Shown piece by piece: positions 1 to 64,000 of a DNA stretch of 64,000 nt (positions within the stretch are counted from its first letter, which is position 1; each line of letters opens with the position of its first letter). Source of the stretch: an uncultured delta proteobacterium. Lineage in GTDB: Bacteria; Myxococcota_A; Polyangia; Polyangiales; Houyiibacteriaceae. The stretch is taken from assembly GCA_963842915.1 (NCBI GenBank), contig CAWJII010000012.1, positions 53,320 to 117,319 on the forward strand, written 5' to 3'. A model generated the notes under the pieces. That model was not told where the DNA came from, ran no database searches, and worked only from the letters and a program-made list of their open reading frames with translations. The position numbers and the translations under genes are program-made.

Positions 1-481
1 CGACCTCGACAAGACCAACACGATGTCGATCAAGGGCACACCGCACTACCTGAGCCCCGAGGCAATCCAAGATCCCCAAGGGATCGACGCGCGAACCGAT
101 CTCTACGCCCTCGGCGCGGTCGGCTACTACCTGCTTTCGGGCCGTCACGTCTTCGACGGCAAGACGATCATGGAAGTCTGCCTGCACCACTTGCACACGA
201 AGCCCACCCCACTGTCGGAAGCCTCGTCCCTAGAAATCCCCGCCGGGCTGGAGGCACTCATCATGGCTTGCCTGCAGAAGGATCAGGCGGACCGGCCCGA
301 CTCGGGCCAAGAAATGGCCGACGCACTCGACCGTCTCGCGGTCGCTCGCTGGACCCGCACCGACGCCGAAGCCTGGTGGGACGCCTTCGGCAGTAACATC
401 GAGCGACGCAAAGAACCACTCCAGCCCAGCCCCACCGAACACACCGTCGCTATCGACCTAGGGGACAGGATCCAACGCTAA
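1..481 (+). CDS. Hanks-type Ser/Thr protein kinase, C-terminal part (5' truncated by window edge)
   Basis: GTPHYLSPE (subdomain VIII), DARTDLYALG (IX), and RP in DQADRPDS (XI); stop at 479-481. Confidence 0.9.
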   Translation, partial: DLDKTNTMSIKGTPHYLSPEAIQDPQGIDARTDLYALGAVGYYLLSGRHVFDGKTIMEVCLHHLHTKPTPLSEASSLEIPAGLEALIMACLQKDQADRPDSGQEMADALDRLAVARWTRTDAEAWWDAFGSNIERRKEPLQPSPTEHTVAIDLGDRIQR

Positions 482-652
482 GGGACACTCTCTACCCCCC
501 TAACTACTCGGAACCTATGGGTTTCTGCCGCAAAGATCGCAGCGGCTGGCGTCGCATCCACCGTGCACACCGAGACTGCGATACGCGGGCGCTGCGATCC
601 TTCGCTGAGAAGCTGGGTGATTCCATCCGGTTGGAGGCGTAGAGAGTGTCCC
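482..652. repeat. ~170-bp imperfect palindromic (rod-forming) intergenic element; REPIN/MITE-like or structured ncRNA
   Basis: Perfect 14-bp inverted repeat GGGACACTCTCTAC (482-495) / GTAGAGAGTGTCCC (639-652). Nested perfect 10-bp IR GATCGCAGCG (535-544) / CGCTGCGATC (590-599). Further nested pairs GGAA/TTCC and GTTTCT/AGAAGC. Confidence 0.65.
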
Positions 653-653
653 C

Positions 654-682
654 TTGACGGTTGGGGGGGTTGGGAGCAGAAT
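654..682 (+). promoter_or_regulatory. Putative sigma70 promoter of the ilv-leu operon
   Basis: TTGACG (654-659), 17-nt spacer, CAGAAT (677-682), directly upstream of the leader ORF. Confidence 0.6.
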
Positions 683-691
683 GGGCTGGTA

Positions 692-811
692 ATGGTTCGG
701 TACCCGATCGCTATGACTGATCCGACCGGCGCGCTTCGCGCGGACCTGGTTGGCGGTGTTGTAGTTGTAGTCGGCCTCATTATTAGCCTCCTGCTAGTTA
801 CGCAGGCATAG
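692..811 (+). CDS. ilvL: ilv-leu operon leader (attenuator) peptide; start at ATG 692 or ATG 713
   Basis: (MVRYPIA)MTDPTGALRADLVGGVVVVVGLIISLLLVTQA*. Runs of Val/Ile/Leu use A/T-ending codons unusual for this genome (GTT GTA GTT GTA GTC, ATT ATT, CTA), followed by antiterminator and terminator. Confidence 0.85.
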   Translation: MVRYPIAMTDPTGALRADLVGGVVVVVGLIISLLLVTQA

Positions 812-863
812 GCGGGGACCAGAACCAACCCACAGACCAACCCACTCAGTTTCTGGCCCTCGC
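812..863 (+). promoter_or_regulatory. Antiterminator (2:3) helix of the attenuator
   Basis: GCGGGGACCAGAA (812-824) pairs 12/13 (one G-U) with TTCTGGCCCTCGC (851-863), which overlaps the 5' arm of the terminator. Confidence 0.8.
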
Positions 864-886
864 ATCGAGCATGCGGGGGCTTTTTT
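856..886 (+). terminator. Rho-independent attenuator terminator (3:4)
   Basis: GCCCTCGCAT-CGAGC-ATGCGGGGGC 10-bp stem (one G-U) followed by TTTTTT. Confidence 0.9.
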
Positions 887-974
887 GTTGCCCTAGACCC
901 ATGACCAAACACTCACAGCGCAAAACTACAGCAACCTGGCAGATGGCAGGCGCGCGGCAGTTCCCCGTGCAAAC

Positions 975-1009
975 AGGCGCCCGGTCGGCGATCGACCCGG
1001 CGCCTTTTT
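975..1009 (+). terminator. Second terminator-like hairpin in the ilvB 5' region
   Basis: AGGCGCCCGGTCG (975-987) / CGACCCGGCGCCT (993-1005), 12/13 paired, 5-nt loop, T-run at 1005-1009. Confidence 0.5.
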
Positions 1010-1082
1010 CGCGCAAAGCGCGCCGCTTGAATGACGCCTCAAATCAACTAGTTGGAGCCAGCCAGCAACGAAGGAGACCCTC

Positions 1083-2854
1083 GTGACACCCGCCAATCCT
1101 AAGCTGAAGAATCGTATCGGCGAATCGCTTTCCGGAGCCCAAATCATCTGGGAAGCCCTCGTACGCGAGGGGGTCGAGGTCTGCTTCGGTTATCCGGGTG
1201 GCGCGATCATGCCGGCATACGACGCGATGATCGAATACCCGATCCATCACGTGCTCACGCGCCACGAGCAGGGCGCCTCGCACATGGCCGACGGCTACGC
1301 CCGCGCTTCGGGCAGAGTCGGCTGCTGCATCGCGACTTCCGGCCCGGGCGCAACCAACCTGGTGACCGGCATCGCCACAGCGATGCTCGACTCGATCCCG
1401 ATGGTCTGTATCACCGGGCAGGTTCCGTCGCAGCTCATCGGCAGCGACGCATTCCAGGAAACCGACATCACCGGCTGCACCATCCCGGTCACCAAGCACA
1501 ACTACCTGGTGACCAAGCCAGAGCAGATCGCGCCGACGATTCGAGAAGCGTTCTACATCGCGAGCTCGGGCCGACCGGGACCTGTCCTCGTCGACATCAC
1601 CAAGGATGCGCAGCAGCAAAGCTGTGTCTTCGAGTGGAGCGATGACGAGATCGTGCTCCCCGGCTACCGTCCCGACTATGCGCCACTCGCGGAGCAGATC
1701 GAGGACGCAGTGGACCTCATCAAAGACGCCAAGCGGCCGATAATCTTTGCAGGCCACGGCATCATCAAGGCGGAGGCGACCGAGGCTCTCACGGAATTCG
1801 TCGAAAAGACAAACATACCGGTCGCATGCACCCTGCTCGGCCTTGGCGGATTTCCGGCCAACCATCCTCAAAACCTCGGCATGATGGGAATGCACGGAGA
1901 GACCTGGGTCAACAAGGCCATTCAGGAAGCGGACTTGATCATCGCTGTCGGCATGCGCTTCGACGACCGGGTGACAGGAAATCTCAAGACCTACGCCCAG
2001 ACCGCCAAGAAGATCCACATCGAGCTCGACCCCGCCGAGATCAACAAGAACGTCCATGCAGATGTGCCGATTGTCGGAGACGCACGCGAGGTTCTAGAAG
2101 AGCTGATGCCACATGTCGGCAACATCGACCGCCCCGATTGGCTCGCGTACATCGACGAAATCAAGGGCGACTCGGCTGTGAGAGACATCAAGAACCTGCC
2201 CGATCTGGGCAAGCTCTACGCCGCCCACGTCATCCACGACCTCTACCGCTTCACCGATGGGAAGGCGCTGGTCGTCACCGACGTCGGTCAGCACCAGATG
2301 TGGGAAGCCCAGTATTACAAGCACGACTACCCGCGAAAGCTGCTCACATCGGGAGGGCTCGGCACGATGGGCTTTGCGCTGCCGGCCGCTATCGGTGCGA
2401 AGTTCGCCAAGCCCGGTGAATCCGTCTGGGTCGTCTGCGGCGACGGTGGCTTCCAAATGACGCAGGCCGAGCTGTCGACCTGTGCACAGGAGGGCATCAA
2501 GGTCAACGTGGCCATCATTAACAACGGCTTCCTCGGTATGGTGCGCCAGTGGCAGGAGTTCTTCTTCGGCGGCCGGTACGTTGCGACGCCGATGCTGAGC
2601 CCCGACTTCGTCAAGATCGCCGAAGCCCACGCCTTGACCGGCATTCGCGTCGAGAAACGGTCGGAGGTCGAGGCAGCCGTTCGGAAGGCGGAAGCGACCA
2701 AGGGCACCGTGGTCATCGATTTTCGGGTCGAGCAGGAAGATGCCGTTTACCCGATGGTACCGGCCGGCGCGACTCTCGGCGACATGATCCAACGGCCGAA
2801 CAAGCCTGGCACTCAGGAACACAACCCGATCTTCGAGACAGGGGAGGACAAATA

Positions 2855-2855
<1 letters not shown>
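1083..2855 (+). CDS. ilvB: Acetolactate synthase large (catalytic) subunit
   Basis: FGYPGGAIMP, RHEQGA, TSGPGATN, SGGLGTMG, GDGGFQM and NNGFLGMVRQWQ ThDP motifs; GTG start with AAGGAG SD. Confidence 0.97.
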
Positions 2856-4437
<1,582 letters not shown>

Positions 4438-4475
4438 CAAAGGCGTCGCCGGCAGCGGCGCCAGGAGAATGAATC

Positions 4476-6113
4476 ATGCAGCTCGATCACGTACGGATTT
4501 TCGACACAACGCTCCGAGATGGAGAGCAATCACCTGGCGCGACGATGACCTCGTCGGAAAAGCTAGAGGTGGCGAAGACCCTATCGCGACTGGGCGTGGA
4601 TGTGATTGAAGCGGGCTTCGCGGCCGCTTCTCCCGATGATTTGCGAGCGGTGAAGAACATCGCAGAGGCCGTGGGTGTGACGGGCGTCGAAGGGCGCCCT
4701 GCTCCCGAGCCACCGACCATTTGCAGCCTGGCGCGAGCCCACAAGCCAGACATCGACAAGGCCGCTGAAGCAGTGGCGCCGGCCAAGCATGGCCGAATCC
4801 ACACTTTCCTCGCGACCTCTCCGATCCATCGCGAGCACAAGCTCCGGATGAGCCGAGACCAGGTGCTCGCGAAGATCAGCGAGATGGTTGCGTACGCGCG
4901 GAGCTTCTGTGAGGACGTCGAATTCAGCCCGGAGGATGCCGGACGAACCGAGATGGATTTTCTCTATGAGGCCTTGCAGGCAGCCATCGAGGCCGGCGCG
5001 AGCACTCTGAACATCCCGGACACGGTCGGCTACACGATTCCCGAGGAGTTCGGCGGGCGCATCGCGCTGCTTCAGGAGAACGTGCCGGGCATCGAGAAGG
5101 CTGTGATCAGCGTGCACTGCCACAACGACCTCGGCTTGGCGGTCGCCAACAGCCTCTCCGCGGTCCAGCACGGCGCGCGCCAGGTGGAGGTTGCGATCAA
5201 CGGAATCGGTGAACGTGCCGGTAACGCTTCGCTCGAAGAGGTTGTGATGGCGCTCAAGGTCCGGCGCGATCTTTATGGCATCGAAACCAAGGTCGACAGC
5301 ACGCAGCTCACACGCGCGAGCCGTTTGGTCAGCAAGGTGACCGGCATGGTGGTGCAGCCGAACAAGGCCATCGTGGGCGCAAATGCCTTTGCGCACGAGG
5401 CCGGCATTCACCAGGACGGCATGCTCAAGCACGAGGAGACGTACGAGATCATGCGTCCAGAAACCGTGGGTGCAGGCAAGACGCAGCTGGTCCTCGGCAA
5501 GCACTCCGGTCGGCATGCGTTCGCGAATCGCTTGGTCGAGCTTGGATACCCTGTATCGGGCGACGGTCTCGACAAAGCGTTTGCCCGCTTCAAGAAGCTC
5601 GCCGACAAAAAGAAGCTCATCACCGACGCCGACTTGTTGGCCTTGATCAGCGACGAGCTCTACCAGCCCAAAGAGTTCTGGCGGCTCGAGAAGATCCAGG
5701 TTGGCTGCGGCACTGGAATGCCCACCGCAACGGTTCGGCTCACCGGACCGGACGGAACGATCTCAACCGCCGCGGAGGTCGGAACGGGCCCTGTCGACGC
5801 CGTATATAAGGCCATTCAGTCGCTCGTGCACGTGCCCGCGACCCTGCTCGAGTACACCGTTCAGTCGGTGACTGAGGGCATCGACGCGCTCGGCGAGGTA
5901 AGCGTGCGAGTCGCCCCGCATGAAGACGATACACCGAACGACAGGATCAACCCGCAGTACGAGCACTCGCGCGCGCGGGTGTTCCACGGCCATGGAGCGC
6001 ATACCGACGTCATCGTCGCAAGCGCCAAGGCCTATCTCGCAGCGATCAACCGCATCCTCGCGATAAGAGAAGCGAAGCAAATCGATAGCAATGCAGCCGG
6101 AAGCGCTGCGTAA
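4476..6113 (+). CDS. leuA: 2-isopropylmalate synthase
   Basis: [45 protein letters not shown]; C-terminal regulatory GPVDA. Confidence 0.96.
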
Positions 6114-6121
6114 CGAGCATC

Positions 6122-7531
6122 ATGGAACCAAGAACACTATTTCAGAAGGTTTGGGACGCGCATGTCGTCGTTCAGGAGCCGGACAGGCCGGCGGTCCTCT
6201 ACATTGACCTGCAGCTCATTCACGAGGTGACATCTCCGCAGGCGTTCACCGGGCTTCGGGAGCGCGGCCTCAAGGTGCGACGTCCGGACAAGACCATCGC
6301 GACGATGGACCATTCGACGCCTACCCTGCCCAAGGCTCTGTGGGTGATCGATGACCAGGCGAAGGCGCAACTCGGGCAGCTGGAGGCCAACTGTAAGGAG
6401 TTCGGGATCGAGCTCTACGCACTCGGCGATAGCAGAAATGGGATTGTGCACGTCATTGGACCTGAGCGCGGCTTCACGCAGCCAGGAAAGACGATTGTTT
6501 GCGGCGACAGCCATACGTCGACGCACGGGGCCTTTGGCGCCCTCGCGTTTGGCATCGGGACCAGCGAGGTCGAGCACGTGCTGGCCACGCAGTGCCTCCT
6601 GCAACGGAAGGCCAAGACCCTCGAAGTTAGGATCGACGGACAGCTGATGCCCGGCGTCACCGCAAAGGACATCATCTTGGCGCTTTGCGCGAAGATCGGA
6701 ACCGACGGCGGCACCGGATACGTCATCGAGTTCACGGGCTCAGCGATCCGTGCGCTCGACATGGAAGGCCGAATGACGGTCTGCAACATGAGCATCGAAG
6801 CGGGCGCGCGTGCTGGCATGATCGCCCCTGACGAAACGACTTTCGAGTATCTCAAGGGACGCGATCGGGTGCCGCAGGGCGCCGACTGGGACACAGCCGT
6901 CGAACGCTGGAGGCAGCTTCGCACCGACGAAGGCGCGACTTTCGACAAGACCGTTGTCATCGACGCCAACAAGCTCGAACCGATGATCACCTACGGCACG
7001 AACCCGGGTATGGGCATGCAAATCAGCGAACCCATGCCGACCACGGTGGCGTTCGACGACGCTTCGCAGCGCGCTGCTTTCGACAAAGCGATGGGGTACA
7101 TGGATCTCGAGCCCGGGCAACCACTGCTCGGCAAGAAGATCGACGTGGTCTTCATCGGATCGTGCACCAACTCGCGCATCAGCGACCTCCGCATGGCCGC
7201 TGGGGTGTTCAGCGGGCGCAAGGTGGCCGAAGGGGTGCGAACACTCGTCGTTCCCGGCTCCCACGACATCAAGAAGCAGGCCGAAGCCGAGGGGCTTGAC
7301 CAGATCTTCAAAGAAGCAGGCGCCGAATGGCGTGAACCCGGTTGCTCCATGTGCATCGCTATGAACGGCGACAACCTCGAGCCCGGCCAGTACGCGGTCA
7401 GCACCTCGAACCGCAACTTCGAAGGGCGACAGGGCAAGGGCGGTCGCACCTTCCTCGCGTCTCCACTCACCGCGGCGGCGGCGGCAGTGACCGGTGAAGT
7501 CACCGACCCACGGAGCTTGCTCCTTTCTTGA
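6122..7531 (+). CDS. leuC: 3-isopropylmalate dehydratase large subunit
   Basis: [53 protein letters not shown]. Confidence 0.97.
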
Positions 7532-7542
7532 AAGGCTGAGTC

Positions 7543-8130
7543 ATGGCAAAGTTCACCACACTGACCTCGCATGCCGTTCCTCTCCCCGAAGAGAACGTCG
7601 ACACGGACCAGATCATCCCGGCTCGCTTTCTCAAGGTGACCGACAAGAACGGACTTGGCGACAGCCTCTTCTGTGACTGGCGCTACCTCAAGGATGGCTC
7701 GAACAACCCGGACTTCGTTCTCAATGAACAAGCGTCACAGGGCGCGAAGATCCTCATCGCGGGCAACAACTTCGGGAGCGGATCTTCGCGTGAGCACGCG
7801 CCCTGGGCACTGGTCGGCTGGGGATTCAGAGCAATCATTTCCACAGGCTTCGCGGATATCTTCAAAAGCAACTCCCTGAAGAACGGTCTGCTGCCGGTCG
7901 AAGTCAGCACCGATTTCTACAAGGCCCTGATGGAGGCGGTTCAGCTCGACCGTTCCACCACGATCACGATCGACCTACCGACCCAGTCAGTGACAGGCCT
8001 CGGCAGCCTCGAAGCGACCTTCCCGATCGACGCTTTCTCCAAGCATTGCCTGCTCAAAGGCATGGACCAGCTTGGGTATCTCCTTTCGTTCGACGATCAG
8101 ATCACGAGCTATGAGCAACAACGGACATAA
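7543..8130 (+). CDS. leuD: 3-isopropylmalate dehydratase small subunit
   Basis: NVDTDQIIPARFLK, NFGSGSSREHAPWAL, FADIF. Confidence 0.96.
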   Translation: MAKFTTLTSHAVPLPEENVDTDQIIPARFLKVTDKNGLGDSLFCDWRYLKDGSNNPDFVLNEQASQGAKILIAGNNFGSGSSREHAPWALVGWGFRAIISTGFADIFKSNSLKNGLLPVEVSTDFYKALMEAVQLDRSTTITIDLPTQSVTGLGSLEATFPIDAFSKHCLLKGMDQLGYLLSFDDQITSYEQQRT

Positions 8131-9742
8131 GAGCTCCGGCCCCGTCGTAGAGGTCTACGACACCACTCTGCGTGACGGCACGCAGATGGAAGGCATGAGT
8201 CTGTCCTGCGACGACAAGCTTCGGATCGCAGAGTACTTGGATTCGCTCGGCGTGACCTTCGTCGAAGGCGGCTGGCCCGGCTCGAATCCCAAAGACGTCG
8301 AGTTCTTCGAGCGCGCGAAAGACGTGGATTGGAAGCATGTAACGCTCGCGGCGTTCGGCTCGACCTGCCGCGCACAGCTCCGCGCCGAAGACGACCCACA
8401 GCTTCAGACTCTAATCGCGGCAGAGACCCCGGTCTGCACCATCTTCGGCAAGACCTGGAACATGCACGTGACGGAGGTCCTGCGGACCAACCTCGATGAG
8501 AACCTTCGCATGGTCGAGGAGAGCGTCGCCTTTCTCAAGCAGAGCGGGCGCCGAGTGATCTACGATGCAGAGCACTTCTTCGACGGCTACAAGTCCGACG
8601 CTAGCTATGCAATTGAGACGCTGCGAGCCGCTGCGCGGGGCGGCGCCGAAACCTTGGCACTCTGCGACACGAACGGCGGCTCGATGCCCTGGGAGATCGA
8701 GGAAATGATCCATGCCGTGCACAAGGCTCTCCCAGGGGCGCGGCTCGGCATTCACGCCCACAACGACGGCGAGTGCGGCGTCGCCAACTCCGTAGCGGCC
8801 ATTCGCGCGGGTGCGCGTCACGTTCAAGGCACCATCAACGGCTACGGGGAGCGATGCGGCAATGCGAACCTGTGCTCGATCATTCCGGATCTGGAGCTCA
8901 AGTTGGGACTTCTCTGCCTCCCCGGGGGCGGACTCGAGCAGCTCTACGACCTTGCCCACTTCGTCGCCGAGATCGCAAACCTGAGCCCGAACGATCACGC
9001 TGCGTACGTGGGTCGCAGCGCGTTCGCACACAAGGGAGGCGTTCACGTTTCGGCGATCCGCCGTCATCCCGAGTCATACGAGCACATCAACCCCACCCTC
9101 GTCGGCAACGAGTCGCGTGTCGTCGTGAGCGAGCTATCGGGGCGAAGCAACCTGCTCAGCAAGGCCGAAGAGCTCGGCCTGGAGGTTAGCTCAGATAGCG
9201 GCGGGCGTGTCCTCGAGAGGATCAAGGAGCTCGAATCCAAAGGCTTCGCCTACGAAGCAGCAGAGGCCTCGGTCGCCGTCCTGATGGCGCGTCACCAGGC
9301 GGACTACGAAGCTCCGTTCGAGGTGCTCGACTTCCAAGCCGGCGTCGGGCGACGTCGCGGCGGCGGCATGTTCGCCGAGGCTACGGTGAAAGTGCGGATC
9401 GGAGATGAGGTCGTGCACACCGCAGGTGAAGGCAACGGCCCTGTGAGCGCCCTCGACTCCGCGCTGCGCAAGGCCTTGCGACCGTTCTTCCCCGAGGTCG
9501 CCGACATGCACCTCACTGACTACAAGGTCCGCATTCTCGACGGAAGGAGTGGAACCGGCGCCACCACGAGGGTGCTCATCGACAGCCAATCGTCCTACGA
9601 CAACTGGAGCACGGTCGGCGCATCGAGCAACATCATCGAAGCCTCACTGCAAGCACTGGTCGACAGCATCGAGTATGGGCTTTCGCTGGAACGCGCGAGA
9701 GTCGACAACAGGCAGCCGGAAGCCCCGGTCGCCCGGACTTAG
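8111..9742 (+). CDS. cimA: Citramalate synthase (bacterial CimA-type DRE-TIM)
   Basis: YDTTLRDGTQ, EGGWPGSNPKD, IYDAEHFFDG, CDTNGG, GYGERCGNANL, SAFAHKGGVH, DYKVRIL: the CimA rather than LeuA signature. ATG at 8111 overlaps the leuD end. Confidence 0.9.
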   Translation: MSNNGHKSSGPVVEVYDTTLRDGTQMEGMSLSCDDKLRIAEYLDSLGVTFVEGGWPGSNPKDVEFFERAKDVDWKHVTLAAFGSTCRAQLRAEDDPQLQTLIAAETPVCTIFGKTWNMHVTEVLRTNLDENLRMVEESVAFLKQSGRRVIYDAEHFFDGYKSDASYAIETLRAAARGGAETLALCDTNGGSMPWEIEEMIHAVHKALPGARLGIHAHNDGECGVANSVAAIRAGARHVQGTINGYGERCGNANLCSIIPDLELKLGLLCLPGGGLEQLYDLAHFVAEIANLSPNDHAAYVGRSAFAHKGGVHVSAIRRHPESYEHINPTLVGNESRVVVSELSGRSNLLSKAEELGLEVSSDSGGRVLERIKELESKGFAYEAAEASVAVLMARHQADYEAPFEVLDFQAGVGRRRGGGMFAEATVKVRIGDEVVHTAGEGNGPVSALDSALRKALRPFFPEVADMHLTDYKVRILDGRSGTGATTRVLIDSQSSYDNWSTVGASSNIIEASLQALVDSIEYGLSLERARVDNRQPEAPVART

Positions 9743-9798
9743 CCATTGCCCTCAAGACGCAGGCCGTGCATCATGGCCGGCCGCACAGGTAACAGGAC

Positions 9799-10875
9799 AT
9801 GAAAGCCAAGATTACACTTCTTCCCGGCGACGGCATTGGCCCCGAAATCGTCGATGCGACTCGCCAAGTGCTTGAATCAATCGCGAGCAAGTCGGGTCAC
9901 ACATTCACGTTTTCGACGCACCTCATCGGTGGCATCGCAATCGACGAAACGGGCGTGCCACTGCCTGACGACACCATCGCTGGCTGTCGGAGTGCAGACG
10001 CTGTTCTGCTTGGCGCCGTAGGCGGGCCTAAATGGGACGATCCGACGGCCAAGGTTCGCCCCGAGCAAGGACTACTCGGAATGCGAAAAGCCCTGAAGCT
10101 TTTTGCTAATGTTCGTCCCGTGAAGCTCTTCCGCGGGCTCGAAGCAGCCTCCCCCCTCAAGGCGGAGCGACTCCGTGGCGTCGATCTAGTGTTCATTCGC
10201 GAGCTGACCGGCGGAATCTATTTCGGGCAACCCAAGGGCAAGGAGACCCGAAATGGCCTCCGCACGGGATTCGATACCATGGTGTACGACGAGAGCGAGA
10301 TTCGCCGCATCGTCGCGCTCGCGTTCGAAGTCGCCCGGAAACGCGGTGGGCACGTCACCTCCATCGACAAGGCCAATGTGCTCACGACGATGCAGGTCTG
10401 GCGCGAAGTCGCAACCGAGGTAGGCAAGGAGAACCCCGACGTTCGGCTCGACCACCAGCTGGTCGACTCGGCGGCCATGCGGCTCGTCACCGATCCGTCT
10501 TCGTTCGACGTCATCGTGAGCGGCAACATGTTCGGCGACATTCTCTCAGACGAGGGAGCCGTCTTGACCGGTTCACTCGGTTTGCTCCCGAGCGCGTCGC
10601 TCGGTGAAGGGACACTTGGAGTGTACGAGCCGATCCACGGCTCGGCGCCCGACATCGCCGGCAAGGGCATCGCAAACCCCCTCGGCACGATTCTGAGCGC
10701 CGCGATGCTGCTACGGCACAGCCTCAACCTCGACGAGGAAGCGAAAACGATCGAAGACGCCGTCCAGAAGGTTCTCGACAGTGGGCTCCGGACGGCAGAT
10801 TTGAGCGGCGGGCAGCGTTCGCTCGGGACGACGGAGATGGCAGGCGCAGTCGTGGCTGCCATCGAAGGCGCCTAA
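9799..10875 (+). CDS. leuB: 3-isopropylmalate dehydrogenase
   Basis: LPGDGIGPE, GAVGGPKWD, RELTGGIYFG, DKANVL, NMFGDILSDE, EPIHGSAPDIAGKG. Confidence 0.97.
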   Translation: MKAKITLLPGDGIGPEIVDATRQVLESIASKSGHTFTFSTHLIGGIAIDETGVPLPDDTIAGCRSADAVLLGAVGGPKWDDPTAKVRPEQGLLGMRKALKLFANVRPVKLFRGLEAASPLKAERLRGVDLVFIRELTGGIYFGQPKGKETRNGLRTGFDTMVYDESEIRRIVALAFEVARKRGGHVTSIDKANVLTTMQVWREVATEVGKENPDVRLDHQLVDSAAMRLVTDPSSFDVIVSGNMFGDILSDEGAVLTGSLGLLPSASLGEGTLGVYEPIHGSAPDIAGKGIANPLGTILSAAMLLRHSLNLDEEAKTIEDAVQKVLDSGLRTADLSGGQRSLGTTEMAGAVVAAIEGA

Positions 10876-10888
10876 CGAAAGGAACGCC

Positions 10889-12622
10889 ATGCCGCGTAAA
10901 CGCGTGAGTCGCTTGTTCGACCTCAAGGAAGACGACCATGGACGCAAGTACATGGAGGTTTACCTCGATGGAATCGCGCTTCTGCGCTTGGTGCTGAGCA
11001 ACAAGGGCACGGCCTTCAGCTACGAAGAGCGTGTGGCTCTTCGACTCGGTGGTCTTCTTCCGCCGCAGTACAACACGCTCTCACAGCAAATCGAGCGCGT
11101 TTACGAGGGCTTCGTCCAGGCCGCAACCGATATCGACAAGTATCAGTACCTGCGTGCCGTGCAGGAACGGCAAGAGATTCTCTTCTACGCGCTGCTCGAG
11201 AAGCATCTCGATGAAATGCTGCCCATCGTCTACACGCCCACCGTCGGCGCCGCGGTGCAGCAGTTCAGTGCGCTTTACCAGAATCCGCGGGGTCTTTCCT
11301 ATTCACCGCTCAACATCGATCGGGCCGACCAAACGCTCGAATGCTACCCGATGGAAGACGTTCGCATGATCGTCGCAACGGACTCGTCGGCGATTCTCGG
11401 GATCGGCGACCAAGGTTATGGCGGCCTAGCAATTCCAATCGGAAAGATGGCGCTCTACACCGTCGGCGGTGGCGTCAGCCCGTTTCACACGATGCCAGTC
11501 GCGCTCGATGTGGGCACCGATCGCATGGACCTGATCAACGACCCCAACTACCTGGGTGTTCGTCAGAAACGTCTTCGAGGCGAAGACTACTACAAGTTCC
11601 TCGACAAGTTCGTAGACGCCGTCTGGACACGCTGGCCCGATGCCGTAATCCAATGGGAGGATCTTTCGAAGACCGCCGCCTTCACGGTTCTCGAGCGGTA
11701 TCGCGACCGCGGCCCCTCGTTCAACGACGACATCCAGGGCACAGGCGCAGTGGCGCTCGCGGGCATCCTCGCGGCGTGCCATCTTCGCAATGAAAGCCTG
11801 AAGGACGAAGTCTTCGTCATTCACGGCGCCGGCGCAGGTGGAGTTGGCGTGGCCTGGGCGATCCGCGAAGGCTTGGTTCGAGCCGGACTGAGCCGCGCGG
11901 AAGCCAGGTCGCGAGTCTTCGTGCTCGACTCCCAGGGACTTCTGCTCACCGATCGCGACATGGAAGAGTACAAGCGCGGTTTCGCCCACGACCGCACGAT
12001 CACCCGAGATTGGCAGTTCGCAGGCGACATTCCCGACTTGGTCGAAACGATTCGCAGCGCAGGTGCGACGGTGCTCTTGGGTCTGTCGGGTAGACCGGAC
12101 GCGTTCAACGAGGAAATCGTCCGCGCCATGGCGGACAACCACAAGTGGCCGATCATCTTCCCGCTCTCGAACCCGACCAGCTCGGCCGAGGCCAAGCCGA
12201 ACGACATCTTCCGCTGGACCGACGGCCAGGCGATTGTCGCCACCGGTAGCCCCTTTGACCCGGTCATGATGGGTGGCGTCACGCACCCAATCGGCCAGGG
12301 CAACAATGCCTTCATCTTCCCGGGCCTTGGCTTCGGCGCCATTCTCAGCGATGCCAAATCGATTACCGACGGCATGGTCTTGGAAGCGTCCCAGGCCCTC
12401 GCTGACTACACCATCGAGAAGTACGTCGAGGGCGGCCTCATCTACCCACCGGTCAATGACCTGCAAGAAACCTCGGTCCGAGTCGCCACCGCCGTCGTCA
12501 AACAGGCCATCGCCGACGGAGTAGCCCGCCGAGAGAACATCCCGGAAGACCTCGAAGCATTCGTCCGAGAACGCTTCTGGCATCCAATCTACCTCCCCTT
12601 CGTCCGCGGCCGCTTGGACTAG
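10889..12622 (+). CDS. maeA: NAD-dependent malic enzyme (SfcA/MaeA-type)
   Basis: NKGTAF, LPIVYTPTVG, ILGIGDQG, FNDDIQGTG, GAGAGG, IIFPLSNPT, GQGNNAFIFPG. Confidence 0.92.
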   Translation: MPRKRVSRLFDLKEDDHGRKYMEVYLDGIALLRLVLSNKGTAFSYEERVALRLGGLLPPQYNTLSQQIERVYEGFVQAATDIDKYQYLRAVQERQEILFYALLEKHLDEMLPIVYTPTVGAAVQQFSALYQNPRGLSYSPLNIDRADQTLECYPMEDVRMIVATDSSAILGIGDQGYGGLAIPIGKMALYTVGGGVSPFHTMPVALDVGTDRMDLINDPNYLGVRQKRLRGEDYYKFLDKFVDAVWTRWPDAVIQWEDLSKTAAFTVLERYRDRGPSFNDDIQGTGAVALAGILAACHLRNESLKDEVFVIHGAGAGGVGVAWAIREGLVRAGLSRAEARSRVFVLDSQGLLLTDRDMEEYKRGFAHDRTITRDWQFAGDIPDLVETIRSAGATVLLGLSGRPDAFNEEIVRAMADNHKWPIIFPLSNPTSSAEAKPNDIFRWTDGQAIVATGSPFDPVMMGGVTHPIGQGNNAFIFPGLGFGAILSDAKSITDGMVLEASQALADYTIEKYVEGGLIYPPVNDLQETSVRVATAVVKQAIADGVARRENIPEDLEAFVRERFWHPIYLPFVRGRLD

Positions 12623-12638
12623 CGAGACCCGGAAGCCC

Positions 12639-13271
12639 ATGGAGATTGCTGTCGCGCTTTTTGAGCAGGTGACCGCACTGGACGCGGTTGGACCCTACGA
12701 GGTGTTGCAACGGCTTGCGGATGCGCAGGTTCGCTTCGTTGGGCATCGCAAGGGCGAGGTCCGAACGGACAATGGTTTTTTGGGACTCAGCGTCGACTGC
12801 ACCTTCGACGAGCTCCGCGAACCCGACATCCTCTTGATTCCGGGCGGAATCGGAACCCGCGCGCTCGTCCATGATGAGCGGATCCTCGATTGGATCCGGA
12901 GCGCTCACCAGACGAGTCAGTTCACAACCTCCGTCTGCACAGGCTCGCTGCTTCTCGGCGCCGCCGGCCTGCTGACCGGACTCAGAGCGACGACGCACTT
13001 CTCTGCGCTCCCTCTACTCCTGAAGTATGGCGCCATTCCTACCAACGAACGCGTGGTTCAAGAAGGGAGGCTCATCACGGCCGCCGGAGTTTCGAGCGGG
13101 ATCGACATGGCATTGCATCTCGCCGAGCAAGTCACGGACGCCACGACCGCCAAAGCTCTGCAGCTCATGATCGAGTATGACCCGCAGCCACCACACGATG
13201 CGGGCGCACTCCACAAGGTAGACGCCAGCGTTCTCGCCCGAGTCCAAGAGCTCGCGAAGCTCAAGAACTGA
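12639..13271 (+). CDS. DJ-1/PfpI family protein (isonitrile hydratase InhA-like)
   Basis: ALDAVGP, LIPGG, nucleophile elbow SVCTG, AAGVSSGIDMAL, IEYDPQPP. Confidence 0.85.
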   Translation: MEIAVALFEQVTALDAVGPYEVLQRLADAQVRFVGHRKGEVRTDNGFLGLSVDCTFDELREPDILLIPGGIGTRALVHDERILDWIRSAHQTSQFTTSVCTGSLLLGAAGLLTGLRATTHFSALPLLLKYGAIPTNERVVQEGRLITAAGVSSGIDMALHLAEQVTDATTAKALQLMIEYDPQPPHDAGALHKVDASVLARVQELAKLKN

Positions 13272-13340
13272 TTCCGTGTCACCGGAAACGTGGACTGTGA
13301 ATCCATCTGCCCGACTCCAGCTGAGTGAGGCGAACGCCAA

Positions 13341-14093
13341 CTAGGACAGGGCGCCGCCGTCGGCTCGGATCTCGGTGCCGTTGATGTAGCGCGCGTCGTC
13401 GGAGGCTAGAAAGGCGATGACCGATGCTGCGTGCTTGGGTTTGGCGAAGCCAACGAACGGCATGGCGCCCTTGAGGAGCTCCATGTCGGCGCCCTCGGGC
13501 GCTTTGAAGTCGCCGTGGAGCGACGTGGCGATGCCCCCGGGAATGACGCAGTTCGCGCGAAGGCCTTGCTTCACGTACTCCTGGTAGAGGGCGCGGGTCA
13601 TCGAGAGGATTCCGCCCTTCGAAGCCGCGTAGGCGGCCATCCAGGGGTGGCTGCCCAAAGCGGAAGTCGACGAGCAGTTCACCAACGCGCTGAAACGGTT
13701 CTTGAGTAAGTGCGGGAGGGCGGCTTGGTTCACATAGAAGGTGCCGTTGAGGTTGATGTCGATGATCTGATGCCACTGATCGAAGGTCATCTCATGCGTG
13801 TGGTAGGTGCGGAGGATGCCGGCGCAATGACAGAGGGTGTCGAAGCCGCCCATGTCTTCTGCAGCCTGATCGATCACCGCTTTTACGCCCGCGCCATCGG
13901 CGACGTTGCACTCGTATACCCAGGCCTCGACCCCGTGCGCCTCCGCCATCTGCTTGGTGGCGGCCAAACCCCGTGCGTTGATGTCGATGAGAGCGACGTT
14001 GCCACCCTCCTCCGCAATGCGCTGGGCGGTGGCTTGGCCAATGCCTGCGGCCGCTCCAGTGATCACAACGTTCTTTCCTTCAAACCTTTTCAT
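13341..14093 (-). CDS. SDR family oxidoreductase
   Basis: ITGAAAGIG, YAASK, DGG C-terminus. Confidence 0.9.
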   Translation of the reverse strand: MKRFEGKNVVITGAAAGIGQATAQRIAEEGGNVALIDINARGLAATKQMAEAHGVEAWVYECNVADGAGVKAVIDQAAEDMGGFDTLCHCAGILRTYHTHEMTFDQWHQIIDINLNGTFYVNQAALPHLLKNRFSALVNCSSTSALGSHPWMAAYAASKGGILSMTRALYQEYVKQGLRANCVIPGGIATSLHGDFKAPEGADMELLKGAMPFVGFAKPKHAASVIAFLASDDARYINGTEIRADGGALS

Positions 14094-14119
14094 CGTACTT
14101 CTCGCTCTTCGGTGGTGGT

Positions 14120-15265
14120 CTAGTAGCCGTGAAGCCCCGCCCAGCGTCGCCGGTGTTGCGAAGGCTTCCCAAAAATCATGTACGCGGCATGAGCACGCTT
14201 CATGTAGAACCCAATGTCGTGCTCGTCCGTGACGCCGATGCCGCCGTGCATCTGAATTCCTTCTTTGGCCGCGTGTAAGAACGTCTCCGATGCCATCGCA
14301 TTCGCGAGCACAGAGAGCCTCGGCACGTCCTCGGCTGAGTCATCGATGGCCCGCGCCGCTGCAAGGACGACCGAACGAGTGAGGGCAAGCTCGGTGAAGA
14401 CCGAAACCGCACGGTGCTGGAGCGCTTGAAACGAACCGATCGGAACGCCGAACTGCTCGCGTTCTTTGATGTACTCGACCGTATCCGCGAAGGCCTGCTC
14501 CGCGCCGCCGAGCATCTGAGCCGCCGAGCCGACAGCAGCGCGCTCGAACACGGCCGCGAGCAGCTGCACGCCGCCGTCCAACTCTCCGACGATGCTCTCG
14601 GCGTCGACGGCTACGGAATCGAGACTCACGATGGCCGAGCTCAGCCCGTCAATTCGGTGCTGCCTCTCGATGCTGACCCCCGACTGCGCCGGATCCAGCA
14701 AGAACAGCGTACAGGCCTCGTCGGAAGTCCTCGCCGACACGATGATGCGATCGGCGACGTGTGCGTCGAGGACTTGGAGCTTTGCGCCGCTCAGCTCGAA
14801 ACCATCGCCTGAACGCTTCGCGGCCGTGACCACCCTGCTGAAGTCACCGTGCGAGCCCGCTTCTTCATAGCCGAGCGCCAAAATCTTGTCACCGGCCACG
14901 ACCCCCGGCAGCAGAGTTCTCTTCTGGGATTCGCTCCCCCCCAGCAACAGGGCCTGCGTGCCTAGAAGCAGGGTCGAAACGAACGGCTCGGGCATCAACT
15001 CACGCCCGCTCTGCTCAAGAACCACGCAGAGATCAAAGAAGCCCAAGCCCAGCCCATCGTACTCTTCGGGAATCTGCAGGCCAAGCCAGCCGAGCTCCGC
15101 CATGTCGTTCCAAAGCTCCCGTGAAAACCCAAGCTCGTCTTTCGAGTCCCGAAAGCTGCGAATGCGAGCCGCCGGTGCCCGCTCTCGGATGAACTCATGC
15201 GCCGTCTTCGAGAGCATCTTCTGCTCGTCGTTGAGAAGCAAGGATGGCGCTCTGTGGCCGGGCAT
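14120..15265 (-). CDS. Acyl-CoA dehydrogenase, beta-type subunit of a heterotetrameric steroid ACAD
   Basis: REQFGVPIGSFQALQH, GIQMHGGIG; overlaps the stop of the partner ACAD at 15265. Confidence 0.88.
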   Translation of the reverse strand: MPGHRAPSLLLNDEQKMLSKTAHEFIRERAPAARIRSFRDSKDELGFSRELWNDMAELGWLGLQIPEEYDGLGLGFFDLCVVLEQSGRELMPEPFVSTLLLGTQALLLGGSESQKRTLLPGVVAGDKILALGYEEAGSHGDFSRVVTAAKRSGDGFELSGAKLQVLDAHVADRIIVSARTSDEACTLFLLDPAQSGVSIERQHRIDGLSSAIVSLDSVAVDAESIVGELDGGVQLLAAVFERAAVGSAAQMLGGAEQAFADTVEYIKEREQFGVPIGSFQALQHRAVSVFTELALTRSVVLAAARAIDDSAEDVPRLSVLANAMASETFLHAAKEGIQMHGGIGVTDEHDIGFYMKRAHAAYMIFGKPSQHRRRWAGLHGY

Positions 15266-16467
15266 TACTTCCCCTCCGGCAGGCCGAGCACTCGCTTGGA
15301 CACGATGTTCTTCTGGATTTCGGACGAGCCGCCTTCGATGGTGCTCGCGCGCGAACGGAGCCAGTCACGCGTGTACTGAAGGTCATCCGCGTGAAAGCCT
15401 GGGCCTTCCCAACCGAGGCCTTGAATCCCCGCGACCTTCATGCCGAGCTCGAAGCGCTTCTGCTTGAGCTCCGTGCCGACGATCTTGGTGATCGAGCCCT
15501 CGGGCCCGGGTTGGCCGCTCTCGGCACTCTGCTGAATCCTCGCCAGAGTCAGATGAAACGCCTCTTCGAGCATCCCCAGTGACGCAATCTCGTCTCGAAG
15601 CAAGGGGTCCGGGATTTCGCCTTCGGGCACGCCGAGGTGCCTGCGGGCCCTGGCCACGACTTCTCGTTGTGCGGAGCCCGGTTGGCGCGCGATCGATCGG
15701 CCGATCGACGAACGCTCGTGCCCGAGGATCGCCTTGGCGATCGTCCAGCCTTCGTTCTCCGTGCCCACGAGATTCACAGCGGGCACTCGGACGTTGTCGA
15801 AGAAGGTTTCACAGAACGGCGAGTAGCCGCTAATCAAATCGATCCGCCTCACGGTGATTCCCGGTGTGTTCAGATCCGCAAGAATCACCGAAATGCCCAT
15901 TTGCTTCTTGGGCGCATTTGGATCGGTTCGAGTGAGGCAGTAGATCCAATCACTGAGATTCGCGTGGGAGGTCCATACCTTCTGCCCGTTCAAAACGTAC
16001 TCGTCGCCGTCGCGCTCCGCTTTGAGCTGAAGGTTTGCCAGATCGGAGCCGGCGTTCGGCTCCGAGTAGCCCTGACACCAGCGAACCTCGCCGCGCGCAA
16101 TCCCCGGCAGGTGCTGCGCTCGTTGCACGTCGCTGCCGTACTTGAGCAAGACAGGACCAAACATCGCCAGGCCCTGCCCCGCTACCGGACGCGGCACAGC
16201 GATGGCCTTCATCTCCGCGTGGATGATGTTCTCCTGCTCGCGACTGAGACCTGCGCCTCCGTACTCCTTCGGCCAGGCCGGCGCCGTCCAGCACTTCTCG
16301 ATGCCGAGGTCGCGCCAACGCAGAAGATCGGGGTCGGTCTCCTCGCATTTGGAGCCACCCCAGTAGCCCTCGAACGGGCCGCTGCCGCTGGTTGCCCAGA
16401 GCGACTTGGGCGCGTTCTCGCGGACCCAAGCGCGAGCTTCGGCGCGAAATTCTTCCAAGTCAATCAC
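15265..16467 (-). CDS. Acyl-CoA dehydrogenase, alpha-type subunit
   Basis: WCQGYSEPNAGSDLA, NGQKVWTS, TIEGGSSEIQKNI. Confidence 0.9.
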   Translation of the reverse strand: MIDLEEFRAEARAWVRENAPKSLWATSGSGPFEGYWGGSKCEETDPDLLRWRDLGIEKCWTAPAWPKEYGGAGLSREQENIIHAEMKAIAVPRPVAGQGLAMFGPVLLKYGSDVQRAQHLPGIARGEVRWCQGYSEPNAGSDLANLQLKAERDGDEYVLNGQKVWTSHANLSDWIYCLTRTDPNAPKKQMGISVILADLNTPGITVRRIDLISGYSPFCETFFDNVRVPAVNLVGTENEGWTIAKAILGHERSSIGRSIARQPGSAQREVVARARRHLGVPEGEIPDPLLRDEIASLGMLEEAFHLTLARIQQSAESGQPGPEGSITKIVGTELKQKRFELGMKVAGIQGLGWEGPGFHADDLQYTRDWLRSRASTIEGGSSEIQKNIVSKRVLGLPEGK

Positions 16468-16471
16468 GCGA

Positions 16472-17500
16472 TCACTCCGCGGCCCCGGCCTTCTTCATGT
16501 CGAGGGCGACGTCCTCGATCATGTCTTCCTGCCCTCCAACCGTCTTCATCCGGCCCAGCTCGACGAGGATGTCGGTCGACTTGAGTCCGTACTTGTCTGC
16601 CGCGCGCTTCGCGTGAAGCAAGAACGAGGAGTAGACCCCAGCGTAACCAAGCGTGAGTGAATCGCGATCCACGCGAACCTTGTGCGTCATCAGCGGATAG
16701 ACGATCTCTTCGGCCAGATCCATGAGCTTCCACATGTCGACCCCCGTCTCGACGCCCATGCGGTGAAGCACGGCCACGAAGACCTCGAGCGGCGTGTTGC
16801 CTGCACCAGCGCCCATGCCAGCCACCGAGCCATCGATACGCGCTGCTCCAGCCTCGATGGCAGCAAGCGAGTTCGCAATGCCCATGTGCATGTTGTGATG
16901 ACCATGAAAGCCGACCTCGACGTCGGCGTCGAGCTTCTCGCGAAGATAGCCCACGCGCGCCGTCACGTCGTCCGGCAGCATGTAGCCAGCCGAGTCGGTC
17001 ACGTAGATGCAGTTCGCCCCATAGCCCTGCATGAGCTCTGCCTGCTCGAGCAGCTCCTGCGGCCCGATCATGTGAGCCATCATCAGGAAACCCACCGTGT
17101 CCATCTCCATCTTGGCCCCGAGGCCGATGTGCTGCTCCGACACGTCGGCCTCAGTGCAATGCGTGGCCACTCGTATCGTCTGCACGCCGCAGTCGTGGGC
17201 CATCCGCAGATGGTCGACCGTGCCGATGCCCGGAATCAATAGAGCGGAGATCTTGGCGTTCTTCATCTTGGGCACGACCGCCCGGAGGTACTCCTCGTCG
17301 GTGGCGGCCGGAAAGCCGTAGTTTACAGAAGCGCCGCCGAGGCCATCGCCGTGCGTCACCTCGATGAGCGGCACGGCGGCCTCGTCGAGGGCGGTCGCGA
17401 CCTCAATCATTTGCTCCGGCGTGAGCTGGTGGCGCTGGGGATGCATCCCGTCACGCAGGCTCATGTCGTGGAGCGTGACCTTCTTACCTTCGAGATTCAT
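16472..17500 (-). CDS. hsaF: 4-hydroxy-2-oxovalerate/hexanoate aldolase (DmpG/HsaF)
   Basis: [45 protein letters not shown]. Confidence 0.93.
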
Positions 17501-18393
17501 GCTGCCTCCGCACGCTTGATTTCTTCCGCGATGAGCTCGGCCGTCCGCAGACCCGCCGCCGTCATGATGTCGAGATTGCCTGCGTACTTCGGGAGAAAGT
17601 CACCGAGGCCTTCGACCTCCATGAAGAACGATACGCGATTGCCATCGAAGACCGGCCCGTTCTTGAGCGTGTAGCCCGGAACGTACCTCTGGACTTCAGC
17701 GATCATCTGCTCGGCCGACTCGATGATCTCTTTTTGCTTCGGAGCATCTTTGGTCAGGCAGTGAATCGTATCGCGCATCATCAGCGGTGGTTCCGCGGGG
17801 TTGATGATGATGATCGCCTTTCCGCGATCCGCCCCGCCAACGACCTCGACGCCCTTGGCGGTCGTGCGCGTGAACTCGTCGATGTTCCTGCGTGTCCCAG
17901 GACCAGCTGACTTCGATGAGACCGTCGCAATGATTTCCCCGTACTCGACGGGCTGCACGCGGCTGACGGCGGCAACCATCGGAATCGTCGCCTGACCCCC
18001 GCAGGTCACCATGTTCACGTTCTGCTCTCCCCGCCCAACCATCTCTAGAAGATTGACGGGCGGCACGCAGAAGGGGCCGATCGCAGCGGGCGTGAGGTCG
18101 ACCATCTTGACGCCGTACTTCTTGACCAGCTCGTTGTTCGACTCGTGCACGTACGCGCTGGTCGCGTCCCAGGCGATCTGAACTTTGTCGTCGACGATGT
18201 GCGGCTCCATTCCCTTGACCCCATCGGCTGTCGTCTTCAGGCCGAGCTCTTTGGCTCGCTTGAGCCCCTCGGATTCGGGGTCGATCCCGACAACCCAAAC
18301 CGGTTCGATGATGTCACTTCGAAGCGCCTTGTAGAGCAGATCGGTACCGATGTTCCCGGACCCGATGATCGCTGCCTTCACTTTCGTCGTCAT
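17497..18393 (-). CDS. hsaG: Acylating aldehyde dehydrogenase (DmpF/HsaG)
   Basis: [48 protein letters not shown]. Confidence 0.94.
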
Positions 18394-18407
18394 CTCTCCC
18401 TACTCTC

Positions 18408-19208
18408 CTATGTGAACCGCACCGAGGCAGTCCCAACCCCTTCGACTTCGAGGTGCATCTGGTCGCCCGCAACCACGGGTTCGAGGGGCACCAGGGATCC
18501 CGAGAGCACTACGTCACCGGCGTTCAGGCTGATGCCGAATTCCGACAAGGTATTGGCCAGCCAGCACACGCAATTGACGGGCGAATCAAGCGCGGCCGAG
18601 CCCAGACCCTCACTGAGAAGCTCGCCGTTCTTGTAGACGCTCATTTTCAGATTCGGGAAGTCGAGCCCCTTCGGGTCGGCGTGCTCGTCGCCGAGTACGA
18701 ACAAGCCACAGCTCGCATTGTCGGCGACGGTGTCTTGGATTTTGACCTTCCAGTCATGGACACGGCTGTCGACCACTTCGAAACAGGCCATCACATATTC
18801 GGTCGCGTCCAGGACATCCTCGTTGGTCACGCCGGGTCCCTTCAAGTCTTTGCGGAGCTTGAAGGCGATCTCTCCTTCTGCACGTGGCTGGATCAACTGC
18901 TCGCTGATCGGCATCGGCCCGCCGTTTGGATACATCATTTTGTCTGTGAGGTAACCGAAGTCTGGCTGAAAGACGCCGAGCATCTCCTGCACGGCTCTAC
19001 TCGTGACGCCGATCTTCTTGCCGATAATCTTCTCGCCATCGTCTTCGAGTCGGCGGTTCACCATTCGGAGTGATACGTGGTACGCGTCTTCGATTCGGAT
19101 TTCCGGCCAGCGCTCGGTGAGAGGGCTCAGCGTCCGACGCGCGCGCAAGGCCTCGTAGAGTTCGTCTCCGAGCTCTTCGATTTTGTTGCTGCGCGCTGCA
19201 TCGTCCAT
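18408..19208 (-). CDS. hsaE: 2-hydroxy-penta/hexa-2,4-dienoate hydratase (MhpD/HsaE, FAH family)
   Basis: GKKIGVTSRAVQEMLGV, QPDFG, EVVDSR, DTVADNAS; start at ATG 19208 (MDDAARS), 2 nt after the hsaA stop. Confidence 0.9.
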   Translation of the reverse strand: MDDAARSNKIEELGDELYEALRARRTLSPLTERWPEIRIEDAYHVSLRMVNRRLEDDGEKIIGKKIGVTSRAVQEMLGVFQPDFGYLTDKMMYPNGGPMPISEQLIQPRAEGEIAFKLRKDLKGPGVTNEDVLDATEYVMACFEVVDSRVHDWKVKIQDTVADNASCGLFVLGDEHADPKGLDFPNLKMSVYKNGELLSEGLGSAALDSPVNCVCWLANTLSEFGISLNAGDVVLSGSLVPLEPVVAGDQMHLEVEGVGTASVRFT

Positions 19209-19210
19209 GC

Positions 19211-20401
19211 CTAAATGAAGAAGTCGCTGTTCTTCTGACCAAAGAGTACGCCGCCCATGTTGGAAGCCGGCGTGTCGGGACCGTTGGCGTGGTGAAGACG
19301 AATCGTATGAACGTCTTGGAAGTGGCGGTTGATCGGATGGTCCACGAACGCTGCGCGGGCACCGCATGCGATGAAGAGCTGCTCGACGACCTCGGTGGAA
19401 ACACGAACTGCACGGGCGGAGTCATTGCGAAAGTGCACGCGACGGTCGAGTGGGATTTTCTCTCCACGCTGAAGATAGCCCGACATCTCGTCGAAGTTCC
19501 GTCGCAGCGTGAGCACTTCTCGGTCGAGCACCGCGGTCGCTTCCGCAGCAACCACGCTGTTGGTGAACGAATCCTTGGCCTTGCCGCCGGTCGCCTGCGA
19601 CACCTTGTTCTTCATGAAATCGACATAGGACTCGAGCGCACCGAACGCGGCGCCGACCGCCGGAGTCGAGACCGATCGCACGTGAATCTGGCCGAAAGGG
19701 TACTTGTAGACCGGCGATGTGTTCACCTCGTTGCCCGGACTCTGCTGCCTGAAGCCATCGGAGAACTTGTGCATGCGATGATCCGGAACGAATGCGCCGT
19801 CGACCACGACATCTTTGCTGCCAGACCCACGCAGGCCCGACACGTGCCAGTTGTCGATGATCTCGTAGTCTGCCCGCGGAACCAAGAACGTTCGCATGTC
19901 GGGCGGCTTGCCCTCCTCGTTCGGCACGAAGCCGCCGAGGAACACCCAATCACAAGCATCGCAGCCGCTCGAAAACGACCAACGGCCGCTGAGCTTCACC
20001 CCGCCGTCGACCCATTCGGTCTTGGCGACCGGCATATACGATGAAGAGATCAGCGTCTTGGGATCGTCCCCCCAAACCTCGTTCTGCGCTTCAGGCGCAA
20101 AGAGCGCGAGCTGCCATGAGTGAACGTTCAGCACACCGTAGACCCAAGCGCTCGACGCGCAGCCCCGCCCGAGCTCGAGCTGAAGGTCGAAGATGATCGA
20201 CGGGTCCATCTCGTAGCCGCCATATCGTTTCGGTTGAACGACTTTGAAGAAGCCAAGTCGGTGGAAGTCCTCAATCGTCTCGTCGGGAAGCCTACGAAGC
20301 TCTGCGGCCTTCTTGGATCGCTCCTGCAAAGTAGGGGCAAGATCGCGGGCTCGCTGAATCAGCTCTTCGCGTGTCGGCATCGGGCTCTGATCTCCGTCCA
20401 T
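19211..20401 (-). CDS. hsaA: Flavin-dependent monooxygenase, oxygenase subunit (3-HSA 4-hydroxylase HsaA-like)
   Basis: QPKRYGG, CASSAWVYGVLNVHSWQLALF, ISSSYMP, GRWSFSSGCD, WHVSGLRGSGS; first gene of the hsaE/G/F operon. Confidence 0.85.
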   Translation of the reverse strand: MDGDQSPMPTREELIQRARDLAPTLQERSKKAAELRRLPDETIEDFHRLGFFKVVQPKRYGGYEMDPSIIFDLQLELGRGCASSAWVYGVLNVHSWQLALFAPEAQNEVWGDDPKTLISSSYMPVAKTEWVDGGVKLSGRWSFSSGCDACDWVFLGGFVPNEEGKPPDMRTFLVPRADYEIIDNWHVSGLRGSGSKDVVVDGAFVPDHRMHKFSDGFRQQSPGNEVNTSPVYKYPFGQIHVRSVSTPAVGAAFGALESYVDFMKNKVSQATGGKAKDSFTNSVVAAEATAVLDREVLTLRRNFDEMSGYLQRGEKIPLDRRVHFRNDSARAVRVSTEVVEQLFIACGARAAFVDHPINRHFQDVHTIRLHHANGPDTPASNMGGVLFGQKNSDFFI

Positions 20402-20495
20402 TGTCGTCTCTCCAGGTGCTGTTGGCCGGGGGCCGCTGGCATTCGATGGTTCTTCGAGTCCCGCCTTTACAGATCGGCCACCTCAGGCCATAAAG

Positions 20496-20509
20496 TAGAA
20501 CGTGTTCTA
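20496..20509. promoter_or_regulatory. KstR-type operator between divergent hsaA and amidohydrolase
   Basis: TAGAACGTGTTCTA matches TnnAACnnGTTnnA; overlaps a minus-strand TGGACA-N17-TAGAAC promoter-like pair. Confidence 0.8.
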
Positions 20510-20586
20510 GCCTACGGGCTGGGACATGTCCAGCAGGCTCATGCAAACATAGGGCTCTGCCTGGGACTCGGAAAGGACGCGATTTC

Positions 20587-21459
20587 ATGCCGATACCGAC
20601 TGGCCTCAAAGCCATCGACCTGATGATGAACATCCCCGACGGCGACCCCACCGCCTGGTACGAGTTCATCAAGCCGCTGCTGCTCGATGAGGAGAGCCGG
20701 AAAGTCTTCACGATGCCCGCCCAGTACATGTTCAAAGACATCCCCGAGATCGGCGAGCAGAAGGACTATGTCCAGTACGCCATCGGCGAGATGGACAAGT
20801 GGGGCATTCAGCAGGCGATGCTGGGCATTTCCGGGCCGAACTCCAGTAACCTCGAGGCTTGCCGCAAGTACCCCGAGCGCTTCTTCCCATCCTACGGCGC
20901 CAATCCGAACAACGGCATGGACGAGGTCCGAACGATTCGGAAGCTGCACAAGGAACATGGCCTCAAGGCCGTGACGGGATTCCCTTCGGGTCTATGTCCC
21001 CAAGTTCCACTCAACGACAAGAAGTACTACCCGATCTACGCTACCTGCGTTGACCTGGACATCCCCATTTGCCTCTGCGTGGGCGTCCCTGGCCCGCGTA
21101 TTCCGATGGCGCCGCAGAAGGTCGAGCACATCGACGAAGTGTGCTGGTTTTTCCCGGAGCTCAAGTTCGTCATGCGCCACGGCGGCGAGCCCTGGGTGGA
21201 CCTCGCGGTCAAGCTGATGCTCAAGTACCCGAACCTCTACTACAGCACGAGCGCCTTCGCGCCGAAGCACTACCCGAAGTCGATCATCCACTACGCAAAC
21301 ACGCGCGGAGCCGACAAGATCATGTATGCAGGATACTTCCCGATGGGGCTCTCGCTCGAGCGAATCTTCACCGACATGCAGAACGTGCCGTTCAAAGACC
21401 AAGTTTGGGCGAAGTTCCTCCGCGAAAACGCGATTCGGGTGTTCAAGCTGGACGAATAG
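20587..21459 (+). CDS. Amidohydrolase_2 family protein
   Basis: YPIYATCVDLDIPI, FPELKFVMRHGGEPW, YPNLYYSTSAFAPK, DKIMYAG, FLRENAIRVFKL. Confidence 0.85.
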   Translation: MPIPTGLKAIDLMMNIPDGDPTAWYEFIKPLLLDEESRKVFTMPAQYMFKDIPEIGEQKDYVQYAIGEMDKWGIQQAMLGISGPNSSNLEACRKYPERFFPSYGANPNNGMDEVRTIRKLHKEHGLKAVTGFPSGLCPQVPLNDKKYYPIYATCVDLDIPICLCVGVPGPRIPMAPQKVEHIDEVCWFFPELKFVMRHGGEPWVDLAVKLMLKYPNLYYSTSAFAPKHYPKSIIHYANTRGADKIMYAGYFPMGLSLERIFTDMQNVPFKDQVWAKFLRENAIRVFKLDE

Positions 21460-21464
21460 ACGGC

Positions 21465-21665
21465 TCAAATGGCCAAAGTGATTCCGAGCAGGAATACGAA
21501 CTGGACGCCGTAGCGCGTCTGGCTCGCGGTCTCGATCTAGAACCGAATCATTGGAACACCGAAGTCGACCCGGAGCTTGTTGTTCATCTTGTAGTTGAAG
21601 GTGAAAACGTCGAGCTGAGCGGCCAGCAAGAACCTGTAGTCGTCGCCGCCAGCTCGAAGCTGAGC
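21465..21665 (-). pseudogene. Probable 3' remnant of a beta-strand-rich (outer-membrane-like) protein gene
   Basis: Minus frame reads GGDDYRFLLAAQLDVFTFNYKMNNKLRVDFGVPMIRF*IETASQTRYGVQFVFLLGITLAI*, with mostly G/C-ending codons, one internal TAG (21537-21539) and no upstream start before rlmKL. Confidence 0.35.
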
Positions 21666-21670
21666 CCGCG

Positions 21671-23788
21671 TTACTTCCTGAGGAGGAAGGCTTGGAAGGG
21701 ATAGCGGGTGAAGTCTTCTGGGACGAACTGCTTGGTCGCGTCTTCGATTCGGAAGCGATTGTAAATGGATTCGTCGAGCTCGAAGCCGCGGGCGTGAGTC
21801 GTGAAGAGCAGCTCGCCCTTCTGGTCGAGCGAGCTCATGGCACTCTCGATCAGGCTCCGGTGGTCTTTGTGGATGTTGAAGTCACCCTTGCTCATCTTGG
21901 AGCGTGAGAAGGTGGGTGGGTTGATGAAAATCCAGTCGTAGCTGTTCCGATCTCTCGCAATCCAGCGGGTGGCGTCGTCGCGGATGAAGCGATGCTTCGC
22001 GGGATCCAGGCCGTTGGCTTCGAAATTCTTCTTGCCCCAGTCCAGATAGGTGTTCGATAGATCGACGCTACTGGTCTGCTTGGCCCCGCCCACTGCGGCA
22101 GCGACGCTGACCGAGCAGGTGTACGCAAAGAGGTTGAGCATGCGCTTTGCCTTGCAGTGTTCGTGAGCGTAGGCGCGAACCGCGCGGTGATCCAGGAACA
22201 GGCCGGTGTCGATTCGATCTTCCACGTTGACCACGAAGCGAAGCTCCCCTTCGCTCACGACCATGTCGCTTTCCTGTTGGGAGATGCGGGCGTACTGGTC
22301 GCCCTGCTCGTGTTTGCGCCGGACTTTCACGACCAGGTCGCTGGGATCAATCCCAAGCGCTGCGGGAAGCGTCAGCAATACATCTTGAACCCGCTGCTTG
22401 GCGCGGTCGTCGTCCGCGTCTCGTTCTTTCTGGAAAATGTGCACCACGGCTTTCGGACCGTAACGGTCGACCGCCACGTGATACTCGGGGATGTCGGCAT
22501 CGTAGATCCGGTAGCATTCGATGCCGTTGCGCTTAGCCCAGCGCCCCCACTTCTTCTTGTTTTTCTTGATGCGATTGGCGAACATCGACGCCTTCTCGCT
22601 CGGCTTTCGCCAGGCTGGCGCCCGGTCTGGGTCGTCGCCGGTTACGCCGCGCACGGGGATCTCGACGAGACGGCATTCGATCGCACCGTTATACAGAACG
22701 TGTCGTCGAACCGGTCGCAGGCCGAGGTGCTTCAGATTACCTCCGTGCGCCGCGAACACGTAGGCCGTCCATCCGTCGAAGGCGCGCTTCAGCGTATCCC
22801 CGAGCGACTGGTAGAAGAGAAACACAGTGCCCTCGTCGCCCAGTCGATGGCCGTACGGCGGATTGGACACGAGGATTCCGACATCCGCCGGTTTCTCGAT
22901 CGTGGAAAGCTCTTGGACCGCGAGCGACACATGCTGATCGACACCAGCGGCCGCCAAGTTCTCCCGAACCAGCGACAGGGCTTTGTCCGAGGCATCACAT
23001 CCGTAGATCCGCGCCGGGCATTGAGCCCTCCGAGCCGTCAAGGCCGCCGCTCGCTCGGCTGCAAAAGCGGCGTCGTCGTGCCTGAGCCAGCTCTCGAAGC
23101 CGAAGCGCTCCCGCAAGAGCCCGGGCGCGCAATTGGTCGCCATCAGCGCGCCTTCGATCAAGAAGGTTCCTGAGCCGCAAGTGGGGTCCATCAGCGCCAG
23201 GCCTTGTCGTGCTGCCTGAGGCCAATTCGCGAGGTACAGGATCGCTGCGGCCAAGTTCTCTTTGAGAGGCGCCTTGCCACCCGATTGCCGATAGCCGCGC
23301 CGGTGCAGTCCTTCCCCCGAAAAGTCGAGAGACAGCTCGTGCTTTCCTTCGCCAATGTGGAGATGCAGACGGATCGCCGGATTTCTCTTGTCGATGCTGG
23401 GACGCGTACCGGTGTGATCACGAAAGCTGTCGACGATGGCGTCCTTCGCGCGCTGCACCCAGTAGTGTGCTGGCCGCGAGCTCTTGGACGACTGAGAGCT
23501 GCCGATCGCGAAGGTCTGCGACGCGTCAAAATGCTCCCACCAGGCAACTCGACGAAGCCCTTCGTAAAGAGCAGTGTCGTCCGCAGCTTCGACCTCGACG
23601 AGCGGCAGCAACACCCGAGACGCGACGCGAGACCAGAGGCACAACCGATAGCCATCCCGAAGAGTGCCCCGCGCATGCACGGCCGTCGGGCGCAGATCGG
23701 CGACCTCGATGTCCAGATCACGCAGTTCCTGTGCCAGGACGTCCTCGCAACCCTTCGGGCAAGGGAGAACCCACCGAAATCGTTGCAC
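21671..23788 (-). CDS. rlmKL: Bifunctional 23S rRNA m2G2445/m7G2069 methyltransferase
   Basis: THUMP region, LHRRGYR, APLKENLAAAIL, DPTCGSGT, NPPYGHRLG, YRIYDADIPEY, DTGLFLDHR, LNLFAYT, VDLSNTYLDW, PPTFS. GTG start at 23788 is inferred. Confidence 0.92.
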   Translation of the reverse strand: MQRFRWVLPCPKGCEDVLAQELRDLDIEVADLRPTAVHARGTLRDGYRLCLWSRVASRVLLPLVEVEAADDTALYEGLRRVAWWEHFDASQTFAIGSSQSSKSSRPAHYWVQRAKDAIVDSFRDHTGTRPSIDKRNPAIRLHLHIGEGKHELSLDFSGEGLHRRGYRQSGGKAPLKENLAAAILYLANWPQAARQGLALMDPTCGSGTFLIEGALMATNCAPGLLRERFGFESWLRHDDAAFAAERAAALTARRAQCPARIYGCDASDKALSLVRENLAAAGVDQHVSLAVQELSTIEKPADVGILVSNPPYGHRLGDEGTVFLFYQSLGDTLKRAFDGWTAYVFAAHGGNLKHLGLRPVRRHVLYNGAIECRLVEIPVRGVTGDDPDRAPAWRKPSEKASMFANRIKKNKKKWGRWAKRNGIECYRIYDADIPEYHVAVDRYGPKAVVHIFQKERDADDDRAKQRVQDVLLTLPAALGIDPSDLVVKVRRKHEQGDQYARISQQESDMVVSEGELRFVVNVEDRIDTGLFLDHRAVRAYAHEHCKAKRMLNLFAYTCSVSVAAAVGGAKQTSSVDLSNTYLDWGKKNFEANGLDPAKHRFIRDDATRWIARDRNSYDWIFINPPTFSRSKMSKGDFNIHKDHRSLIESAMSSLDQKGELLFTTHARGFELDESIYNRFRIEDATKQFVPEDFTRYPFQAFLLRK

Positions 23789-23807
23789 CGTGTCGATGTG
23801 CCCTCGC

Positions 23808-24386
23808 CTACTCCGCCAAGAGGAGCTCGGCCGCCTTGTCCATGTCCGAGAGGAGCTGAGATGCGTCGTGCAAGCCACCAGCCCAACCGACAAACGAAGC
23901 AAACCAGACGTTCTGTAGAATCGAGGCGATGGTGCGCTCGCGTTCGTCGACGTCCCCGCCCCACTCTCCCTGCTGAGAAGCAGCCTCGCCGCGAATCGCA
24001 GCCATGACCATCGCGGTAATTAGAGCGTGGAAGCTCGCGACTCGCTCGGTGATGTTCGGGTCTCCGGATGCCAGCGACCGAACCAGGGCTTTTGCGAGAT
24101 TCGGCCGGCGCAAAAGCCCCTTGGTCAGCGCCGAGAAGACGAAGCGCACACGTTCTCGAGGGCCATCACCGGGAACAGGTTTCTTTCCGATTTTGGACAC
24201 GAGCTTTTCGCTCTCTTGCTCGAGCGCTGCGATGAGGATTTCTTCTTTGCTGGCAAAGCGCTTGTAAACCGTCCCGAGCGCAACTTGCGCGCTGGCCGCG
24301 ACATCGCGGAGCCGTACAGCCTGGTACCCGTCACGCTCTGCGAGCTCTACGGCTGTTTCAACGATACGTTTGGCTCGATCATCCAT
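23808..24386 (-). CDS. kstR: TetR family regulator, KstR-like
   Basis: HTH RIVETAVELAERDGYQAVRLRDVAASAQVALGTVYKRFASK resembles mycobacterial KstR as I recall it; C-terminal NVWFASFVGW; lies inside the sterol operon. Confidence 0.75.
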   Translation of the reverse strand: MDDRAKRIVETAVELAERDGYQAVRLRDVAASAQVALGTVYKRFASKEEILIAALEQESEKLVSKIGKKPVPGDGPRERVRFVFSALTKGLLRRPNLAKALVRSLASGDPNITERVASFHALITAMVMAAIRGEAASQQGEWGGDVDERERTIASILQNVWFASFVGWAGGLHDASQLLSDMDKAAELLLAE

Positions 24387-24388
24387 GG

Positions 24389-25360
24389 CTAATATCCAAC
24401 CTCTGCCTGGGGCAGATAGAACTTCTGATACCAGCGGCGCAGGGCTCCTACATCGCCATCGCCATCGCAGAGAATCGGTCGCGTTCGGTACTTCTTGTTT
24501 TCCCAGATTGCGATGTCTTCCTTGAAACCAACGATGATGTTCTCGCGGTATCGCTCTTGGAACTGCTCCTTGCCCTCTTTGACGTTCGAGATGTCAATCA
24601 TCGCACCAATTCGAACGTGAACTCGGCTCTCGTCGACGGGCGTGTGACACAGGAGCATGATGTTGGGGAGCACGCTCTGCATTTTCGTGAGCATGTAGCC
24701 AGGGCCATAGTACGTGGATTGAAGCTCGAACTGGTCTTCGCCTCCGCCACGCGGATAGGCAACCCCTTTGACGTTCTGAATGCCGATGTGGTCCTTGAAC
24801 TCGTTGCCGAACTCGTTGGCCCAGGTGCCGTGCACTGGTCCGAAGTGGCCCTTGTCCGCCAGGTTCTCGACTATTTCTTTGGGATGAGTCTTGATGTCGA
24901 TGAGCGCCGAGCCCCAGTCGGTCCAGCCGTCGCTGCCGTATTCGGGGATCTCGGGAATCTCCCAGTTCGGCTCCTCGCCCTCGAGATGGGCGTTCCACAT
25001 GAAGATGAGGCCGTTGTGCTCCTGCACCGGGTTGTTCTTGACGCAGGCGCGCGGCGGAATCCGTTTGGCGTACGGGACGTCCACGCACTTGCCGGTTTCA
25101 TCGAAGCGCCAGGCGTGAAACGGACACTGGATCGTCTCGCCGACGACTTTGCCCCCGTGTCCGAGGTGGGCACCAAGATGCGGGCAAAAGGCGTCGTGCA
25201 CGATCGCGGCGCCGCTGTCGCCTCGGTACAGGACCATGTCCCGGCCGAAGTACTTGATCGGCCGGACTTCGCCGACCGATAGCTCGGCCGAGACACCGAT
25301 GACGAACCATCCCCGCGGATAGCCAGGAAAAAGTTCCTCTTCTTCTCGTGCTTCGGGCAT
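24389..25360 (-). CDS. Rieske 2Fe-2S steroid oxygenase (KshA / cholesterol 7-desaturase-like)
   Basis: YPRGWF, CPHLGAHL...CPFHAW Rieske motif, mononuclear iron motif ENLADKGHFGPVH, DIAIWENK, LCDGDG, LRRWYQKFY. Confidence 0.85.
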   Translation of the reverse strand: MPEAREEEELFPGYPRGWFVIGVSAELSVGEVRPIKYFGRDMVLYRGDSGAAIVHDAFCPHLGAHLGHGGKVVGETIQCPFHAWRFDETGKCVDVPYAKRIPPRACVKNNPVQEHNGLIFMWNAHLEGEEPNWEIPEIPEYGSDGWTDWGSALIDIKTHPKEIVENLADKGHFGPVHGTWANEFGNEFKDHIGIQNVKGVAYPRGGGEDQFELQSTYYGPGYMLTKMQSVLPNIMLLCHTPVDESRVHVRIGAMIDISNVKEGKEQFQERYRENIIVGFKEDIAIWENKKYRTRPILCDGDGDVGALRRWYQKFYLPQAEVGY

Positions 25361-25393
25361 GGTTCCTCTCGGCTCTGGACTCAGCAAGCGCGG

Positions 25394-26998
25394 CTAGGCG
25401 CTCGCCTGATTGCGGGCGATCTCCTCGGCCCAGGTGTAGTCTGGTTTTCCGCTCGGCATGCGAGAAACCGTCTCGGTGATGGTGATCTGTCGCGGGACCT
25501 TGTAGCCCGCGATGTGCTTGCGGCAGTGCTCTTGCACTTGCTCGAGAGAAAGCTGCTGATTGTCCCGCGTGTTGAATACCGCCGCGACCTTGGATCCGAA
25601 GCGAGAGTCCGGCACCGCGACGACGAGCGCGTCGATGACCTGCGGGTGCGCCTTGAGCGCTTCTTCCACCTCTTCGGGGAAGACCTTCTCACCACCGGTG
25701 TTGATGCACTTGCTGCCCCGGCCGAGGAACGTGATACGGCCGTCTTCTTCGATGGTGGCGAAGTCGCCGGGTACGACCCAGCGCTTGCCATTGAACTCCT
25801 TGAAGCGCTCGGCGGTCTTCTCGGGGTCCTTGTAGTAGCCGAGTGGTAGGCGGCCCGAGCGGGCGACCATTCCGATTTGTCCTGAGCCTGGCTCGATCTG
25901 GTCACCTTTCTCGTCTAGGACCGTGACCTCATCGCCCATGTAGAACGAGGGGCGGTTCTCGTGGCTGTCCTCGTCGCCTGCGGCGCGCCCAAGGTCACCC
26001 GATTCGCTCGTCCCGAAGCTGTTGATGATCATCACGTCGGGAAGCAGCGCTTCGATCTCCTCCTGAATGCTCGCCGAGAGGATGGCGCCTGCCGATGCGA
26101 TCACCGCCAGATTCGACATGTCGTACTCGCCCGCTCGGAGCTCCTCGACCAGAGGGATCGCCATCGCATCGCCGACCAGAGAGAGAGTCGACACGTCTTG
26201 TTCGGCAACGAGCGAGAGGATGCGCTTGGCGTCGAAGCTGGGGCCGTGCTGAAGCACCAGTTTCCCACCGGTCATGTGGCAGATCCATTGTGTCCATTGT
26301 GCAGCGCCGTGGATGAAGGGCGCACAGGGCAGCATGGTCACCGTGTACCAGCCCTCCTTGGCTTGCTCGACCAGCTGTTCCGGAGACTCGACCGGATCAC
26401 CCCCAGGCGATCCGCCCTGAAGCCCTGTGAAAAACAGGTCCTCGTGCCGCCACATGACGCCCTTGGGCATACCCGTCGTCCCGCCGGTGTAGATGATGTA
26501 GAGGTCTTTGCCCGATCGGGGACCGAAGCCACGCTCCTCGGAGCCCTGCGCCAAGGCGGTCTCGTACTCGATCGATTCCTGGTCGGCGACGCCGTCGGCA
26601 CCGTCTTCAATCACGATGAGCGACTTGAGCGGCTCGAGGCCTTCCATTGCCTCGTTGATCACCGGCAGGAAGCGACGCTGGGTGATCACCCCGACGAGGT
26701 CTGCGTTCTCGATCATGTATCGAACTTCGGGGGCCACGAACCTGTAGTTCATGTTGATTCCGACCGCGCGAATCTTGAAGAGCGCCAGAATCGCTTCGAC
26801 GAACTCGTGGCCGTTGAATAGATGAAGGCCGACGTGGTTGCCGGGGCCGATGCCGCGGGACGTGAAGTAGTGCGCCAAGCGATTGGCCCGCTTGTCGAGG
26901 TCTGCGTATGTGTGGTGAACGTCGCCCGAGGCCAAGGCGAGATTGTCGGGAACTGTGTCCGCGATGGCTTCGTAAAGATCTGCTAGATTGTATTCCAT
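25394..26998 (-). CDS. fadD19: Acyl-CoA synthetase, FadD19-like steroid side-chain CoA ligase
   Basis: MEYNLADLYE, IYTGGTTGMPKGVMWRHED, LGYYKDPEKT, PGDFA, GRGSKCINTGGEKVFPEEVE. Confidence 0.78.
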   Translation of the reverse strand: MEYNLADLYEAIADTVPDNLALASGDVHHTYADLDKRANRLAHYFTSRGIGPGNHVGLHLFNGHEFVEAILALFKIRAVGINMNYRFVAPEVRYMIENADLVGVITQRRFLPVINEAMEGLEPLKSLIVIEDGADGVADQESIEYETALAQGSEERGFGPRSGKDLYIIYTGGTTGMPKGVMWRHEDLFFTGLQGGSPGGDPVESPEQLVEQAKEGWYTVTMLPCAPFIHGAAQWTQWICHMTGGKLVLQHGPSFDAKRILSLVAEQDVSTLSLVGDAMAIPLVEELRAGEYDMSNLAVIASAGAILSASIQEEIEALLPDVMIINSFGTSESGDLGRAAGDEDSHENRPSFYMGDEVTVLDEKGDQIEPGSGQIGMVARSGRLPLGYYKDPEKTAERFKEFNGKRWVVPGDFATIEEDGRITFLGRGSKCINTGGEKVFPEEVEEALKAHPQVIDALVVAVPDSRFGSKVAAVFNTRDNQQLSLEQVQEHCRKHIAGYKVPRQITITETVSRMPSGKPDYTWAEEIARNQASA

Positions 26999-27010
26999 CA
27001 GTAACTCCCG

Positions 27011-28159
27011 CTATCGCTTCGAGCTCACGATCCACATCGCGAAGAACTGCGAGCCTCCTCCGTACGCGTGACCGAGGGCCACCTTGGCGCCGTCTACTTG
27101 GTGCCGCTCTGCCGTGCCGCGAACCTGGCGCGCGGCTTCTGCGAATCGGAGCATACCACTGGCTCCAATCGGATTGGTGCACATGACCCCGCCGGACATG
27201 TTCCAAGGCATTTCGCCGCCGATCTTCGTCTTGCCTTCCATCGTCATCTTCCAGCCTTCACCTTCTTCGGCGAAGCCCAGATTCTCGAGCCACATCGGCT
27301 CAAACCAGGAAAACGGAACATAGACCTCTGCGCAGTCGATCTCTTTGAGCGGATTGCGGATGCCAGCCTCGTCGTAGGCGTCCTTGGCGCAAAGCTTACC
27401 CGCCGCGGGGTTCACCTGATCACGCCCGGCAAAGAAGGTGCGTTCCGTTCGGACCGAGGTTCCCTTCACCCAGGCCGGGTTCTTCACGCGGCCTGCGTGC
27501 TTTTCGCTCACCAGCACCATGGCGACAGCACCGTCGGACGACGGACATGTCTCCGAATAACGAATCGGATCCCAGAGCATCGGCGAGGCCTTCACCTGTT
27601 CGAGCGTCTGGTCGAGGTGCAGGTGGGCGTTTGGGTTGAGCAAGCCGTTTTGGCGATCCTTGACGGCGACCATGCAACCAGTATCCGGATGCGCGTCGGC
27701 GCGGCGGATGTAGGAACGGATGAGGGGCGCAAAGTAGCCCCCCGCGCCTGCGACGAGTTGTGGCTGGAAGGGGATCGCCGGCGAGAGCGCCCACATCGCG
27801 TTGGCCTCGCTTTGCTTCTCGAACGCGAGAGTGAGCACCTTCTCGTGCACCCCGCCCTGAACGAGGTGTGAGGCCACCACGGCAGTCGAGCCGCCCACCG
27901 AACCGGCGGTGTGGACGCGGAAGATCGGCTTCCCGGCCGCGCCGAGCGCATCCGACAGCCAGAGCTCCGGCATCATGACGCCTTCGAACATGTCGGGCGC
28001 AGTGCCGATGACGATGGAATCGATGTCCTTCCATGTCATGTCCGCATCTTGCAAGGCGCGAAGCGCAGCGTCTCGAACTAGGCCGGGAATCGACAGGTCG
28101 CGCCGGCTCTCGCGGTGCTTGGTCTGACCGATCCCGATGACCGCACAATGCTCAGCCAT
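27011..28159 (-). CDS. ltp3: Thiolase-like aldolase Ltp3
   Basis: Own start MAEHCAVIGIGQT in TAATG overlap with the true ltp4 stop; APDMFEGVMMPE, RVHTAGSVGGST, ETCPSSDGA, GHAYGGGSQFF. Confidence 0.85.
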   Translation of the reverse strand: MAEHCAVIGIGQTKHRESRRDLSIPGLVRDAALRALQDADMTWKDIDSIVIGTAPDMFEGVMMPELWLSDALGAAGKPIFRVHTAGSVGGSTAVVASHLVQGGVHEKVLTLAFEKQSEANAMWALSPAIPFQPQLVAGAGGYFAPLIRSYIRRADAHPDTGCMVAVKDRQNGLLNPNAHLHLDQTLEQVKASPMLWDPIRYSETCPSSDGAVAMVLVSEKHAGRVKNPAWVKGTSVRTERTFFAGRDQVNPAAGKLCAKDAYDEAGIRNPLKEIDCAEVYVPFSWFEPMWLENLGFAEEGEGWKMTMEGKTKIGGEMPWNMSGGVMCTNPIGASGMLRFAEAARQVRGTAERHQVDGAKVALGHAYGGGSQFFAMWIVSSKR

Positions 28160-29215
28160 TACTCCCCCTCCAAGACGGCTACGAGGTTGTGTTGAAGGCA
28201 GACGCCGTTCGTGGTGTGGGCCAGGGCGCGACCGGCGTCTCCGGAAAGAATCCGGCTGGCGGCTTCGCCGAAGCGAATCAGGCCAGCGGTCATCAGCGAG
28301 TTGGCTGCCAACGCGCCGCCCGACGGGTTGACGTTCACGTCCTCCCCGAGCCCCATCGCCTCGCGCAAGATGATCTCCTGGTGGGCAAAGGGTGCGTGAA
28401 GCTCCGCGACGTCGATCCTTGCCCTTGCCGAGGCCCGCCTTTTCGGCGGCGAGAGTCGAAGACGGCGATGTCGTGAGGTCACGCTGGCCTAGCGCATGCG
28501 GCTCGGTCCGATGGTCGATGCCTCGAATCCAAGCCGGCCTCTGCACCAGCTCTCTGGCCCGGTCCCCTGCTGCGAGCACGATGGCTGCAGCCGAATCAGA
28601 GAGCGGCGGACAGAAACTCTTGCGCAGGGGGGAGCTCAGGTAGGGCTCTTCGAGCATCGCATCCACACTGAAGTCTCCCTTGATCTGAGCGTTTGGATTG
28701 TCGATCGCGTTCCTTCGATTGCGAACAACCACGTCTGCGAAGTCACGCTCAGTCGCCTTGCCAGCGTCGATCATCGCCTGCGCCTGAAGCGCTGCGGCGC
28801 TGATCGAATCGAGCCCCAGAGGCTGCACGTAGTACGGGTCGTTCTGCAGGTTGAGGATGTCTGGGACCGGCCCTAGCGAGCTCTTCCCGAACGAGAACAC
28901 CAGTGCGGTGTCGATGTCACCATGCAGAAGTCGAACCCAGGCCTCGAAAAGCGCAAAGGCGCCGTCCATCTCGACGTGTGACTCGCGAATCGGAGGAAAA
29001 GCCTTGAGGCCGTCGACCGCCGCAACGAACGAGAACGGACGCCCCGGCAGATAGTCGGTGCTGCCCGAACAGGTGAAACCAATGTCGTCTTGGGTGAGCC
29101 CGACCTGCTTCATCGCATCCGAGGTGACCGGCTGAACGAGCTCCGCTTCATCCGCAGCGTCGATGGATTTCACAGAGGGAAGCTGTGAGAAGGACACAAT
29201 GGCGACGTCGCGCAT
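28159..29215 (-). pseudogene. ltp4: Thiolase-like aldolase Ltp4 with a +1 frameshift (real mutation or sequencing error)
   Basis: MRDVAIVSFSQ...FTCSGSTDY...PPIRESHVEMDGAFAL up to AGLGKGK; the expected C-terminus IDVAELHAPFAHQE...NPSGGAL...CLQHNLVAVLEGE* is in another frame. Extra G in AAG-G-ATC at 28417-28418. Confidence 0.8.
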
Positions 29216-30123
29216 CAGAGGTGCTCCTTGTAGCTATCGAACGGAGCGTCCGGCTCGCCGGTGGGCTCGAAGTAGAGAATATTCTCGAGCGAGGTTTCCC
29301 ATTCATCGCGGGGCTTCCAGTTCGCCTTCACGCGCATGCCCATCCGTATCTCGTCGTGCGGAACGCCAGAGATGAGGTGATAGATGGGAGTGTCTGCACC
29401 ATCGAGGACGATCGCGCCGAAGCAATACGGCGGCTCGAGCTTCTGGCCTTCGAACGGAATCCGAATGATCGTGAAGGTGGTGAGCACACCGACGTCGGGC
29501 ACTTCGACGTATTCGCTCGTCGGGTTCCCCGTCATCGGGTCGGCTCCGCGCGGTGGCACGTACACCTTGCCTGCCTCGGGATCACGTCCGCCGATGAACT
29601 TACCCTCCTGCAAACCGCGTAGATACGCGCTGTAGTGCTTGCCGGGATTCACGTCGTACTCGAGGTGAACCGGACCAGGCAGGAACGGAGCCATGGGCTC
29701 GAAACAGGCGATGTCGCGAATTGTGCCCTTCTTCTCGTCGGCCCAACGCAGGCGCACCCGCATCCCCGTCTTCATCCGCTTGGCCTTCCCTGCGTCGACG
29801 GCATGGACCATGGCGTTGTCGCTGCCGTCGATTTGGATGAGGGCCCACGCGAAAGGGCGATCGAACGGATGCCCCTTGCGAGGCTCCTGCACCCAGGACC
29901 AAGACTTCACCGTTCCGGACGGTCGCAACTGGACGAACTCGTCCGTCGTGGGTTCACCCTCCTCGTCGTATTCGAGAGGCGGGCAGAGCACACGACCATC
30001 GGCCGTCTTGACGCCTTCGAGCACTTCGTATCGAAGGCTCTCCAAGAAGCGGCCGACTACCGGACCGGTGCTTCGGGTGTACGTGTATTCGAGGACGTAA
30101 GGAGCCGAAAGAATCTCGCTCAT
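29215..30123 (-). CDS. Tandem DUF35/OB-fold protein (Rv3521-like partner of Ltp3/Ltp4)
   Basis: Two DUF35_C/OB repeats (YTRSTGPVVGRFL...PFAWALIQIDG...MKTGMRV and KVYVPPRG...IRMGMRVKANW). Confidence 0.82.
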   Translation of the reverse strand: MSEILSAPYVLEYTYTRSTGPVVGRFLESLRYEVLEGVKTADGRVLCPPLEYDEEGEPTTDEFVQLRPSGTVKSWSWVQEPRKGHPFDRPFAWALIQIDGSDNAMVHAVDAGKAKRMKTGMRVRLRWADEKKGTIRDIACFEPMAPFLPGPVHLEYDVNPGKHYSAYLRGLQEGKFIGGRDPEAGKVYVPPRGADPMTGNPTSEYVEVPDVGVLTTFTIIRIPFEGQKLEPPYCFGAIVLDGADTPIYHLISGVPHDEIRMGMRVKANWKPRDEWETSLENILYFEPTGEPDAPFDSYKEHL

Positions 30124-30150
30124 GGCTGTGTTCCCGTTCGAAGTGGCTGC

Positions 30151-30486
30151 TCAGCCCTGGGGGAAGAACTTCTGCATCTTCTGGGCGAGGGCGATGTTGC
30201 CCTTCACCTTGAGCTTGCGTGTCAGGAAAGCCTTGCGGCCGTCGAGGTCGCCGTTCGCCATCTCGACGAACTTGGCTGCGTCCATCATCACGTTGAGGGT
30301 TGGCTTCTCGACGCCGCCGGTCTCCACGCCCTTGAACTCTCCGTCCGCGATCGTGATGGTCCACTCTCCGCCGCCGTCACCGCTCAGGCTGTACTGGATT
30401 GTGGCGTTCACGCCCTTGGCCTGCTCGGCCAGGAAACGATCGGCAAGGGTGTCGAAGTACTCTGCTGTGTTGGCTACTTTGGCCAT
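30151..30486 (-). CDS. SCP2 sterol-binding domain protein
   Basis: IQYSLSGDGGGEW, LDGRKAFLTRKLKVKGNIALAQKM; GGAGG SD before ATG 30486. Confidence 0.9.
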   Translation of the reverse strand: MAKVANTAEYFDTLADRFLAEQAKGVNATIQYSLSGDGGGEWTITIADGEFKGVETGGVEKPTLNVMMDAAKFVEMANGDLDGRKAFLTRKLKVKGNIALAQKMQKFFPQG

Positions 30487-30529
30487 GTCCACCTCCCCGG
30501 TTCCGGGTAGAAAAAGGGTCAACTAGAAG

Positions 30530-30543
30530 TGAAACATGTTCTA
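30530..30543. promoter_or_regulatory. KstR-type operator upstream of the SCP2...kstR operon
   Basis: TGAAACATGTTCTA; overlaps the -10 of a minus-strand TTGACG (30566-30561)-N17-TAGAAC. Confidence 0.8.
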
Positions 30544-30616
30544 TTTTGCTAGAGGCTCCACGTCAAGCCGCCTCGTTGGCAGAGGCCAAGAAAGGCTCGG
30601 AACTGCTGCGCGCCTG

Positions 30617-30985
30617 CTACTGCTGATTCGCAGGGGGCACGATCGAACCGACCACGTGGAGGCCGGCTACGCATTCCTCACCGACGCGACGAGCCCAAAT
30701 GACCCGTGCGCGCTTGAAGATGACACGGCCGGTGTGGGTCGTGATCCGCAGATCGCACAGGGCACCGGTCGACAGCCACTGGTCTAGGGCTACCTGGATA
30801 CCCATGGCGCTCACATCCAACGCCGTCGCGTGAGTTTGGATCGGCGCGAGGATTTGAATCTTTGCGTCGGAAGCCCAGCGTGCTCCTTGACGCCGTTCGT
30901 CGGGCTGCACTGCAGGTCGAACCTCGGAGTGCTTGCGCCTGGGACGCGGTGGGTTCGAACCTTGTCTTGGGAGCTTGGAGCTCAT
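30617..30985 (-). CDS. PilZ domain protein
   Basis: ERRQGAR (RxxxR) and DVSAMG (DxSxxG) c-di-GMP motifs; ARVIW. Confidence 0.75.
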   Translation of the reverse strand: MSSKLPRQGSNPPRPRRKHSEVRPAVQPDERRQGARWASDAKIQILAPIQTHATALDVSAMGIQVALDQWLSTGALCDLRITTHTGRVIFKRARVIWARRVGEECVAGLHVVGSIVPPANQQ

Positions 30986-31125
30986 GGGTAGCCTGAACTT
31001 AGATCATGCCGAGCGACCCGGTGAATGTCGACTAAGTCACCAAGTCCTGTGCGATATGTCACATGCCATACAGGAGCTGACGCACAGAGCGCGTTTTTCG
31101 TCCGTAACTGAGGACTCAGCCCAGG

Positions 31126-32280
31126 TCAGCCAAGCCGCTCGATGATCGTGACGTTCGCCTGACCGCCACCCTCGCACATGGTCTGGAGACCATACCGGCC
31201 ACCGGTGCGCTCGAGCTCGTGCAGAAGCGTCGTCATGAGCTTAGCCCCGGTCGCACCGAGCGGATGGCCGAGGGCGATCGCGCCGCCGTTCACGTTCACC
31301 TTCGCGAGATCGACGTCGAGCTCCTTGGCCCATGCGCATACGACTGGGGCGAACGCTTCGTTGATCTCTACTAGGTCGATGTCGTCGAGGCTCATGCCCG
31401 ACTTCTCCATCGCGTAGCGGGTCGCGGGGATGGGCGCCGAGAGCATGCGAATCGGGTCTTCTCCGCGAACGCTCAAGTGATGGATACGCGCGCGTGGGAT
31501 GAGATTGTGCTCCTTGAGCGCCTTCTCGGACACGACGAGAAGGGCGGCGGAGCCGTCGGAGATCTGGCTGGCTACCGCAGCGGTGAGCCGCCCGCCCTCC
31601 ATGAGAATGGGAAGCGCGGCCATCTTCTCGAGGGTGGTGTCCGGACGTGGGCCTTCGTCGGCGCTCACATCGCCAAAGGGAACGATCTCGCGATCGAATC
31701 GACCTTCTTTCTGGGCCTGGAGCGCGCGTCGATGGCTTTCGAGGGCAAACTTCTCGAGCTCCTCGCGGGAGAGGTCCCAGTCCTTGGCGATCATTTCGGC
31801 GCCGTAGAACTGATTGACCGGACGATCCCCATAGCGTTCGTTCCAGCCGACCGAGGTGGAAAACGGATCGGGGATACCAAACTCCTTGCCAGCGATCATC
31901 GAGGCGCCGATGGGGATCATGCTCATGTTCTGAACGCCGCCCGCGACGACAATGTCCTGCGTGCCGCTCATGACGCCCTGCGCGGCGAAGTGGACCGCCT
32001 GCTGCGAGGAACCGCATTGACGATCGACCGTGACGCCGGGCACGTGCTCCGGGTAGCCCGCAGCCAACCAACAAGTGCGAGCGATGTCGCCGGCCTGGGT
32101 AGCCACCGAGTCCACGCAGCCGAAGACCACGTCGTCCACTGCGCCGGGGTCGATTCCAGTGCGCTCGATCACGCCCTTGATGACGTGCGCGCCGAGATCG
32201 GCGGAGTGGACTTTGCTCAGGCCGCCCTTCTTTCTTCCTACGGGCGAACGAACTGCTTCAACGATGTATGCTTCGGGCAT
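31126..32280 (-). CDS. fadA6: Acetyl-CoA C-acyltransferase, FadA6-like C/D-ring thiolase
   Basis: MPEAYIVEAVRSPVG, DRQCGSSQQA, NEAFA, GHPLG, CEGGG; ends the ipd operon. Confidence 0.82.
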   Translation of the reverse strand: MPEAYIVEAVRSPVGRKKGGLSKVHSADLGAHVIKGVIERTGIDPGAVDDVVFGCVDSVATQAGDIARTCWLAAGYPEHVPGVTVDRQCGSSQQAVHFAAQGVMSGTQDIVVAGGVQNMSMIPIGASMIAGKEFGIPDPFSTSVGWNERYGDRPVNQFYGAEMIAKDWDLSREELEKFALESHRRALQAQKEGRFDREIVPFGDVSADEGPRPDTTLEKMAALPILMEGGRLTAAVASQISDGSAALLVVSEKALKEHNLIPRARIHHLSVRGEDPIRMLSAPIPATRYAMEKSGMSLDDIDLVEINEAFAPVVCAWAKELDVDLAKVNVNGGAIALGHPLGATGAKLMTTLLHELERTGGRYGLQTMCEGGGQANVTIIERLG

Positions 32281-32347
32281 CTGAACCTCGCTATGAACTT
32301 GTCTCTAGGGGGAGCGGATATCGCCCGCAAGGCGCTACCCGGTGAAC

Positions 32348-33361
32348 TCAAAGGATGTAACGGCCAATTCGCTCGCGGTGATGGGCTGCATCTCCGTGGG
32401 CCGCGGCCAGCGCCCATGCGCGCTTCATCCACATATGCAGGTCGCATTCAATCGTGTAGCCGATTGCGCCGTGAACCTGCAGCGCCTCTTTGGCCACGAA
32501 TTTTGCAGCCTGGCCTGCATAGATCTTCGCTAGGGAAACATCGACCTCGGCATCACGAGCCGACGTCGCCAGGGACCAGCCGGCCCGGTAGACCGGCGGT
32601 CGCGCGAACTCTTGCTCGATGAGGGCGTTTGCAAGTCGGTGCTTGATCGCCTGCTGCGCGCCGATTGGCTTGCCGAACTGCTCGCGGTCCTTGGCGTATT
32701 GCACCGCCATGTCGAGCATGCGGCGACAAAGGCCGATCAGCTGAGCGGCCGTTCCGAGGGCGGCTCGCTCACGGCCAAGCGCGAGGAGAGCTGCCGCGTT
32801 CACATCTTCGCGCATACGATACCCGGCGCTGCGCTCGAACGAGACGCGGCCGAGCTCACGCGCGCGGTCTACGGACTGCTCTGGACTGACGGAGACCTCG
32901 GTGATGGGGACGCAGTAGGCCGCCCCCCCCCGCTCGGCGATCAAGACGTCAGCCGACGCCGCGTATGGCACGATCGGCCGGTCTTCGAAGGAGACCACTA
33001 CTCGCGCCTCCCCTGCCACCGCCGGACCGAGCCATTGCTCTTTTTGTGCGTCGCTGCCGGCCGCCTCGAGCAGCGGAATCCCGACTGCAACGGTGTCCAC
33101 GATCGGCCCGGGCAAGGCCGCGTAGCCGGTTTCTTCGAGGGGAAGCAGGAGGTCGAGCTCGCTCATCCCCATCCCGCCAGTCTCTTCGGAAGCCGTCATG
33201 CCGATTACGCCGGTCTCGGCGAGCGTATCCCAAACTGCGCGAGCGCCTTGGGCTCGTCCTTCCCAAGCGGCGCGCACGACCTCTGGCGCGCACTCGCGCT
33301 GCAAGACTTCGCGAACGGTGTCGCGGAGCATCTTCTGGTCATCGGTGAAAGCAAACCGCAT
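32348..33361 (-). CDS. fadE32: Acyl-CoA dehydrogenase FadE32-like
   Basis: MRFAFTDDQ, REQFGKPIG, LQVHGAIGYTIECDLHMWMKRA; follows the fadE31-like gene. Confidence 0.72.
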   Translation of the reverse strand: MRFAFTDDQKMLRDTVREVLQRECAPEVVRAAWEGRAQGARAVWDTLAETGVIGMTASEETGGMGMSELDLLLPLEETGYAALPGPIVDTVAVGIPLLEAAGSDAQKEQWLGPAVAGEARVVVSFEDRPIVPYAASADVLIAERGGAAYCVPITEVSVSPEQSVDRARELGRVSFERSAGYRMREDVNAAALLALGRERAALGTAAQLIGLCRRMLDMAVQYAKDREQFGKPIGAQQAIKHRLANALIEQEFARPPVYRAGWSLATSARDAEVDVSLAKIYAGQAAKFVAKEALQVHGAIGYTIECDLHMWMKRAWALAAAHGDAAHHRERIGRYIL

Positions 33362-33365
33362 GGCG

Positions 33366-34526
33366 CTACTTCCGCGGGAGGCCGAGCACACGCTCGGCAA
33401 TGATGTTGCGTTGGATTTCGTTGGTGCCTGCATAGATGGGGCCCGCCAGCGCGAACTGGAAACCCTTCATCCAATGGCCTGCGTCGACCGCGCTCGCCGA
33501 GCCCTCATCGAGCTCGAGCGCGTCACCGATGATCGCAAGCGCAGTTTCGTGCGTGCGCACGTCCATCTCGGACCAGAACACCTTGTTCATGCTGGAGTCC
33601 GGCCCGATCGACTCGCCATTCGTCATGCGAGTGACCGTCTGGAAGGTGAACCAACGGTATGCCTGCGCGTCCATCCAGGCCTGAATGACCTGGTCGCGAA
33701 GGACTGGGTCGGAGCGATCGCGGTAGCGATGGTAGAGGTCGACCAGACGTGATGCGGTCGCCATGAAACGGCCGGGGCTCCGAAGGCTGAGGCCTCGTTC
33801 CGAGCTAGTGGTCGCCATCGCGACCTTCCAGCCCTGATTCGCTTCGCCGATGATATCGCTGTCTGGAACGAAGACCTCATCGAGGAAGATCTCGGCGAAG
33901 CCTTCGTCGCCGTCGAGACGATCGACGCCGCGCACCGTGACACCCTCCGCGTGGAGGGGGAACATGAAATAGGTGAGCCCGCGATGCCGCGCCTGTTCCG
34001 GGTCTGTGCGGAACAAGCCGTACGCCATGTCGCAAAAGACGGCGCGCGTGGACCAAGTCTTCTGGCCGCTCAGGCGCCAGCCGCCGTCCACGCGCCGCGC
34101 TGTGCTCTTGAGCGAAGCGAGGTCGCTGCCGGCGTTCGGCTCCGACCATGCCTGCCCCCAGGAGACATCACCCCGCGCCATCGGACGGAGAATGCGCTCC
34201 TTCTGCTCGTCGGTCCCAAACTCGAACAAGGTAGGCGCCAACAGAAAGATGCCGTTCTGGGTGACACGGCTCGGTGCGCCCGCGCGATAATATTCTTCTT
34301 CGAAGATGAGCCATTCGAAGAGCGTGGCCTCCCGACCGCCATACTGCTTGGGCCAGGAGACCGCCGCCCAGCCGGCGTCGAAGAGCTGGTGTTCCCACTG
34401 CAAGTGCAGCGCGTATCCATCCCGAGTGTCACCCGAAGGAAGCGAATCGCGAGGCACGTTGGCCTCGAGCCAGGTGCGACACTCCTCACGAAAGGCGTTC
34501 TCCGAATCGGTGAAGTTGAGATCCAT
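33366..34526 (-). CDS. fadE31: Acyl-CoA dehydrogenase FadE31-like
   Basis: LPSGDT, EWLIFEEEYYRAGAP, QNGIFLLAPT, QAWSEPNAGSDLA, PIYAGTNEIQRNII. Confidence 0.78.
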   Translation of the reverse strand: MDLNFTDSENAFREECRTWLEANVPRDSLPSGDTRDGYALHLQWEHQLFDAGWAAVSWPKQYGGREATLFEWLIFEEEYYRAGAPSRVTQNGIFLLAPTLFEFGTDEQKERILRPMARGDVSWGQAWSEPNAGSDLASLKSTARRVDGGWRLSGQKTWSTRAVFCDMAYGLFRTDPEQARHRGLTYFMFPLHAEGVTVRGVDRLDGDEGFAEIFLDEVFVPDSDIIGEANQGWKVAMATTSSERGLSLRSPGRFMATASRLVDLYHRYRDRSDPVLRDQVIQAWMDAQAYRWFTFQTVTRMTNGESIGPDSSMNKVFWSEMDVRTHETALAIIGDALELDEGSASAVDAGHWMKGFQFALAGPIYAGTNEIQRNIIAERVLGLPRK

Positions 34527-34535
34527 GGCTCTTAC

Positions 34536-35903
34536 TCAGGCGCCCAGCCGTTCGAGCGTCGCTTCGGCCTCGGCCATGATGCGTTGAAGAAGCTCGGCAA
34601 CCGTTGGTATCTCGTCGATGACGCCAGCGATTTGGCCCGTCGGCAGGATGCCCGCCTCGACTCGGCCGTCGACCATCGAGGCCTTGGTCAGCATCGGAGC
34701 GTTGGCGGCCATCGCGAGTTGCGACCAGGTGAGCTCCTGGTTCTGCTTCATCGCGATGCCTTCTTCGAGCAACTCTGGGAGGGAGGTGCCGGTGACCTTC
34801 ATCAAGGACAAGGCATTGAGCGCGGCCCGGGGGAAACGGGTCAGTGGGTTCGCCTTCTCGAGCTGGTCGATGAGGAAGGTACGGATCACGCGCTGCGGAT
34901 GGCCGTCGACGGCCTTGGTTACGACCGTGCCGTTGGCTTTCGTTTCGACGTAAATCTGCTTCACGTGATCGGGGACTTGGCTGTCCTTGGTGAGCAGGAA
35001 GCGGGTCCCCATGGCAATGCCTTCGCCTCCGAGGGCTAGCGCTGCGACCAGACCTCGCCCGTCGCGGAAGCCTCCAGCCCCGACTACCGGAATATCGACA
35101 GCGGCCGAGACGTCCGGAATCAGAATCGACGTGGGAATCTGTCCGGTGTGTCCGCCCCCTTCGTGGCCTTGCGCGATCACCGCATCGACGCCCCAGGCCT
35201 GGACCTTCTCTGCGTGACGGCGCGCTCCGATTGTTGGCATTGTGAGGACGCCGGCGTCCTTGAGGGTCTTGATGACGCGCTCGCCGGGAGCCTGCGCGAA
35301 GCTGGCGACCTTGATCTTCTCGCGGATGAGAAGTTCGACGCGCTTCATGACGTCGGATTGGTCGGCGCGCATGTTCACGCCGAACGGCTTGTCGGTGCGG
35401 CTCTTGACCTTGGCGATCGTCTCTTCGAGCTCGCGAAAGGTCATCGTCGCCGCAGCCAGAATTCCTAGGCCTCCGGCCTGACTGGTGGCCGAGGTGAGGC
35501 GGGCACCGGACACCCAGCCCATGCCGGTCTGAATGATCGGGTACTCGATACCGAACATCTCGCAGATGCGTGTGCGGAGCGCGGTCTTGCCTTTGCTGGT
35601 CTTCTTGGGTTGGGACGCTTCGACTGGCTCGACGCGAACAGGCCGCTTGCTTTTGCGCGCGGCGGACTTGAGCTTCGCCTTCTTCGGCGCTACCGACGCT
35701 CGCTTCTTGGCGGGCGCCTTGCTGCCTCGCTTAGCCTTCGGCGGCGCGGCCTTGGCGGGTGCCTTCGTCTCGCGCTTCGCCTTGGGCGCTGCCGACGCTC
35801 GCTTCTTGGCGGGCGCCTTCGTCGTGCGCTTGGCCTTCACCTTGGGCGCCGTCGATTTGCGCTTCTTGGCGGGTGCCTTGGTCGTCCTCTTCTGAGCGCT
35901 CAT
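34536..35903 (-). CDS. ipdC: IpdC-like FMN oxidoreductase (nitronate monooxygenase/FabK family) with N-terminal Lys/Ala-rich extension
   Basis: YPIIQTGMGWVSG, KPFGVN, QGHEGGGHTG, VVGAGGF, IAMGTRF; ATGA overlap with ipdB; the first ~107 aa are KAPAKK repeats. Confidence 0.8.
   Translation of the reverse strand: MSAQKRTTKAPAKKRKSTAPKVKAKRTTKAPAKKRASAAPKAKRETKAPAKAAPPKAKRGSKAPAKKRASVAPKKAKLKSAARKSKRPVRVEPVEASQPKKTSKGKTALRTRICEMFGIEYPIIQTGMGWVSGARLTSATSQAGGLGILAAATMTFRELEETIAKVKSRTDKPFGVNMRADQSDVMKRVELLIREKIKVASFAQAPGERVIKTLKDAGVLTMPTIGARRHAEKVQAWGVDAVIAQGHEGGGHTGQIPTSILIPDVSAAVDIPVVGAGGFRDGRGLVAALALGGEGIAMGTRFLLTKDSQVPDHVKQIYVETKANGTVVTKAVDGHPQRVIRTFLIDQLEKANPLTRFPRAALNALSLMKVTGTSLPELLEEGIAMKQNQELTWSQLAMAANAPMLTKASMVDGRVEAGILPTGQIAGVIDEIPTVAELLQRIMAEAEATLERLGA
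35690..35895 (-). repeat. Four imperfect coding repeats (KRxxKAPAK(K)...APKA)
   Basis: Plus-strand CGCTTCTTGGCGGG(C/T)GCCTT recurs near 35701, 35800 and 35860, with a partial copy near 35751. Confidence 0.85.
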
Positions 35904-36664
35904 ACTACGACTTCCTTCTGCGCATAGCCTTGGGGATCGAGCTCACGCAACACGCCGATGATCTCTGGGGTCGGAACCGGGGTCGTGTCCACCCCGTCCG
36001 GGATGACGAGCTCGAAACCCGTGTTGTCTACGACCTGCTGCAAATCTACGCCGGGATGCAGTGAGACGAGACGCATGCGGTGATCCGGCGTATTGAAGTC
36101 GAAGACACCTAGATTGGTCACCACCCGCCGGATTTCGTGGAAGCGGCTGCCCTTTGGCCCAAGTTCCGCCGCCCGATCGTACCCCACCCCGCTGACCATA
36201 TCGACCTTCGCCACCAGGGCGCGGGCATTGTGATTCGGAACCCAGTAGCTCGTCACGTGGTTGATCGTGTTGCCAGGTGCACCTCGCACGCCGAGCAGCT
36301 GAGCCTTGGGATTCTGCCAGGAACCGATGCAAGCGATGTTCTGGTTCCCGAACTGATCGATTTGGGATGCGCCCATCATGACGTGGCGGCGTCCCCACCA
36401 TAGCGTCTCGAAGACCGCGCCGAACGGCATCCAGCCCTCGACGTCGCTATCGCTGGGCTTGACCCCCAGAGGAAGCGCGCGGCGGAGCAGCAGGTTGAAC
36501 CCGTCGGTCATCAGCAGATCGGGCTCGAAGGTCGACTTCGCCAAGCGGGCACCCAAGCTCGGGCTCGTTCCCATTGCACTGACCATGATCTCGCCGTCGT
36601 TGCGAAAGCACTCTGCGATTGCGAGCGCGCAAACGTCAGCGCGTGTGACTTCGCCAATGCTCAT
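35900..36664 (-). CDS. ipdB: IpdB, CoA-transferase-like C-ring hydrolase beta subunit
   Basis: VTRADVCA, EPDLLMTDG, GRRHVMMGASQIDQFGNQNI, GVRGAPGNTINH; ATGA overlap with ipdA. Confidence 0.88.
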   Translation of the reverse strand: MSIGEVTRADVCALAIAECFRNDGEIMVSAMGTSPSLGARLAKSTFEPDLLMTDGFNLLLRRALPLGVKPSDSDVEGWMPFGAVFETLWWGRRHVMMGASQIDQFGNQNIACIGSWQNPKAQLLGVRGAPGNTINHVTSYWVPNHNARALVAKVDMVSGVGYDRAAELGPKGSRFHEIRRVVTNLGVFDFNTPDHRMRLVSLHPGVDLQQVVDNTGFELVIPDGVDTTPVPTPEIIGVLRELDPQGYAQKEVVV

Positions 36665-37506
36665 GACGCCACCGCCTTCTGGTATTCGCTTTCGCTCACC
36701 TCGAGGTACTTCGCACGGAACGCGTTCCAAGCTGCTTCGTCCTTGGCGGTTGCCGCATACTCACGCTGGAACTTCTCATCACGCCCATAGTCGGGCGGAC
36801 ACTCGGTGAAGTGGGCGCCGCCCGGCGCTTCGACCACTCCGCTCACCATCATGCGGTTGATCAAGAGGCTTTGAAGCGGTCCGCCGCTGACCAGCTCGTC
36901 TGTCGAGACGATCTTCTCGCAGCTCATGAAGGCCTTCTTGGCGGCCATGCAGAAAAGGTTGTCGAAGTAGGGGTCGCGGCCGAGTGCTTGGCCATTTCCC
37001 AAGGCGTCCGCGCGATTCATGTGAACGAAGGCGACGTCGACGTTCAGCGCAGGGACCGCAACCAGCTCCTCGCCATCATCGTAGGGCGATCTCACCGTCT
37101 TGATGTGCGGATTGATCTCGAGGACGTCGGAACCCAGTCCTGCTCGCGTTGGCAGAAACGGCAACCTCTGCGCGGCAGCCCGAAGCCCGAGAAGAAACAT
37201 CCCTTCGTCCAGCTCGACGGCCTCGAGCGTCGCGTTTTGCCGGGCTTTTCTGAAATGTGGCTCGAGCGGGATCGAGTCCAGGGACACGAACCCATACACG
37301 GCCTTCTTGAGCTGCCCGGTCGCGCAAAGGATGCCGATGTCTGGACCGCCGTAGGAGACGACCGTCAAATCCTTCACACCTTTTCGGACCAGCGCGCGGA
37401 TGAAGGCCATCGGCTTGCGCCGCGATCCCCACCCTCCGATGCCGACGGTCATGCCATCGCTCACCTCAGCAACGGCTTCATCGACCGTCATTCGTTTGTC
37501 TGTCAC
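36661..37506 (-). CDS. ipdA: IpdA, CoA-transferase-like C-ring hydrolase alpha subunit
   Basis: DGMTVGIGGWGSRRKPMA, SYGGPD, FVSLDSIPLEP, RLPFLPTRAGLGSD, GAHFT. Confidence 0.9.
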   Translation of the reverse strand: MTDKRMTVDEAVAEVSDGMTVGIGGWGSRRKPMAFIRALVRKGVKDLTVVSYGGPDIGILCATGQLKKAVYGFVSLDSIPLEPHFRKARQNATLEAVELDEGMFLLGLRAAAQRLPFLPTRAGLGSDVLEINPHIKTVRSPYDDGEELVAVPALNVDVAFVHMNRADALGNGQALGRDPYFDNLFCMAAKKAFMSCEKIVSTDELVSGGPLQSLLINRMMVSGVVEAPGGAHFTECPPDYGRDEKFQREYAATAKDEAAWNAFRAKYLEVSESEYQKAVAS

Positions 37507-37515
37507 GAAGCTACC

Positions 37516-38277
37516 TCACTTCTTGTTGGCGTCGGGGTCGCGCTTCTCCACGAACGCATCTCGCGCCTCGTCAGCCACACCCGCCAAGTTGAGCTCGAAG
37601 GTGAAACCCTGCTCGAAACGGTACGAGCGATTCACGTCGACCGGATCGATGTTGTTCAGACATTCCTTTGCTGCGCGCACGACGCGCGGGATCTTCTTGG
37701 TGAAGGCACGGGCGACTTCTCTCGCCTTGTCGGCGAGCTGAGCTCGTTCGACAACCGCGTAGACCGAACCCCAGTTGTGGAGCTCTTCAGCCGTTGCAGC
37801 TTCGCAGGTGAGGACCATCGCACGCATCTTGAGTGGCGGGACGAGACGAACGAGATGCGTGGCGGCCCCAAGCGCGCCCCGGTCAACCTCGGGCAGCGCG
37901 AACTTGGTGCCCTTCGCGGCGATCAGGATGTCCGAGTTGCCGGCGAGGCCGATGCCGCCACCGACGCAGAAGCCGTGGACCGCGGTGATAACCGGGACCT
38001 TGCACTCGTAGACAGCCTTGAAGGACTCCCAGCAACCGCGGTTGGCGCCGAGAAGCGCGTCGAAGCCCTCGGTGTCCTGCATCTCTTTGATGTCGACGCC
38101 GGCGTTGAAGCCCCGGCCCTCGGCCCGGAGGATGACCACTCGGGTCTCCGGGTCGTTCCCCGCGGCGGTGATCACCTGGGCCAGCTCGAACCAGCCGCTT
38201 ACGGGAATCGCGTTGACCGGCGGATAGTCCACGACGATTTCGGCGATTCCATCAATGATTTCGTGCGAAATACCCAC
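37516..38277 (-). CDS. echA20: EchA20-like enoyl-CoA hydratase (D-ring hydrolysis)
   Basis: PPVNA, GRGFNAGVDIKE, LPEVDRGALGAATHL, YRFEQGFTFELNL. Confidence 0.88.
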   Translation of the reverse strand: MGISHEIIDGIAEIVVDYPPVNAIPVSGWFELAQVITAAGNDPETRVVILRAEGRGFNAGVDIKEMQDTEGFDALLGANRGCWESFKAVYECKVPVITAVHGFCVGGGIGLAGNSDILIAAKGTKFALPEVDRGALGAATHLVRLVPPLKMRAMVLTCEAATAEELHNWGSVYAVVERAQLADKAREVARAFTKKIPRVVRAAKECLNNIDPVDVNRSYRFEQGFTFELNLAGVADEARDAFVEKRDPDANKK

Positions 38278-38305
38278 GGCGCGTCCCTCCGAAGCAGGGC
38301 CGAAG

Positions 38306-38319
38306 TAGAACGCGTTTCA
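38306..38319. promoter_or_regulatory. KstR-type operator upstream of echA20-ipdABC
   Basis: TAGAACGCGTTTCA matches the consensus; lies just downstream of a minus-strand TTGACC (38332-38327). Confidence 0.78.
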
Positions 38320-38328
38320 GTCCGCGGG

Positions 38329-38832
38329 TCAAGCCGACGGGAGGGCGCTCAGACCGCCAAGGGTCCTGAGGAAGCCCTCGAGTTCTGGACGAATTGGCTG
38401 ACCTATTCGCACAAGCTCGGCCCGAACGGCCTCCGCTGCGCTCGGAATGTCCGGCGCCGTGATCGTTCGAATCGGCGGTTTTCGAAAACGATATACGACT
38501 CTGAGCACGGCGCGATAGATCGCTTCGGGGACCACGACGACCACAGCGAAATCATCGCGTTTCAAGGCGTCGGAACGAGTGTCGAGCCAGTCGGCGAAGG
38601 TCTTACGATGGCGCGCCGAAATCACGCCTGTTCCGCGCTGGTGACTAACGAGTCCGACGAAGGGGAGCCCGCGTTCGATAAGGAAATCGGCCATGCCAAG
38701 CATGAGAGCGACTTCGTGATCCTCGACGAGTCGAGGCTGCTTCATGTCGTACAGAACGATGGGCGCCAGTGTCCCGTCGATACCTAGGCGCTCCGACTCA
38801 TAGGTCGAACGCGCACCCCAGTCCCAATCCAT
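38329..38832 (-). CDS. Hypothetical protein, STAS/SEC14 (SpoIIAA-like)
   Basis: RHRKTFADWL...AVVVVVPEAIYRAVLRVVYRF...IPSAAEAV pattern; similar to 41396..41791. Confidence 0.55.
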   Translation of the reverse strand: MDWDWGARSTYESERLGIDGTLAPIVLYDMKQPRLVEDHEVALMLGMADFLIERGLPFVGLVSHQRGTGVISARHRKTFADWLDTRSDALKRDDFAVVVVVPEAIYRAVLRVVYRFRKPPIRTITAPDIPSAAEAVRAELVRIGQPIRPELEGFLRTLGGLSALPSA

Positions 38833-38886
38833 AGTTTAAGCCGATCTCTAGAAAGGTAAGTGTTTGGGCTAAATAAGAATGCAAAG

Positions 38887-38899
38887 TGAGGAATCCTCA
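38887..38899. promoter_or_regulatory. Palindromic putative transcription factor site in an AT-rich divergent intergenic region
   Basis: TGAGGA-A-TCCTCA perfect IR; degenerate second copy TGAGAAATCCCTT at 38906. Confidence 0.45.
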
Positions 38900-39037
38900 T
38901 GAAGATGAGAAATCCCTTCAAGCGGCGGGATTATGAAGACATTGCCTCCGGCGTCAATCCACGAATGGCGATAGGACTAATAGTGACTGAGCAGTGCATT
39001 GTTGCGACTGTCCGGGGTTGGCGATATCACGGGCGCG

Positions 39038-40595
<1,558 letters not shown>

Positions 40596-40603
<8 letters not shown>

Positions 40604-41360
40604 TTTCCCCGAAGGCGTCGCCTTGGTCGTTGGCGGAAGCGGCGGCATCGGAAGCGCGATCGCGCGCGGCTTTGCGGCTGCCGGTGTCACGCTCGCAATC
40701 ACTTACCGCCAGCACTTGGACGCCGCCGAGGCCGTAGCTCAGGAGATCCGCAGCGCTGGCGGCGCCTGCTCGTTGCACCCAGTCGACCTTGTTGATCTCG
40801 ACTCCGTGAAGGCCTGTCTCCAACAGCTCGTCGAAGAGCACGGCCAGATTCACACCATCGCCCACGCGGCCGGCACACACATCGACCAGCCCTACATTAG
40901 CAAAGTAACGCCCGAAGCGTGGCGGAACACCATGGACTGGGACGTGAACGGTTTCTTTCACGTGGCGCATGCGGCGATTCCGCTTCTTCGCAAGAGTCGA
41001 GGCTCCATCGTATTCGTCAGCTCGGCAGGCTTGAAACGATTTCCGCCGGGTGACGTGCTCTCGGTGGCGCCCAAGGGCGCGATCGAAGCACTGATTCGGG
41101 GCATCGCGCGCGAAGAGGGTCGCAACGGTGTTCGGGCAAACAACGTCGCGGTGGGCGTGGTCGACGCTGGGATGTTCCCCAAGCTCGTCGAACGCGGTGA
41201 GCTCAGCCAGGAATGGATCGATGCGGCCACACGCAACACGCCGCTTCGCCGCTTCGGGACGCCCGCAGAGGTGGCCGATGCCGCTGTGTTTCTGGCCTCT
41301 TCTCGAGCCCGCTACATCACCGGACAGACACTTTACGTGGACGGGGGCTACACGTTGTAG
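40596..41360 (+). CDS. SDR family oxidoreductase (atypical: SxxxK in place of YxxxK)
   Basis: VVGGSGGIG, DVLSVAPK, YITGQTLYVDGG. Confidence 0.85.
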
Positions 41361-41395
41361 CACCCAGTCTGACTCACTAGACTGCGCATAGAACC

Positions 41396-41791
41396 ATGGG
41401 CCAAGTCATCTTCGATGAGAAAGACAAGCCGCTGATGCGGATGGCGTACAAGGGCTTGTGCGACGATGCGGAGTGGCAACGGCACCTCGGCGTGATGAGC
41501 GAATGGGCGCGACGGGGAGAGGTTTATGCGGTCGTGATCGACGCGCGCGAAGTGGGCCGGGTTCCTGCTATACAACGCAAGGGCATCAGCGAATGGATCG
41601 ATCGCGACCGGCGGCCTCTGGAGGAGAACTGCGCGGGCGGCGCCATGATCTTCAACAACGCCGTTCAGCAGGGGCTGTGGACCGCGATTTCCTGGGTTGC
41701 ACCGAGTCCGATCCCGGTGAAGATGTTCCGAGATATCCCTTCGGCGGAGGCCTGGTTGCATGAGCGGCTCCGCGAAAAGATGGCGCGCTGA
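41396..41791 (+). CDS. Hypothetical protein, STAS/SEC14 (SpoIIAA-like)
   Basis: YAVVIDAR, QRKGISEW, GGAMIF, TAISWV, KMFRDIPSAEAWL. Confidence 0.65.
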   Translation: MGQVIFDEKDKPLMRMAYKGLCDDAEWQRHLGVMSEWARRGEVYAVVIDAREVGRVPAIQRKGISEWIDRDRRPLEENCAGGAMIFNNAVQQGLWTAISWVAPSPIPVKMFRDIPSAEAWLHERLREKMAR

Positions 41792-41805
41792 CGCGGAGGC
41801 TAGCC

Positions 41806-43503
41806 GTGAACCATTCGAGCAGATCTTCGACCAGCCGGCTCGCAGCGGTCGAGGCGCAGCTCCTCGCCCGAGGAGCGCCCTTCGAGCTCGCCGAGGAGGA
41901 GGTGCTCGGGGAGCGCGTTCCGGTGTTTGTCAACCGGGCGCGCTCGCTCCGCGATGTCTTGCTGCGCGGTCGAGAGTTTGCCAGCGCAGACTACATGGTG
42001 TTCCGCGATGGTGAACGAGAGCGGCGCTATACCTTCGAGGAGCACGAGAAGCTGGTAGCGAGGGCTGCGGCAGCGTTCGCAGATCGGTTCGGCGTCGGGC
42101 CAGGCGACCGAGTTGCCATCCTGGCAGCCAACTGCCCGGAATGGATCATTTCGTTCTGGGCGACGGTGAGCCTCGGCGCCATCTGCGTGGGGTTGAACGG
42201 CTGGTGGACCGAAGACGAGATTCGATACGCTCTCGGACACAGCAAACCAAAGCTTCTGATCGCCGACGCGAAGCGCGCTGCTCGAATCACGGGCGACCCT
42301 GGGGTGTCGATGCTGGTCGCGGAAGACGCCTTCGACGATCTACTTGCTGAGTATCCCGACGCCGAGCTGCCCTCTCAACCAATCGCGGAAGGCGACCCAG
42401 CGATCATTTTGTACACCAGCGGCACGACTGGCCGCGCCAAGGGCGTCGTCCACACCCATGGCAATGTCACCAACATGCTGATGGTCAGCTTCTTCCACGG
42501 TGCGCGCTTGATGATGGCCAACCCCAAGGCCGCCGAATTGCCCCAGCTCGCCAACAGCATCCTGGTGACGAGCCCACTATTTCACGTGTCGGGATTGCAC
42601 TGTGCAGCGGTGACCGCGCTGGCTGGAGGCGCCAAGACCGTCTGGCCCATGGGACGCTTCGATCCTGAAACCACGCTCGACTTGATCGAGCGCGAGAAGA
42701 TCACGGGCTGGGGTTACACGGCCACCGTGCTTCATCGTCTCTTGAACCATCCCAGAGTCGGCGAATACGACCTGAGCTCGTTCCGCTCAGTCGGTGGCGG
42801 CGGTTCTCCGATCCCAGCTCCGCTGATCGAGAAGGCGCATGCGCTTTTTCCGCAGTGCAGCCATACGATGGGAGTCGGCTACGGTCTGACCGAGGGTACG
42901 GCCTTTGCCACTCTGAACGCCGGCGAAGAACTGAGCAGCGACCCATCCTCTGTGGGTCGCACCGTGCCGATCGTCGAAATCGAGATTCGCGACGAGCAAG
43001 GGCGGGCCGTCGCCGAGAGCGAAGAAGGTGAAATTCATTTGCGAGGCCCCTTGGTGATGCGAGAGTACTGGGAAGACCCCGAAGCGACCCGCGCCGCCAT
43101 TCGGCCCGGACGATGGCTCAAGACGGGCGACGTTGGGCGGCTGCACAATGGCAAGCTCTACATCGCGTCACGCAAGCGCGACTTGATCCTGCGTGGTGGC
43201 GAGAACGTCTACCCGTTCGAGATCGAGCAGCGTCTCGAAGCGCACCCGGCCATCGCGGAAGCGGCCGTCATCGGGCTCGACCACGAAGAGCTCGGTCAAG
43301 AAGTGAAGGCCATCGTCGTCTTCGAAGGGGGCCGCGAGCTCGGCGTCGAAGAAATGCAGCGCTGGGTCGCCGACGCCCTTGCCTACTACAAGGTTCCGAG
43401 CCAATGGGAGCCCCGTAGCAAACCCCTTCCCCGCAACGCGACCGGAAAAGTGCTAAAGAACGCTCTGCGCGACGCGCAGGATTCGATGTTCATCGAGGAG
43501 TAA
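41806..43503 (+). CDS. Class I adenylate-forming enzyme (long-chain acyl-CoA ligase)
   Basis: YTSGTTGRAKG, PLFHVSG, GYGLTE, WLKTGD, ILRGGENVYP, YYKVP. Confidence 0.9.
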   Translation: MNHSSRSSTSRLAAVEAQLLARGAPFELAEEEVLGERVPVFVNRARSLRDVLLRGREFASADYMVFRDGERERRYTFEEHEKLVARAAAAFADRFGVGPGDRVAILAANCPEWIISFWATVSLGAICVGLNGWWTEDEIRYALGHSKPKLLIADAKRAARITGDPGVSMLVAEDAFDDLLAEYPDAELPSQPIAEGDPAIILYTSGTTGRAKGVVHTHGNVTNMLMVSFFHGARLMMANPKAAELPQLANSILVTSPLFHVSGLHCAAVTALAGGAKTVWPMGRFDPETTLDLIEREKITGWGYTATVLHRLLNHPRVGEYDLSSFRSVGGGGSPIPAPLIEKAHALFPQCSHTMGVGYGLTEGTAFATLNAGEELSSDPSSVGRTVPIVEIEIRDEQGRAVAESEEGEIHLRGPLVMREYWEDPEATRAAIRPGRWLKTGDVGRLHNGKLYIASRKRDLILRGGENVYPFEIEQRLEAHPAIAEAAVIGLDHEELGQEVKAIVVFEGGRELGVEEMQRWVADALAYYKVPSQWEPRSKPLPRNATGKVLKNALRDAQDSMFIEE

Positions 43504-43506
43504 GCC

Positions 43507-44727
43507 ATGCCCGAAGCTGTGATCGTTTCAACCGCGCGAACGCCGATTGGCCGCGCTTTCAAGGGGTCTCTCATCGAGATGCGCCCTGACGACCTGGCCG
43601 CCATCGCGGTGAAGGCGGCTCTTGCGAAGGTTCCGAACCTCGATCCGGCAACCGTGGAAGACTTGATGATCGGCTGCGCGCAGCCCGCTGGCGAGCACGG
43701 CTACAACATGGGTCGCGTCGTGAGCTTGCTTGCCGGTCTCGACTCTCCTGGCACCACGGTCAATCGTTACTGCTCCTCGTCGTTACAGACAATCCGTATG
43801 GCGGCTCACGCAATCAAGGCCGGTGAAGGCGATGTGTTCGTCGCCGCAGGCGTCGAGTGCGTCAGCCGCTTCGGTTTCGGCAAGTCGGACGGCATGGAAA
43901 ACACCAAGAACCCGAAGTTCAAGGCGTCCGAAGAGCGCATGGCGAAGCTCATGACGCCCGAGGGAGGCAACTGGGAGCCGTACGCCGGCCTCGGAGATGT
44001 CTACATCACGATGCTGCAGACCGCTGAGAACGTCGCGCAATACATGGCCGTGTCGCGCCAAGAGCAAGACGAGTTCGCGGCGCTTTCGCAGCAGCGGGCC
44101 GAAGCCGCCCAGAAGTCGGGGCACTTCGCCAAAGAGATCACGCCGGTCACGACACCGAGCGGCGCCGTGGTCGACACCGATGACTGCCCGCGTCACGGCA
44201 CGACAGCCGAGAAGCTCGCGGGGCTCAAGCCGGTGCTCCTCGGGCAGATGGGTGAGCGGGCCACGGTCACGGCCGGGAACGCCTGCCCGCTCAACGACGG
44301 AGCCGCCGCGGTCATCGTGATGAGCGACACCCGCGCCAAAGCGCTCGGCATCACCCCGCTGGCCCGTGTGGTCTCGACCGGTGTCTCCTCGCTCAGTCCC
44401 GAGATCATGGGCCTCGGCCCCGTCGAGGCGACCAAGCAAGCCCTCGGCCGCGCCGGCCTGACGATGAAAGACATCGACCTCGTCGAGATCAACGAGGCCT
44501 TCGCCGCGCAGGTGATTCCATCGGCCCGCGAGCTCGGCATTCCCATCGACAAGCTCAACGTCAACGGCGGCGCCATCGCCCTCGGCCACCCCTTTGGCCA
44601 GACGGGCGCCCGCATCATGACGACGCTCATCCACAACCTGCAGTCGCGCGACGGCCGCTACGGCGTCGAGACGATGTGTGTCGGCGGCGGCCAGGGCATG
44701 GCTGCAGTGATCGAACGGCTGGGCTGA
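43507..44727 (+). CDS. Acetyl-CoA C-acyltransferase (thiolase)
   Basis: TVNRYCSSSLQ, NEAFA, GHPFG, CVGGG. Confidence 0.92.
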   Translation: MPEAVIVSTARTPIGRAFKGSLIEMRPDDLAAIAVKAALAKVPNLDPATVEDLMIGCAQPAGEHGYNMGRVVSLLAGLDSPGTTVNRYCSSSLQTIRMAAHAIKAGEGDVFVAAGVECVSRFGFGKSDGMENTKNPKFKASEERMAKLMTPEGGNWEPYAGLGDVYITMLQTAENVAQYMAVSRQEQDEFAALSQQRAEAAQKSGHFAKEITPVTTPSGAVVDTDDCPRHGTTAEKLAGLKPVLLGQMGERATVTAGNACPLNDGAAAVIVMSDTRAKALGITPLARVVSTGVSSLSPEIMGLGPVEATKQALGRAGLTMKDIDLVEINEAFAAQVIPSARELGIPIDKLNVNGGAIALGHPFGQTGARIMTTLIHNLQSRDGRYGVETMCVGGGQGMAAVIERLG

Positions 44728-44752
44728 ATTGGTGTAGAATCGGCGTCGAATC

Positions 44753-46027
44753 ATGTGGAATAGACGTCGATTTCTAGCCGCAGCCGCGGTGCTCGGTGCC
44801 GGAGGTTTGGGCCTCGCACTACGGCCTTCCGACAAGGGCGGCCATCACAGCGACTACTACCTGGGCTTGAGCAAGGCGCTCGACGAGGCGGGTCTGGCAG
44901 GCCCGACGCTTCTCATCGACAGGCAGCGATTACTTGAGAACGCGGACATTTTGCGAACGCATCTCGAGGGCAAGTACGACTACCGGGTGGTCGCTAAGTC
45001 GCTCCCATCGTTGGCACTGATCGAAACCGTGATGAAGCGCTCTGGAACCGAGCGCCTGATGGTCTTTCATCAACCGTTTCTGAATCTGATCGCGGAGGCG
45101 TTGCCACACAGCGATGTAATGCTCGGCAAGCCAATGCCGGTGGCAGCGGCGGCGCGTTTTTACGACGAACACATCGACGACGGTTTTGACCCCGCTCGGC
45201 AACTTCAGTGGCTGGTGGATTCCACCGAGCGTCTGCGACAGTACCAAGGACTGGCGCAGCAGCGAAACCTGTCCATGCGAATCAACCTCGAGATCGATGT
45301 GGGACTACACCGCGGTGGTCTGACAAGCGTCGCGGATCTCGCCGAAGCGCTCGAGATCATCGAAGCAGATCCCTTGCTGAGCTTCGGCGGCTTCATGGGT
45401 TACGAGCCGCACGTCGTGAAGATCCCTGACATCATCGGCGGTCCGCCCAAGGCCTTCAACAAGGCGCAAACCCGGTATCGAGACTTCGTGACCGCAGCGG
45501 AAACGATCCTGAAGCGCTCCATTGCAGAGCTCACGCTCAACGCGGCCGGGAGCCCCACCTATCAGCTCTACGATGGCGACGAGCCAGCGAACGAGCTCTC
45601 AGCGGGCTCCGCTCTGGTGAAGCCGAAGGACTTCGACCTCCAAACGCTCTCCGACCATCAGCCCGCGGCGTTCATCGCGACGCCGGTGATCAAGGCGCTC
45701 GAGACCAGCGAAGTCCCCGGCCTGGAGCCCCTGGCGGGCGCCATGGCTTGGCTCAATCCCAATCGGGCAAAGGCGTTCTTCATCTATGGCGGCTACTGGA
45801 AAGCCGTACCAGAGTCGCCGCCGGGCTTGAGCATCAACCCGATTTACGGACATTCGACCAATCAGGAGATGCTCAACGGCTCGACCAGCGTCGGACTGAA
45901 GCAAGACGACTGGCTGTTCTTGCGCCCGACCCAAAGCGAGCACGTCTTCTTGCAGTTCGGCGATATTGCAGTCTATGACGGCGGCGAGATCGTCGAACGC
46001 TGGCCGGTCTTCACGCAGGGTGCCTGA
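44753..46027 (+). CDS. Tat-exported DSD1/alanine-racemase-fold PLP enzyme
   Basis: MWNRRRFLAAAAVLG twin-arginine signal; RVVAKSLPS (PLP Lys), EIDVGLHRGG, GFMGYEPH, AGSPTY, FLRPTQSE. Confidence 0.8.
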   Translation: MWNRRRFLAAAAVLGAGGLGLALRPSDKGGHHSDYYLGLSKALDEAGLAGPTLLIDRQRLLENADILRTHLEGKYDYRVVAKSLPSLALIETVMKRSGTERLMVFHQPFLNLIAEALPHSDVMLGKPMPVAAAARFYDEHIDDGFDPARQLQWLVDSTERLRQYQGLAQQRNLSMRINLEIDVGLHRGGLTSVADLAEALEIIEADPLLSFGGFMGYEPHVVKIPDIIGGPPKAFNKAQTRYRDFVTAAETILKRSIAELTLNAAGSPTYQLYDGDEPANELSAGSALVKPKDFDLQTLSDHQPAAFIATPVIKALETSEVPGLEPLAGAMAWLNPNRAKAFFIYGGYWKAVPESPPGLSINPIYGHSTNQEMLNGSTSVGLKQDDWLFLRPTQSEHVFLQFGDIAVYDGGEIVERWPVFTQGA

Positions 46028-46038
46028 GGACAGGACGC

Positions 46039-46941
46039 TTGAGCAACACGCAGATTCAGATCGAGAGCCGGACTTTCTGGCGCTTGGCGGCAGCCACAGT
46101 TGCCGTGCTGGTGCCGCTGAACTGGAGCTGGCACGTCTGGGGCCGGCAGATCCCGGGCTCGCTTGCGCTCTACATCATCGCCGGCGGCTTGCTGTACTTC
46201 GGGCTGCTTCGCTGGCTCACGGGCGTTCGCTTTTCCGAGATCTCCTACGAAGCGCGTTTCGTGGTCATCAGCTCGATGGTGTTACTGATCCTTTTCTTGG
46301 CGTTCGGACGCTCGAACACCTATCAGCGGCTCTTCGCTCAGTTCGTCCCGAAAGACATCAGGACGCCGCTGTTTGGCTTCATGTACTTCGCGGTCTGCAG
46401 TGTCCTCTTGCGCCTCCAGATCCCGTATCTGCTCGTGCGCTTCAAACTGCGGCAGCTACCGAGCGAATATGGCTACGTCCTTCGAGGCGGAACTCGAATG
46501 CGCTGGGTCTACTTCGGCCTGTTCGTCGTGATGATTCCAATGGTGATTTGGGCATCCACCCTCCCCGACTTTCAAGCCAGCTACCCCCAGACACGCGGCA
46601 TAGTCAGAGGCAACGAGGCCTCGATTCGGCTCTTCATCCTCTATCACGCCGCGTACTTCATGGTATTCGTCTCGGGCGAAAGCTTCTGGCGCGGCTACAT
46701 GACCTTCGGCCTCGGCCGCGACCTCGACGTCAGCGCACTCCCGTGGATGGTCATGATGTACAGCATCGGCCACTACGGAAAACCGATCCTCGAGGTGAAC
46801 GCCTCGATCGTCGCCGGCTTCATCCTCGGCTACCTGGCCCTCCGCCACCGCTCGTTCTTTCTAGGCGCGCTCCTCCACTGGTCGATCGCTCTCAGCATGG
46901 ACTTGGCGGTGCTCTGGCAGCGTGGAGTGACCTGGCACTAG
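46039..46941 (+). CDS. CPBP (CAAX protease/Abi-like) intramembrane glutamic protease
   Basis: Multiple TM segments; ESFWRG, HYGKP..E, GALLHW; TTG start after AGGA. Confidence 0.8.
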   Translation: MSNTQIQIESRTFWRLAAATVAVLVPLNWSWHVWGRQIPGSLALYIIAGGLLYFGLLRWLTGVRFSEISYEARFVVISSMVLLILFLAFGRSNTYQRLFAQFVPKDIRTPLFGFMYFAVCSVLLRLQIPYLLVRFKLRQLPSEYGYVLRGGTRMRWVYFGLFVVMIPMVIWASTLPDFQASYPQTRGIVRGNEASIRLFILYHAAYFMVFVSGESFWRGYMTFGLGRDLDVSALPWMVMMYSIGHYGKPILEVNASIVAGFILGYLALRHRSFFLGALLHWSIALSMDLAVLWQRGVTWH

Positions 46942-46960
46942 GGGGTCAGCTTGCAGAAAG

Positions 46961-46974
46961 TGAAACATGTTTCA
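46961..46974. promoter_or_regulatory. KstR-type operator upstream of the oxidoreductase-SDR-ACAD-ipdF operon
   Basis: Perfect palindrome TGAAACATGTTTCA between TTGCAG (46951) and CAGTCT (46973). Confidence 0.82.
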
Positions 46975-46986
46975 GTCTAAGGGCGC

Positions 46987-48009
46987 GTGGCGGAGGCTAA
47001 TCGGCAGATTTGTTTGAGAAAGCGGCCTGTTGGAGTGCCGGCTGTCGGAGATTTTCAAGCCGGTGAAAGCGCCGTGGGGGTGCCTGGGCCAGGGGAAGTC
47101 CTTCTCAAGAATCTGTATCTGTCGATCGACCCTGCCATTCGCGGATGGATGAGCGATGCGAAGTCGTACCTGCCGCCCATTGAGATCGGCGAGCCGATAC
47201 GGAGCGGGACGCTTTCGCAAATCATCGAATCCAATGCCGAAGGCTGGCCGGTTGGGCAGATCGTCCAGGCGCTTGCTGCCTGGGAGTCGTATAGCGTGGT
47301 TTCGTCGCGAATGCTTCATGGCAAGGTGAAGACCATCGACGGCATTCCCCTCTCGACGATGTTGAGCGTGCTCGGTGGAACCGGGCTGACCGCGTACTTT
47401 GGTTTGCTCGAGGTCGGTAGGCCGAAGGAAGGCGAGACCGTTCTCGTGTCCGCGGCAGCCGGCGGCGTAGGATCGATCGTCGGACAGATCGCGAAGGTTA
47501 GAGGATGCAGGGCGATCGGGCTGACGGGCAGCGACGAGAAATGCGCCTGGCTCACCCACGAGCTCGGCTACGACGCGGCGATCAACTACAAGACGTCGAA
47601 CCTGCGGCTTGCACTCGAGGAGGCATGCCCCGAGGGCATCGACGTATTTTTCGACAGCGTTGGCGGCGCGATCCTCAACACCGCGCTGAGCCGCCTCAAC
47701 TATCACGGTCGCGTGGTCGTCTGCGGTGCAATCTCTCAGATCAACGAGCCCGAGCTGCCTCCGGGCCCGAGCAACTACGTACAGCTCCTCGCCAAGAGCG
47801 CCCGTATGGAAGGCTTCACCACCCTGGATTTCGCGCGCCGCTACGACGAGGCCCGCTCAGACCTCGCGCAGTGGATCGGCGGGGGTAAGATTCGCTATCG
47901 CGACGACATCGTCGAAGGCCTCGATGAGGCTCCGTCGCACTTGCTTCGACTATTCAGCGGTGAACATCGAGGAAAATTGATGGTCAAGTTGGCCGACGCA
48001 GAGGTTTGA
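46987..48009 (+). CDS. NADP-dependent oxidoreductase (prostaglandin reductase/CurA-like MDR ene-reductase)
   Basis: YLSIDPAIRGWM, TGLTAYFGL, VSAAAGGVGS, GIDVFFDSVGG, CGAISQ, GKLMVK. Confidence 0.9.
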   Translation: MAEANRQICLRKRPVGVPAVGDFQAGESAVGVPGPGEVLLKNLYLSIDPAIRGWMSDAKSYLPPIEIGEPIRSGTLSQIIESNAEGWPVGQIVQALAAWESYSVVSSRMLHGKVKTIDGIPLSTMLSVLGGTGLTAYFGLLEVGRPKEGETVLVSAAAGGVGSIVGQIAKVRGCRAIGLTGSDEKCAWLTHELGYDAAINYKTSNLRLALEEACPEGIDVFFDSVGGAILNTALSRLNYHGRVVVCGAISQINEPELPPGPSNYVQLLAKSARMEGFTTLDFARRYDEARSDLAQWIGGGKIRYRDDIVEGLDEAPSHLLRLFSGEHRGKLMVKLADAEV

Positions 48010-48011
48010 GA

Positions 48012-48917
48012 ATGACTGGCATTTGTGATGGACGGGTAGTGATCGTAACGGGCGCAGGGCGTGGCATCGGCCGGGAGCACGCGCTCGAGCTGGCCCGGCA
48101 GGGCGCGAAAGTCGTCGTCAACGATCTTGGCGTGAGCAACAGCGGCGAAGGCGGCGGCCAGGGGCCGGCCGAAGAAGTCGTTCAAGAGATTCGCGCCCTG
48201 GGTGGAGAGGCGCTGGCCAACGGCGCCGACGTTGCGGACTGGAAACAGACCGAGGCGCTGGTTCAACAAGCGATCGACGAGTTCGGGCGCCTCGACGCGG
48301 TGGTGAACAACGCGGGCTTCGTCCGAGACCGCATGTTCGTCAGCTGCAGCGAAGACGAATGGGATGCGATCATTCGCGTCCACCTCAAGGGGCACTTCTG
48401 CGTCGCCCGGCACGCGGCCGCGTATTGGCGAGGACAGGTCAAGGCCGGAGAAGAAGTCGACGCGCGAATCATCAACACCAGCTCTGGAGCTGGGGTGCTC
48501 GGAAGCGTTGGCCAGTCGAGCTACTCCGCCGCGAAAGCAGGCATCGCCACATTGACCCTGGTGCAAGCCGCTGAGCTCGGCCGCTACGGGATCACCGCAA
48601 ACGCGATTTGCCCGATCGCGCGCACCCGCATGACCGAGGGCGCGTTCGCGGACGCGATGAAGGCGCCCGAGGAAGGCTTCGACGAGAACGACCCAGCCAA
48701 CGTCTCGCCCTTCATCGCCTGGCTGGCCAGCTCGCAGTCGCGTGAAGTCACCGGTCGCGTTTGGGAGGTCTACGGTGGAACGGTCACCGTCTTCGATGGT
48801 TACCGCCGCGAGCAGACGATGAATATCGGCAAGCGCTGGGACGCATCCGAGCTGGGGCCGGCGGTGAAAGACCTGCTCTCGAAGGCTCAGCCTCCGGTCA
48901 AGGTGTACGGCACATGA
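48012..48917 (+). CDS. SDR oxidoreductase (Rv3548c-like)
   Basis: MTGICDGRVVIVTGAGRGIG, VNNAGFVRDRMF, VHLKGHF, ARIINTSSGAG, YSAAK. Confidence 0.85.
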   Translation: MTGICDGRVVIVTGAGRGIGREHALELARQGAKVVVNDLGVSNSGEGGGQGPAEEVVQEIRALGGEALANGADVADWKQTEALVQQAIDEFGRLDAVVNNAGFVRDRMFVSCSEDEWDAIIRVHLKGHFCVARHAAAYWRGQVKAGEEVDARIINTSSGAGVLGSVGQSSYSAAKAGIATLTLVQAAELGRYGITANAICPIARTRMTEGAFADAMKAPEEGFDENDPANVSPFIAWLASSQSREVTGRVWEVYGGTVTVFDGYRREQTMNIGKRWDASELGPAVKDLLSKAQPPVKVYGT

Positions 48918-49696
48918 GCAACCCCCTCGACTTCAGCGGTCGGGCGGTTCTGATCACCGGCGGAAGCCGCGGGATCGGAAAAGGCATCGCCGAAGCGTTC
49001 CTCGGAGCGGGCGCAGACGTCGCCGTATGCGGGCGCAGAGAGCCAGACGAGCTTCCGAGCGCAGGCGGCAAGAGCGCGGTCTTCGTGAGCGCCGATGTTC
49101 GGGATGCCGAGCAGGTCGAAAGGATGGTGAACGAAGTGGTCGAGCGCCTCGGCCGTCTCGATGTACTGGTGAACAACGCCGGCGGTGCGCCCTTCGCCGA
49201 GGCAGCCACGGCTTCTCCACGATTCTCGGAGAAGATCATTCAGCTGAACCTGACGGCTGCCCTTCACTGCGGGCAACAGGCCAATCGCGTCATGCAGGAC
49301 CAGGACTCCGGCGGCTCGATCATCAACATCGCCAGTGTGTCCGGCGTGCGCCCTTCCCCTGGCACGGCGGCTTACGGCGCGGCCAAGGCAGGATTGATCA
49401 ACCTGAGCGCCACGCTTGCCATCGAATGGGCCCCCAAGGTTCGCGTCAATTCAATCGCCGCAGGCCTGATTCGCACTGAGCAAGCCCATCTGCACTACGG
49501 CGACGAGGCGGGCATCGCGCGCGTTGCGGCGACGGTGCCTCTACAACGTCTCGGCACGCCCGAGGACATCTCGGGGGCGTGCATGTTCTTCGCCTCGTCG
49601 CTCTCGGCCTATGTGAGCGGAGCCAATCTCGTTTTGCACGGTGGGGGAGAAACACCCGCGTTTCTTTCAGCCGCTAGCGTCAATCAAGGAGACTGA
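48914..49696 (+). CDS. SDR oxidoreductase (Rv3549c-like)
   Basis: TGGSRGIG, NNAGGAP, RPSPGTAAYGAAK, EWAPKVRVN, HGGGE. Confidence 0.85.
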   Translation: MSNPLDFSGRAVLITGGSRGIGKGIAEAFLGAGADVAVCGRREPDELPSAGGKSAVFVSADVRDAEQVERMVNEVVERLGRLDVLVNNAGGAPFAEAATASPRFSEKIIQLNLTAALHCGQQANRVMQDQDSGGSIINIASVSGVRPSPGTAAYGAAKAGLINLSATLAIEWAPKVRVNSIAAGLIRTEQAHLHYGDEAGIARVAATVPLQRLGTPEDISGACMFFASSLSAYVSGANLVLHGGGETPAFLSAASVNQGD

Positions 49697-49700
49697 GCGA

Positions 49701-50840
49701 ATGGAGTTTTCGTTCTCGGAAGATCAGGACGAGCTGAGAAGAGCCGCACGCCGGTTCTTGGAGGTCGCGTCCTCGGAAGAGCGCGTGCGGAGCGCGATGG
49801 AGACCGAACGAGGTTACGATCAGGCGACCTGGGAACAGCTCTCCGAAGAACTCGCGTGGACGGCGCTGACGATTCCCGAGGAGTACGGCGGCCTCGGCAT
49901 GAGCTACCTCGACCTGCACCCTCTGATGGAGGAAATGGGCCGGGCGCTTCTCTGCTCGCCGTTCTTCTCCACGATTTGTCTAGGAGCCAACGCGCTTCTG
50001 CTGGGTGGCAGCGAAGAGCAGAAGGAACGCTACCTACCTGGCATCGCAGCCGGCGAAACGACGGCGACTTTGGCGTTCGCCGAGAGAAACAACCGGATGA
50101 ACGCCGTGGGGGTGGAAGCGACACACGCGAAGAGCGGTTCCGGCTACATCCTTCGCGGCGACAAAAGCTACGTTCTCGACGGCCACACTGCCGACCTGCT
50201 CATCGTCGCGGCGCGCTCCGCGGGCAGCGCGGGCGCCGAAGGCGTGAGCTTGTTCCTAGTGCCGGGCGACACGGACGGGCTGAAGCGCAGCTGGCTGCCC
50301 ACGATGGATCAGACCCGGCGCTTGGCTTCTGTCGAGCTGCGTGACGTGACGGTTGCTGACGATGCACTACTCGGTCAAGAAGGCAAAGGCTGGGAGCTCT
50401 GCGAGCGAACTTTGGACCTGGCGCGCATCGCCCTTGCCGCCGAGCAGGTGGGCGCGGCCGAGATGTGCCTCGACATGTCGGTCGAGTACGCGAAGGTACG
50501 GAATCAATTTGGCAGGCCGATCGGGTCGTTCCAGTCGATCAAGCACAAGTGCGCCGACATGCTGACGATGGTCGAGTCCGCGCGCTCGGCGGCCTTCTAT
50601 GCAAGCGCCCTTGCCGCCCAGGGCAATGAAGATCTCGAAGAAGCGGCCTCGAGCGCGAAGGCCTATTGCTCCGATACGTTCTTTCATTGCGCCGCCGAGA
50701 CCATCCAGATTCACGGAGGGATCGGGTTCACCTGGGAGCACGCGGCGCACATCTACTTCAAGCGCGCCAAGGCAACCGAGATTCTCTTCGGTGATCCCTC
50801 TTTTCACCGCGAACGAGTCGCGCAACGCATGGGTTTGTGA
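49701..50840 (+). CDS. Acyl-CoA dehydrogenase, beta-type subunit (probable FadE33/IpdE2 partner)
   Basis: MEFSFSEDQ, MDQTRR, RNQFGRPIGSFQSIKH, IQIHGGIGFTWEH. Confidence 0.85.
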   Translation: MEFSFSEDQDELRRAARRFLEVASSEERVRSAMETERGYDQATWEQLSEELAWTALTIPEEYGGLGMSYLDLHPLMEEMGRALLCSPFFSTICLGANALLLGGSEEQKERYLPGIAAGETTATLAFAERNNRMNAVGVEATHAKSGSGYILRGDKSYVLDGHTADLLIVAARSAGSAGAEGVSLFLVPGDTDGLKRSWLPTMDQTRRLASVELRDVTVADDALLGQEGKGWELCERTLDLARIALAAEQVGAAEMCLDMSVEYAKVRNQFGRPIGSFQSIKHKCADMLTMVESARSAAFYASALAAQGNEDLEEAASSAKAYCSDTFFHCAAETIQIHGGIGFTWEHAAHIYFKRAKATEILFGDPSFHRERVAQRMGL

Positions 50841-52015
50841 TGGAGCTACAGCTAAGCAGAGAAGAAGAGGCGTTTCGGCAAGAGGCGCGTGCCTGGTTGA
50901 AAGAGCAGCTCAACGGCCCCTTCAAGGACTTGCAGGGGCGCGGTGCTTCAGGCGACCAGGACACCTATGTCGACGAGCGGATCGCCTGGGGCAAAGTCAT
51001 GGGCGCGGCGGGCTGGAACTGCATCGGCTGGCCCAAGGAGTTCGGGGGGCGCGGCTGTACGATCAAGGAAGAGGCTGTCTTCAACGAGGAGTACGTCCGC
51101 GCGAACGGACCAGGCAACGTCGGACACATTGGCGAAACGCTTCTCGGCCCTACCTTAATTCACTTCGGCTCGCCGGAGCTGCAGAAGCGCTTTTTGCCGC
51201 CCATTGTCTCCTGTGACGAAATCTGGTGTCAGGGCTACTCGGAACCCGGTGCGGGCTCTGATCTGGCAAACGTGCAGACGAAGGCCGAGCTGGTCGGAGA
51301 CGAATGGATCATCGAGGGGCAGAAGATCTGGACCTCGGGCGCACAGTACTCGGACTGGTGCTTCGTCCTGTGCCGCACGGACCCGGAGGCACCGAAGCAC
51401 CGGGGCATCAGTTACATCCTGGTTCCGATGAAGCAGGACGGCGTTGAGGTGCGGCCGATCAAGCAGATGGGCGGAAGTGCCGAGTTCGCGGAGGTGTTCT
51501 TCGACGGTGCCAAGGCTCACAAGGACCACGTCGTCGGTGGCGTCAACAAGGGCTGGAAAGTAGCGATGGGCACCCTCGCCTTCGAGCGCGGCGCATCGAC
51601 GCTGGGGCAGCAGTACCTCTTCCAGAAGGAGTTCGAGCAAGTCGTCGAGGTCGCTAAGCGAACAGGTGCCGCGAAGGACCCGGTCTTCCGCCAGCGCATC
51701 GCAAACGCCGGGATCGGACTCAAGATCATGCGGGTCAACGCTCTGCGTATGCTGGAGCACGAAGGCGCCGACCTGAACCGTGAAGCGCTGATCAGCAAGC
51801 TCTACTGGTCGAACTGGCATCGCGACCTCGGAAAGCTCGCGATGGACTTGCTCGGCCCGGAAGCAGAGCTCCTCGATGGCGCACCCTACGAGCTCACCGC
51901 CATGCAGAAGTGGTATCTCTTCGCGCGAGCCGACACGATTTACGCCGGCTCGAATCAGATTCAACGAAACATCATCGGCGAACGAGGACTCGGGCTGCCG
52001 AAGGAGCCACGATGA
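50840..52015 (+). CDS. fadE30: Acyl-CoA dehydrogenase FadE30 (IpdE1)-like
   Basis: HIGETLLGPTL, WCQGYSEPGAGSDLANV, TLAFERG, KLYWSNWHRDLG, LFARADTIYAGSNQIQRNII, LGLPKEPR. Confidence 0.8.
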   Translation: MELQLSREEEAFRQEARAWLKEQLNGPFKDLQGRGASGDQDTYVDERIAWGKVMGAAGWNCIGWPKEFGGRGCTIKEEAVFNEEYVRANGPGNVGHIGETLLGPTLIHFGSPELQKRFLPPIVSCDEIWCQGYSEPGAGSDLANVQTKAELVGDEWIIEGQKIWTSGAQYSDWCFVLCRTDPEAPKHRGISYILVPMKQDGVEVRPIKQMGGSAEFAEVFFDGAKAHKDHVVGGVNKGWKVAMGTLAFERGASTLGQQYLFQKEFEQVVEVAKRTGAAKDPVFRQRIANAGIGLKIMRVNALRMLEHEGADLNREALISKLYWSNWHRDLGKLAMDLLGPEAELLDGAPYELTAMQKWYLFARADTIYAGSNQIQRNIIGERGLGLPKEPR

Positions 52016-52794
52016 CCAGCAAACCCACGTACGTCGGCGGGCACGGCCTGCTCGAAGGCAAGACCGTTCTCGTCACCGCTGCTGCCGGCACAGGCATCGG
52101 GTTCGCAACAGCCATTCGCTGCGCCGAAGAAGGCGCCTCGGGCCTGATGATCAGCGACATCCACGAGCGGCGGCTCGGCGAAGCGGCCGACAAGATCGAA
52201 GCCGAGACCGGGGTTCGGCCCGAAACGATCATCTGCAACGTCACCAAAGAAGACGACGTCCAGGCGATGTTCGAGTTTGCCGTGGAGAAGATGGGGCACG
52301 TCGACGTCCTGATGAACAACGCCGGGCTCGGGGGCTACGCCAAGATTGTCGACATGACCGACGAGCAGTGGAATCTCGTGCTCGACGTCACCCTCAACGG
52401 TTGCTTTCGCTGCACCCGCGCCGCCCTCAAGCACATGATGCCACGCGGACAGGGCGCAATCGTCAACAACGCCTCGGTGCTCGGCTGGCGCGCGCAAGAA
52501 GGGCAATCTCACTACGCCGCTGCGAAGGCGGGCGTCATGGCGCTGACCCGGTGTGCGGCGATCGAAGCCGCCGAAGGCAACGTGCGCATCAACTGCGTCT
52601 CGCCATCCCTCGCCATGCATCCGTTCCTGCAGAAGGTCACCCCGCCGGGCCTGCTCGAAGAGCTCAAGAAGCGCGAAGCGTTCGGCCGTGGCGCCGAGCC
52701 CTGGGAGATTTCAAACGTCATGGTTTTCTTGGCGAGCGACTACAGCTCGTACATGACGGGCGAGGTGCTGTCGGTATCGAGCCAGCGGGCCTGA
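52012..52794 (+). CDS. ipdF: SDR IpdF (Rv3559c)-like
   Basis: GHGLLEGKTVLVTAAAGTGIG, SDIHERRL, NNASVLGWRAQ, YAAAK, AMHPFL, SYMTGEVLSVSSQRA. Confidence 0.83.
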   Translation: MTSKPTYVGGHGLLEGKTVLVTAAAGTGIGFATAIRCAEEGASGLMISDIHERRLGEAADKIEAETGVRPETIICNVTKEDDVQAMFEFAVEKMGHVDVLMNNAGLGGYAKIVDMTDEQWNLVLDVTLNGCFRCTRAALKHMMPRGQGAIVNNASVLGWRAQEGQSHYAAAKAGVMALTRCAAIEAAEGNVRINCVSPSLAMHPFLQKVTPPGLLEELKKREAFGRGAEPWEISNVMVFLASDYSSYMTGEVLSVSSQRA

Positions 52795-52796
52795 AG

Positions 52797-53774
52797 CTAG
52801 GCGGCACTCATCCGAGCCTGCCAGGCGTCGGAATAGCGCAACATGTACCGGCGGATGAGCGGAGAGAACATCCGTGCCAGCGGCCTGGTGAATCGCGATG
52901 CTTTGCGCATTTGTCCGATGAATTCCGCGAAGCTGATGCGCTGGTAGCCCAGGAGCGATTGGCTTTCTTCGGTGTCGAGCCAATCGCAGTAGTAGGCGCC
53001 TCTACCATACGCTTCCGCGGGGAACTGCCCCACCCCGGTGGCGTCAAACATGGCGCCGTAGAACTCGCGGAAGGTCAGTCGACAATTTTCGCCGCCCCCG
53101 ATCATCAGCGTCTTGCAGATCGCCTGCGGGTTTTCGATCGCACGGACCTGTCCCAGTGCGACGTCTTCGGGATGCACCCATTCGAGGCGCGTGTCCGGGT
53201 TGATGCTGAATAGCAGCCGAAAGACATCCGGCGAGAGGTCACCCGCGGCTGCTTTCACACCGACCGACACCCCGATTCGGAAGATGACGTACGGTAGGCC
53301 GGAGTCGCGGAGAAGCTGCTCGCACTCGGCTTTGTTCGCGGTGTAGGTGTCGGTCGCAACGGCCGGATCATCGCCCGTCAGAGGCGGTCCACCGGGGACG
53401 CGTGGGCCGCACACAGACAAGGACGAGGCGAAGACGATCACCGGCGGATGCTCCTTGCGTCTCATCGCATCGAGGATGTTCTTCGTACCGCCCACATTGA
53501 CCGCATAGGCCAGGTCCGGATGGTTCTCAGAGACAGGCGCCAGAACGCCTGCGTTGTGAATGATCGCATCGCAGTCGGCGACGGCAGGGGCGATGTCAGC
53601 CGGCGATCGGATGTCTCCCCATACGATTCGAACCCGGTCGTCAAACTGCCGGGCGGCCCTTTGATTTCGCCGACTCGGCAGGTCGAACGCGATGACCGAA
53701 TGCCCCTCCTTCAAGAGTCGCTCGACTCCCGCCAGCCCAAGCCGGCCAAACGCCCCAGTTACCAACACGCGCAT
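52797..53774 (-). CDS. NAD-dependent epimerase/dehydratase (extended SDR, 3beta-HSD-like)
   Basis: MRVLVTGAFGRLG, IIHNAG, VNVGGT, YTANK. Confidence 0.85.
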   Translation of the reverse strand: MRVLVTGAFGRLGLAGVERLLKEGHSVIAFDLPSRRNQRAARQFDDRVRIVWGDIRSPADIAPAVADCDAIIHNAGVLAPVSENHPDLAYAVNVGGTKNILDAMRRKEHPPVIVFASSLSVCGPRVPGGPPLTGDDPAVATDTYTANKAECEQLLRDSGLPYVIFRIGVSVGVKAAAGDLSPDVFRLLFSINPDTRLEWVHPEDVALGQVRAIENPQAICKTLMIGGGENCRLTFREFYGAMFDATGVGQFPAEAYGRGAYYCDWLDTEESQSLLGYQRISFAEFIGQMRKASRFTRPLARMFSPLIRRYMLRYSDAWQARMSAA

Positions 53775-53811
53775 CCGCGCAGGCTGACCTGCGGCAGCGC
53801 CCGCTTCAAAT

Positions 53812-53825
53812 TGAAACACGTTCTT
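53812..53825. promoter_or_regulatory. KstR-type operator (one mismatch) upstream of LLM-fno-cofEDC
   Basis: TGAAACACGTTCTT; overlaps the -35 of TTGAAA (53811)-N17-TAGGGT (53834). Confidence 0.65.
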
Positions 53826-53895
53826 CTTGCTGATAGGGTCCCACTCCCAGAAAAACCCAGGTTGCCTCCTGTTCGGGGGCCCGAAGGAGTTGCGA

Positions 53896-54939
53896 ATGAA
53901 GCTCGGCCTAACACTTGGATATGCAGGTCCTCAGTTGAACACGACGGTCCAGGATCTCGTGAACATGGAGAAGATCGCTGAGGTCGAGCGACTCGGCTAC
54001 GATTCGATTTGGACGGCGGAGTCCTGGGGCAACGACGCGGTCACACCGCTCGCCTGGGTCGGATCGCAGACCTCGACGATCAAGCTCGGCACGGCGATCA
54101 TGCAGCTCCCCGGTCGCTCACCGGCAAACGCGGCGATGACGGCCATGACCATGGACACGCTTTCGAACGGACGCTTCATCATGGGGCTCGGCACCTCAGG
54201 TCCTCAGGTCGTCGAAGGTTGGCACGGCGTACCCTTCAACAAGTCACTCACCTGGCTCCGGGAGTACGTCACGATCGTGAAGAAGATCTTCGCGCGTGAA
54301 GCGCCGCTCGAGTTCGACGGCGTGCGCTATCAGATCCCATATCGCGGCGAAGGCTCCTCGGGTCAGGGCAAACCGCTCCGAAGCATGATCCGAAGCCGAG
54401 CCGACATTCCGGTCTTCACCGGCTCCATGGCGCCGAAGTCCCAGGCTATGTCCGCCGAAATCGCCGACGGTTGCCTGCTCACCTGCATGCACCCCGGGCG
54501 CCCGGAAGTTCTGATGAAGAACTTCAACGAAGGTTTCGAGAAAGCGGGGAATGCAAAGGGGGTCGAGAGCTTCGACATCGCTCCTACGGTTGTGGTCATC
54601 ATCGGTGACCCGCAGTACGCGATGACGCCTTGCAAGATGCAGCTCGCGCTCTACATCGGTGGCATGGGCTCGAAGAAGAAGAACTTCTACAAGGACTATC
54701 TGAGCCTGGTCGGCTTCGAAGAGGCCTGCGAGAAAGTTCAAACGCTCTTCCTCGACGGCAAGCGCAATGAGGCCATCGCCGCTGTGCCCGACGAAATGGT
54801 TGACGCGCTCTACCTGGTAGGCTCTAAAGATCGCATTCGCGACCGGTTCCAGCGTTGGAAGGATTCGCCCGTCGGAACTCTGATGGTCGGTTCGCAGGAC
54901 ATGGACACGCTCCGCTTCGTGGCCGAGCTCAACTCGTGA
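53896..54939 (+). CDS. LLM-class F420-dependent oxidoreductase (Rv3520c-like)
   Basis: MKLGLTLGY, WTAESWG, IKLGTAIMQ, GLGTSGPQVVEGWHG, ALYIGGMG..KNFY. Confidence 0.88.
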   Translation: MKLGLTLGYAGPQLNTTVQDLVNMEKIAEVERLGYDSIWTAESWGNDAVTPLAWVGSQTSTIKLGTAIMQLPGRSPANAAMTAMTMDTLSNGRFIMGLGTSGPQVVEGWHGVPFNKSLTWLREYVTIVKKIFAREAPLEFDGVRYQIPYRGEGSSGQGKPLRSMIRSRADIPVFTGSMAPKSQAMSAEIADGCLLTCMHPGRPEVLMKNFNEGFEKAGNAKGVESFDIAPTVVVIIGDPQYAMTPCKMQLALYIGGMGSKKKNFYKDYLSLVGFEEACEKVQTLFLDGKRNEAIAAVPDEMVDALYLVGSKDRIRDRFQRWKDSPVGTLMVGSQDMDTLRFVAELNS

Positions 54940-54946
54940 GGCAACA

Positions 54947-55603
54947 ATGAGGATTGGAATCGTAGGAGGCACCGGTCGCGAGGGGCGGGGCTTGGCCGTT
55001 CGTTGGGCGAAGGCCGGACACGAGGTGTTCATCGGATCTCGGCAGGCCGAAAAGGGACTGGCGAAGGCAGCCGAGTTCTCGGAGGAATTCGGAGTCAGCA
55101 TCCGGGGTGCCGACAACCTGAGCGCCTGTGAGCACGCCGAGCTGATCATCGTGACGGTTCCGTATGGCGCGCATCGCGCGACATTCGAGTCGATTAAAGA
55201 CGCGGTAGGCGACAAGGTGATCGTAGACATCACGGTACCGTTGCAGCCGCCCAAGGTTCGTTCTGTGAATCTGCCCGAAGGGCAATCAGCTGCTTTGGAA
55301 GCGCGCGCACTGCTCAACGAGGGCTCGCGTCTCGTCGCGGCTCTCCACCACATCAGCTCGGAGCACCTCAGCGACCCGAAGCACACCTTTGACTGCGACG
55401 TCTTGGTCTGTGGCGACGACAAGGAGGCCCGCGCCGCCGTGATCTCACTGGTCTCGGACCTGGGACTTCGCGGCATCGACGCTGGCGTCTTGAAGAACGC
55501 GATTGCCCTGGAGTCGATCACGCCGGTTCTTCTGCACATCAATCGCCGATACAAGAGCGTGGGCTCCGGCATTCGCATCACGGGCATCCCGGAGACGGAA
55601 TGA
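54947..55603 (+). CDS. npdG: NADPH-dependent F420 reductase (Fno/NpdG)
   Basis: MRIGIVGGTGREG, IGSR, VTVPY, DITVPL, CDVLVCGDD, LESITPVL, GIRITG. Confidence 0.92.
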   Translation: MRIGIVGGTGREGRGLAVRWAKAGHEVFIGSRQAEKGLAKAAEFSEEFGVSIRGADNLSACEHAELIIVTVPYGAHRATFESIKDAVGDKVIVDITVPLQPPKVRSVNLPEGQSAALEARALLNEGSRLVAALHHISSEHLSDPKHTFDCDVLVCGDDKEARAAVISLVSDLGLRGIDAGVLKNAIALESITPVLLHINRRYKSVGSGIRITGIPETE

Positions 55604-56415
55604 GCCTCGGCGAGCCAAGTTCGGTCGACATGCACGTCGGCTCGGAGCTCTTGGTTCGCGCGATCGCCGGTGTGCCGACGATCGATGTGGGAGATGACCT
55701 CTTCGAGCTGATCGTTTCGAGCCTCAGCCGCTCCGACATCGAGCTTGCCGACGGCGACGTGCTCGTCCTCGCGAGCAAAATCGTCTCGCGCGCGGAAGGC
55801 TGTTTCGTCGACTTGGGAACAATCGAGCCAGGCGAAAAGGCCGACAAGCTCGCCATAGAGCTCGAGAAGGACCCGCGTCTGGTGGAGCTGATTCTCCGGG
55901 AGAGCGTCGGGATTTCTCGGAAGACCAGTGGCGCGCTGATCGTCCGGCACAGACTGGGCTTCATTTCGGCGAACGCAGGCATCGACGCAAGCAATGCGAC
56001 GCCCGGGAGCATCCCCGCAGGCACGGGCCCCTGGGTGCTCACCTTGCCCCATGATCCGGACGCTAGCGCCGCGGCGCTTCGAGCAAAGCTCTGTGAGCAC
56101 TACTCGGCCGAGGTCGCAGTTCTCATCACAGACTCTTGGGGACGTCCATTTCGACGTGGCACCGTGGGCTTTGCACTGGGCATGGCAGGACTGCCTGCCA
56201 TTTGGGATCGTCGCGGCGCGATCGACCGCCATGGCCGGGTGCTCGAAGCTACCGAATCTGCGGTCGCCGATTCCATCGCGGCAGCCGCCGACCTCGTGGC
56301 CGGACAAGCCAACGAAGGGCGTCCCGTGACTCTGGTACGTGGCCTTCAGTTCAAAGCGTCGCACGATTCGGCGGCGGTCTTGCTTCGCGATCCCGAAAAC
56401 GACTTGTACGCATGA
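55600..56415 (+). CDS. cofE: Coenzyme F420-0:L-glutamate ligase (stand-alone, no nitroreductase domain)
   Basis: [53 protein letters not shown]. Confidence 0.93.
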
Positions 56416-57347
56416 GCGCCGCGTCCGAGAAGAAGCTCTTGGTCGTCGCGCTAGCGGGCGGCGTGGGCGGAGCCCGTCTCGTGGACGGACTCGATTCCGT
56501 ACTCCCTCCGGGCTCGCTCACGGCGGTGGTAAACACCGGTGACGACTTTCAGCACTGGGGCCTGCACATCAGCCCCGACCTCGACACCGTGATGTACACG
56601 CTCGCGGGCCTTTCTCCCGAGGATCGCGGCTGGGGCATCGAGGGCGACAGCTTCCAGGTTCTCGCGGAGGCCAGGCGCCGGGGAGTTGACGACTGGTTCC
56701 AGCTCGGCGACCGCGACCTGCTCACCCACCTGTCGCGCTCCGCCGCGTTAGCCCGGGGCGATTCTCTTACTCAGGCAACCGCGGAACTCTGTAGCGCGCT
56801 CGGCGTAGAGCGGCCGATCCTGCCCATGAGCGACGGGCCCTGCCCAACGAGCATCCTGACCAGAGACGGCGCCGATCTCGCATTCCAGGACTGGCTGGTG
56901 AAGGCGCGAGCCGTGCCCGCGGTGAGCCGAGTTCGTCACGGAGGAAGCGCTCGGGCGACGCGGTCCGCCCTCGACGCTCTGAGCGCTGCCGACCTCGTCC
57001 TGATTTGCCCTTCGAACCCCTACGTGTCGATCAATCCAATCCTGCGTCTGCCGGGCGTATCTGAAGCCGTGCGGCGCTCGATGACGATCGCGGTGAGCCC
57101 GATTCTCAACAGCAAGGCGGTGAAGGGGCCGCTCGCCACGATGATCTCGGAAATCGAAGGCCACAGCCCATCGGCCGCGGCGGTCGCCATGCAATACGAG
57201 GGTTTGCTGGATGGCTACGCGGTTCATCTGGGCGACTCCTTTGGAGCCAACTATCCAATTCTCGAAACGAACATCCTGATTCAAACGAAAGCAGATCGGC
57301 TGCGCTTCGCTGGCGAGCTGCTCGAGTTCGCACGGAGCCTGACATGA
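56412..57347 (+). CDS. cofD: 2-phospho-L-lactate transferase
   Basis: [51 protein letters not shown]. Confidence 0.94.
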
Positions 57348-57940
57348 GCCGCTGGGCATTGATCCCCGTCAAGGGCTTCGATCGTGGGAAGTCGAGGCTC
57401 TCGGAAGTTCTGCCTCCGGTCGAACGGGCTGCCTTGGCGCGCTCATTGTTCGAACACGTCGTGCAGGTCCTTCGGGAGTCTCCGGACATCGACGACATCG
57501 CAGCGGTGAGCGACTCGGCAGAAGCCCGTGCGCACGCCGAAGGTCTGGGCGTGTTGGCGCTCGCGGACGCGGAGCACAGCCCAGGCCTGGCTGAGGTCGT
57601 CGATGGCGCCCTCCGCGACTTGGAGCAGCGTGGCGCCGTCAGCGTGCTGATCTGCATGAGCGACCTACCGAATCTGGCCATGCAGGACATCGCCGCCGTC
57701 GCGCGGCAACTCGAGGAAAGCGACGTCGTGCTCGTGCCCGATCTCGCGAAGCAAGGCACCAACCTCATCGCGGTGAAGCCAGCCACCGGACTTCCGAGCT
57801 GCCTCGGACACGAGGACAGCCTGCAACGTCATCAGGCGCGCGCTTGTGAGCTCGGGTTGAGCGTCAGCATCCAGCTTAGTAGCGGCATCGGATTCGACGT
57901 CGATGGCCCCGGCGACCTCGATCGATTGCGCGAGCGCTAG
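57344..57940 (+). CDS. cofC: 2-phospho-L-lactate/PEP guanylyltransferase
   Basis: WALIPVK, GKSRL, MSDLP, GTN, FDVDGPGDL. Confidence 0.9.
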   Translation: MSRWALIPVKGFDRGKSRLSEVLPPVERAALARSLFEHVVQVLRESPDIDDIAAVSDSAEARAHAEGLGVLALADAEHSPGLAEVVDGALRDLEQRGAVSVLICMSDLPNLAMQDIAAVARQLEESDVVLVPDLAKQGTNLIAVKPATGLPSCLGHEDSLQRHQARACELGLSVSIQLSSGIGFDVDGPGDLDRLRER

Positions 57941-58746
57941 TGCCCCGCGGAGAGACGGTCCATGAGCAGGCCCAGGAAGCGTGCGGCAAGTCGACGCGGC
58001 AGCAGTCTGATCGTCAGGACCATGAGCTTGTTGAGCAAGCCGGGAACGACCGTCACCCGCCCGCCCAAGGTCTGCAAGCTCGTGGCGACGACCGAAGCAG
58101 GACTGGCGAATATCAGGCGCGCCAATGGTCCGAAGTTCCGAGGATCGAGGCCGGCGACCTGCTGGAACTCGGTCGTGGTCCCTCCAGGACAAAGCGCCTG
58201 CACGTCGACGCCGTAGGGTCGGAGCTCTTCGGCGAGACCTTCGGCGAAGAGCAGATCGTACGACTTTGTCGCGTTGTAGTTGGCCATGCCGCCTGCTCCG
58301 GAGAACGCGTTGACTGAGGAGACGAAGATGACGCCACCTCTACCCCGTTCGCGCATTCCCTGAGCGATTTCGTGCGTCAGGAGCATTGGAGCGCGGCAAT
58401 TCAGGTTGAGCATCGACTCCTGAACGCTCGGGTCCATGTCGAGGAAGGGCCCGCTCGAACCGAAGCCCGCGCAATTGATCAGCAAGCCGACCTCGATGTT
58501 AGCAAGCGCCGGTCGCAACACCTCGACGATGTCGCGCGACGCGAGGTCAGCGGGAGCCACTCGCACCTCGACCTGGCACATGTCTTCGATGGTCGAGGCG
58601 AGCGCTTCGAGACGGTTACGGCGGCGCGCCACGAGCACGACGTTGATGCCGTGATCGGCAACGCGGCGCGCGAACTGCGCTCCAATTCCCGCGGAAGCGC
58701 CGGTAATGACGGCCCATGGTCCGTACCGCTCGGCAAGCTGGCTCAT
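57937..58746 (-). CDS. SDR family oxidoreductase (17beta-HSD/KAR-like)
   Basis: RYGPWAVITGASAGIG, LVARR, YNATK, LCPGGT. Confidence 0.88.
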   Translation of the reverse strand: MSQLAERYGPWAVITGASAGIGAQFARRVADHGINVVLVARRRNRLEALASTIEDMCQVEVRVAPADLASRDIVEVLRPALANIEVGLLINCAGFGSSGPFLDMDPSVQESMLNLNCRAPMLLTHEIAQGMRERGRGGVIFVSSVNAFSGAGGMANYNATKSYDLLFAEGLAEELRPYGVDVQALCPGGTTTEFQQVAGLDPRNFGPLARLIFASPASVVATSLQTLGGRVTVVPGLLNKLMVLTIRLLPRRLAARFLGLLMDRLSAGH

Positions 58747-58786
58747 AGCCGGGCAGCGTATCACGCGACGCCGTGGCGGACAGCCT

Positions 58787-60064
58787 CTAGCTGACGACGC
58801 GCAGGCCGCGGGGCTCGTAGTGAAAGCGCGGTTCCCGGGTGAGCGCATCGTAGGAGCCAAAGACCGAATCGGGGTCCTGAATCGCATCGAGTGGCTCGCT
58901 CGGGTCCTGATCAAATGTATCCCCGAATTCGCGAATCACACCGTAGCTGGTGTCGCGCTGCACCGGCACCCTCCCCGAGTCTCGAATGACTCGGCGCAAG
59001 GTCGCGGGCGTCATCAGCTGTCCGTTCCGAGCCCCGGCAGCAGTCGAGATGCTCTCGTTCATCAGAGTCCCGCCGAGATCATTGACACCACAACTCAGTA
59101 GCAGCTGCGAAGTGCGAAGGCCTTCTTTGACCCAGGATGCCTGGAGGTTGGGGATGTCCCGGCCGAGCATGAGGCGGGCCGTCGCATAGAGGCGTAAGAC
59201 CTCGTCACCGGTCGGCCCCGGTCGGACGCCGGCGACCTCGCTTGCCGCGAAGAGCGGGGCTTCCTCGTGCACGAAAGACAGAGGAACGAACTCGGTGAAG
59301 CCTCCGGTCTCCCGCTGGACTCTGCGCAGCAAGTCCATGTGCCGCATCCGATCCTCTACCGTCTCGACGTGACCGAACATCATCGTCGAGCTGGTTCGAA
59401 TTCCGAGGTGATGGGCGGAGGTAACCACGTCCAGCCATTCGCTGGTCGCGATCCGGGTCGGTGAAATCGTCTTGCGCAGACGGTCGTCGAGGATCTCGGC
59501 CGAGGTGCCGGGAAGCGTACCGAGGCCGGCATCCGCGAGCTCGGCCAAGTACTCCGAGTACGACACTCGCTTGAGCGAAGCGCCGAACTTCACCTCTTCT
59601 GGAGAGAAGGCGTGGATGTGAATCTCAGGCGCGGCTTCCTTCACGACACGGCACAGCTCGATGTAGCTGTCTCCATCGAGATTCGGCGAAAGCCCGGCCT
59701 GCAAGCAAACCTCCGTGGCGCCCATCTCCCAGGCCTGACGCACACGCCGTGCAACCTCTTCCTGAGGAAGGAAGTAGCCCTGCTCCGAGCGCACCGTGCG
59801 CGCAAACGCGCAGAACTTGCAGTTCTTGATGCAGACGTTGGTGAAGTTGATGTTGCGGTTGACCACATAGGTGACGCGATCACCCCGCTGCTGCCGGCGA
59901 AGCTCGTCGGCAACCATGCACAAGGCTTGGAGGTCGCGGCCACGTGCCTCGTTCAAGGCGACGCCGTCGTGAATGCTGAGCTCTTCGCCGTCGAGGCTTC
60001 GTTCGAGGATCGCGCGAATGTCGCGCGTGACTGCTTGCAAGCAGGTTTCGAGAGCGGTCGTCAT
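58787..60064 (-). CDS. cofH: FO synthase subunit 2 (radical SAM)
   Basis: NRNINFTNVCIKNCKFC, TEVCLQAG, PGTSAEILDD, FTEFVPLSFVH, QASWVK, NDLGGTLMNESIS. Confidence 0.93.
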   Translation of the reverse strand: MTTALETCLQAVTRDIRAILERSLDGEELSIHDGVALNEARGRDLQALCMVADELRRQQRGDRVTYVVNRNINFTNVCIKNCKFCAFARTVRSEQGYFLPQEEVARRVRQAWEMGATEVCLQAGLSPNLDGDSYIELCRVVKEAAPEIHIHAFSPEEVKFGASLKRVSYSEYLAELADAGLGTLPGTSAEILDDRLRKTISPTRIATSEWLDVVTSAHHLGIRTSSTMMFGHVETVEDRMRHMDLLRRVQRETGGFTEFVPLSFVHEEAPLFAASEVAGVRPGPTGDEVLRLYATARLMLGRDIPNLQASWVKEGLRTSQLLLSCGVNDLGGTLMNESISTAAGARNGQLMTPATLRRVIRDSGRVPVQRDTSYGVIREFGDTFDQDPSEPLDAIQDPDSVFGSYDALTREPRFHYEPRGLRVVS

Positions 60065-61203
60065 GTCGTAGCAAGCTCCTGCTCAAGCAGAACGATGCGG
60101 GGGCGCAGAGACGCGTCGACGAAGCCCGGCGCATCGAGGTGAGTGGGATATACCGGCAGTCGCGCTTCGAGTCGAAACCCTTCGGATTCGCAGGCCTCGC
60201 GGAGGCGTTCTAGGTAGGGCCAGGGGTGCTGCGGGTTGATGTAGTCCGGGCTGACCGGTGAAATGCCACCAAAGTCGTTGATGCCCGCGTGAATCAAGGT
60301 CGCAGTCGAGGCCGGATTGAGGTTCGGTGGCGCCTGGACGCTGACGTCGTCGTCGAGGATGAGCCTGGCCAAGGCGACCGTGGCAGCGAGCTCCTCGGAA
60401 CTGGGTTCGCCCGCGAGTCCCATCGCTGTGCTGGGATGCGAGCGGAAATTTTGGACGATGACTTCACCGATGTGACCGTGATCTCGGTGCAGGCGCCGAA
60501 TCGCGAGAATCGTGTCAACGCGCTCTTCGACGGTTTCCCCGATTCCGATCAGCAGCCCCGAAGTGAACGGGATTTGAAGCTCGCCCGCTTCCCGGGTCAT
60601 TTGAATCCGTTTGGCCGGTCGTTTGTCGGGGGCGCGGTGGTGCGGCATGCCCTTGTCGCAGAGACGCTCGCTGACGTTCTCGAGCATCAACCCGAGGCTC
60701 ACGTTCACGGGTCGCAAGGCGATCATGTCGTCGCGAGAGAGAATCCCGGCGTTGGTATGCGGAAGGAGCCCGGCGGCGAGCGCTTCCTGGGCGGCCCATC
60801 GAAGGTAGTCGACCGTCCGCTGGTGACCCCAGGAACGCAGCAAGGCGCGATATTCACGAAAGCCAGTCTCGGGCGTGTCGCCGAGGCAGAACAGCGCCTC
60901 GATGCAGCCCTGATCGCGCGCTCGGTGGAGCCAAACGCGAATCTCGTCGGGGCTCATCGTCCATTCGCCGGCGTCGCCGGGCGAGCGACGGAACGAGCAG
61001 TAGTCGCATTGGTTCCTGCAGAGGTTGGTGATCGGCAGAAACACCTTGGGCGAGTAGGTCAGTGTCTTGCCCCAGGCTCTATCCCGCCGCACTCGAGCCG
61101 CCTGGCAAAGGCTGGCAGTGTCGAGCTCGCTCAGTCGGTAGGCATCCTGCTCACCGACCGGTCCGAGCCTTGCACCGTCCAGAATTGTCGGCATCGAGCT
61201 CAT
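60061..61203 (-). CDS. cofG: FO synthase subunit 1 (radical SAM)
   Basis: TYSPKVFLPITNLCRNQCDYC, LPHTNAG, SLGLMLE, PFTSGLLIGIGE, EVIVQNF, QAPPNL, DYINPQHPWP. Confidence 0.93.
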   Translation of the reverse strand: MSSMPTILDGARLGPVGEQDAYRLSELDTASLCQAARVRRDRAWGKTLTYSPKVFLPITNLCRNQCDYCSFRRSPGDAGEWTMSPDEIRVWLHRARDQGCIEALFCLGDTPETGFREYRALLRSWGHQRTVDYLRWAAQEALAAGLLPHTNAGILSRDDMIALRPVNVSLGLMLENVSERLCDKGMPHHRAPDKRPAKRIQMTREAGELQIPFTSGLLIGIGETVEERVDTILAIRRLHRDHGHIGEVIVQNFRSHPSTAMGLAGEPSSEELAATVALARLILDDDVSVQAPPNLNPASTATLIHAGINDFGGISPVSPDYINPQHPWPYLERLREACESEGFRLEARLPVYPTHLDAPGFVDASLRPRIVLLEQELATT

Positions 61204-62075
61204 TGCATCTTTGCGATGACCGTGTCCGCGAATCGGTTCAGTCCATCAATGCGCCCCTGCAAGTCGCCGCCCACCATGGGAGTCCCGTACATGAGCCAGG
61301 GAACGGTGATGATGTCCGTCACACCTGCATCTTCGAGGCTCTTGAAGCCATCGGCGTTCCAGACGTCGGTGACCACCGCCTGGTACTCCATCGGCAAATG
61401 ATCGCGGCCGTACTCTTTGCGAAAGGCTTCGATTTGGCCGATCAGCTCGAGCAGCTTCTTTGAGGGAAGCATCGCTGAGGACCAGCCGTCACCATATTTC
61501 GCGGCTCGCCGAAGCCCGGGCCTGGTGTGGCCCCCGATGTAAATCGGGATCGGCTTGCTCGGCACCGGGCTCATCTGAATCTTACCGAAGTCGTAGTGCT
61601 CGCCATGGTATTCGACCATGCCGCCGCCCCAGATCAGTCGAAGGATCTCGAGGCACTCGTTCATGCGCTTGCCGCGCGTGTCGAAGTCGGTACCACACCA
61701 CTTGAATTCCTCGGGCAACCAGCCGAGTCCGCAGCCGAAGCCAAAGCGGTTGTTTGATAGTGCCGCCAAGGAAGCGACCTGTTTTGCAACCAAGACCGGG
61801 TGACGCACGGGCAGCTTCACGACGCTGGTGTAGAAGAAAATCGACTTGGTGGCGCCTGCCATGGCGGCCGCGCCCACGATGGGCTCGATCCAAGGCGTCT
61901 CGCCATCCCACATGCGGCTACCATCTTGAGTGTACGGGTACGGCTTGCTGACTTCTTCGGAGAAGAAGATCGAGTCCGGTAGGACGATGGCGTGATAGCC
62001 GAGTTTCTCCGCCTCCTGAGCGACCGGGATATAGTGCTCGGGCGGCGCCATGGCGATGGACGCAGAGAATTTCAT
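61200..62075 (-). CDS. LLM-class F420-dependent oxidoreductase (Rv2161c/TIGR03619-like)
   Basis: YPYTQDG, VKLPVRHPVLVAKQ, GLGWLPEEF, IPIYIGG, RAAKYGDGW; ATGA overlap with cofG. Confidence 0.87.
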   Translation of the reverse strand: MKFSASIAMAPPEHYIPVAQEAEKLGYHAIVLPDSIFFSEEVSKPYPYTQDGSRMWDGETPWIEPIVGAAAMAGATKSIFFYTSVVKLPVRHPVLVAKQVASLAALSNNRFGFGCGLGWLPEEFKWCGTDFDTRGKRMNECLEILRLIWGGGMVEYHGEHYDFGKIQMSPVPSKPIPIYIGGHTRPGLRRAAKYGDGWSSAMLPSKKLLELIGQIEAFRKEYGRDHLPMEYQAVVTDVWNADGFKSLEDAGVTDIITVPWLMYGTPMVGGDLQGRIDGLNRFADTVIAKMQ

Positions 62076-62134
62076 CGGCCGGACCTTAGCATAGCGGAGC
62101 CCCTGGCAAAGCCGCGATCAAGCGCGCATGCGGC

Positions 62135-63403
62135 TCATGCCCGGTCTCGGGGGATCCGAGTGCCGATGACCCGCGTCACGTTGAGCCAGGCCAACATGCG
62201 GGCCGAAAGGAGCGGCTTGCCCGTGTTCATGAACCCGACGCTGATATCACGATCGGGATCGGCCCATCCGAGGACATTCGTGAAGCCGAGATGACCGTAG
62301 GCATTGGCGGTTCGCGGTCCGTAGAACCCAAAGCTTCGCAAGCCGAGCATGAACCCCATCGAAAGTGGGATCGGCATCATCAAGACGCGATCAACTTGCC
62401 CCGTTACCTGGGGCTCGACGGCACGGGCAACCGTGCGCTGCTCGAAAACGCCGCTGTCTTGATAGGTGCCCCCACAAAGCAGCGTCTCGAAGAAGCGCGA
62501 AATCTCTTCGGCAGTCGCAATGATGTTGGCCGCTGGTGCGACCCCGGTGCGGAACCGCGGATCGTTGCTCAGGTCGACGAGCTCGCGCATCGAGGCGCCA
62601 AAGGCGACCTGGACGAGATTCTTGTAGGGCCAAGTCGGAGCGGGACCCGTGAAGGCATCGACCGCAACCTGATCGAGAAGCTCTGGGGCGACACCATAGT
62701 TGAAGTGATTCATCTTCAAGGGCTCGCGGACCTTCGCAGTCAAGAAGTCGCGAATGTCCCGGCCCGTCACGCGCCGAATGATCTCGCCCAAGATGAATCC
62801 ACTAGTGACCGCCTGGTACGCTTGCACGCTGCCCGGCCGATGCGTGGGCTCCAGCTCGCAGAAGGCCCGTACAATCGCTTGAGGCTGTGAGAGCAGGTCG
62901 AGGTTGATCGCTTCTTCGGGCGTTGCAGGAATCCCTGCACGGTGTGTGAGGACGTCGCGAATCGTGATGCTGTGCTTCCGCCGCTTCGCGAACTCCGGGA
63001 TGAATGTCGCCACCGGCTCGTCGACATGTAGCTGATCTTCTTCCTGCAAGAGGTGAATCAGCATGGCTGTAACCGCCTTCGAGCCCGAAAAGAAGTTGAA
63101 GAGCGTGGCCGGCGTTGCCTTTACCAGGGGCGTGCCTTCCGGATCCTCCGGGCTGTTTCCGCGAGCGTGGCCGATCGCGCGGTCGAGAATGATCTCACCC
63201 CTTCGCCGGATGCAAAGCGCGATCGCCGGGTGCAGCCCCGACTTGTAGAAGGTCACGACCGAATTCCAAATCGCCTCGACGTCCTGAGTGCTCAGACCCA
63301 CAGCCCGCGGGTCGATTTCCCGGTGACTCTTGGTAGTCACTTCCTCCGGATCGTAGGTCTTCACGCTGACGGGCAGCAGGTCTCGAAGCCGCGGCCGCTG
63401 CAT
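62135..63403 (-). CDS. Serine hydrolase, beta-lactamase fold (LipE-like esterase)
   Basis: FSGSK (SxxK), LTHRAG, AYQ, YGHLGF, WADPDRD. Confidence 0.88.
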   Translation of the reverse strand: MQRPRLRDLLPVSVKTYDPEEVTTKSHREIDPRAVGLSTQDVEAIWNSVVTFYKSGLHPAIALCIRRRGEIILDRAIGHARGNSPEDPEGTPLVKATPATLFNFFSGSKAVTAMLIHLLQEEDQLHVDEPVATFIPEFAKRRKHSITIRDVLTHRAGIPATPEEAINLDLLSQPQAIVRAFCELEPTHRPGSVQAYQAVTSGFILGEIIRRVTGRDIRDFLTAKVREPLKMNHFNYGVAPELLDQVAVDAFTGPAPTWPYKNLVQVAFGASMRELVDLSNDPRFRTGVAPAANIIATAEEISRFFETLLCGGTYQDSGVFEQRTVARAVEPQVTGQVDRVLMMPIPLSMGFMLGLRSFGFYGPRTANAYGHLGFTNVLGWADPDRDISVGFMNTGKPLLSARMLAWLNVTRVIGTRIPRDRA

Positions 63404-64000
63404 CAGCTGCCTCGCTGATATCCGAGGTTTGGCTGCAGCCAGCGCTCAGCTTCGGCAATGGTCATGTTCTTTCGGCGAGCGTAGTCTTCGACTTGCTCTC
63501 GATCGATGGGGCCTACGGCGAAGTAGCGGGACTTGGGATGACCGAGATAGATGCCGCTGACGCTGGCGGCTGGGTACATCGCGAAGTGCTCCGTCAACGA
63601 GATTCCGATTTCGTCGGGGCGCAGCAGCTCCCAGAGCGTCTTCTTCTCCGTGTGGTCCGGGCAAGCCGGGTAGCCGAATGCGGGCCTAATGCCGCTGTAT
63701 TTCTCGCCGATCAGCTCCTCGTTACTGAAGCTCTCCTCGGGTTCATAGCCCCATTCGCGGCGAGCGCGTTGGTGCATGAGCTCTGCAAACGCCTCGGCCA
63801 ATCGGTCTGCGAGCGCCTTGACCATGATCGCGTTGTAATCGTCGTGATCCTGCTCGAAGCTGTGAGCGAACTCTTCGGCGCCGATCCCCGTCGTGACGGC
63901 AAAGGCCCCAATGTGATCTGCGATGCCAGATCCGACCGGCGCCACGAAATCCGCGAGCGAGAAGTACGGCTGTTCGTTCGGCTTGACCGCCTGCTGTCGC
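63403..64000 (-). CDS. metH: Cobalamin-dependent methionine synthase, C-terminal activation domain (5' part outside window)
   Basis: RQQ...[56 protein letters not shown]. Confidence 0.95.

Follow-up and report, generated by a model that had tools for sequence, protein, structure and literature searches.

The block at positions 13341-62075 of the window (the whole stretch of DNA analyzed, 64,000 nucleotides) forms, with a probability of roughly 80%, the core of an aerobic 9,10-seco system for steroid catabolism under KstR control, encoded by a Polyangiales-type sediment myxobacterium. Family profile scans of the open reading frames (ORFs) revealed a dense run of steroid-catabolism-type genes (Table 1), including hsaAEFG, a KshA-type Rieske oxygenase, fadD19/DUF35/fused ltp3-4, fadD3, ipdAB, ipdC, echA20, thiolases, three pimC/pimD-like acyl-CoA dehydrogenase (ACAD) pairs and a KstR-like repressor, joined to npdG-cofE-cofD-cofC, cofH-cofG and two F420-type LLM oxidoreductases. 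The steroid gene types and cof genes named in the preliminary description of this DNA were located by these scans; ltp3 and ltp4, given there as two genes, proved to be one fused gene, the reported PilZ match was present but weak, and the SCP2, STAS and SEC14-like domains also listed there were absent from every scanned ORF. The names fadE30-33, ipdF and Rv3548c/49c used there are putative and depend on correspondences between PRK models and Rv numbers.

Table 1. Features of the steroid and F420 block, in window positions (G001, G004 and G005 are relatives fetched for comparison).
Position	Strand	Feature	Evidence or context
13341..14093	-	SDR family oxidoreductase, end of hsa operon	85-96% identity in relatives
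14120..16467	-	ACAD pair 1, pimD-small + pimC-large type, heteromeric acyl-CoA dehydrogenase	219 + 277 bits
16472-17500	-	HsaF, aldolase	546 bits
17497-18393	-	HsaG, acetaldehyde dehydrogenase	452 bits
18408-19367	-	HsaE-like hydratase	395 bits
19211-20401	-	HsaA-like flavin-dependent monooxygenase, oxygenase subunit	NF045629, best family match
20496..20509	.	KstR-type operator TAGAACGTGTTCTA	divergent hsaA / amidohydrolase promoter
20587..21459	+	Amidohydro_2 family protein, divergent from hsaA	98 bits; 86-96% identity in relatives
21671..23902	-	rlmKL, 23S rRNA methyltransferase, housekeeping, inside cluster	795 bits
23808..24386	-	KstR-like TetR repressor (TetR_N + TetR_C_20)	last catabolic gene of operon starting at 30123
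24389-25387	-	KshA-type Rieske oxygenase, 332 aa	KshA_C 179 bits, Rieske 75 bits
25394-26998	-	FadD19-type ligase	PRK07798, 690 bits
27011-29215	-	Fused Ltp3+Ltp4-type two-thiolase protein, one gene	family scan
29215-30123	-	Double OB-fold/DUF35 protein	family scan
30530..30543	.	KstR-type operator	upstream of DUF35-ltp-fadD19-kshA-kstR operon
30617..30985	-	Small PilZ-like protein, conserved inside cluster	25 bits (weak); 58-96% identity in relatives
31126..38277	-	C/D-ring operon: echA20-type, ipdA, ipdB, ipdC-like NMO, ACAD pair 2, fadA6-type thiolase	family scans
31126-32280	-	Thiolase PRK07801 (fadA6-type)	family scan
34536-35903	-	NMO/FabK-like gene, IpdC position	family scan
35900-37506	-	CoA-transferase B and A (ipdB, ipdA)	family scan
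37516-38277	-	EchA20-type hydratase	family scan
38306..38319	.	KstR-type operator	29 bp upstream of echA20
38329..38832	-	orf167, conserved	55-67% identity in G001, G004, G005
38999-40603	+	FadD3, HIP-CoA ligase family	766 bits > cut-off 657
38999..44727	+	fadD3, SDR, orf131, CasG-like steroid-acyl-CoA ligase, thiolase PRK07851	766, 168, none, 656, 657 bits
44753..46941	+	Ala_racemase_N-like + Rce1-like genes	family scan
46961..46974	.	KstR-type operator	upstream of curA-like gene
46987..52015	+	CurA-like NADPH enone reductase, SDR PRK07791, SDR PRK07856, ACAD pair 3	family scans
52797..53819	-	NAD-dependent epimerase / 3-beta-HSD family protein	family scan
53827..54939	+	LLM class F420-dependent oxidoreductase, Rv3520c family	TIGR03559, 361 bits > cut-off 335
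54947..57940	+	npdG (Fno), cofE (stand-alone), cofD, cofC	family scans
57937..58914	-	SDR between two cof operons	family scan
58787-60064	-	cofH	471 bits > cut-off 374
60061-61203	-	cofG, separate from cofH	416 bits > cut-off 213
61200..62075	-	LLM class F420-dependent oxidoreductase, Rv2161c family	196 bits > cut-off 167

The true start of hsaE is probably near 19190, that of the SDR PRK07856 lies near 48914, and the cofD ORF runs from 56136 with its domain from about 56440. The CasG-like ligase fell below its equivalog cut-off of 750 bits, the sole match of orf131 was a sub-threshold one to DUF7793, and orf167 had no family match in the profile scans. The Ala_racemase_N-like/Rce1-like pair, missing from the cluster of G001, G004 and G005, is a local insertion outside the conserved cluster.

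The regulator was borne out as KstR-like: its best solved structure was M. tuberculosis KstR (E 4e-22, full length), and all five plasmid-collection matches were actinobacterial, the top one annotated kstR. The core of the operator at the hsaA promoter is the palindrome TAGAAC(N2)GTTCTA, for which excerpts of Kendall 2007 (PMC1995591) give an experimental basis in mycobacteria and which, in Mycobacterium/Rhodococcus as in the block, stands at multiple promoters. The motif TnnAACnnGTTnnA occurred four times in the window versus 0.42 expected, a count reached in none of 100 shuffles. Genome-wide, a refined motif gave 20 sites, all intergenic, located at promoters and including all four in the window, whereas 20 rounds of block shuffling averaged 1.15 sites and never exceeded 4; of the 16 lying beyond the window, 11 stand in front of pathway candidates flagged before the motif scan. 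No KstR2-type box was found, the C/D-ring operon having a KstR-type box instead, in which the block differs from Mycobacterium/Rhodococcus. The KstR homologue, itself encoded in one of the operons, would act as repressor at a minimum of four promoters in the window and some sixteen in the rest of the genome, recognizing the same 14-bp palindrome that mycobacteria use.

The block further resembles the KstR regulon and cholesterol region of Mycobacterium/Rhodococcus in its fadD19/DUF35/ltp3/ltp4 module, its echA20-ipdA-ipdB-ipdC order, fadD3, the paired ACADs and an Rv3520c-family F420 LLM. Unlike those systems, it has a Myxococcota host, fused ltp3 and ltp4, no Mce4 (we found no Mce4-type transporter in the genome, only two MlaD-domain genes), kstD, hsaB, hsaC, hsaD and kshB at other loci, and cluster-linked F420 synthesis genes that are split rather than fused. 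The label "Actinobacterial-type" used in the preliminary description is apt for the regulator with its operator, for fadD19/DUF35/ltp and ipdABC/echA20, and for the F420 LLMs, but not for hsaA/E/F or the cof genes. The FadD19-like matches listed (12 of 20 plasmid records) were all from Actinobacteria, and the DUF35 protein was 51% identical to a Nocardia locus and 47% to a Tsukamurella locus. A Tsukamurella record has the same module order. The C/D-ring (HIP) module is single-copy in the genome, and comparison with fetched loci and an IpdA tree placed its operon closer to actinobacterial than to proteobacterial loci. Proteobacterial 9,10-seco steroid degradation clusters, to which the Comamonas tes/scd genes belong, also have the ipdAB-echA20-NMO arrangement, but the block's ipdA, ipdB, ipdC and echA20 are 6-19 points less similar to them than to Actinobacteria; HsaA (45-48%) and hsaE/hsaF (56-58%) are closer to these clusters than to actinobacterial loci. 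No homologues of KstR, the FadD19-type ligase, the DUF35 protein or the F420 LLM were present in the proteobacterial stretches fetched (sphingomonad, Caballeronia and Vibrio records, each at most 50 kb).

Gene families, operator sites, synteny and distribution were observed directly; from them we infer each catalytic step, what the substrate is and how F420 is used. A sterol or steroid would be converted to its 3-keto form by candidate GMC oxidoreductases, the 3-beta-HSD-like protein or P450s, mostly encoded at other loci, and its side chain activated and shortened by the FadD19-/CasG-type ligases, ACAD pairs, thiolases and fused Ltp3/4-DUF35 module. Ring B would be opened by KstD-like (contig C13) and KshA/KshB-like enzymes and ring A cleaved by HsaA/HsaB-, HsaC- and HsaD-like enzymes, the hexadienoate fragment passing to central metabolites via HsaEFG. 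The hydrindane (HIP) remainder would be degraded by FadD3, IpdAB, IpdC, EchA20, the FadA6-type thiolase and ACAD pairs. The cof genes and Fno may provide F420 supply and recycling, the likely users being the block's two LLM oxidoreductases and a Ddn-family reductase coupled to kstD.

Split CofG/CofH with stand-alone CofE is known in Chloroflexota and Proteobacteria, and as in those systems cofC, cofD, cofE, cofG, cofH and Fno are all present. The nearest named CofH homologues were from Thermomicrobium roseum (56%) and Paracoccus, Leisingera, Paraburkholderia and Sinorhizobium (49-51%). Unlike in those systems, the cof genes lie at the end of a steroid supercluster, flanked by F420-type LLMs of actinobacterial affinity: the Rv3520c-family LLM matched 29 plasmid records (24 actinobacterial and five haloarchaeal by organism name), best in Rhodococcus and Tsukamurella (45-46%), and the Rv2161c-family LLM was 51% identical to a gene in Nocardia loci L119/L120. 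It is a tangible possibility, if on the doubtful side, that the two gene sets adjoin without functional tie, their linkage and co-occurrence reflecting shared ancestry or lifestyle and F420 being used for something else, for instance to reduce xenobiotics, quinones or antibiotics. The cof genes differ in origin from the actinobacterial-like steroid genes, and no KstR box stands directly before the cof operons. In a phylum sample of 401 genomes, FadD3 exceeded its cut-off in 97; 12 of these lack CofH, among them every FadD3-positive genome sampled from families f15, f21, f37 and f42, and 30 genomes have CofH but no FadD3 above the cut-off. CofH lies more than 1 Mb from FadD3 in the two complete genomes (G233 and G133), and the best LLM of the Rv3520c type in each of five other families either sits on a different contig from FadD3 or is separated from it by about 1 Mb or more. 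Against this, the other 85 of the 97 FadD3-positive genomes do have CofH, compared with 30 of the 304 FadD3-negative ones, although kin are not independent. Within family f1, genera g1 and g3 have both FadD3 and CofH and g2, g4, g5 and g6 neither, and the conserved block holds two F420-type LLMs and Fno. The Ddn-family reductase overlaps the stop codon of the kstD-like gene behind a KstR box, an adjacency kept in G001 and G005, and in a Tsukamurella record the steroid cluster includes LLM-F420 and PPOX-F420 genes. Excerpts of Kendall 2007 (PMC1995591) also give positive experimental evidence for an intergenic Rv3520c/Rv3521 KstR motif in M. tuberculosis.

Searching the genome for kstD, kshB and hsaB/C/D, as the preliminary description had proposed, revealed like genes of all five. 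The KstD-like gene scored 585 bits (equivalog cut-off 789) and the HsaD-like gene 198 (cut-off 400); the block's HsaA-like protein reached 413 (cut-off 450) and a second HsaA elsewhere 421. Two HsaC-like genes (228 bits against a cut-off of 450) scored higher with the BphC than with the HsaC model (299 vs 228 and 278 vs 200 bits). An HsaB-like gene, a KshB-type reductase and, across the whole genome, six KshA-like paralogues were also present. Because several key matches fall below equivalog cut-offs and the HsaC-like genes are nearer BphC, other ring substrates are possible, and steroid-like enzymes might act on alicyclic or aromatic compounds other than steroids (such as terpenoids, hydrindane-like natural products or biphenyl-type aromatics). 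The block's KshA-like protein is also about 55 residues shorter than solved KshAs, and a search for the last side-chain cycle with Vibrio queries recovered neither a ChsH-type MaoC hydratase nor an OB-fold partner. We consider such a non-steroid role unlikely, since FadD3 exceeds its equivalog cut-off, IpdAB, IpdC and EchA20 follow the arrangement seen in steroid degraders, KstR occurs with its operator, the FadD19/DUF35/Ltp3-4 module is present as in Tsukamurella, and the HsaD-like gene scores higher with the HsaD than with the BphD model (172 bits). The best PDB matches of the KshA-type oxygenase, which carries CxH...CxxH and His-x4-His motifs, are KshA (5e-61 to 3e-53).

Some myxobacteria synthesize sterols, and excerpts of a preprint (10.64898/2026.02.26.708318) report sterol-modifying genes in uncultured Myxococcota. 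That the genes remodel or recycle the organism's own sterols is nevertheless very improbable, the set for ring opening and HIP degradation being complete and leading to central metabolites, not modified sterols. No squalene/oxidosqualene cyclase (PF13243) was found in the 99.94%-complete genome apart from one marginal partial match of 25.7 bits, and the organism therefore looks like a sterol consumer, not a producer. The proposal of a sterol-consuming, F420-producing lineage is supported, sterol consumption being read from genes only.

Judged by the submitters' MAG titles and one marker protein, RlmKL, the host belongs to an uncultured Myxococcota lineage of Polyangiales type, in line with the non-actinobacterial host proposed earlier; we know of no cultured member. 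Among the best 41 RlmKL loci (65-97% identity), 38 are titled Polyangiales, Myxococcales, Deltaproteobacteria or Myxococcota, two "uncultured bacterium" and one Coxiellaceae, and the next matches are at most 42% identical (Halieaceae). At least the KstR-like gene adjoins rlmKL in 40 of the 41, and both the kshA and hsaA sides are present in 28, the other 13 ending at contig ends. The cofH-to-rlmKL distance is 33-36 kb in five of five relatives, and all three relatives fetched preserve the whole gene order, cof genes included. Because related MAGs share this synteny around rlmKL, the contig is not chimeric. Although Actinobacteria supply the closest named relatives of many genes, a false join of actinobacterial to myxobacterial DNA during assembly or binning is hardly credible given the even GC (60-64% across the window), the housekeeping rlmKL within and ilv/leu/maeB genes flanking the block, the same order in independent MAGs and identities to Actinobacteria of only 32-75%.

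Near-identical DNA was present in 15 runs from seven studies labelled salt-marsh, marine or freshwater sediment or soil, one of which may be the source. Short contigs with 0-1 differences from four RNA libraries (three studies), on fadD3, casG, fadA5, ipdB, echA20, LLM and npdG, give a hint of expression, contaminating DNA being possible. Our literature search found no paper on a supercluster for sterol breakdown and F420 in Myxococcota. With this large and well-conserved sterol-breakdown block in an uncultured sediment myxobacterium, Myxococcota would become the third phylum of bacteria with likely sterol consumers.

The results support the reading that the block forms the core of a KstR-type regulon for aerobic steroid catabolism, carried by an uncultured lineage of Polyangiales. 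This agrees with the sterol-consuming, F420-producing lineage proposed in the preliminary description; substrate, enzyme activities and the part played by F420 are all predictions. Family scans placed nearly all ORFs of the block (coordinates in the table) in families of aerobic steroid catabolism or F420 metabolism, so the steroid-type gene set with cof genes described earlier was borne out. GC content is 60–64% across the whole window. Catabolic proteins scoring above curated cut-offs were HsaF, HsaG, the PRK07798 ligase, the PRK07801 (707 bits, cut-off 591) and PRK07851 thiolases, the EchA20-type PRK07938 (393 bits, cut-off 260), FadD3, the short-chain dehydrogenases (SDRs) PRK07791 and PRK07856, and both halves of a fused thiolase-like protein (PRK07937 and PRK08313); the correspondence between PRK models and Rv numbers is presumed. 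The module for the C/D-ring hydrindane fragment (HIP), marked by FadD3 (766 bits, cut-off 657), also contains CoA-transferase A and B genes and an NMO-like gene, and its gene order is that of Tsukamurella, Sphingobium and Vibrio records. Also above curated cut-offs were the Rv3520c- and Rv2161c-family LLM-class F420-dependent oxidoreductases (LLMs), npdG, cofE, cofD, cofG and cofH. The window HsaA (413 bits, cut-off 450) and the CasG-like ligase (656 bits, cut-off 750) each had this family as top-scoring match but fell under the equivalog cut-off. Domains mentioned earlier fared less well: SCP2, STAS and SEC14 were found in none of the ORFs scanned, and the PilZ match is present but weak. Three small conserved cluster proteins (PilZ-like, orf167 and orf131) gave no convincing family match. 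The position of cimA (citramalate synthase) suggests a citramalate route to isoleucine.

Locations of the main features in the window and elsewhere in the genome
Feature	Location	Remarks
Genes upstream of the block	window 1-13271	ilvB, ilvC, leuA, leuC, leuD, cimA, leuB, malic enzyme, DJ-1 protein
cimA	window 8072-9742	inside leu operon, adjoining leuA
Steroid-catabolism-type block with cof genes	window 13341-62075	
rlmKL	window 21671-23902	overlaps end of KstR-like gene
KstR-like TetR	window 23808-24386	
KshA-like Rieske oxygenase	window 24389-25387	KshA_C domain
Putative KstR box	window 30530	heads operon containing the repressor gene itself
PilZ-like protein	window 30617-30985	
orf167	window 38329-38832	
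orf131	window 41396-41791	
Ala_racemase_N-like (424 aa) and Rce1-like (300 aa) genes	window 44753-46941	between fadA5 and curA-like gene
Rv3520c-family LLM	window 53827-54939	
Rv2161c-family LLM	window 61200-62075	
KstR-type box, upstream of window	G000:C12:30400-32069 (L115)	between pdxJ and PaaX-like regulator
Second ring-cleavage locus	G000:C4:109600-118600 (L092)	operon: kshA-like, second hsaA (421 bits), hsaC-like, kshA-like
kstD-like gene and FDOR pair	G000:C13:145501-147705 (L094 5502-7705)	4-nt overlap; behind perfect KstR box

The window corresponds to G000:C12:53320-117319. The remainder of the pathway was sought in the rest of the assembly (G000; 4.59 Mb, 16 contigs, 99.94% complete, 1.22% contaminated), and the genome search proposed earlier for kstD, kshB and hsaB/C/D returned like genes of each outside the window. 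HsaC-like and HsaD-like genes are adjacent on contig C14, with a P450, a GMC oxidoreductase, an aldehyde dehydrogenase, a DctP-type binding protein and a TetR gene close by. The ring-cleavage locus on contig C4 has a tandem pair of KstR boxes spaced 15 bp apart. Genes for an 811-aa sulfatase, a hemerythrin and a GMC oxidoreductase flank the operon there, and the presence of a sulfatase is a hint that sterol sulfates may be substrates. On contig C13, the start of a gene for a 144-aa Ddn-family F420H2-dependent reductase (FDOR; PF04075 and TIGR00026) overlaps the stop codon of the kstD-like gene. Further candidates are an HsaB-like flavin reductase, two PRK07121-type flavoproteins and a PaaE-type (KshB-type) reductase that adjoins a KshA paralogue downstream of a KstR box. 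Six KshA-type Rieske oxygenases are present in the 4.6-Mb genome, the window copy, whose C-terminus is about 55 residues shorter than in solved KshAs, and five paralogues. Genes for ipdA, ipdB, ipdC, echA20 and fadD3, by contrast, occur only as the window copies. Scores for the ring-A proteins lie under the equivalog cut-offs, HsaA at 413 and 421 bits (two copies) versus 450, HsaB-like at 136 versus 230, HsaC-like at 228 and 200 versus 450, and HsaD-like at 198 versus 400, each being the best or second-best family. The ring-B opening set (KstD-, KshA- and KshB-type) likewise matches at family level without reaching the equivalog cut-offs (KstD-like on C13, 585 bits versus 789). The genome gave one marginal, partial 25.7-bit match to squalene/oxidosqualene cyclase, and two MlaD-domain matches on separate contigs in place of a Mce4-type uptake operon (six MlaD-domain Mce proteins and YrbE permeases). 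Vibrio queries for the ChsH-type MaoC hydratase and its OB-fold partner, and Tsukamurella queries for a PPOX-F420 protein and the adjacent hypothetical protein, had no match, which is not proof of absence.

The KstR-like TetR is probably orthologous to KstR despite low identity. Its best PDB match is Mycobacterium tuberculosis KstR (E 4e-22, residues 3–191 of 192), and all five of its matches in a plasmid collection are actinobacterial, the top one being an annotated kstR with 35% identity. The KstR core motif TnnAACnnGTTnnA, which has an experimental basis (Kendall 2007, PMC1995591), occurs four times in the window versus 0.42 expected, and none of 100 shuffles reached four. One of these putative operators lies between the divergent hsaA and amidohydrolase genes and is a perfect palindrome, TAGAACGTGTTCTA, with the same core as the mycobacterial kstR promoter. 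The second precedes the DUF35-ltp-fadD19-kshA-kstR operon, the third is situated 29 bp ahead of echA20, and the fourth precedes the curA-like operon. A palindrome scan allowing up to two mismatches added no sites. The KstR2 operator consensus, AnCAAGnnCTTGnT, to be expected upstream of the ipd and fadD3 genes, had no matches in the window; a KstR-type box precedes echA20 instead. Genome-wide, a loose KstR motif gave 39 sites versus 15–23 in five shuffles. A refined motif, derived from the four window sites and circular for those four, gave 20 sites, whereas 20 block shuffles averaged 1.15 and never exceeded 4; every one of the 20 sites is intergenic, with a start codon no more than 160 bp away. 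Eleven of the 16 refined sites outside the window precede pathway candidates chosen beforehand (kstD-FDOR, hsaD, the C4 operon with two sites, a kshA paralogue, the KshB-type reductase, the HsaB-like reductase, two flavoproteins, an ACAD (acyl-CoA dehydrogenase) pair and a thiolase), giving independent support for the dispersed genes as one regulon. Downstream of the remaining five are an aldehyde dehydrogenase gene, an NMO-like gene, a P450 gene, a gene for a 158-aa protein and the pdxJ/PaaX-like pair; the PaaX-like protein is possibly a second regulator tied to the regulon.

To assign the host we used RlmKL as query, because this housekeeping gene is situated within the cluster. The 41 best loci (65–97% identity) are all from metagenome-assembled genomes (MAGs), and 38 are titled Polyangiales, Polyangiaceae, Sandaracinaceae, Myxococcales, Myxococcota or delta-proteobacterium, two 'uncultured bacterium' and one Coxiellaceae; later matches have at most 42% identity (Halieaceae and others). 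With Polyangiales placed within Myxococcota in the NCBI taxonomy, the non-actinobacterial, Myxococcota-like host surmised from the sequence was supported by the titles of the RlmKL loci. At least the KstR-like gene adjoins rlmKL in 40 of the 41 loci, the exception being a 3.6-kb contig. Both flanks, tetR-kshA-fadD19-ltp-DUF35-pilZ-fadA6-ACAD on one side and amidohydrolase/hsaA-E-G-F-ACAD-SDR, often continuing to DJ-1 and maeB, on the other, are present in 28, and contig ends interrupt the remaining 13. Catabolic proteins are mostly 80–97% identical among related loci, a conservation exceeding that of RlmKL. The order from DUF35 to metH, F420 genes included, is identical in all three relatives fetched (G001, G004 and G005), and cofH lies 33–36 kb from rlmKL in all five relatives with long contigs. 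A chimeric contig, which the preliminary description had considered, is at odds with this shared gene order in related MAGs; the synteny and the cofH distance instead indicate an old, vertically inherited block. The Ala_racemase_N-like and Rce1-like genes are missing from the cluster in the three fetched relatives, and contigs of one RNA-library run (X18) map to them. The record titled Coxiellaceae (L024) carries the same cluster at 70–90% protein identity, and its bin is probably mislabelled.

The label 'actinobacterial-type' holds for KstR, FadD19, the LLM and the ipd/echA20 genes but not for hsaA/E/F, which are nearer to Proteobacteria, or for F420 synthesis; the supercluster is a mosaic that combines genes of at least three different affinities. 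Among named records of the plasmid collection, a biased sample, the Rv3520c-type LLM matched only Actinobacteria and haloarchaea, and the FadD19-type ligase only Actinobacteria among the best 12 of 20 matching records. IpdA was 59–65% identical to Actinobacteria versus 52–56% to Proteobacteria, and HsaA 45–48% to Burkholderiaceae/sphingomonads versus 41–42% to Actinobacteria. Compared gene by gene with seven reference stretches of at most 50 kb each, where a missing entry does not equal absence, ipdA, ipdB, ipdC, echA20, the large ACAD2 and SDR3 were closer to Actinobacteria by 6–19 points, hsaE, hsaF and hsaA closer to Proteobacteria, and fadD3 tied. In the Tsukamurella record the modules follow one another as they do in the window, and its steroid cluster includes LLM-F420 and PPOX-F420 genes. 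An unrooted IpdA tree (20 rows) put four proteobacterial sequences on one side (support 86/87) and three actinobacterial sequences together with 12 of 13 Myxococcota sequences from ten families in one group (support 100/99); given the polytomy within that group and the missing root, the tree is neutral on the donor and on whether transfer ran from Actinobacteria to Myxococcota or the reverse. Recent transfer is argued against by identities of 32–75% to any named relative.

The block appears to hold a complete gene set for coenzyme F420 biosynthesis, with cofG, cofH, cofC, cofD and cofE each scoring above the family cut-off or the Pfam gathering score; npdG is there as well. Whereas actinobacterial F420 genes encode a fused FbiC and a two-domain FbiB (CofE plus a C-terminal FMN-binding domain), cofG and cofH are here separate ORFs, split as first described, and CofE (271 aa) aligns only to positions 7–242 of the 449-position FbiB-type model. 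Among named records, CofH is closest to that of Thermomicrobium (56%) and next to those of Alpha- and Betaproteobacteria. By these characters the F420 synthesis genes are of a non-actinobacterial type. The kstD-FDOR adjacency is kept only in G001 and G005; the same query found no FDOR orthologue in G004, and outside the close clade it gave only paralogue-level matches (35–42%) without a neighbouring kstD.

To examine the prevalence of the F420 link, we scored FadD3 and CofH in 401 Myxococcota genomes, G000 included. FadD3 exceeded its cut-off in 97 and CofH in 115: both in 85, FadD3 only in 12, CofH only in 30 and neither in 274, a co-occurrence whose Fisher value is overstated because relatives are non-independent. 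Both were found together in 17 families, and within one family (f1) two genera (g1 and g3) have both and four other genera neither. IpdA orthologues (61–71% identity) were present in nine of ten genomes of other families; G007, of the same order and positive for FadD3 and CofH, had no match with the query used. Among genomes whose listed coordinates were compared, FadD3 and CofH lie 17–20 kb apart in three of the same genus (G165, G175 and G320) and in G092 of family f33. The Rv3520c-type LLM was not found adjoining FadD3 in five genomes of other families (G233, G133, G273, G188 and G078). In this lineage the steroid block is physically joined to F420 synthesis, and the two co-occur in the phylum sample. 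Against an obligatory tie count the sampled FadD3-positive members of four families (f15, f21, f37 and f42) that lack CofH, the CofH-only genomes, some of which have truncated or near-cut-off FadD3 matches at contig ends, and two complete genomes of other families in which long distances separate FadD3, CofH and the best LLM.

We know of no role assigned to F420-dependent enzymes in sterol catabolism. One proposal, to which we give a probability of roughly one in three, is that F420 would take an active part in sterol catabolism of the actinobacterial type, by way of the Rv3520c-family LLM and the KstD-coupled Ddn-family reductase; Myxococcota running the pathway would hence keep F420 synthesis, and this genus would have welded it to the cluster. 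Kendall 2007 (PMC1995591) gives positive evidence of a KstR motif between Rv3520c and Rv3521, and a review (PMC12855090) lists Rv3520c among cholesterol enzymes.

Near-identical DNA was detected in 15 runs from seven studies, all labelled as salt-marsh, marine, freshwater sediment, sediment or soil metagenomes (share of sampled words 0.65–0.96, runs with a small share left out; one may be the source of the assembly). Contigs of four RNA libraries from three studies, with 0–1 differences, map to ipdB, echA20, fadD3, the SDR/orf131 region, casG, fadA5, curA/SDR3, ACAD3, an epimerase, the Rv3520c-type LLM and npdG. They offer a hint of expression; being Logan contigs, they carry neither strand nor level, may include DNA, and leave uncovered bins uninformative.

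Two genomic surveys, Holert 2018 (PMC5790920) and Bergstrand 2016 (PMC4810484), place aerobic steroid degradation in Actinobacteria and Proteobacteria alone, and Holert 2018 calls the pathway restricted to them. Neither Deltaproteobacteria nor Myxococc- appears in the main text of either survey, although the supplementary MAG tables of Holert 2018 may list such bins. A 2026 preprint (10.64898/2026.02.26.708318) reports a sterol reductase common to uncultured Myxococcota and Mycobacteriales. Our search of full-text literature, whose coverage excludes most subscription journals and supplements, returned no paper that deals with either steroid degradation or F420 biosynthesis in Myxococcota. The supercluster represents a mosaic version of a known pathway that is not credited to this phylum. 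Myxobacteria are known sterol producers; this lineage, in contrast, is predicted to have a seemingly complete catabolic system under repressor control, and its genome yielded no cyclase beyond the marginal partial match. Sterols are major, slowly degraded lipids of sediments, and a widespread sterol-consuming sediment guild therefore bears on carbon turnover and on the preservation of sterol biomarkers. The physical and statistical link to F420 is a concrete lead on F420-dependent enzymes in sterol catabolism. If the proposal is true, about a quarter of the sampled Myxococcota species would be aerobic sterol consumers that have gone unrecognised in sediments and soils, forming a third phylum of steroid degraders and offering a tractable, non-pathogenic route to the F420-dependent step.

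Follow-up and report, generated by a model that had tools for sequence, protein, structure and literature searches.

Textbooks use the KstR/KstR2 pair as the model of staged bacterial cholesterol breakdown. Actinobacteria place the genes that act on the last two steroid rings under a second repressor, and the KstR2-controlled genes matter for the toxicity of CoA-thioester intermediates.

In PMC1995591, the KstR operator is given as a 14-bp palindrome, TnnAACnnGTTnnA, and PMC3068626 and PMC5380842 describe a KstR2 (Rv3557c) regulon of 15 genes of HIP (C/D-ring) catabolism, having the motif AnCAAGnnCTTGnT. The locus analyzed here, in a stretch of 64,000 nucleotides (the window), resembles the KstR system of Mycobacterium and Rhodococcus (Rv3574/MSMEG_6042 type) when considering its TetR protein with a TetR_C_20 domain, the palindrome TnnAACnnGTTnnA and the position of the regulator's own gene behind a box. 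Unlike in that system, the host is not an actinobacterium (the source labels are Polyangiales/Myxococcota), the boxes also precede the echA20-ipdABC-fadA6 and SDR/ACAD/ipdF-like operons, and box 5 may bring in F420 biosynthesis genes. The host, a sediment bacterium, is probably a myxobacterium; the source names attached to close homologues of the TetR protein were preferred to the protein-atlas clusters nearest to RlmKL, which are mostly labelled Pseudomonadota, both being labels and not a phylogeny. In the examined Mycobacterium loci, the same operons have KstR2 boxes and no KstR box. As in the KstR2 regulon, the window holds echA20, ipdAB, ipdC, fadA6, ACADs, SDRs and fadD3; unlike in that regulon, there is neither a KstR2 orthologue nor a KstR2 box, most of these genes have a KstR-type box and fadD3 has neither type. 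The presence of aerobic 9,10-seco pathway genes outside Actinobacteria is shared with the systems of the proteobacterial steroid regulators, whereas regulator and operator here resemble those of actinobacterial KstR. The literature searched yielded no description of KstR from outside Actinobacteria; the supplementary tables of comparative-genomics studies may list such organisms.

The operator family in the window and in the genome

The five KstR-type sites reported in the initial annotation are all present, four of them being exact matches to TnnAACnnGTTnnA and one having a single mismatch; as also described there, AAG directly precedes four of the sites, with AAT before the fifth. The sites and the operons next to them are as follows.

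20496 to 20509, unstranded: KstR-type box 1, TAGAACGTGTTCTA, exact, matrix score 29.0, in the spacer that separates the hsaA-like operon (minus strand) from a divergent amidohydrolase_2 gene (plus strand)
13341 to 20401, minus strand: operon downstream of box 1, with hsaA-like and hsaE/G/F-like genes, an ACAD pair and an SDR
30530 to 30543, unstranded: KstR-type box 2, TGAAACATGTTCTA, exact, matrix score 34.7, heading the minus-strand operon SCP2/ChsH2-like/Ltp-thiolase fusion/FadD19-like/KshA-like/KstR-like
24389 to 30522, minus strand: side-chain/ring-B operon behind box 2, presumably cotranscribed, with the five genes that follow
30151 to 30522, minus strand: SCP2
29215 to 30123, minus strand: ChsH2-like
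27011 to 29215, minus strand: Ltp fusion
25394 to 26998, minus strand: FadD19-like
24389 to 25360, minus strand: KshA-like
38306 to 38319, unstranded: KstR-type box 3, TAGAACGCGTTTCA, exact, matrix score 27.2, in the 51-nt orf167/echA20 spacer, 28 nt ahead of the start codon of echA20
31126 to 38277, minus strand: C/D-ring (HIP) operon, with echA20, ipdA, ipdB, ipdC/FabK-like, two ACADs and a fadA6-like thiolase
46961 to 46974, unstranded: KstR-type box 4, TGAAACATGTTTCA, exact, matrix score 32.4, heading the plus-strand operon CurA-like reductase/SDR PRK07791/SDR PRK07856/ACAD pair/SDR PRK07831
46987 to 52794, plus strand: operon downstream of box 4, comprising presumed counterparts of SDRs of the Rv3548c/49c and ipdF types and, between them, an ACAD pair
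53812 to 53825, unstranded: KstR-type box 5, TGAAACACGTTCTT, one mismatch, matrix score 22.7, between a 3beta-HSD/epimerase-like gene (minus strand) and an F420-dependent LLM Rv3520c-type gene, followed by npdG-cofE-cofD-cofC (plus strand)

The exact pattern TNNAACNNGTTNNA occurs in the window at 20496, 30530, 38306 and 46961, that is four times compared with 0.42 expected by chance, and none of 100 shuffles contains four or more. One-mismatch sites as a class are not enriched (14 versus 8.2 expected, with 14 being reached in 3 of 100 shuffles); the matrix score of the site at 53812 places it within the top 22 genome-wide.

When the whole genome is scanned, the motif is found to be enriched, and the family grows from five sites to about 22, on nine contigs, with the consensus AAnTRRAACRYGTTYYAnTT. 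The strict pattern T[AG][AG]AACNNGTT[CT][CT]A occurs 20 times, compared with a mean of 0.6 and a largest count of 3 in 10 Markov-1 simulated genomes, and with 2 in the reversed genome. The matrix scores show a gap between 22 sites at 21.5 or above and the next one at 18.9. In the half-site columns that had been left unconstrained, RY occupies the centre of 39 of 40 half-sites, and position -2 is an A in 33 of 40. All of the approximately 22 sites are located at gene 5' ends. By the gene calls, which are crude, 13 of 22 are intergenic and seven have a called start in or beside the box, at a distance of 0-8 nt; the remaining two are located 40 nt inside a called start and in an antisense ORF over the echA20 promoter, which was noticed to be spurious.

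The genes behind these sites belong mostly to steroid and lipid catabolism (kshA, kshB, kstD, hsaA, hsaC, hsaD, ltp and echA20-ipdABC-fadA6). Genes coding for KstD-like, KshB-like, two HsaA-like, HsaC/HsaD-like, HsaB-like and Ltp/ChsH2-like proteins are found downstream of boxes, as are ACAD pairs, a thiolase with a FadJ-like protein, and a P450. These results support a single, genuine family of KstR-type operators. The initial annotation had this family apparently controlling the whole pathway, and KstR-type boxes are indeed present on the C/D-ring operons; the regulon is nevertheless smaller than the pathway, because the fadD3 operon and, in the genome-wide matrix scan, two of the six KshA-like genes have no box, the other four having one.

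The sites are also conserved. Boxes 1 to 4 are kept in all seven relatives compared, each of which also retains the synteny of the echA20-ipd operon, and box 5 is found at a score of at least 14 in five of the seven. In each of 30 loci of the genus, echA20 has its box at -42; the TTGACC found 7 nt upstream of this box is invariant, and the flanks vary. Two distant MAG loci (L054 and L096) also have a box at this position ahead of echA20. In two other MAGs having a KstR-like gene (G059 and G061), no box was found in their 21-kb ipd loci. When the same matrix is applied to loci of Mycobacterium (L117), Lentzea (L113) and a MAG (L124), the boxes that it picks are just outside the KstR2-regulon genes of those loci.

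C/D-ring operons, KstR2 and the fadD3 operon

Family scores of the C/D-ring operon include 393 bits for PRK07938 and 707 bits for PRK07801, and the PRK models matched by the box 4 operon are those that we take to be the Rv3548c/49c-type and ipdF-type counterparts. The data support the view that the echA20-ipdA-ipdB-ipdC-ACAD-ACAD-fadA6 and SDR/ACAD/ipdF-like operons match the actinobacterial KstR2 regulon and carry KstR-type boxes conserved in the genus.

No kstR2 orthologue was found in the genome, which is 99.94% complete. The NCBIfam scan of the 20 TetR proteins other than that of the window turned up no model named KstR2, which speaks neither for nor against an orthologue, and real KstR2 genes from actinobacterial loci were therefore used as queries, one of which was verified against PDB entry 4w97 (E 6.7e-103). 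The six actinobacterial orthologues, compared with all frames of the genome, gave 40-55 bits with an inconsistent best match. The best KstR2-like candidate, L014, is FadR/YsiA-like (1.4e-31 to FadR versus 5e-10 to KstR2), and L013, L018 and L022 gave no KstR2 match at 1e-9 or 1e-7, the PDB comparison having covered these four of the other TetR proteins. The Pfam domain TetR_C_24, presumably a KstR2 marker, gave weak secondary matches in FadR- and FasR-like proteins only, and was set aside. The reported lack of a KstR2 box is borne out on contig C12, where AnCAAGnnCTTGnT occurs 0 times; 16 of its 18 occurrences in the genome are inside called genes. The same pattern is present at the expected places in L117, L123 and L124, loci given as Mycobacterium (L124 being elsewhere given as a MAG).

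The fadD3 operon and its upstream region are organized as follows.

38329 to 38832, minus strand: orf167, immediately upstream of box 3, transcribed divergently from fadD3
38887 to 38899, unstranded: palindrome TGAGGAATCCTCA, in the 166-nt orf167-fadD3 spacer
38999 to 46941, plus strand: fadD3 operon, with FadD3, an SDR, orf131, a CasG-like ligase, a thiolase, a PLP-fold protein and a CPBP protease

FadD3 scores 765 bits, above the cut-off, and is the sole copy in the genome. That fadD3 has no obvious box was already seen at first inspection, and agrees with the matrix scan, which finds nothing at 8 or above in 38833-38998. No box at a score of at least 14 is found in the fadD3 spacer of the seven relatives, nor, for fadD3, any at 10 or above within 900 nt upstream of echA20 in 30 loci of the genus (28 of full length). 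The product of orf167 is 46-69% identical in seven relatives, with codon-like variation in the genus alignment, and has no match in Pfam or NCBIfam.

This box-free operon speaks for an alternative in which two tiers persist. KstR-type boxes would gate the ipd and SDR operons, and an unrelated second regulator at the divergent orf167/fadD3 promoter would gate the entry into C/D-ring catabolism and might drive read-through into echA20. The palindrome TGAGGAATCCTCA, which is partly conserved across the genus and nearly unique, is possibly the site of another factor; its arms, however, are short, neither a cognate factor nor a regulon turned up, and a search for a second regulon from TGAGGNNNCCTCA yielded only two matches in the whole genome. 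A PaaX-like regulator gene (C12:31278-32069) is located downstream of another box (C12:31219), but no regulator gene adjoins fadD3. In two studies, RNA-library contigs span orf167, box 3 and echA20, and fit either read-through from a box-free upstream promoter or DNA carried over into the libraries. The metatranscriptome contigs cover parts of the cluster without differences, the uncovered parts carrying no information, and because start, strand and level are not readable from them and they may include DNA, they serve as a caveat about read-through only. On this balance, persistence of two tiers is considered unlikely.

The proposed regulator of the boxes

The protein proposed to read the boxes is encoded at the end of the box 2 operon.

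23808 to 24386, minus strand: KstR-like TetR repressor, 192 amino acids, the last steroid gene of the box 2 operon

Its top NCBIfam model is KstR (NF033703), at 124 bits compared with an equivalog cut-off of 280 bits, and it is therefore described as a divergent relative of KstR and not filed as an equivalog. Its closest solved homologue is Mycobacterium KstR (PDB entry 5cw8, E 4.3e-22, residues 3-191); the top four PDB matches are all Mycobacterium KstR chains, followed by unrelated TetR proteins at 5e-9. Counted on the alignment, its identity to Mycobacterium KstR is low, about 29%; the stretch of its recognition helix resembles that of the Mycobacterium protein. In Pfam, TetR_N (PF00440, 47.6 bits) and TetR_C_20 (PF17925, 47.1 bits), the latter of which we take to be the KstR-type C-terminal domain, are both above their cut-offs. 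It is the only one of the 21 TetR_N matches of the genome that falls inside the window, as the initial annotation had it, and a protein of this type was found in 24 of 24 congeners searched.

The same annotation proposed a single, autoregulated repressor. Autoregulation is plausible, because the operon that closes with the TetR gene is headed by a box, both in this genome and in seven of seven relatives; the inter-ORF gaps of this operon are 27, -1, 12, 6-33 and 2 nt. In five of six loci of distant homologues (39-47% identity), a box also precedes the TetR gene at a distance of no more than about 100 nt. That one regulator does everything is a plausible proposal.

It is very improbable that the boxes are read by another regulator, with the window TetR having other targets. 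The second-best match to the KstR model, C3:185667-186335, reaches 51.8 bits, and two boxes on C3 are 4-7 kb away from it; its best solved homologue, however, is a Thermus FadR-type protein (3ang) and not KstR, no box adjoins its gene, and it is the gene of the window-type TetR that has the upstream box in five of the six distant loci and in all seven relatives.

Promoter-like hexamers had been described at the operon starts. A scan with the sigma-70 consensus detects no promoter-like site at any of the five boxes, and the description holds in the weaker sense that -35-like hexamers are found near four of them. These are TTGACC 7 nt upstream of the box at 38306, TTGACG 17 nt upstream of that at 30530 and TGGACA 17 nt upstream of that at 20496 (hsaA orientation), each in all eight aligned genomes, and TTGCAG 4 nt upstream of the box at 46961, in the seven genomes with a row (there is none from G008). 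At two promoters the half-site TAGAAC follows the hexamer by 17 nt and could act as a -10 element, but the full dyad symmetry of the sites, their identity with the motif of characterized KstR operators, the varying distance to the hexamer (4, 7 or 17 nt) and their confinement to steroid and lipid genes make it barely conceivable that the palindromes serve in promoters or as structural elements without being read by a repressor.

Proposed control and its implications

The preferred reading, to which we assign a probability of roughly 0.75, is that the KstR-like TetR acts on about 20 operons, including those of the C/D rings, with the fadD3 operon outside; binding, repression, inducer and operon extents are all predicted from the DNA sequence. 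A dimer of this protein would bind the A-rich-flanked 14-bp palindrome TRRAACRYGTTYYA, which would overlap or abut the core promoters of these operons, and would thereby block RNA polymerase. In the window, the predicted targets are the hsaA operon, the repressor's own operon, echA20-ipdABC-fadA6, the SDR/ACAD/ipdF-like operon and the divergent pair of 3beta-HSD-like and F420-LLM genes. Release of the repressor would be brought about by a steroid-derived CoA thioester, as for actinobacterial KstR.

A more far-reaching version of this single-repressor reading is offered tentatively, and is doubtful as a whole. The KstR-type repressor may have taken over both tiers, with the box-free fadD3 being always available and making the inducer; either HIP-CoA, or the CoA thioesters of both the side chain and HIP, would be sensed, and F420 biosynthesis would be co-induced via box 5.

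What is put forward is a sequence-based prediction of a variant of the KstR regulon and not a demonstrated mechanism. The combination of the same enzymes and the same KstR operator as in Actinobacteria, but outside that group, with no KstR2 and with boxes on the C/D-ring operons, is a natural test system, in which the need for two tiers and the ligand of a one-tier repressor can be addressed directly. The members of an abundant, uncultured genus from sediments are marked as likely sterol degraders, and the motif can be used to find their regulons in metagenomes. If the more far-reaching version is true, the KstR/KstR2 split would be an actinobacterial specialization and not a requirement of the pathway.

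Distribution of the KstR-type boxes

The pattern TNNAACNNGTTNNA has exact matches in the 64-kb window at 20496, 30530, 38306 and 46961 only, which is four against 0.42 expected, and none of 100 dinucleotide shuffles contains four or more. Box 5, TGAAACACGTTCTT at 53812, has one mismatch to this pattern, and the one-mismatch class of the window, when taken alone, is not enriched (14 versus 8.2 expected; 14 is reached in 3 of 100 shuffles). The five sites listed in the initial annotation, four being exact and one having a single mismatch, are real, and the AAG prefix described for four of them is present at four, the fifth being preceded by AAT.

KstR-type boxes in the window
Box 1, 20496: between the hsaA-like operon (hsaA, hsaE/G/F-like, two ACADs, SDR) and an amidohydrolase gene
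Box 2, 30530: heads SCP2, ChsH2-like, Ltp fusion, FadD19-like, KshA-like and TetR genes
Box 3, 38306: heads echA20, ipdA, ipdB, ipdC-like, two ACAD and fadA6-like genes
Box 4, 46961: heads a CurA-like reductase, SDRs PRK07791 and PRK07856, an ACAD pair and SDR PRK07831
Box 5, 53812: between a 3beta-HSD/epimerase-like gene and an F420-dependent LLM gene (Rv3520c subfamily), then npdG, cofE, cofD, cofC

The genome-wide motif scan proposed in the same annotation finds the motif enriched. In the whole assembly (4.59 Mb, 16 contigs, 99.94% complete) the tighter pattern T[AG][AG]AACNNGTT[CT][CT]A occurs 20 times, on 9 contigs, as compared with a mean of 0.6 and a largest count of 3 in ten Markov-1 simulated genomes and with 2 in the reversed genome. 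Columns left free by this pattern are also conserved, with a purine-pyrimidine centre in 39 of 40 half-sites and A at -2 and -3 in 33 and 25 of them, respectively, giving the consensus AAnTRRAACRYGTTYYAnTT. In a matrix scan, 82 sites score at least 8, and a clean gap separates 22 sites scoring at least 21.5 from the next one, at 18.9. By the rough gene calling used here (coding density 0.89), 13 of these 22 sites are intergenic, compared with 15 of the 60 weaker sites. For seven top sites, the called start is in or next to the box, at a distance of 0 to 8 nt, since ATG or GTG occurs within the box and was taken as a gene start; the family alignments of these genes start 14 to 39 residues further in. 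One site is 40 nt inside a called start, and the echA20 box is within a spurious antisense ORF overlapping the family-verified ipdA and echA20. The sites are a real observation, and the regulon is larger than the five sites of the window.

Boxes elsewhere in the genome and the genes behind them
KstD-like gene with an F420H2 quinone reductase
Second KstD-family flavoprotein
Three more KshA-like genes and a KshB/PaaE-like reductase
Second hsaA/hsaC set
hsaD-like gene, with an hsaC-like gene upstream of the box
HsaB/HpaC-like reductase
ChsH2-like gene and Ltp
ACAD pair
Thiolase and FadJ-like gene
P450 with globin
Aldehyde dehydrogenase
Wax-ester synthase operon
FabK-like gene
C12:31219 (strong box, outside the window): between pdxJ and a PaaX-like regulator gene, then an S33 hydrolase
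C14:853 (strong box): contig end, among ORFs without family assignment

Within the regulon, the PaaX-like protein may act as a second, nested regulator; a sulfotransferase and an SDR are also encoded in the operon on the other, pdxJ side of its box. Two identical boxes, at C4:112117 and C4:112132 (15 nt start to start), precede a kshA-like/hsaA-like/hsaC-like/kshA-like operon, which is divergent from a gene for a 764-aa sulfatase, hinting at the use of sulfated sterols.

The KstR-like repressor and the search for KstR2

Only one of the 21 TetR_N matches of the genome falls in the window, in agreement with the earlier statement that there is no second TetR. This protein (23808-24386, minus strand; TetR_N and TetR_C_20 domains) has KstR as its best NCBIfam model, at 124 bits, which is under the 280-bit equivalog cut-off. 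Its best four PDB matches are Mycobacterium KstR chains (E 4.3e-22 over residues 3-191), unrelated TetRs being next at 5e-9; the identity, counted from the alignment, is about 29%, and the recognition-helix stretch is similar. The second-best match to the KstR model, C3:185667-186335 (51.8 bits), is closest among solved structures to a Thermus FadR-type protein, and no box adjoins its gene.

The TetR gene follows the KshA-like gene by 2 nt as the last steroid gene of the box-2 operon, and this operon begins with the box and ends in the TetR gene in 7/7 congeneric genomes (40-60 kb examined). In five of six loci of other lineages (39-47% identity), L197-L200 and L150, a KstR-type box precedes the TetR gene by no more than about 100 nt; L151 is the exception. 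The TetR is found in all 24 congeners searched (77-94% identity, two matches being partial) and in 2 of 16 other families of the order, and close homologues (79-88% identical) come from MAGs labelled Polyangiales, Myxococcota, Myxococcales or Deltaproteobacteria. A protein-atlas label for RlmKL, Pseudomonadota, is weaker evidence on the host than these source names and was set aside. The rlmKL gene (21671-23902, minus strand) comes directly after the TetR gene in the same orientation, and at the start of the window 13.3 kb are taken up by ilv/leu biosynthesis genes, with no steroid genes; the steroid cluster is thus embedded in the core chromosome.

The KstR2 motif AnCAAGnnCTTGnT (Kendall 2010, PMC3068626) has 18 matches in the genome, 16 inside called genes and 2 intergenic (C6, C10), and none on contig C12, of which the window is 53320-117319, bearing out the earlier view that no KstR2 box is present. 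As a positive control, the KstR2 pattern occurs at the expected intergenic positions in two Mycobacterium loci (L117, L123), the MAG locus L124 and Lentzea L113. In these four loci KstR-matrix boxes occur only outside the KstR2-regulon genes (Crowe 2017, PMC5380842, is the source for these), whereas here KstR-type boxes are at the C/D-ring operons. Queries for the protein search were taken from 80 public loci around fadA6 homologues. In 47 of these, all titled as actinomycetes, fadA6 is immediately preceded by a TetR gene in the same orientation; that of L117 matches the PDB KstR2 entry 4w97 (E 6.7e-103). When six of the 47 were run by phmmer against all frames of at least 100 aa, no KstR2 orthologue was found, the best scores being 39.6, 41.6, 40.0, 49.8, 54.6 and 40.0 bits, to four different paralogues, as compared with 241 bits between the Mycobacterium and Rhodococcus KstR2 proteins. 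The PDB comparison of candidates with weak TetR_C_24 matches covered L013, L014 and L018; of these, L014 is FadR/YsiA-like (1.4e-31 to FadR versus 5e-10 to KstR2), L013 is FasR-like, and L018 is neither.

Streptomyces loci of the compared set have a KstR2-like TetR next to fadA6 and no match to the KstR2 or KstR pattern; the operator of this TetR probably differs. FadA6 of the genome studied here shares 75-76% identity with proteins from Streptomyces and from a Kofleriaceae MAG.

Conservation and promoter geometry

The echA20 gene is present in 37 of 40 congeners and in 30/30 genomes that are at least 90% complete (count including the present genome), and in all 30 loci returned box 3 begins at -42 from its start, with no other matrix site of at least 10 in the 900 nt upstream (two loci being incomplete). 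Box 3 and the TTGACC upstream of it are invariant or nearly so, and the flanks are variable; the box is in a 51-nt spacer, because the 3' end of the conserved orf167 lies upstream of the TTGACC. Boxes 1-4 are at orthologous places in 7/7 relatives and box 5 in 5/7 (score at least 14). A strong box also occurs just before echA20-ipdABC...fadA6 in two distant MAG loci, L054 (uncultured proteobacterium) and L096 (Kofleriaceae), whose proteins are 59-76% identical and whose genomes have a KstR-like gene and no KstR2 orthologue. No box occurs across the 21-kb ipd loci of two MAGs that do have a KstR-like gene, G059 and G061, and Zavarzinia marina has no KstR-like match. At least half of the sampled words of 36000-41000 are found in each of 16 metagenome runs of 8 studies (sediment, salt-marsh, marine-sediment or soil).

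Promoter-like hexamers had been described at each site. A scan for consensus sigma-70-type promoters finds none at any of the five boxes; what stands are the -35-like hexamers that the alignments show before four of them.

-35-like hexamers
TGGACA, 17 nt before box 1, in all 8 genomes aligned
TTGACG, 17 nt before box 2, in all 8 genomes aligned
TTGACC, 7 nt before box 3, in all 8 genomes aligned
TTGCAG, 4 nt before box 4, in the 7 genomes that gave a row

Since these hexamers precede the four boxes by 4-17 nt, these boxes would be on the -10 position or in the promoter spacer, where a repressor would block the polymerase.

Extent of the regulon

The proposal that one operator controls the whole pathway is too wide. 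The single-copy fadD3 (765 bits) heads a seven-gene operon that, as noted before, has no KstR-type box, either in this genome or in the relatives examined, and no box is found at two of the six KshA-like genes, on C10 and C7. In the 166-nt orf167-fadD3 spacer there is a palindrome, TGAGGAATCCTCA (38887-38899), which is partly conserved in the genus and whose pattern, TGAGGNNNCCTCA, has one other match in the whole genome; another factor might bind it, or it might form a small hairpin. Lying between fadD3 and echA20, orf167 (38329-38832, minus strand) encodes 167 aa, is 46-69% identical in relatives and has no Pfam or NCBIfam family. RNA-library contigs of two studies (38085-38391 and 38241-38503, no differences) bridge orf167, box 3 and echA20, as would be expected from read-through that starts at a promoter without a box, or from DNA carry-over in the libraries.

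A full F420 gene set (53827-61203) adjoins the steroid cluster, with the Rv3520c-type LLM gene, npdG, cofE, cofD and cofC on the plus strand and cofH, cofG and a second LLM gene on the minus strand. The plus-strand genes abut or overlap and come after box 5, so that cofactor F420 synthesis and sterol catabolism may share their regulation. The KstD-like operon with the F420H2-dependent quinone reductase is on C13.

The available text of Bergstrand 2016 (PMC4810484) lists steroid degraders in Actinobacteria and alpha-, beta- and gammaproteobacteria and mentions KstR2 for actinobacteria only; that of PMC13739741 and PMC12789469 mentions Myxococcota just in passing. No paper was found that describes KstR (motif source: Kendall 2007, PMC1995591) beyond Actinobacteria or the breakdown of steroids by Myxococcota, and supplements may list such organisms. 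The regulon described here is a variant of the known KstR regulon and is itself new. One repressor may be its sole regulator, and the regulon may be ancestral or rewired. As judged from the sequence, it is most likely that a KstR-type repressor would act at about 22 operators, those of the C/D-ring operons included, in a lineage without KstR2.

Follow-up and report, generated by a model that had tools for sequence, protein, structure and literature searches.

A predicted KstR operator ahead of F420 biosynthesis genes in the sterol catabolic island of an uncultured Polyangiales bacterium

The orphan luciferase-like oxidoreductase (LLM) Rv3520c of the Mycobacterium tuberculosis cholesterol cluster is presumably a neighbor of ltp3/ltp4 and fadD19, and we take the order beside it to be Rv3521 followed by ltp4 and ltp3. 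The mycobacterial fbi genes are located away from this region. The KstR regulon of M. tuberculosis and M. smegmatis combines the TetR-type KstR with TnnAACnnGTTnnA operators in divergent intergenic regions of the sterol cluster, and the binding results drawn on here from the same paper include the Rv3520c/Rv3521 intergenic site of M. tuberculosis as a target of KstR (Kendall et al. 2007, PMC1995591). According to the pertinent section of PMC6279831, F420-dependent LLMs fall into a reductase (Mer) and a dehydrogenase (FGD) group. Here we describe a 64,000-nt stretch of DNA (hereafter the window) from an uncultured sediment bacterium of the Polyangiales (Myxococcota) whose sterol catabolic regulon is of the actinobacterial type and predicted to be controlled by KstR. 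In this window, an Rv3520c-family gene heads a string of F420 genes behind a candidate KstR operator (Table 1).

Table 1. Positions of the genes, boxes and putative promoter elements discussed in the text
Feature	Position	Strand	Basis
Perfect KstR box between hsaA and amidohydrolase gene	20496..20509	.	
KstR ortholog, 192 aa, last gene of SCP2-DUF35-Ltp4/3-FadD-KshA operon	23808..24386	-	Solved-structure matches
FadD19-like CoA ligase (25394-26998) and fused Ltp4/Ltp3 aldol-lyase-like thiolase (27011-29215)	25394..29215	-	
Perfect KstR box at head of SCP2...KshA-KstR operon	30530..30543	.	
Perfect KstR box upstream of echA20-ipdAB-ipdC	38306..38319	.	
Perfect KstR box upstream of enone-reductase-like ADH - SDR - ACAD pair - SDR operon	46961..46974	.	
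Extended SDR (epimerase / 3beta-HSD superfamily), divergent, monocistronic	52797..53774	-	Pfam; protein begins MRVLVTGA
Putative LLM operon promoter: -35-like TTGAAA (53811-53816), 17-nt spacer, extended -10-like TGaTAGGGT (53831-53839)	53811..53839	+	Congener conservation
KstR-type operator candidate TGAAACACGTTCTT	53812..53825	.	13/14 match to TnnAACnnGTTnnA
LLM1, F420-dependent luciferase-like oxidoreductase, Rv3520c family	53896..54939	+	TIGR03559 F420_Rv3520c, 361.3 bits vs cut-off 335
fno/npdG, NADPH-dependent F420 reductase	54947..55603	+	TIGR01915, 205.3 vs 149.8
cofE, F420-0:L-glutamate ligase, stand-alone, 271 aa	55600..56415	+	TIGR01916, 250.1 vs 180.65
cofD, 2-phospho-L-lactate transferase	56412..57347	+	TIGR01819, 260.8 vs 257.45
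cofC, guanylyltransferase	57344..57940	+	TIGR03552, 124.6 vs 105
Convergent operon LLM2 (61200-62075, TIGR03619) - cofG (60061-61203) - cofH (58787-60064) - SDR (57937-58746)	57937..62075	-	

The predicted LLM1 operon and its candidate operator

An Rv3520c-family F420-dependent LLM (LLM1), fno, cofE, cofD and cofC follow each other in this order on the plus strand (53896-57940), and the gene content given by the first-pass annotation was borne out by five NCBIfam matches, each family assignment being a score above the curated cut-off. LLM1 and fno are 7 nt apart, and the tight coupling described from fno onward was confirmed as ATGA overlaps at 55600, 56412 and 57344 (fno/cofE, cofE/cofD and cofD/cofC). 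None of fno, cofE, cofD and cofC has a second copy in the genome, and the order from LLM1 to cofC is kept at every congener locus of sufficient length. The fno/cofE junction is spanned by one contig from an RNA library, which alone is no proof of a single transcript; such contigs bear on presence only and not on levels with versus without sterol.

The Fo synthase genes cofG and cofH are located in a convergent operon, where the LLM2/cofG and cofG/cofH junctions are ATGA overlaps as well. CofG (380 aa) scored 415.6 against a cut-off of 213.35 and CofH (425 aa) 470.8 against 374.1; all five biosynthetic enzymes (CofC, CofD, CofE, CofG, CofH) and Fno exceed their equivalog cut-offs. The fused FbiC and two-domain FbiB of the actinobacterial-type F420 architecture were not found here: cofG and cofH are separate genes, and CofE has a single Pfam domain without the nitroreductase-like C-terminal domain of the FbiB type. 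A genome-wide site scan detected no KstR box upstream of LLM2-cofG-cofH-SDR, and the neighboring ORFs suggest that cofG and cofH may be co-transcribed with the upstream metH and beta-lactamase-family genes. The proposal that F420 biosynthesis lies within the steroid regulon is therefore limited to the steps from Fo to F420: cofC, cofD and cofE, together with fno, are located behind the box, whereas cofG and cofH have none.

The candidate operator deviates from the 14-bp palindrome solely at position 14, with T for A, and its flanks (AAAt/cTTg) agree with the genome's own extended consensus. It sits within the 121-bp gap between LLM1 and the divergent SDR gene, 70 nt from the ATG of the former and 37 nt from that of the latter. 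A T at position 14 is also present in the M. tuberculosis Rv3531c/Rv3532 site, which bound KstR in the experiments taken from PMC1995591. Matches to the loose one-mismatch pattern are not significant alone (14 versus 8.2 expected). With a weight matrix trained on 19 strict sites from the same genome, the candidate scored 22.4 (genome-wide rank 21), and four simulated genomes (4.59 Mb, second-order Markov) contained no site of 22.3 or more, the highest reaching 21.6. A chance origin is unlikely, and the earlier claim of a KstR-type box in the region common to the LLM operon and the divergent gene stands, with a 13/14 match whose matrix score exceeds the simulated background.

Congeners retain the putative promoter elements TTGAAA and TGaTAGGGT at an unchanged distance from each other, including those with a decayed right half-site. 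The first-pass annotation had placed the box over the -35 of the LLM operon. The TTGAAA block is indeed conserved and coincides with the left half-site, but a consensus sigma-70 scan of the LLM/SDR region called no promoter, and the overlap is what we infer from the conservation.

The divergent SDR gene is conserved in congeners. Its product matches Pfam Epimerase (1.2e-23) and 3Beta_HSD (2e-18), the latter alignment covering just 158 of the profile's 280 positions, and the protein did not reach the cut-off of any NCBIfam model. Because of this partial match and the lack of an NCBIfam model, "3beta-HSD-like" is a weak label; what holds of the original description is the presence of a divergent extended SDR.

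The sterol regulon of the genome

The KstR ortholog, a single genomic copy according to tblastn, has its best solved-structure matches in M. tuberculosis KstR (E 4.3e-22, residues 3-191). A perfect box heads the operon that contains kstR, and the repressor is therefore predicted to be autoregulated. The four perfect boxes in the window compare with 0.42 expected, and none of 100 shuffles reached four; the ADH - SDR - ACAD pair - SDR operon terminates next to the LLM-cof locus. Genome-wide, 21 sites score at least 22.4, comprising 17 intergenic sites, three located no more than 40 nt from the start of a longest ORF, and one inside an ORF. The genes behind the top sites include kshA, a kshB-like gene, two kstD-like genes, thiolases, ipdC-like and hsaB-like genes, as well as alpha/beta-hydrolase, P450, GMC oxidase, sulfatase and ACAD genes. 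The window represents a steroid-catabolic island with a KstR ortholog, and the motif is clearly in use.

A perfect box also precedes a kstD-like gene whose stop is overlapped by the gene of an FDOR-A (PF04075), the second predicted F420 enzyme of the regulon; among six sampled congeners the box of this locus is present in all and FDOR-A in three. Of the nine LLMs in the genome, LLM1 alone passes the TIGR03559 cut-off. Only two F420 enzymes are box-linked in a genome with eight F420-class LLMs, four FDOR-A and at least one FDOR-B, and none of the eight LLMs was identified as Fgd-type. With 13 or more further F420 enzymes predicted, a strict sterol gating of the cofactor is awkward, since they would starve if cofE, cofD, cofC and fno were fully gated.

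Conservation of the locus and co-occurrence with sterol genes

The candidate box is kept with zero or one mismatch in 21 of 38 congeners. The GTTCTT variant of the window occurs in 13 congeners, which differ from one another (AC, GC, GT) at the two central positions that are not constrained. In the 17 others the box is degraded (at least two mismatches) and the operon intact, and sterol control thus appears to be evolutionarily dispensable.

The linkage of LLM, fno and cof genes recurs independently, together with KstR boxes, across other Myxococcota. Two loci (L064, L108) exhibit a perfect box 27-28 nt ahead of LLM1-fno-cofE-cofD without a divergent gene, and their genomes harbor kstR and ipdA on contigs other than that of the operon. 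At L076, tandem perfect boxes are located before a string ranging from a CoA-transferase gene to LLM1-fno-cofEDC and before P450-cofG-cofH. Four loci labelled Kofleriaceae (L084, L085, L087, L098) have the whole F420 cluster flanked by steroid genes, with a box and echA20-ipdA on one side in all four and kshA plus a box on the other in the first three. In 17 of 36 distant loci fno adjoins LLM1, and at L067 and L081 the LLM1 ortholog lies inside a steroid cluster that lacks neighboring cof genes.

TIGR03559 matches fall into orthologs of LLM1 (at least 63% identity, a threshold set after a gap between 56% and 63% was seen) and paralogs of about 50% identity. Orthologs are present in 29 of 151 Polyangiales genomes. 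The co-occurrence with ltp3/4 that had been suggested as a check was found: 29 of the 151 genomes have both, none LLM1 only, one ltp only and 121 neither, counts that represent few independent lineages (about six families), with 20 of the 29 genomes from one genus. IpdA is encoded in 26 of the 29; G040, G068 and G095 gave no match. A TIGR03559-class LLM occurs in 43 of the 47 cofE-positive Polyangiales genomes, and cofE in all 43 genomes that carry the family, but the 18 cofE-positive genomes outside the 29 all lack an LLM1 ortholog. This distribution suggests that LLM1 follows the sterol genes and not F420 synthesis as such; physical linkage on a single mobile island could be enough to account for the co-occurrence.

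The nearest solved relatives of LLM1 are F420-dependent Mer reductases (about 1e-18), with FGD at 8e-6. The family, the Mer-like relatives and the presence of cofE in every family-carrying genome are indicative of a use of F420 by LLM1. Both its HMM score and the context that it has in common with Rv3520c, a KstR box and the association with ltp3/4, suggest that LLM1 is the myxobacterial counterpart of that enzyme.

Proposed mechanism and described counterparts

A sterol-regulated LLM1-fno-cofEDC operon that serves an F420H2-dependent reduction of a sterol intermediate is, as a complete mechanism, a reasonably probable reading of the locus. Without sterol, the KstR ortholog would bind the slightly imperfect operator over the putative -35 and dampen LLM1-fno-cofEDC, and from the shared operator probably the divergent SDR gene too, until sterol-derived CoA thioesters release it. 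Fo from the separately transcribed cofG/cofH would be converted to F420 via CofC, CofD and CofE, Fno would charge F420 using the hydride of NADPH, and LLM1 would use F420H2 on a sterol intermediate. LLM1 would most likely act as a reductase in the Ltp3/Ltp4/FadD19 module that handles the side chains of C24-branched sterols, with a side-chain ketone or a conjugated enoyl/dienoyl-CoA as examples of what it might reduce. The operon layout thereby suggests an undescribed F420-dependent step in sterol breakdown. The original view that F420 genes and a client enzyme belong to the sterol regulon is strengthened by a box above background, the recurrence in Myxococcota and the co-occurrence with ltp3/4; it is narrowed by the lack of a box ahead of cofG/cofH and by the degraded boxes of 17 congeners.

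Alternatively, the box could serve the divergent SDR gene alone, and LLM1-fno-cofEDC would be a housekeeping cofactor operon, either constitutive or under some other control, that borders the steroid island by chance. The shorter distance to the SDR start (37 versus 70 nt to that of the LLM), the uncalled sigma-70 promoter, the at least 13 other F420 clients that favor a constitutive cofactor supply, and the decay of the box in 17 of 38 congeners with an intact operon are in accordance with this scenario. We nevertheless consider it unlikely, because the perfect box of L064 and L108 lies directly ahead of LLM1-fno-cofED, with no divergent gene and away from steroid loci, the tandem boxes of L076 precede both cof-containing strings, and the left half-site here coincides with a conserved TTGAAA that faces LLM1, 17 nt from TGaTAGGGT.

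The role of LLM1 itself can also be read differently. It might oxidize a sterol alcohol with F420 as acceptor, and Fno would then hand the hydride to NADP+ to form NADPH. Fno is reversible, alcohol and sugar dehydrogenases are represented among F420 LLMs (FGD/Adf group, PMC6279831), and none of the eight F420 LLMs here was identified as Fgd-type, so substrate oxidation could supply F420H2 to the four FDOR-A reductases. The sequence of LLM1 is, however, far nearer to Mer reductases than to FGD, and candidate SDRs and HSDs that depend on NAD(P) are already numerous in the regulon, which makes the oxidative direction decidedly improbable. Even less probable in our view is that LLM1 represents a generic companion of F420 biosynthesis, a cofactor-maturation or core F420 redox enzyme whose sterol link is mere hitch-hiking on the island. 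The broad occurrence of TIGR03559-class LLMs in cofE-positive Polyangiales (43/47), the adjacent fno in 17 of 36 distant loci and the LLM1-fno-cof loci without steroid genes nearby (L064, L075, L090, L108) would fit such a function. Against it, the 18 genomes that have cofE but lack sterol genes carry at most a paralog or a match of 56% identity or less, four of them giving no TIGR03559-class LLM; orthologs are confined to genomes with ltp3/4 and also occur in steroid clusters distant from cof genes (L067, L081, G120, G124); and Rv3520c and Rv3521 have a common intergenic region that bound KstR in the M. tuberculosis results drawn on here.

Parts of the locus and its regulon have counterparts in several described systems. 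Non-actinobacterial F420 operons (PMC8498797) likewise have split CofG/CofH, CofE without the FbiB C-terminal domain, and cof genes clustered with Fno and LLM clients; the present operon differs in its location within a sterol catabolic island, with a predicted sterol-repressor operator ahead, and the words "steroid", "cholesterol", "Myxococc" and "Deltaproteobacteria" are all absent from the main text of that review. FDOR-A/Ddn-family F420H2-dependent reductases act on cyclohexenone-type enones (PMC5449967), a motif that corresponds to ring A of 3-ketosteroids, and the PF04075 protein is predicted to be co-transcribed with the kstD-like gene. The main text of PMC5449967 contains no steroid substrate, and the pairing is found here in just three of six sampled congeners. 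For sterols with C24-branched side chains, an Ltp3/Ltp4/FadD19 module has been described (Wilbrink et al. 2012, cited in PMC6273163 and PMC6593523), and the pertinent passages of the two citing papers mention no F420-dependent or LLM step. The window likewise combines Ltp4/Ltp3 with a FadD19-like ligase and a DUF35/ChsH-like gene in a single operon headed by a KstR box, with the difference that Ltp4 and Ltp3 are fused as one ORF. A further likeness is to the mycobacterial KstR system, where Rv3520c is also a TIGR03559 F420-class LLM behind a KstR-type operator. In contrast to that system, the host belongs to the Myxococcota, kstR closes a catabolic operon, cofG and cofH lie alongside, and the LLM is predicted to share its operon with fno, cofE, cofD and cofC.

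Genomic setting of the F420 genes

The source genome (4.59 Mb, 16 contigs, 99.9% complete) has its closest relatives among MAGs labelled Myxococcales, Polyangiales or Deltaproteobacteria, and relatives were found in sediment and salt-marsh metagenomes. Most of the window (G+C content about 62%) is occupied by a steroid-catabolic island, whose genes are listed in the table together with the adjoining F420 operons.

Features of the steroid-catabolic island and the F420 operons in window coordinates
Feature	Position	Strand	Remarks
kstR ortholog	23808-24386	-	TetR protein, 192 aa
ltp4/ltp3, read as one ORF	27011-29215	-	island
hsaA-, hsaF-, hsaG-like genes			island
kshA			island
FadD19-like and FadD3-like ligases			island
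DUF35/ChsH-like and SCP2 genes			island
ipdA, ipdB, ipdC, echA20			island
Thiolases and several ACAD pairs			island
Perfect KstR box and MDR-family reductase gene	46961-48009		box precedes the gene
Candidate KstR box	53812-53825		between the divergent SDR gene and LLM1
LLM1 (Rv3520c family), fno, cofE, cofD, cofC	53896-57940	+	all above curated cut-offs
LLM2 (second F420 LLM, TIGR03619), cofG, cofH, SDR		-	convergent operon; ATGA overlaps LLM2/cofG and cofG/cofH
metH, beta-lactamase-family gene, LLM2, cofG, cofH, SDR	57937-63945	-	gene string; C-terminal part of metH visible

The first-pass annotation had described an LLM-fno-cofE-cofD-cofC operon with ATGA overlaps from fno onward, and this gene order is borne out. 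LLM1, an F420-dependent luciferase-like oxidoreductase (LLM), scores 361 bits against TIGR03559 (cut-off 335), 7 nt separate it from fno, and the next three junctions are ATGA overlaps. We regard these gene identities and the operon architecture as virtually certain. The start of LLM1 was placed at 53896 (MKLGLTLGYAG...), with a GAAGGAG ribosome-binding site ahead, and that of the divergent SDR at 53774 (MRVLVTGA...), which leaves a gap of 121 bp between them. Every F420 gene is present as a single copy in the genome. Metatranscriptome contigs from three runs of two studies, searched for window positions 52000-62200, match parts of SDR, LLM1, fno, cofE, cofD, cofC, the SDR of the LLM2 operon and cofG/LLM2, differing at 0-2 positions per 160-290 nt, and one of them bridges the fno/cofE junction; they document presence only, not transcript starts, levels or regulation, DNA carry-over is possible, and uncovered stretches are uninformative. 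Rfam gave no RNA family match in 52700-62300 at E up to 0.1.

Ltp4 and Ltp3 form a single ORF of 734 aa in the window. In all 20 other sampled genomes of the family (19 congeners and G096), as well as in several genomes further away, the same query covers a pair of neighbouring genes (residues 1-266 and about 260-734), and stop codons often separate the two; the single ORF is either a genuine fusion or an assembly frameshift. The MDR-family enone/double-bond reductase gene heads an SDR-ACAD-ACAD-SDR operon whose end adjoins the LLM1-fno-cof region, and its best model is the NADPH-dependent curcumin reductase (359 bits, below the cut-off of 440).

The KstR-type motif and the candidate operator

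The TetR protein encoded directly after kshA, in an operon headed by a box at 30530, matches KstR of M. tuberculosis over its full length (E 4e-22), and a tblastn search of the genome found no paralog of this KstR ortholog. Four perfect copies of the 14-bp KstR-type box are present in the window versus 0.42 expected, all of them intergenic, and the stricter class TRRAACnnGTTYYA comprises 19 genome sites with common A-rich and T-rich flanks. Judged from these motif statistics, the organism clearly appears to use a KstR-type motif. The candidate TGAAACACGTTCTT differs from TnnAACnnGTTnnA solely at position 14. The one-mismatch pattern is by itself not significant (14 matches vs 8.2 expected); with a weight matrix built from the 19 strict genome sites, a training set that does not include the candidate, it scores 22.4 and ranks 21st in the genome, and its flanks fit as well. 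Four random genomes of equal size and trinucleotide make-up contain no site scoring 22.3 or more, and the genomic sites ranked under the candidate score at most 18.7 and lie mostly inside genes. We consider it probable that the site at 53812-53825 works as a KstR operator for the LLM1 operon. The short core GAACnnGTTC was uninformative (2 matches vs 1.05 expected). The KstR2-type motif AnCAAGnnCTTGnT gave five matches with at most one mismatch, none perfect, which we treated as chance, and none is located in the promoter gap (53775-53895) or the 59-nt gap upstream of LLM2.

The genes at the other top-scoring sites constitute a predicted sterol regulon. They encompass a second kshA, a kshB-like reductase, two kstD-like flavoproteins, thiolases, one ACAD, an alpha/beta-hydrolase, an ipdC-like NMO, an hsaB-like flavin reductase, an aldehyde dehydrogenase, a GMC oxidoreductase, a P450 and a sulfatase. 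On contig C4 of the source genome G000, two tandem perfect KstR boxes (112117-112145; locus L117, 4001-4029) are located between a KshA-like gene and a large minus-strand sulfatase gene (811 aa), an arrangement that hints at sulfated sterols as substrates; sulfatase genes also flank the LLM-fno-cof operon of locus L064. A box-like site TAGTACATGTTCTA with a score of 31.6 (G000 C3:304942; L115, about 4001) lies 401 nt into a 550-aa ORF for which no Pfam match was found, and reflects either a wrong ORF call or an intragenic operator.

The blocks TCAAATTGAAA and CCTGATAGGGT keep a fixed 17-nt spacing across the congeners, and both are retained even in loci that have lost the right half of the box by mutation. 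We infer that TTGAAA is the -35 and TGaTAGGGT an extended -10 element facing LLM1, so that the operator would overlap the -35 and the spacer. Consensus scans for promoters and terminators found none in 53600-54100 and 57700-58200; a promoter is not called because TAGGGT fits TATAAT at only three of six positions. In several congeners (L002, L004, L006, L016, L024) a GGGGAC-TGT-CCCC hairpin followed by a T run separates the promoter blocks from the start of the LLM gene; duplicated in L016 and absent from the window, it may act as an attenuator or represent a small repeat element.

Box conservation was assessed in 38 of the 44 congener-level loci (LLM identity of at least 83%), the other six being without upstream sequence. 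Zero, one, two and at least three mismatches to TRRAACnnGTTYYA are found in 6, 15, 5 and 12 of the 38 loci, respectively. The exact GTTCTT variant of the window is shared by 13 loci, among which the two free central bases vary. Since the perfect copies belong to loci whose LLM is 83-92% identical to that of the window, at the more divergent end of the sample, the predicted operator seems to be an ancestral feature that about half of the species have kept and the others have lost.

Among 36 distant loci (LLM identity 47-65%), 22 of which were examined in detail, fno adjoins the LLM gene in 17, on the same strand in ten and on the opposite one in seven. In L084, L087 and L098 (labelled Kofleriaceae) and L085 (labelled 'Myxococcales') an LLM-fno-cofEDC / cofHG cluster lies between steroid genes, flanked in all four by a box with echA20-ipdA and on the other side, in L084, L085 and L087, by kshA with boxes. 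L076 has two tandem perfect boxes ahead of a CoA-transferase...LLM-fno-cofEDC string and two further ones ahead of a P450-cofG-cofH string with overlapping junctions. In L064 and L108 a perfect box is located 27-28 nt ahead of LLM-fno-cofE-cofD; the co-directional neighbours are unrelated to steroids, and the single KstR ortholog (49% identity) and ipdA of these genomes reside on other contigs, so there is no adjacent steroid gene that this box could control. The LLM ortholog of L067 and L081 lies inside a steroid cluster (thiolase, kstR, kshA and ipd genes) with no cof genes nearby.

The earlier proposal that F420 biosynthesis lies inside the steroid regulon thus holds in part: a box above background stands upstream of LLM1-fno-cofEDC, and cofG and cofH have no recognisable KstR box in the 59-nt gap upstream of LLM2 or elsewhere nearby. 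As the Fo synthase gene string has no such box, the control of Fo synthesis may be separate from that of F420.

Phyletic pattern of LLM1

Five markers were scored in 151 Polyangiales genomes of at least 85% completeness, including the source genome: cofE is present in 47, a TIGR03559-class LLM above cut-off in 43 (all cofE-positive), IpdA in 27 (each match at most 1e-116), Ltp3/4 in at least 30 by a stricter first look, and an LLM1 ortholog in 29. Identity to LLM1 is bimodal, with 63-100% in these 29 genomes and at most 56% in the rest; the 63% threshold was set post hoc, after the gap was visible. KshA_C was rejected as a sterol marker, because the family is too broad and gives weak matches (about 1e-23 to 1e-33) in many large genomes; IpdA and Ltp3/4 protein queries replaced it, and a post hoc 'strong KshA' threshold was excluded from the evidence.

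The co-occurrence of Rv3520c-like and ltp3/4 genes, suggested earlier as a check, is confirmed: all 29 genomes with an LLM1 ortholog harbor Ltp3/4, the count of which is a floor, one has Ltp3/4 only (G075, 89% complete) and 121 have neither. For IpdA the distribution is 26 with both, three with LLM1 only, one with IpdA only and 121 with neither. None of the 18 remaining cofE-positive genomes has an LLM1 ortholog, and contrasts within the genera g7, g10, g30 and g41 follow the same pattern. This pattern speaks for LLM1 following the sterol side-chain module and not F420 synthesis in general, although linkage on the island could contribute to the co-occurrence with Ltp3/4. The counts are given without a P-value because a single genus accounts for 20 of the 29 genomes and the whole set spans only about six families. 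A homologous-protein search with LLM1 returned only unnamed or generically named LLMs, from which actinobacterial orthologs could not be picked out. Ltp3/Ltp4 and FadD19 are reported to be required for C24-branched sterols, not for cholesterol (PMC6273163, PMC6593523), and the co-occurrence narrows the search for the substrate of LLM1.

F420 clients, proposed mode of control and relation to known systems

The genome encodes eight F420-class LLMs, four FDOR-A and at least one FDOR-B. Since no Fgd-type enzyme was identified among the eight LLMs, F420H2 has no identified source other than fno, and tight repression would disable all these F420 enzymes. Together with the box-free cofG/cofH and the decay of the box in 17 of 38 congeners, this favours modulation, i.e. 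a basal level with a boost by sterols, over on/off control.

One further client may be linked to sterols. Outside the window (C13:145495-147704; L113, 4001-6210), a perfect box is located 35 nt ahead of a kstD-like flavoprotein gene whose stop overlaps the start of a PF04075 FDOR-A gene (F420H2_quin_red); among the congeners sampled, the box is present in 6/6 and FDOR-A in 3/6. Paired with the dehydrogenase, this FDOR-A is a candidate for an enone reductase that acts on 3-ketosteroids with F420H2, and mycobacterial FDORs are reported to reduce cyclohexenone (PMC5449967). LLM1 itself likely acts in sterol catabolism. F420 LLMs divide into a Mer-type reductase and an FGD-type dehydrogenase group (PMC6279831), and the sequence of LLM1 is near Mer and far from FGD, which together with its pairing with Fno suggests a reductive direction; that it is a reductase of the Ltp3/4 side-chain branch is conceivable, if rather unlikely. 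Only tentatively do we combine these elements into a joint reading, in which F420 would be required in two phyla for the catabolism of sterols, specifically of C24-branched or unsaturated side chains, the missing F420H2-dependent reduction in the Ltp3/Ltp4 branch would be carried out by Rv3520c-type LLMs, CofC/CofD/CofE and Fno of Myxococcota would have been recruited to the KstR regulon, and the FDOR-A enone reductases would provide sterol catabolism with another F420 client. If true, the myxococcotal cell would make and reduce F420 on demand as sterols appear.

The arrangement offers a predicted case of substrate-specific control over cofactor biosynthesis and marks sediment Polyangiales as further candidates for sterol degradation. 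F420 in soil bacteria has reportedly been treated by Ney et al. in 2017. Rv3520c-type LLMs have been placed in actinobacterial cholesterol clusters since 2007, and are not known to have been assigned a reaction. The location of LLM1 in one operon with F420 maturation and recharging genes, behind a predicted sterol-repressor site, defines an assay: LLM with Fno, F420 and NADPH on side-chain intermediates.

A full-text search of the literature, judged by title and start of abstract, found no publication connecting genes of F420 biosynthesis with a sterol regulon and no description of the LLM-fno-cof sterol arrangement in Myxococcota; steroids are unmentioned in the main text of a 2021 F420 review (PMC8498797). 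In M. tuberculosis, Rv3520c is reported to adjoin a KstR-bound intergenic region (PMC1995591); a 2026 review (PMC12855090) counts it among the F420-dependent oxidoreductases of cholesterol degradation, and it is described as inactive as a Baeyer-Villiger monooxygenase (PMC9044951). In contrast to the actinobacterial FbiC/FbiB architecture, which is absent here, CofG and CofH are separate proteins and CofE stands alone. The position of Rv3520c at a KstR-bound region was thus already known, whereas the predicted tie between F420 biosynthesis genes and the sterol regulon, in Myxococcota, appears to be new on the literature searched.
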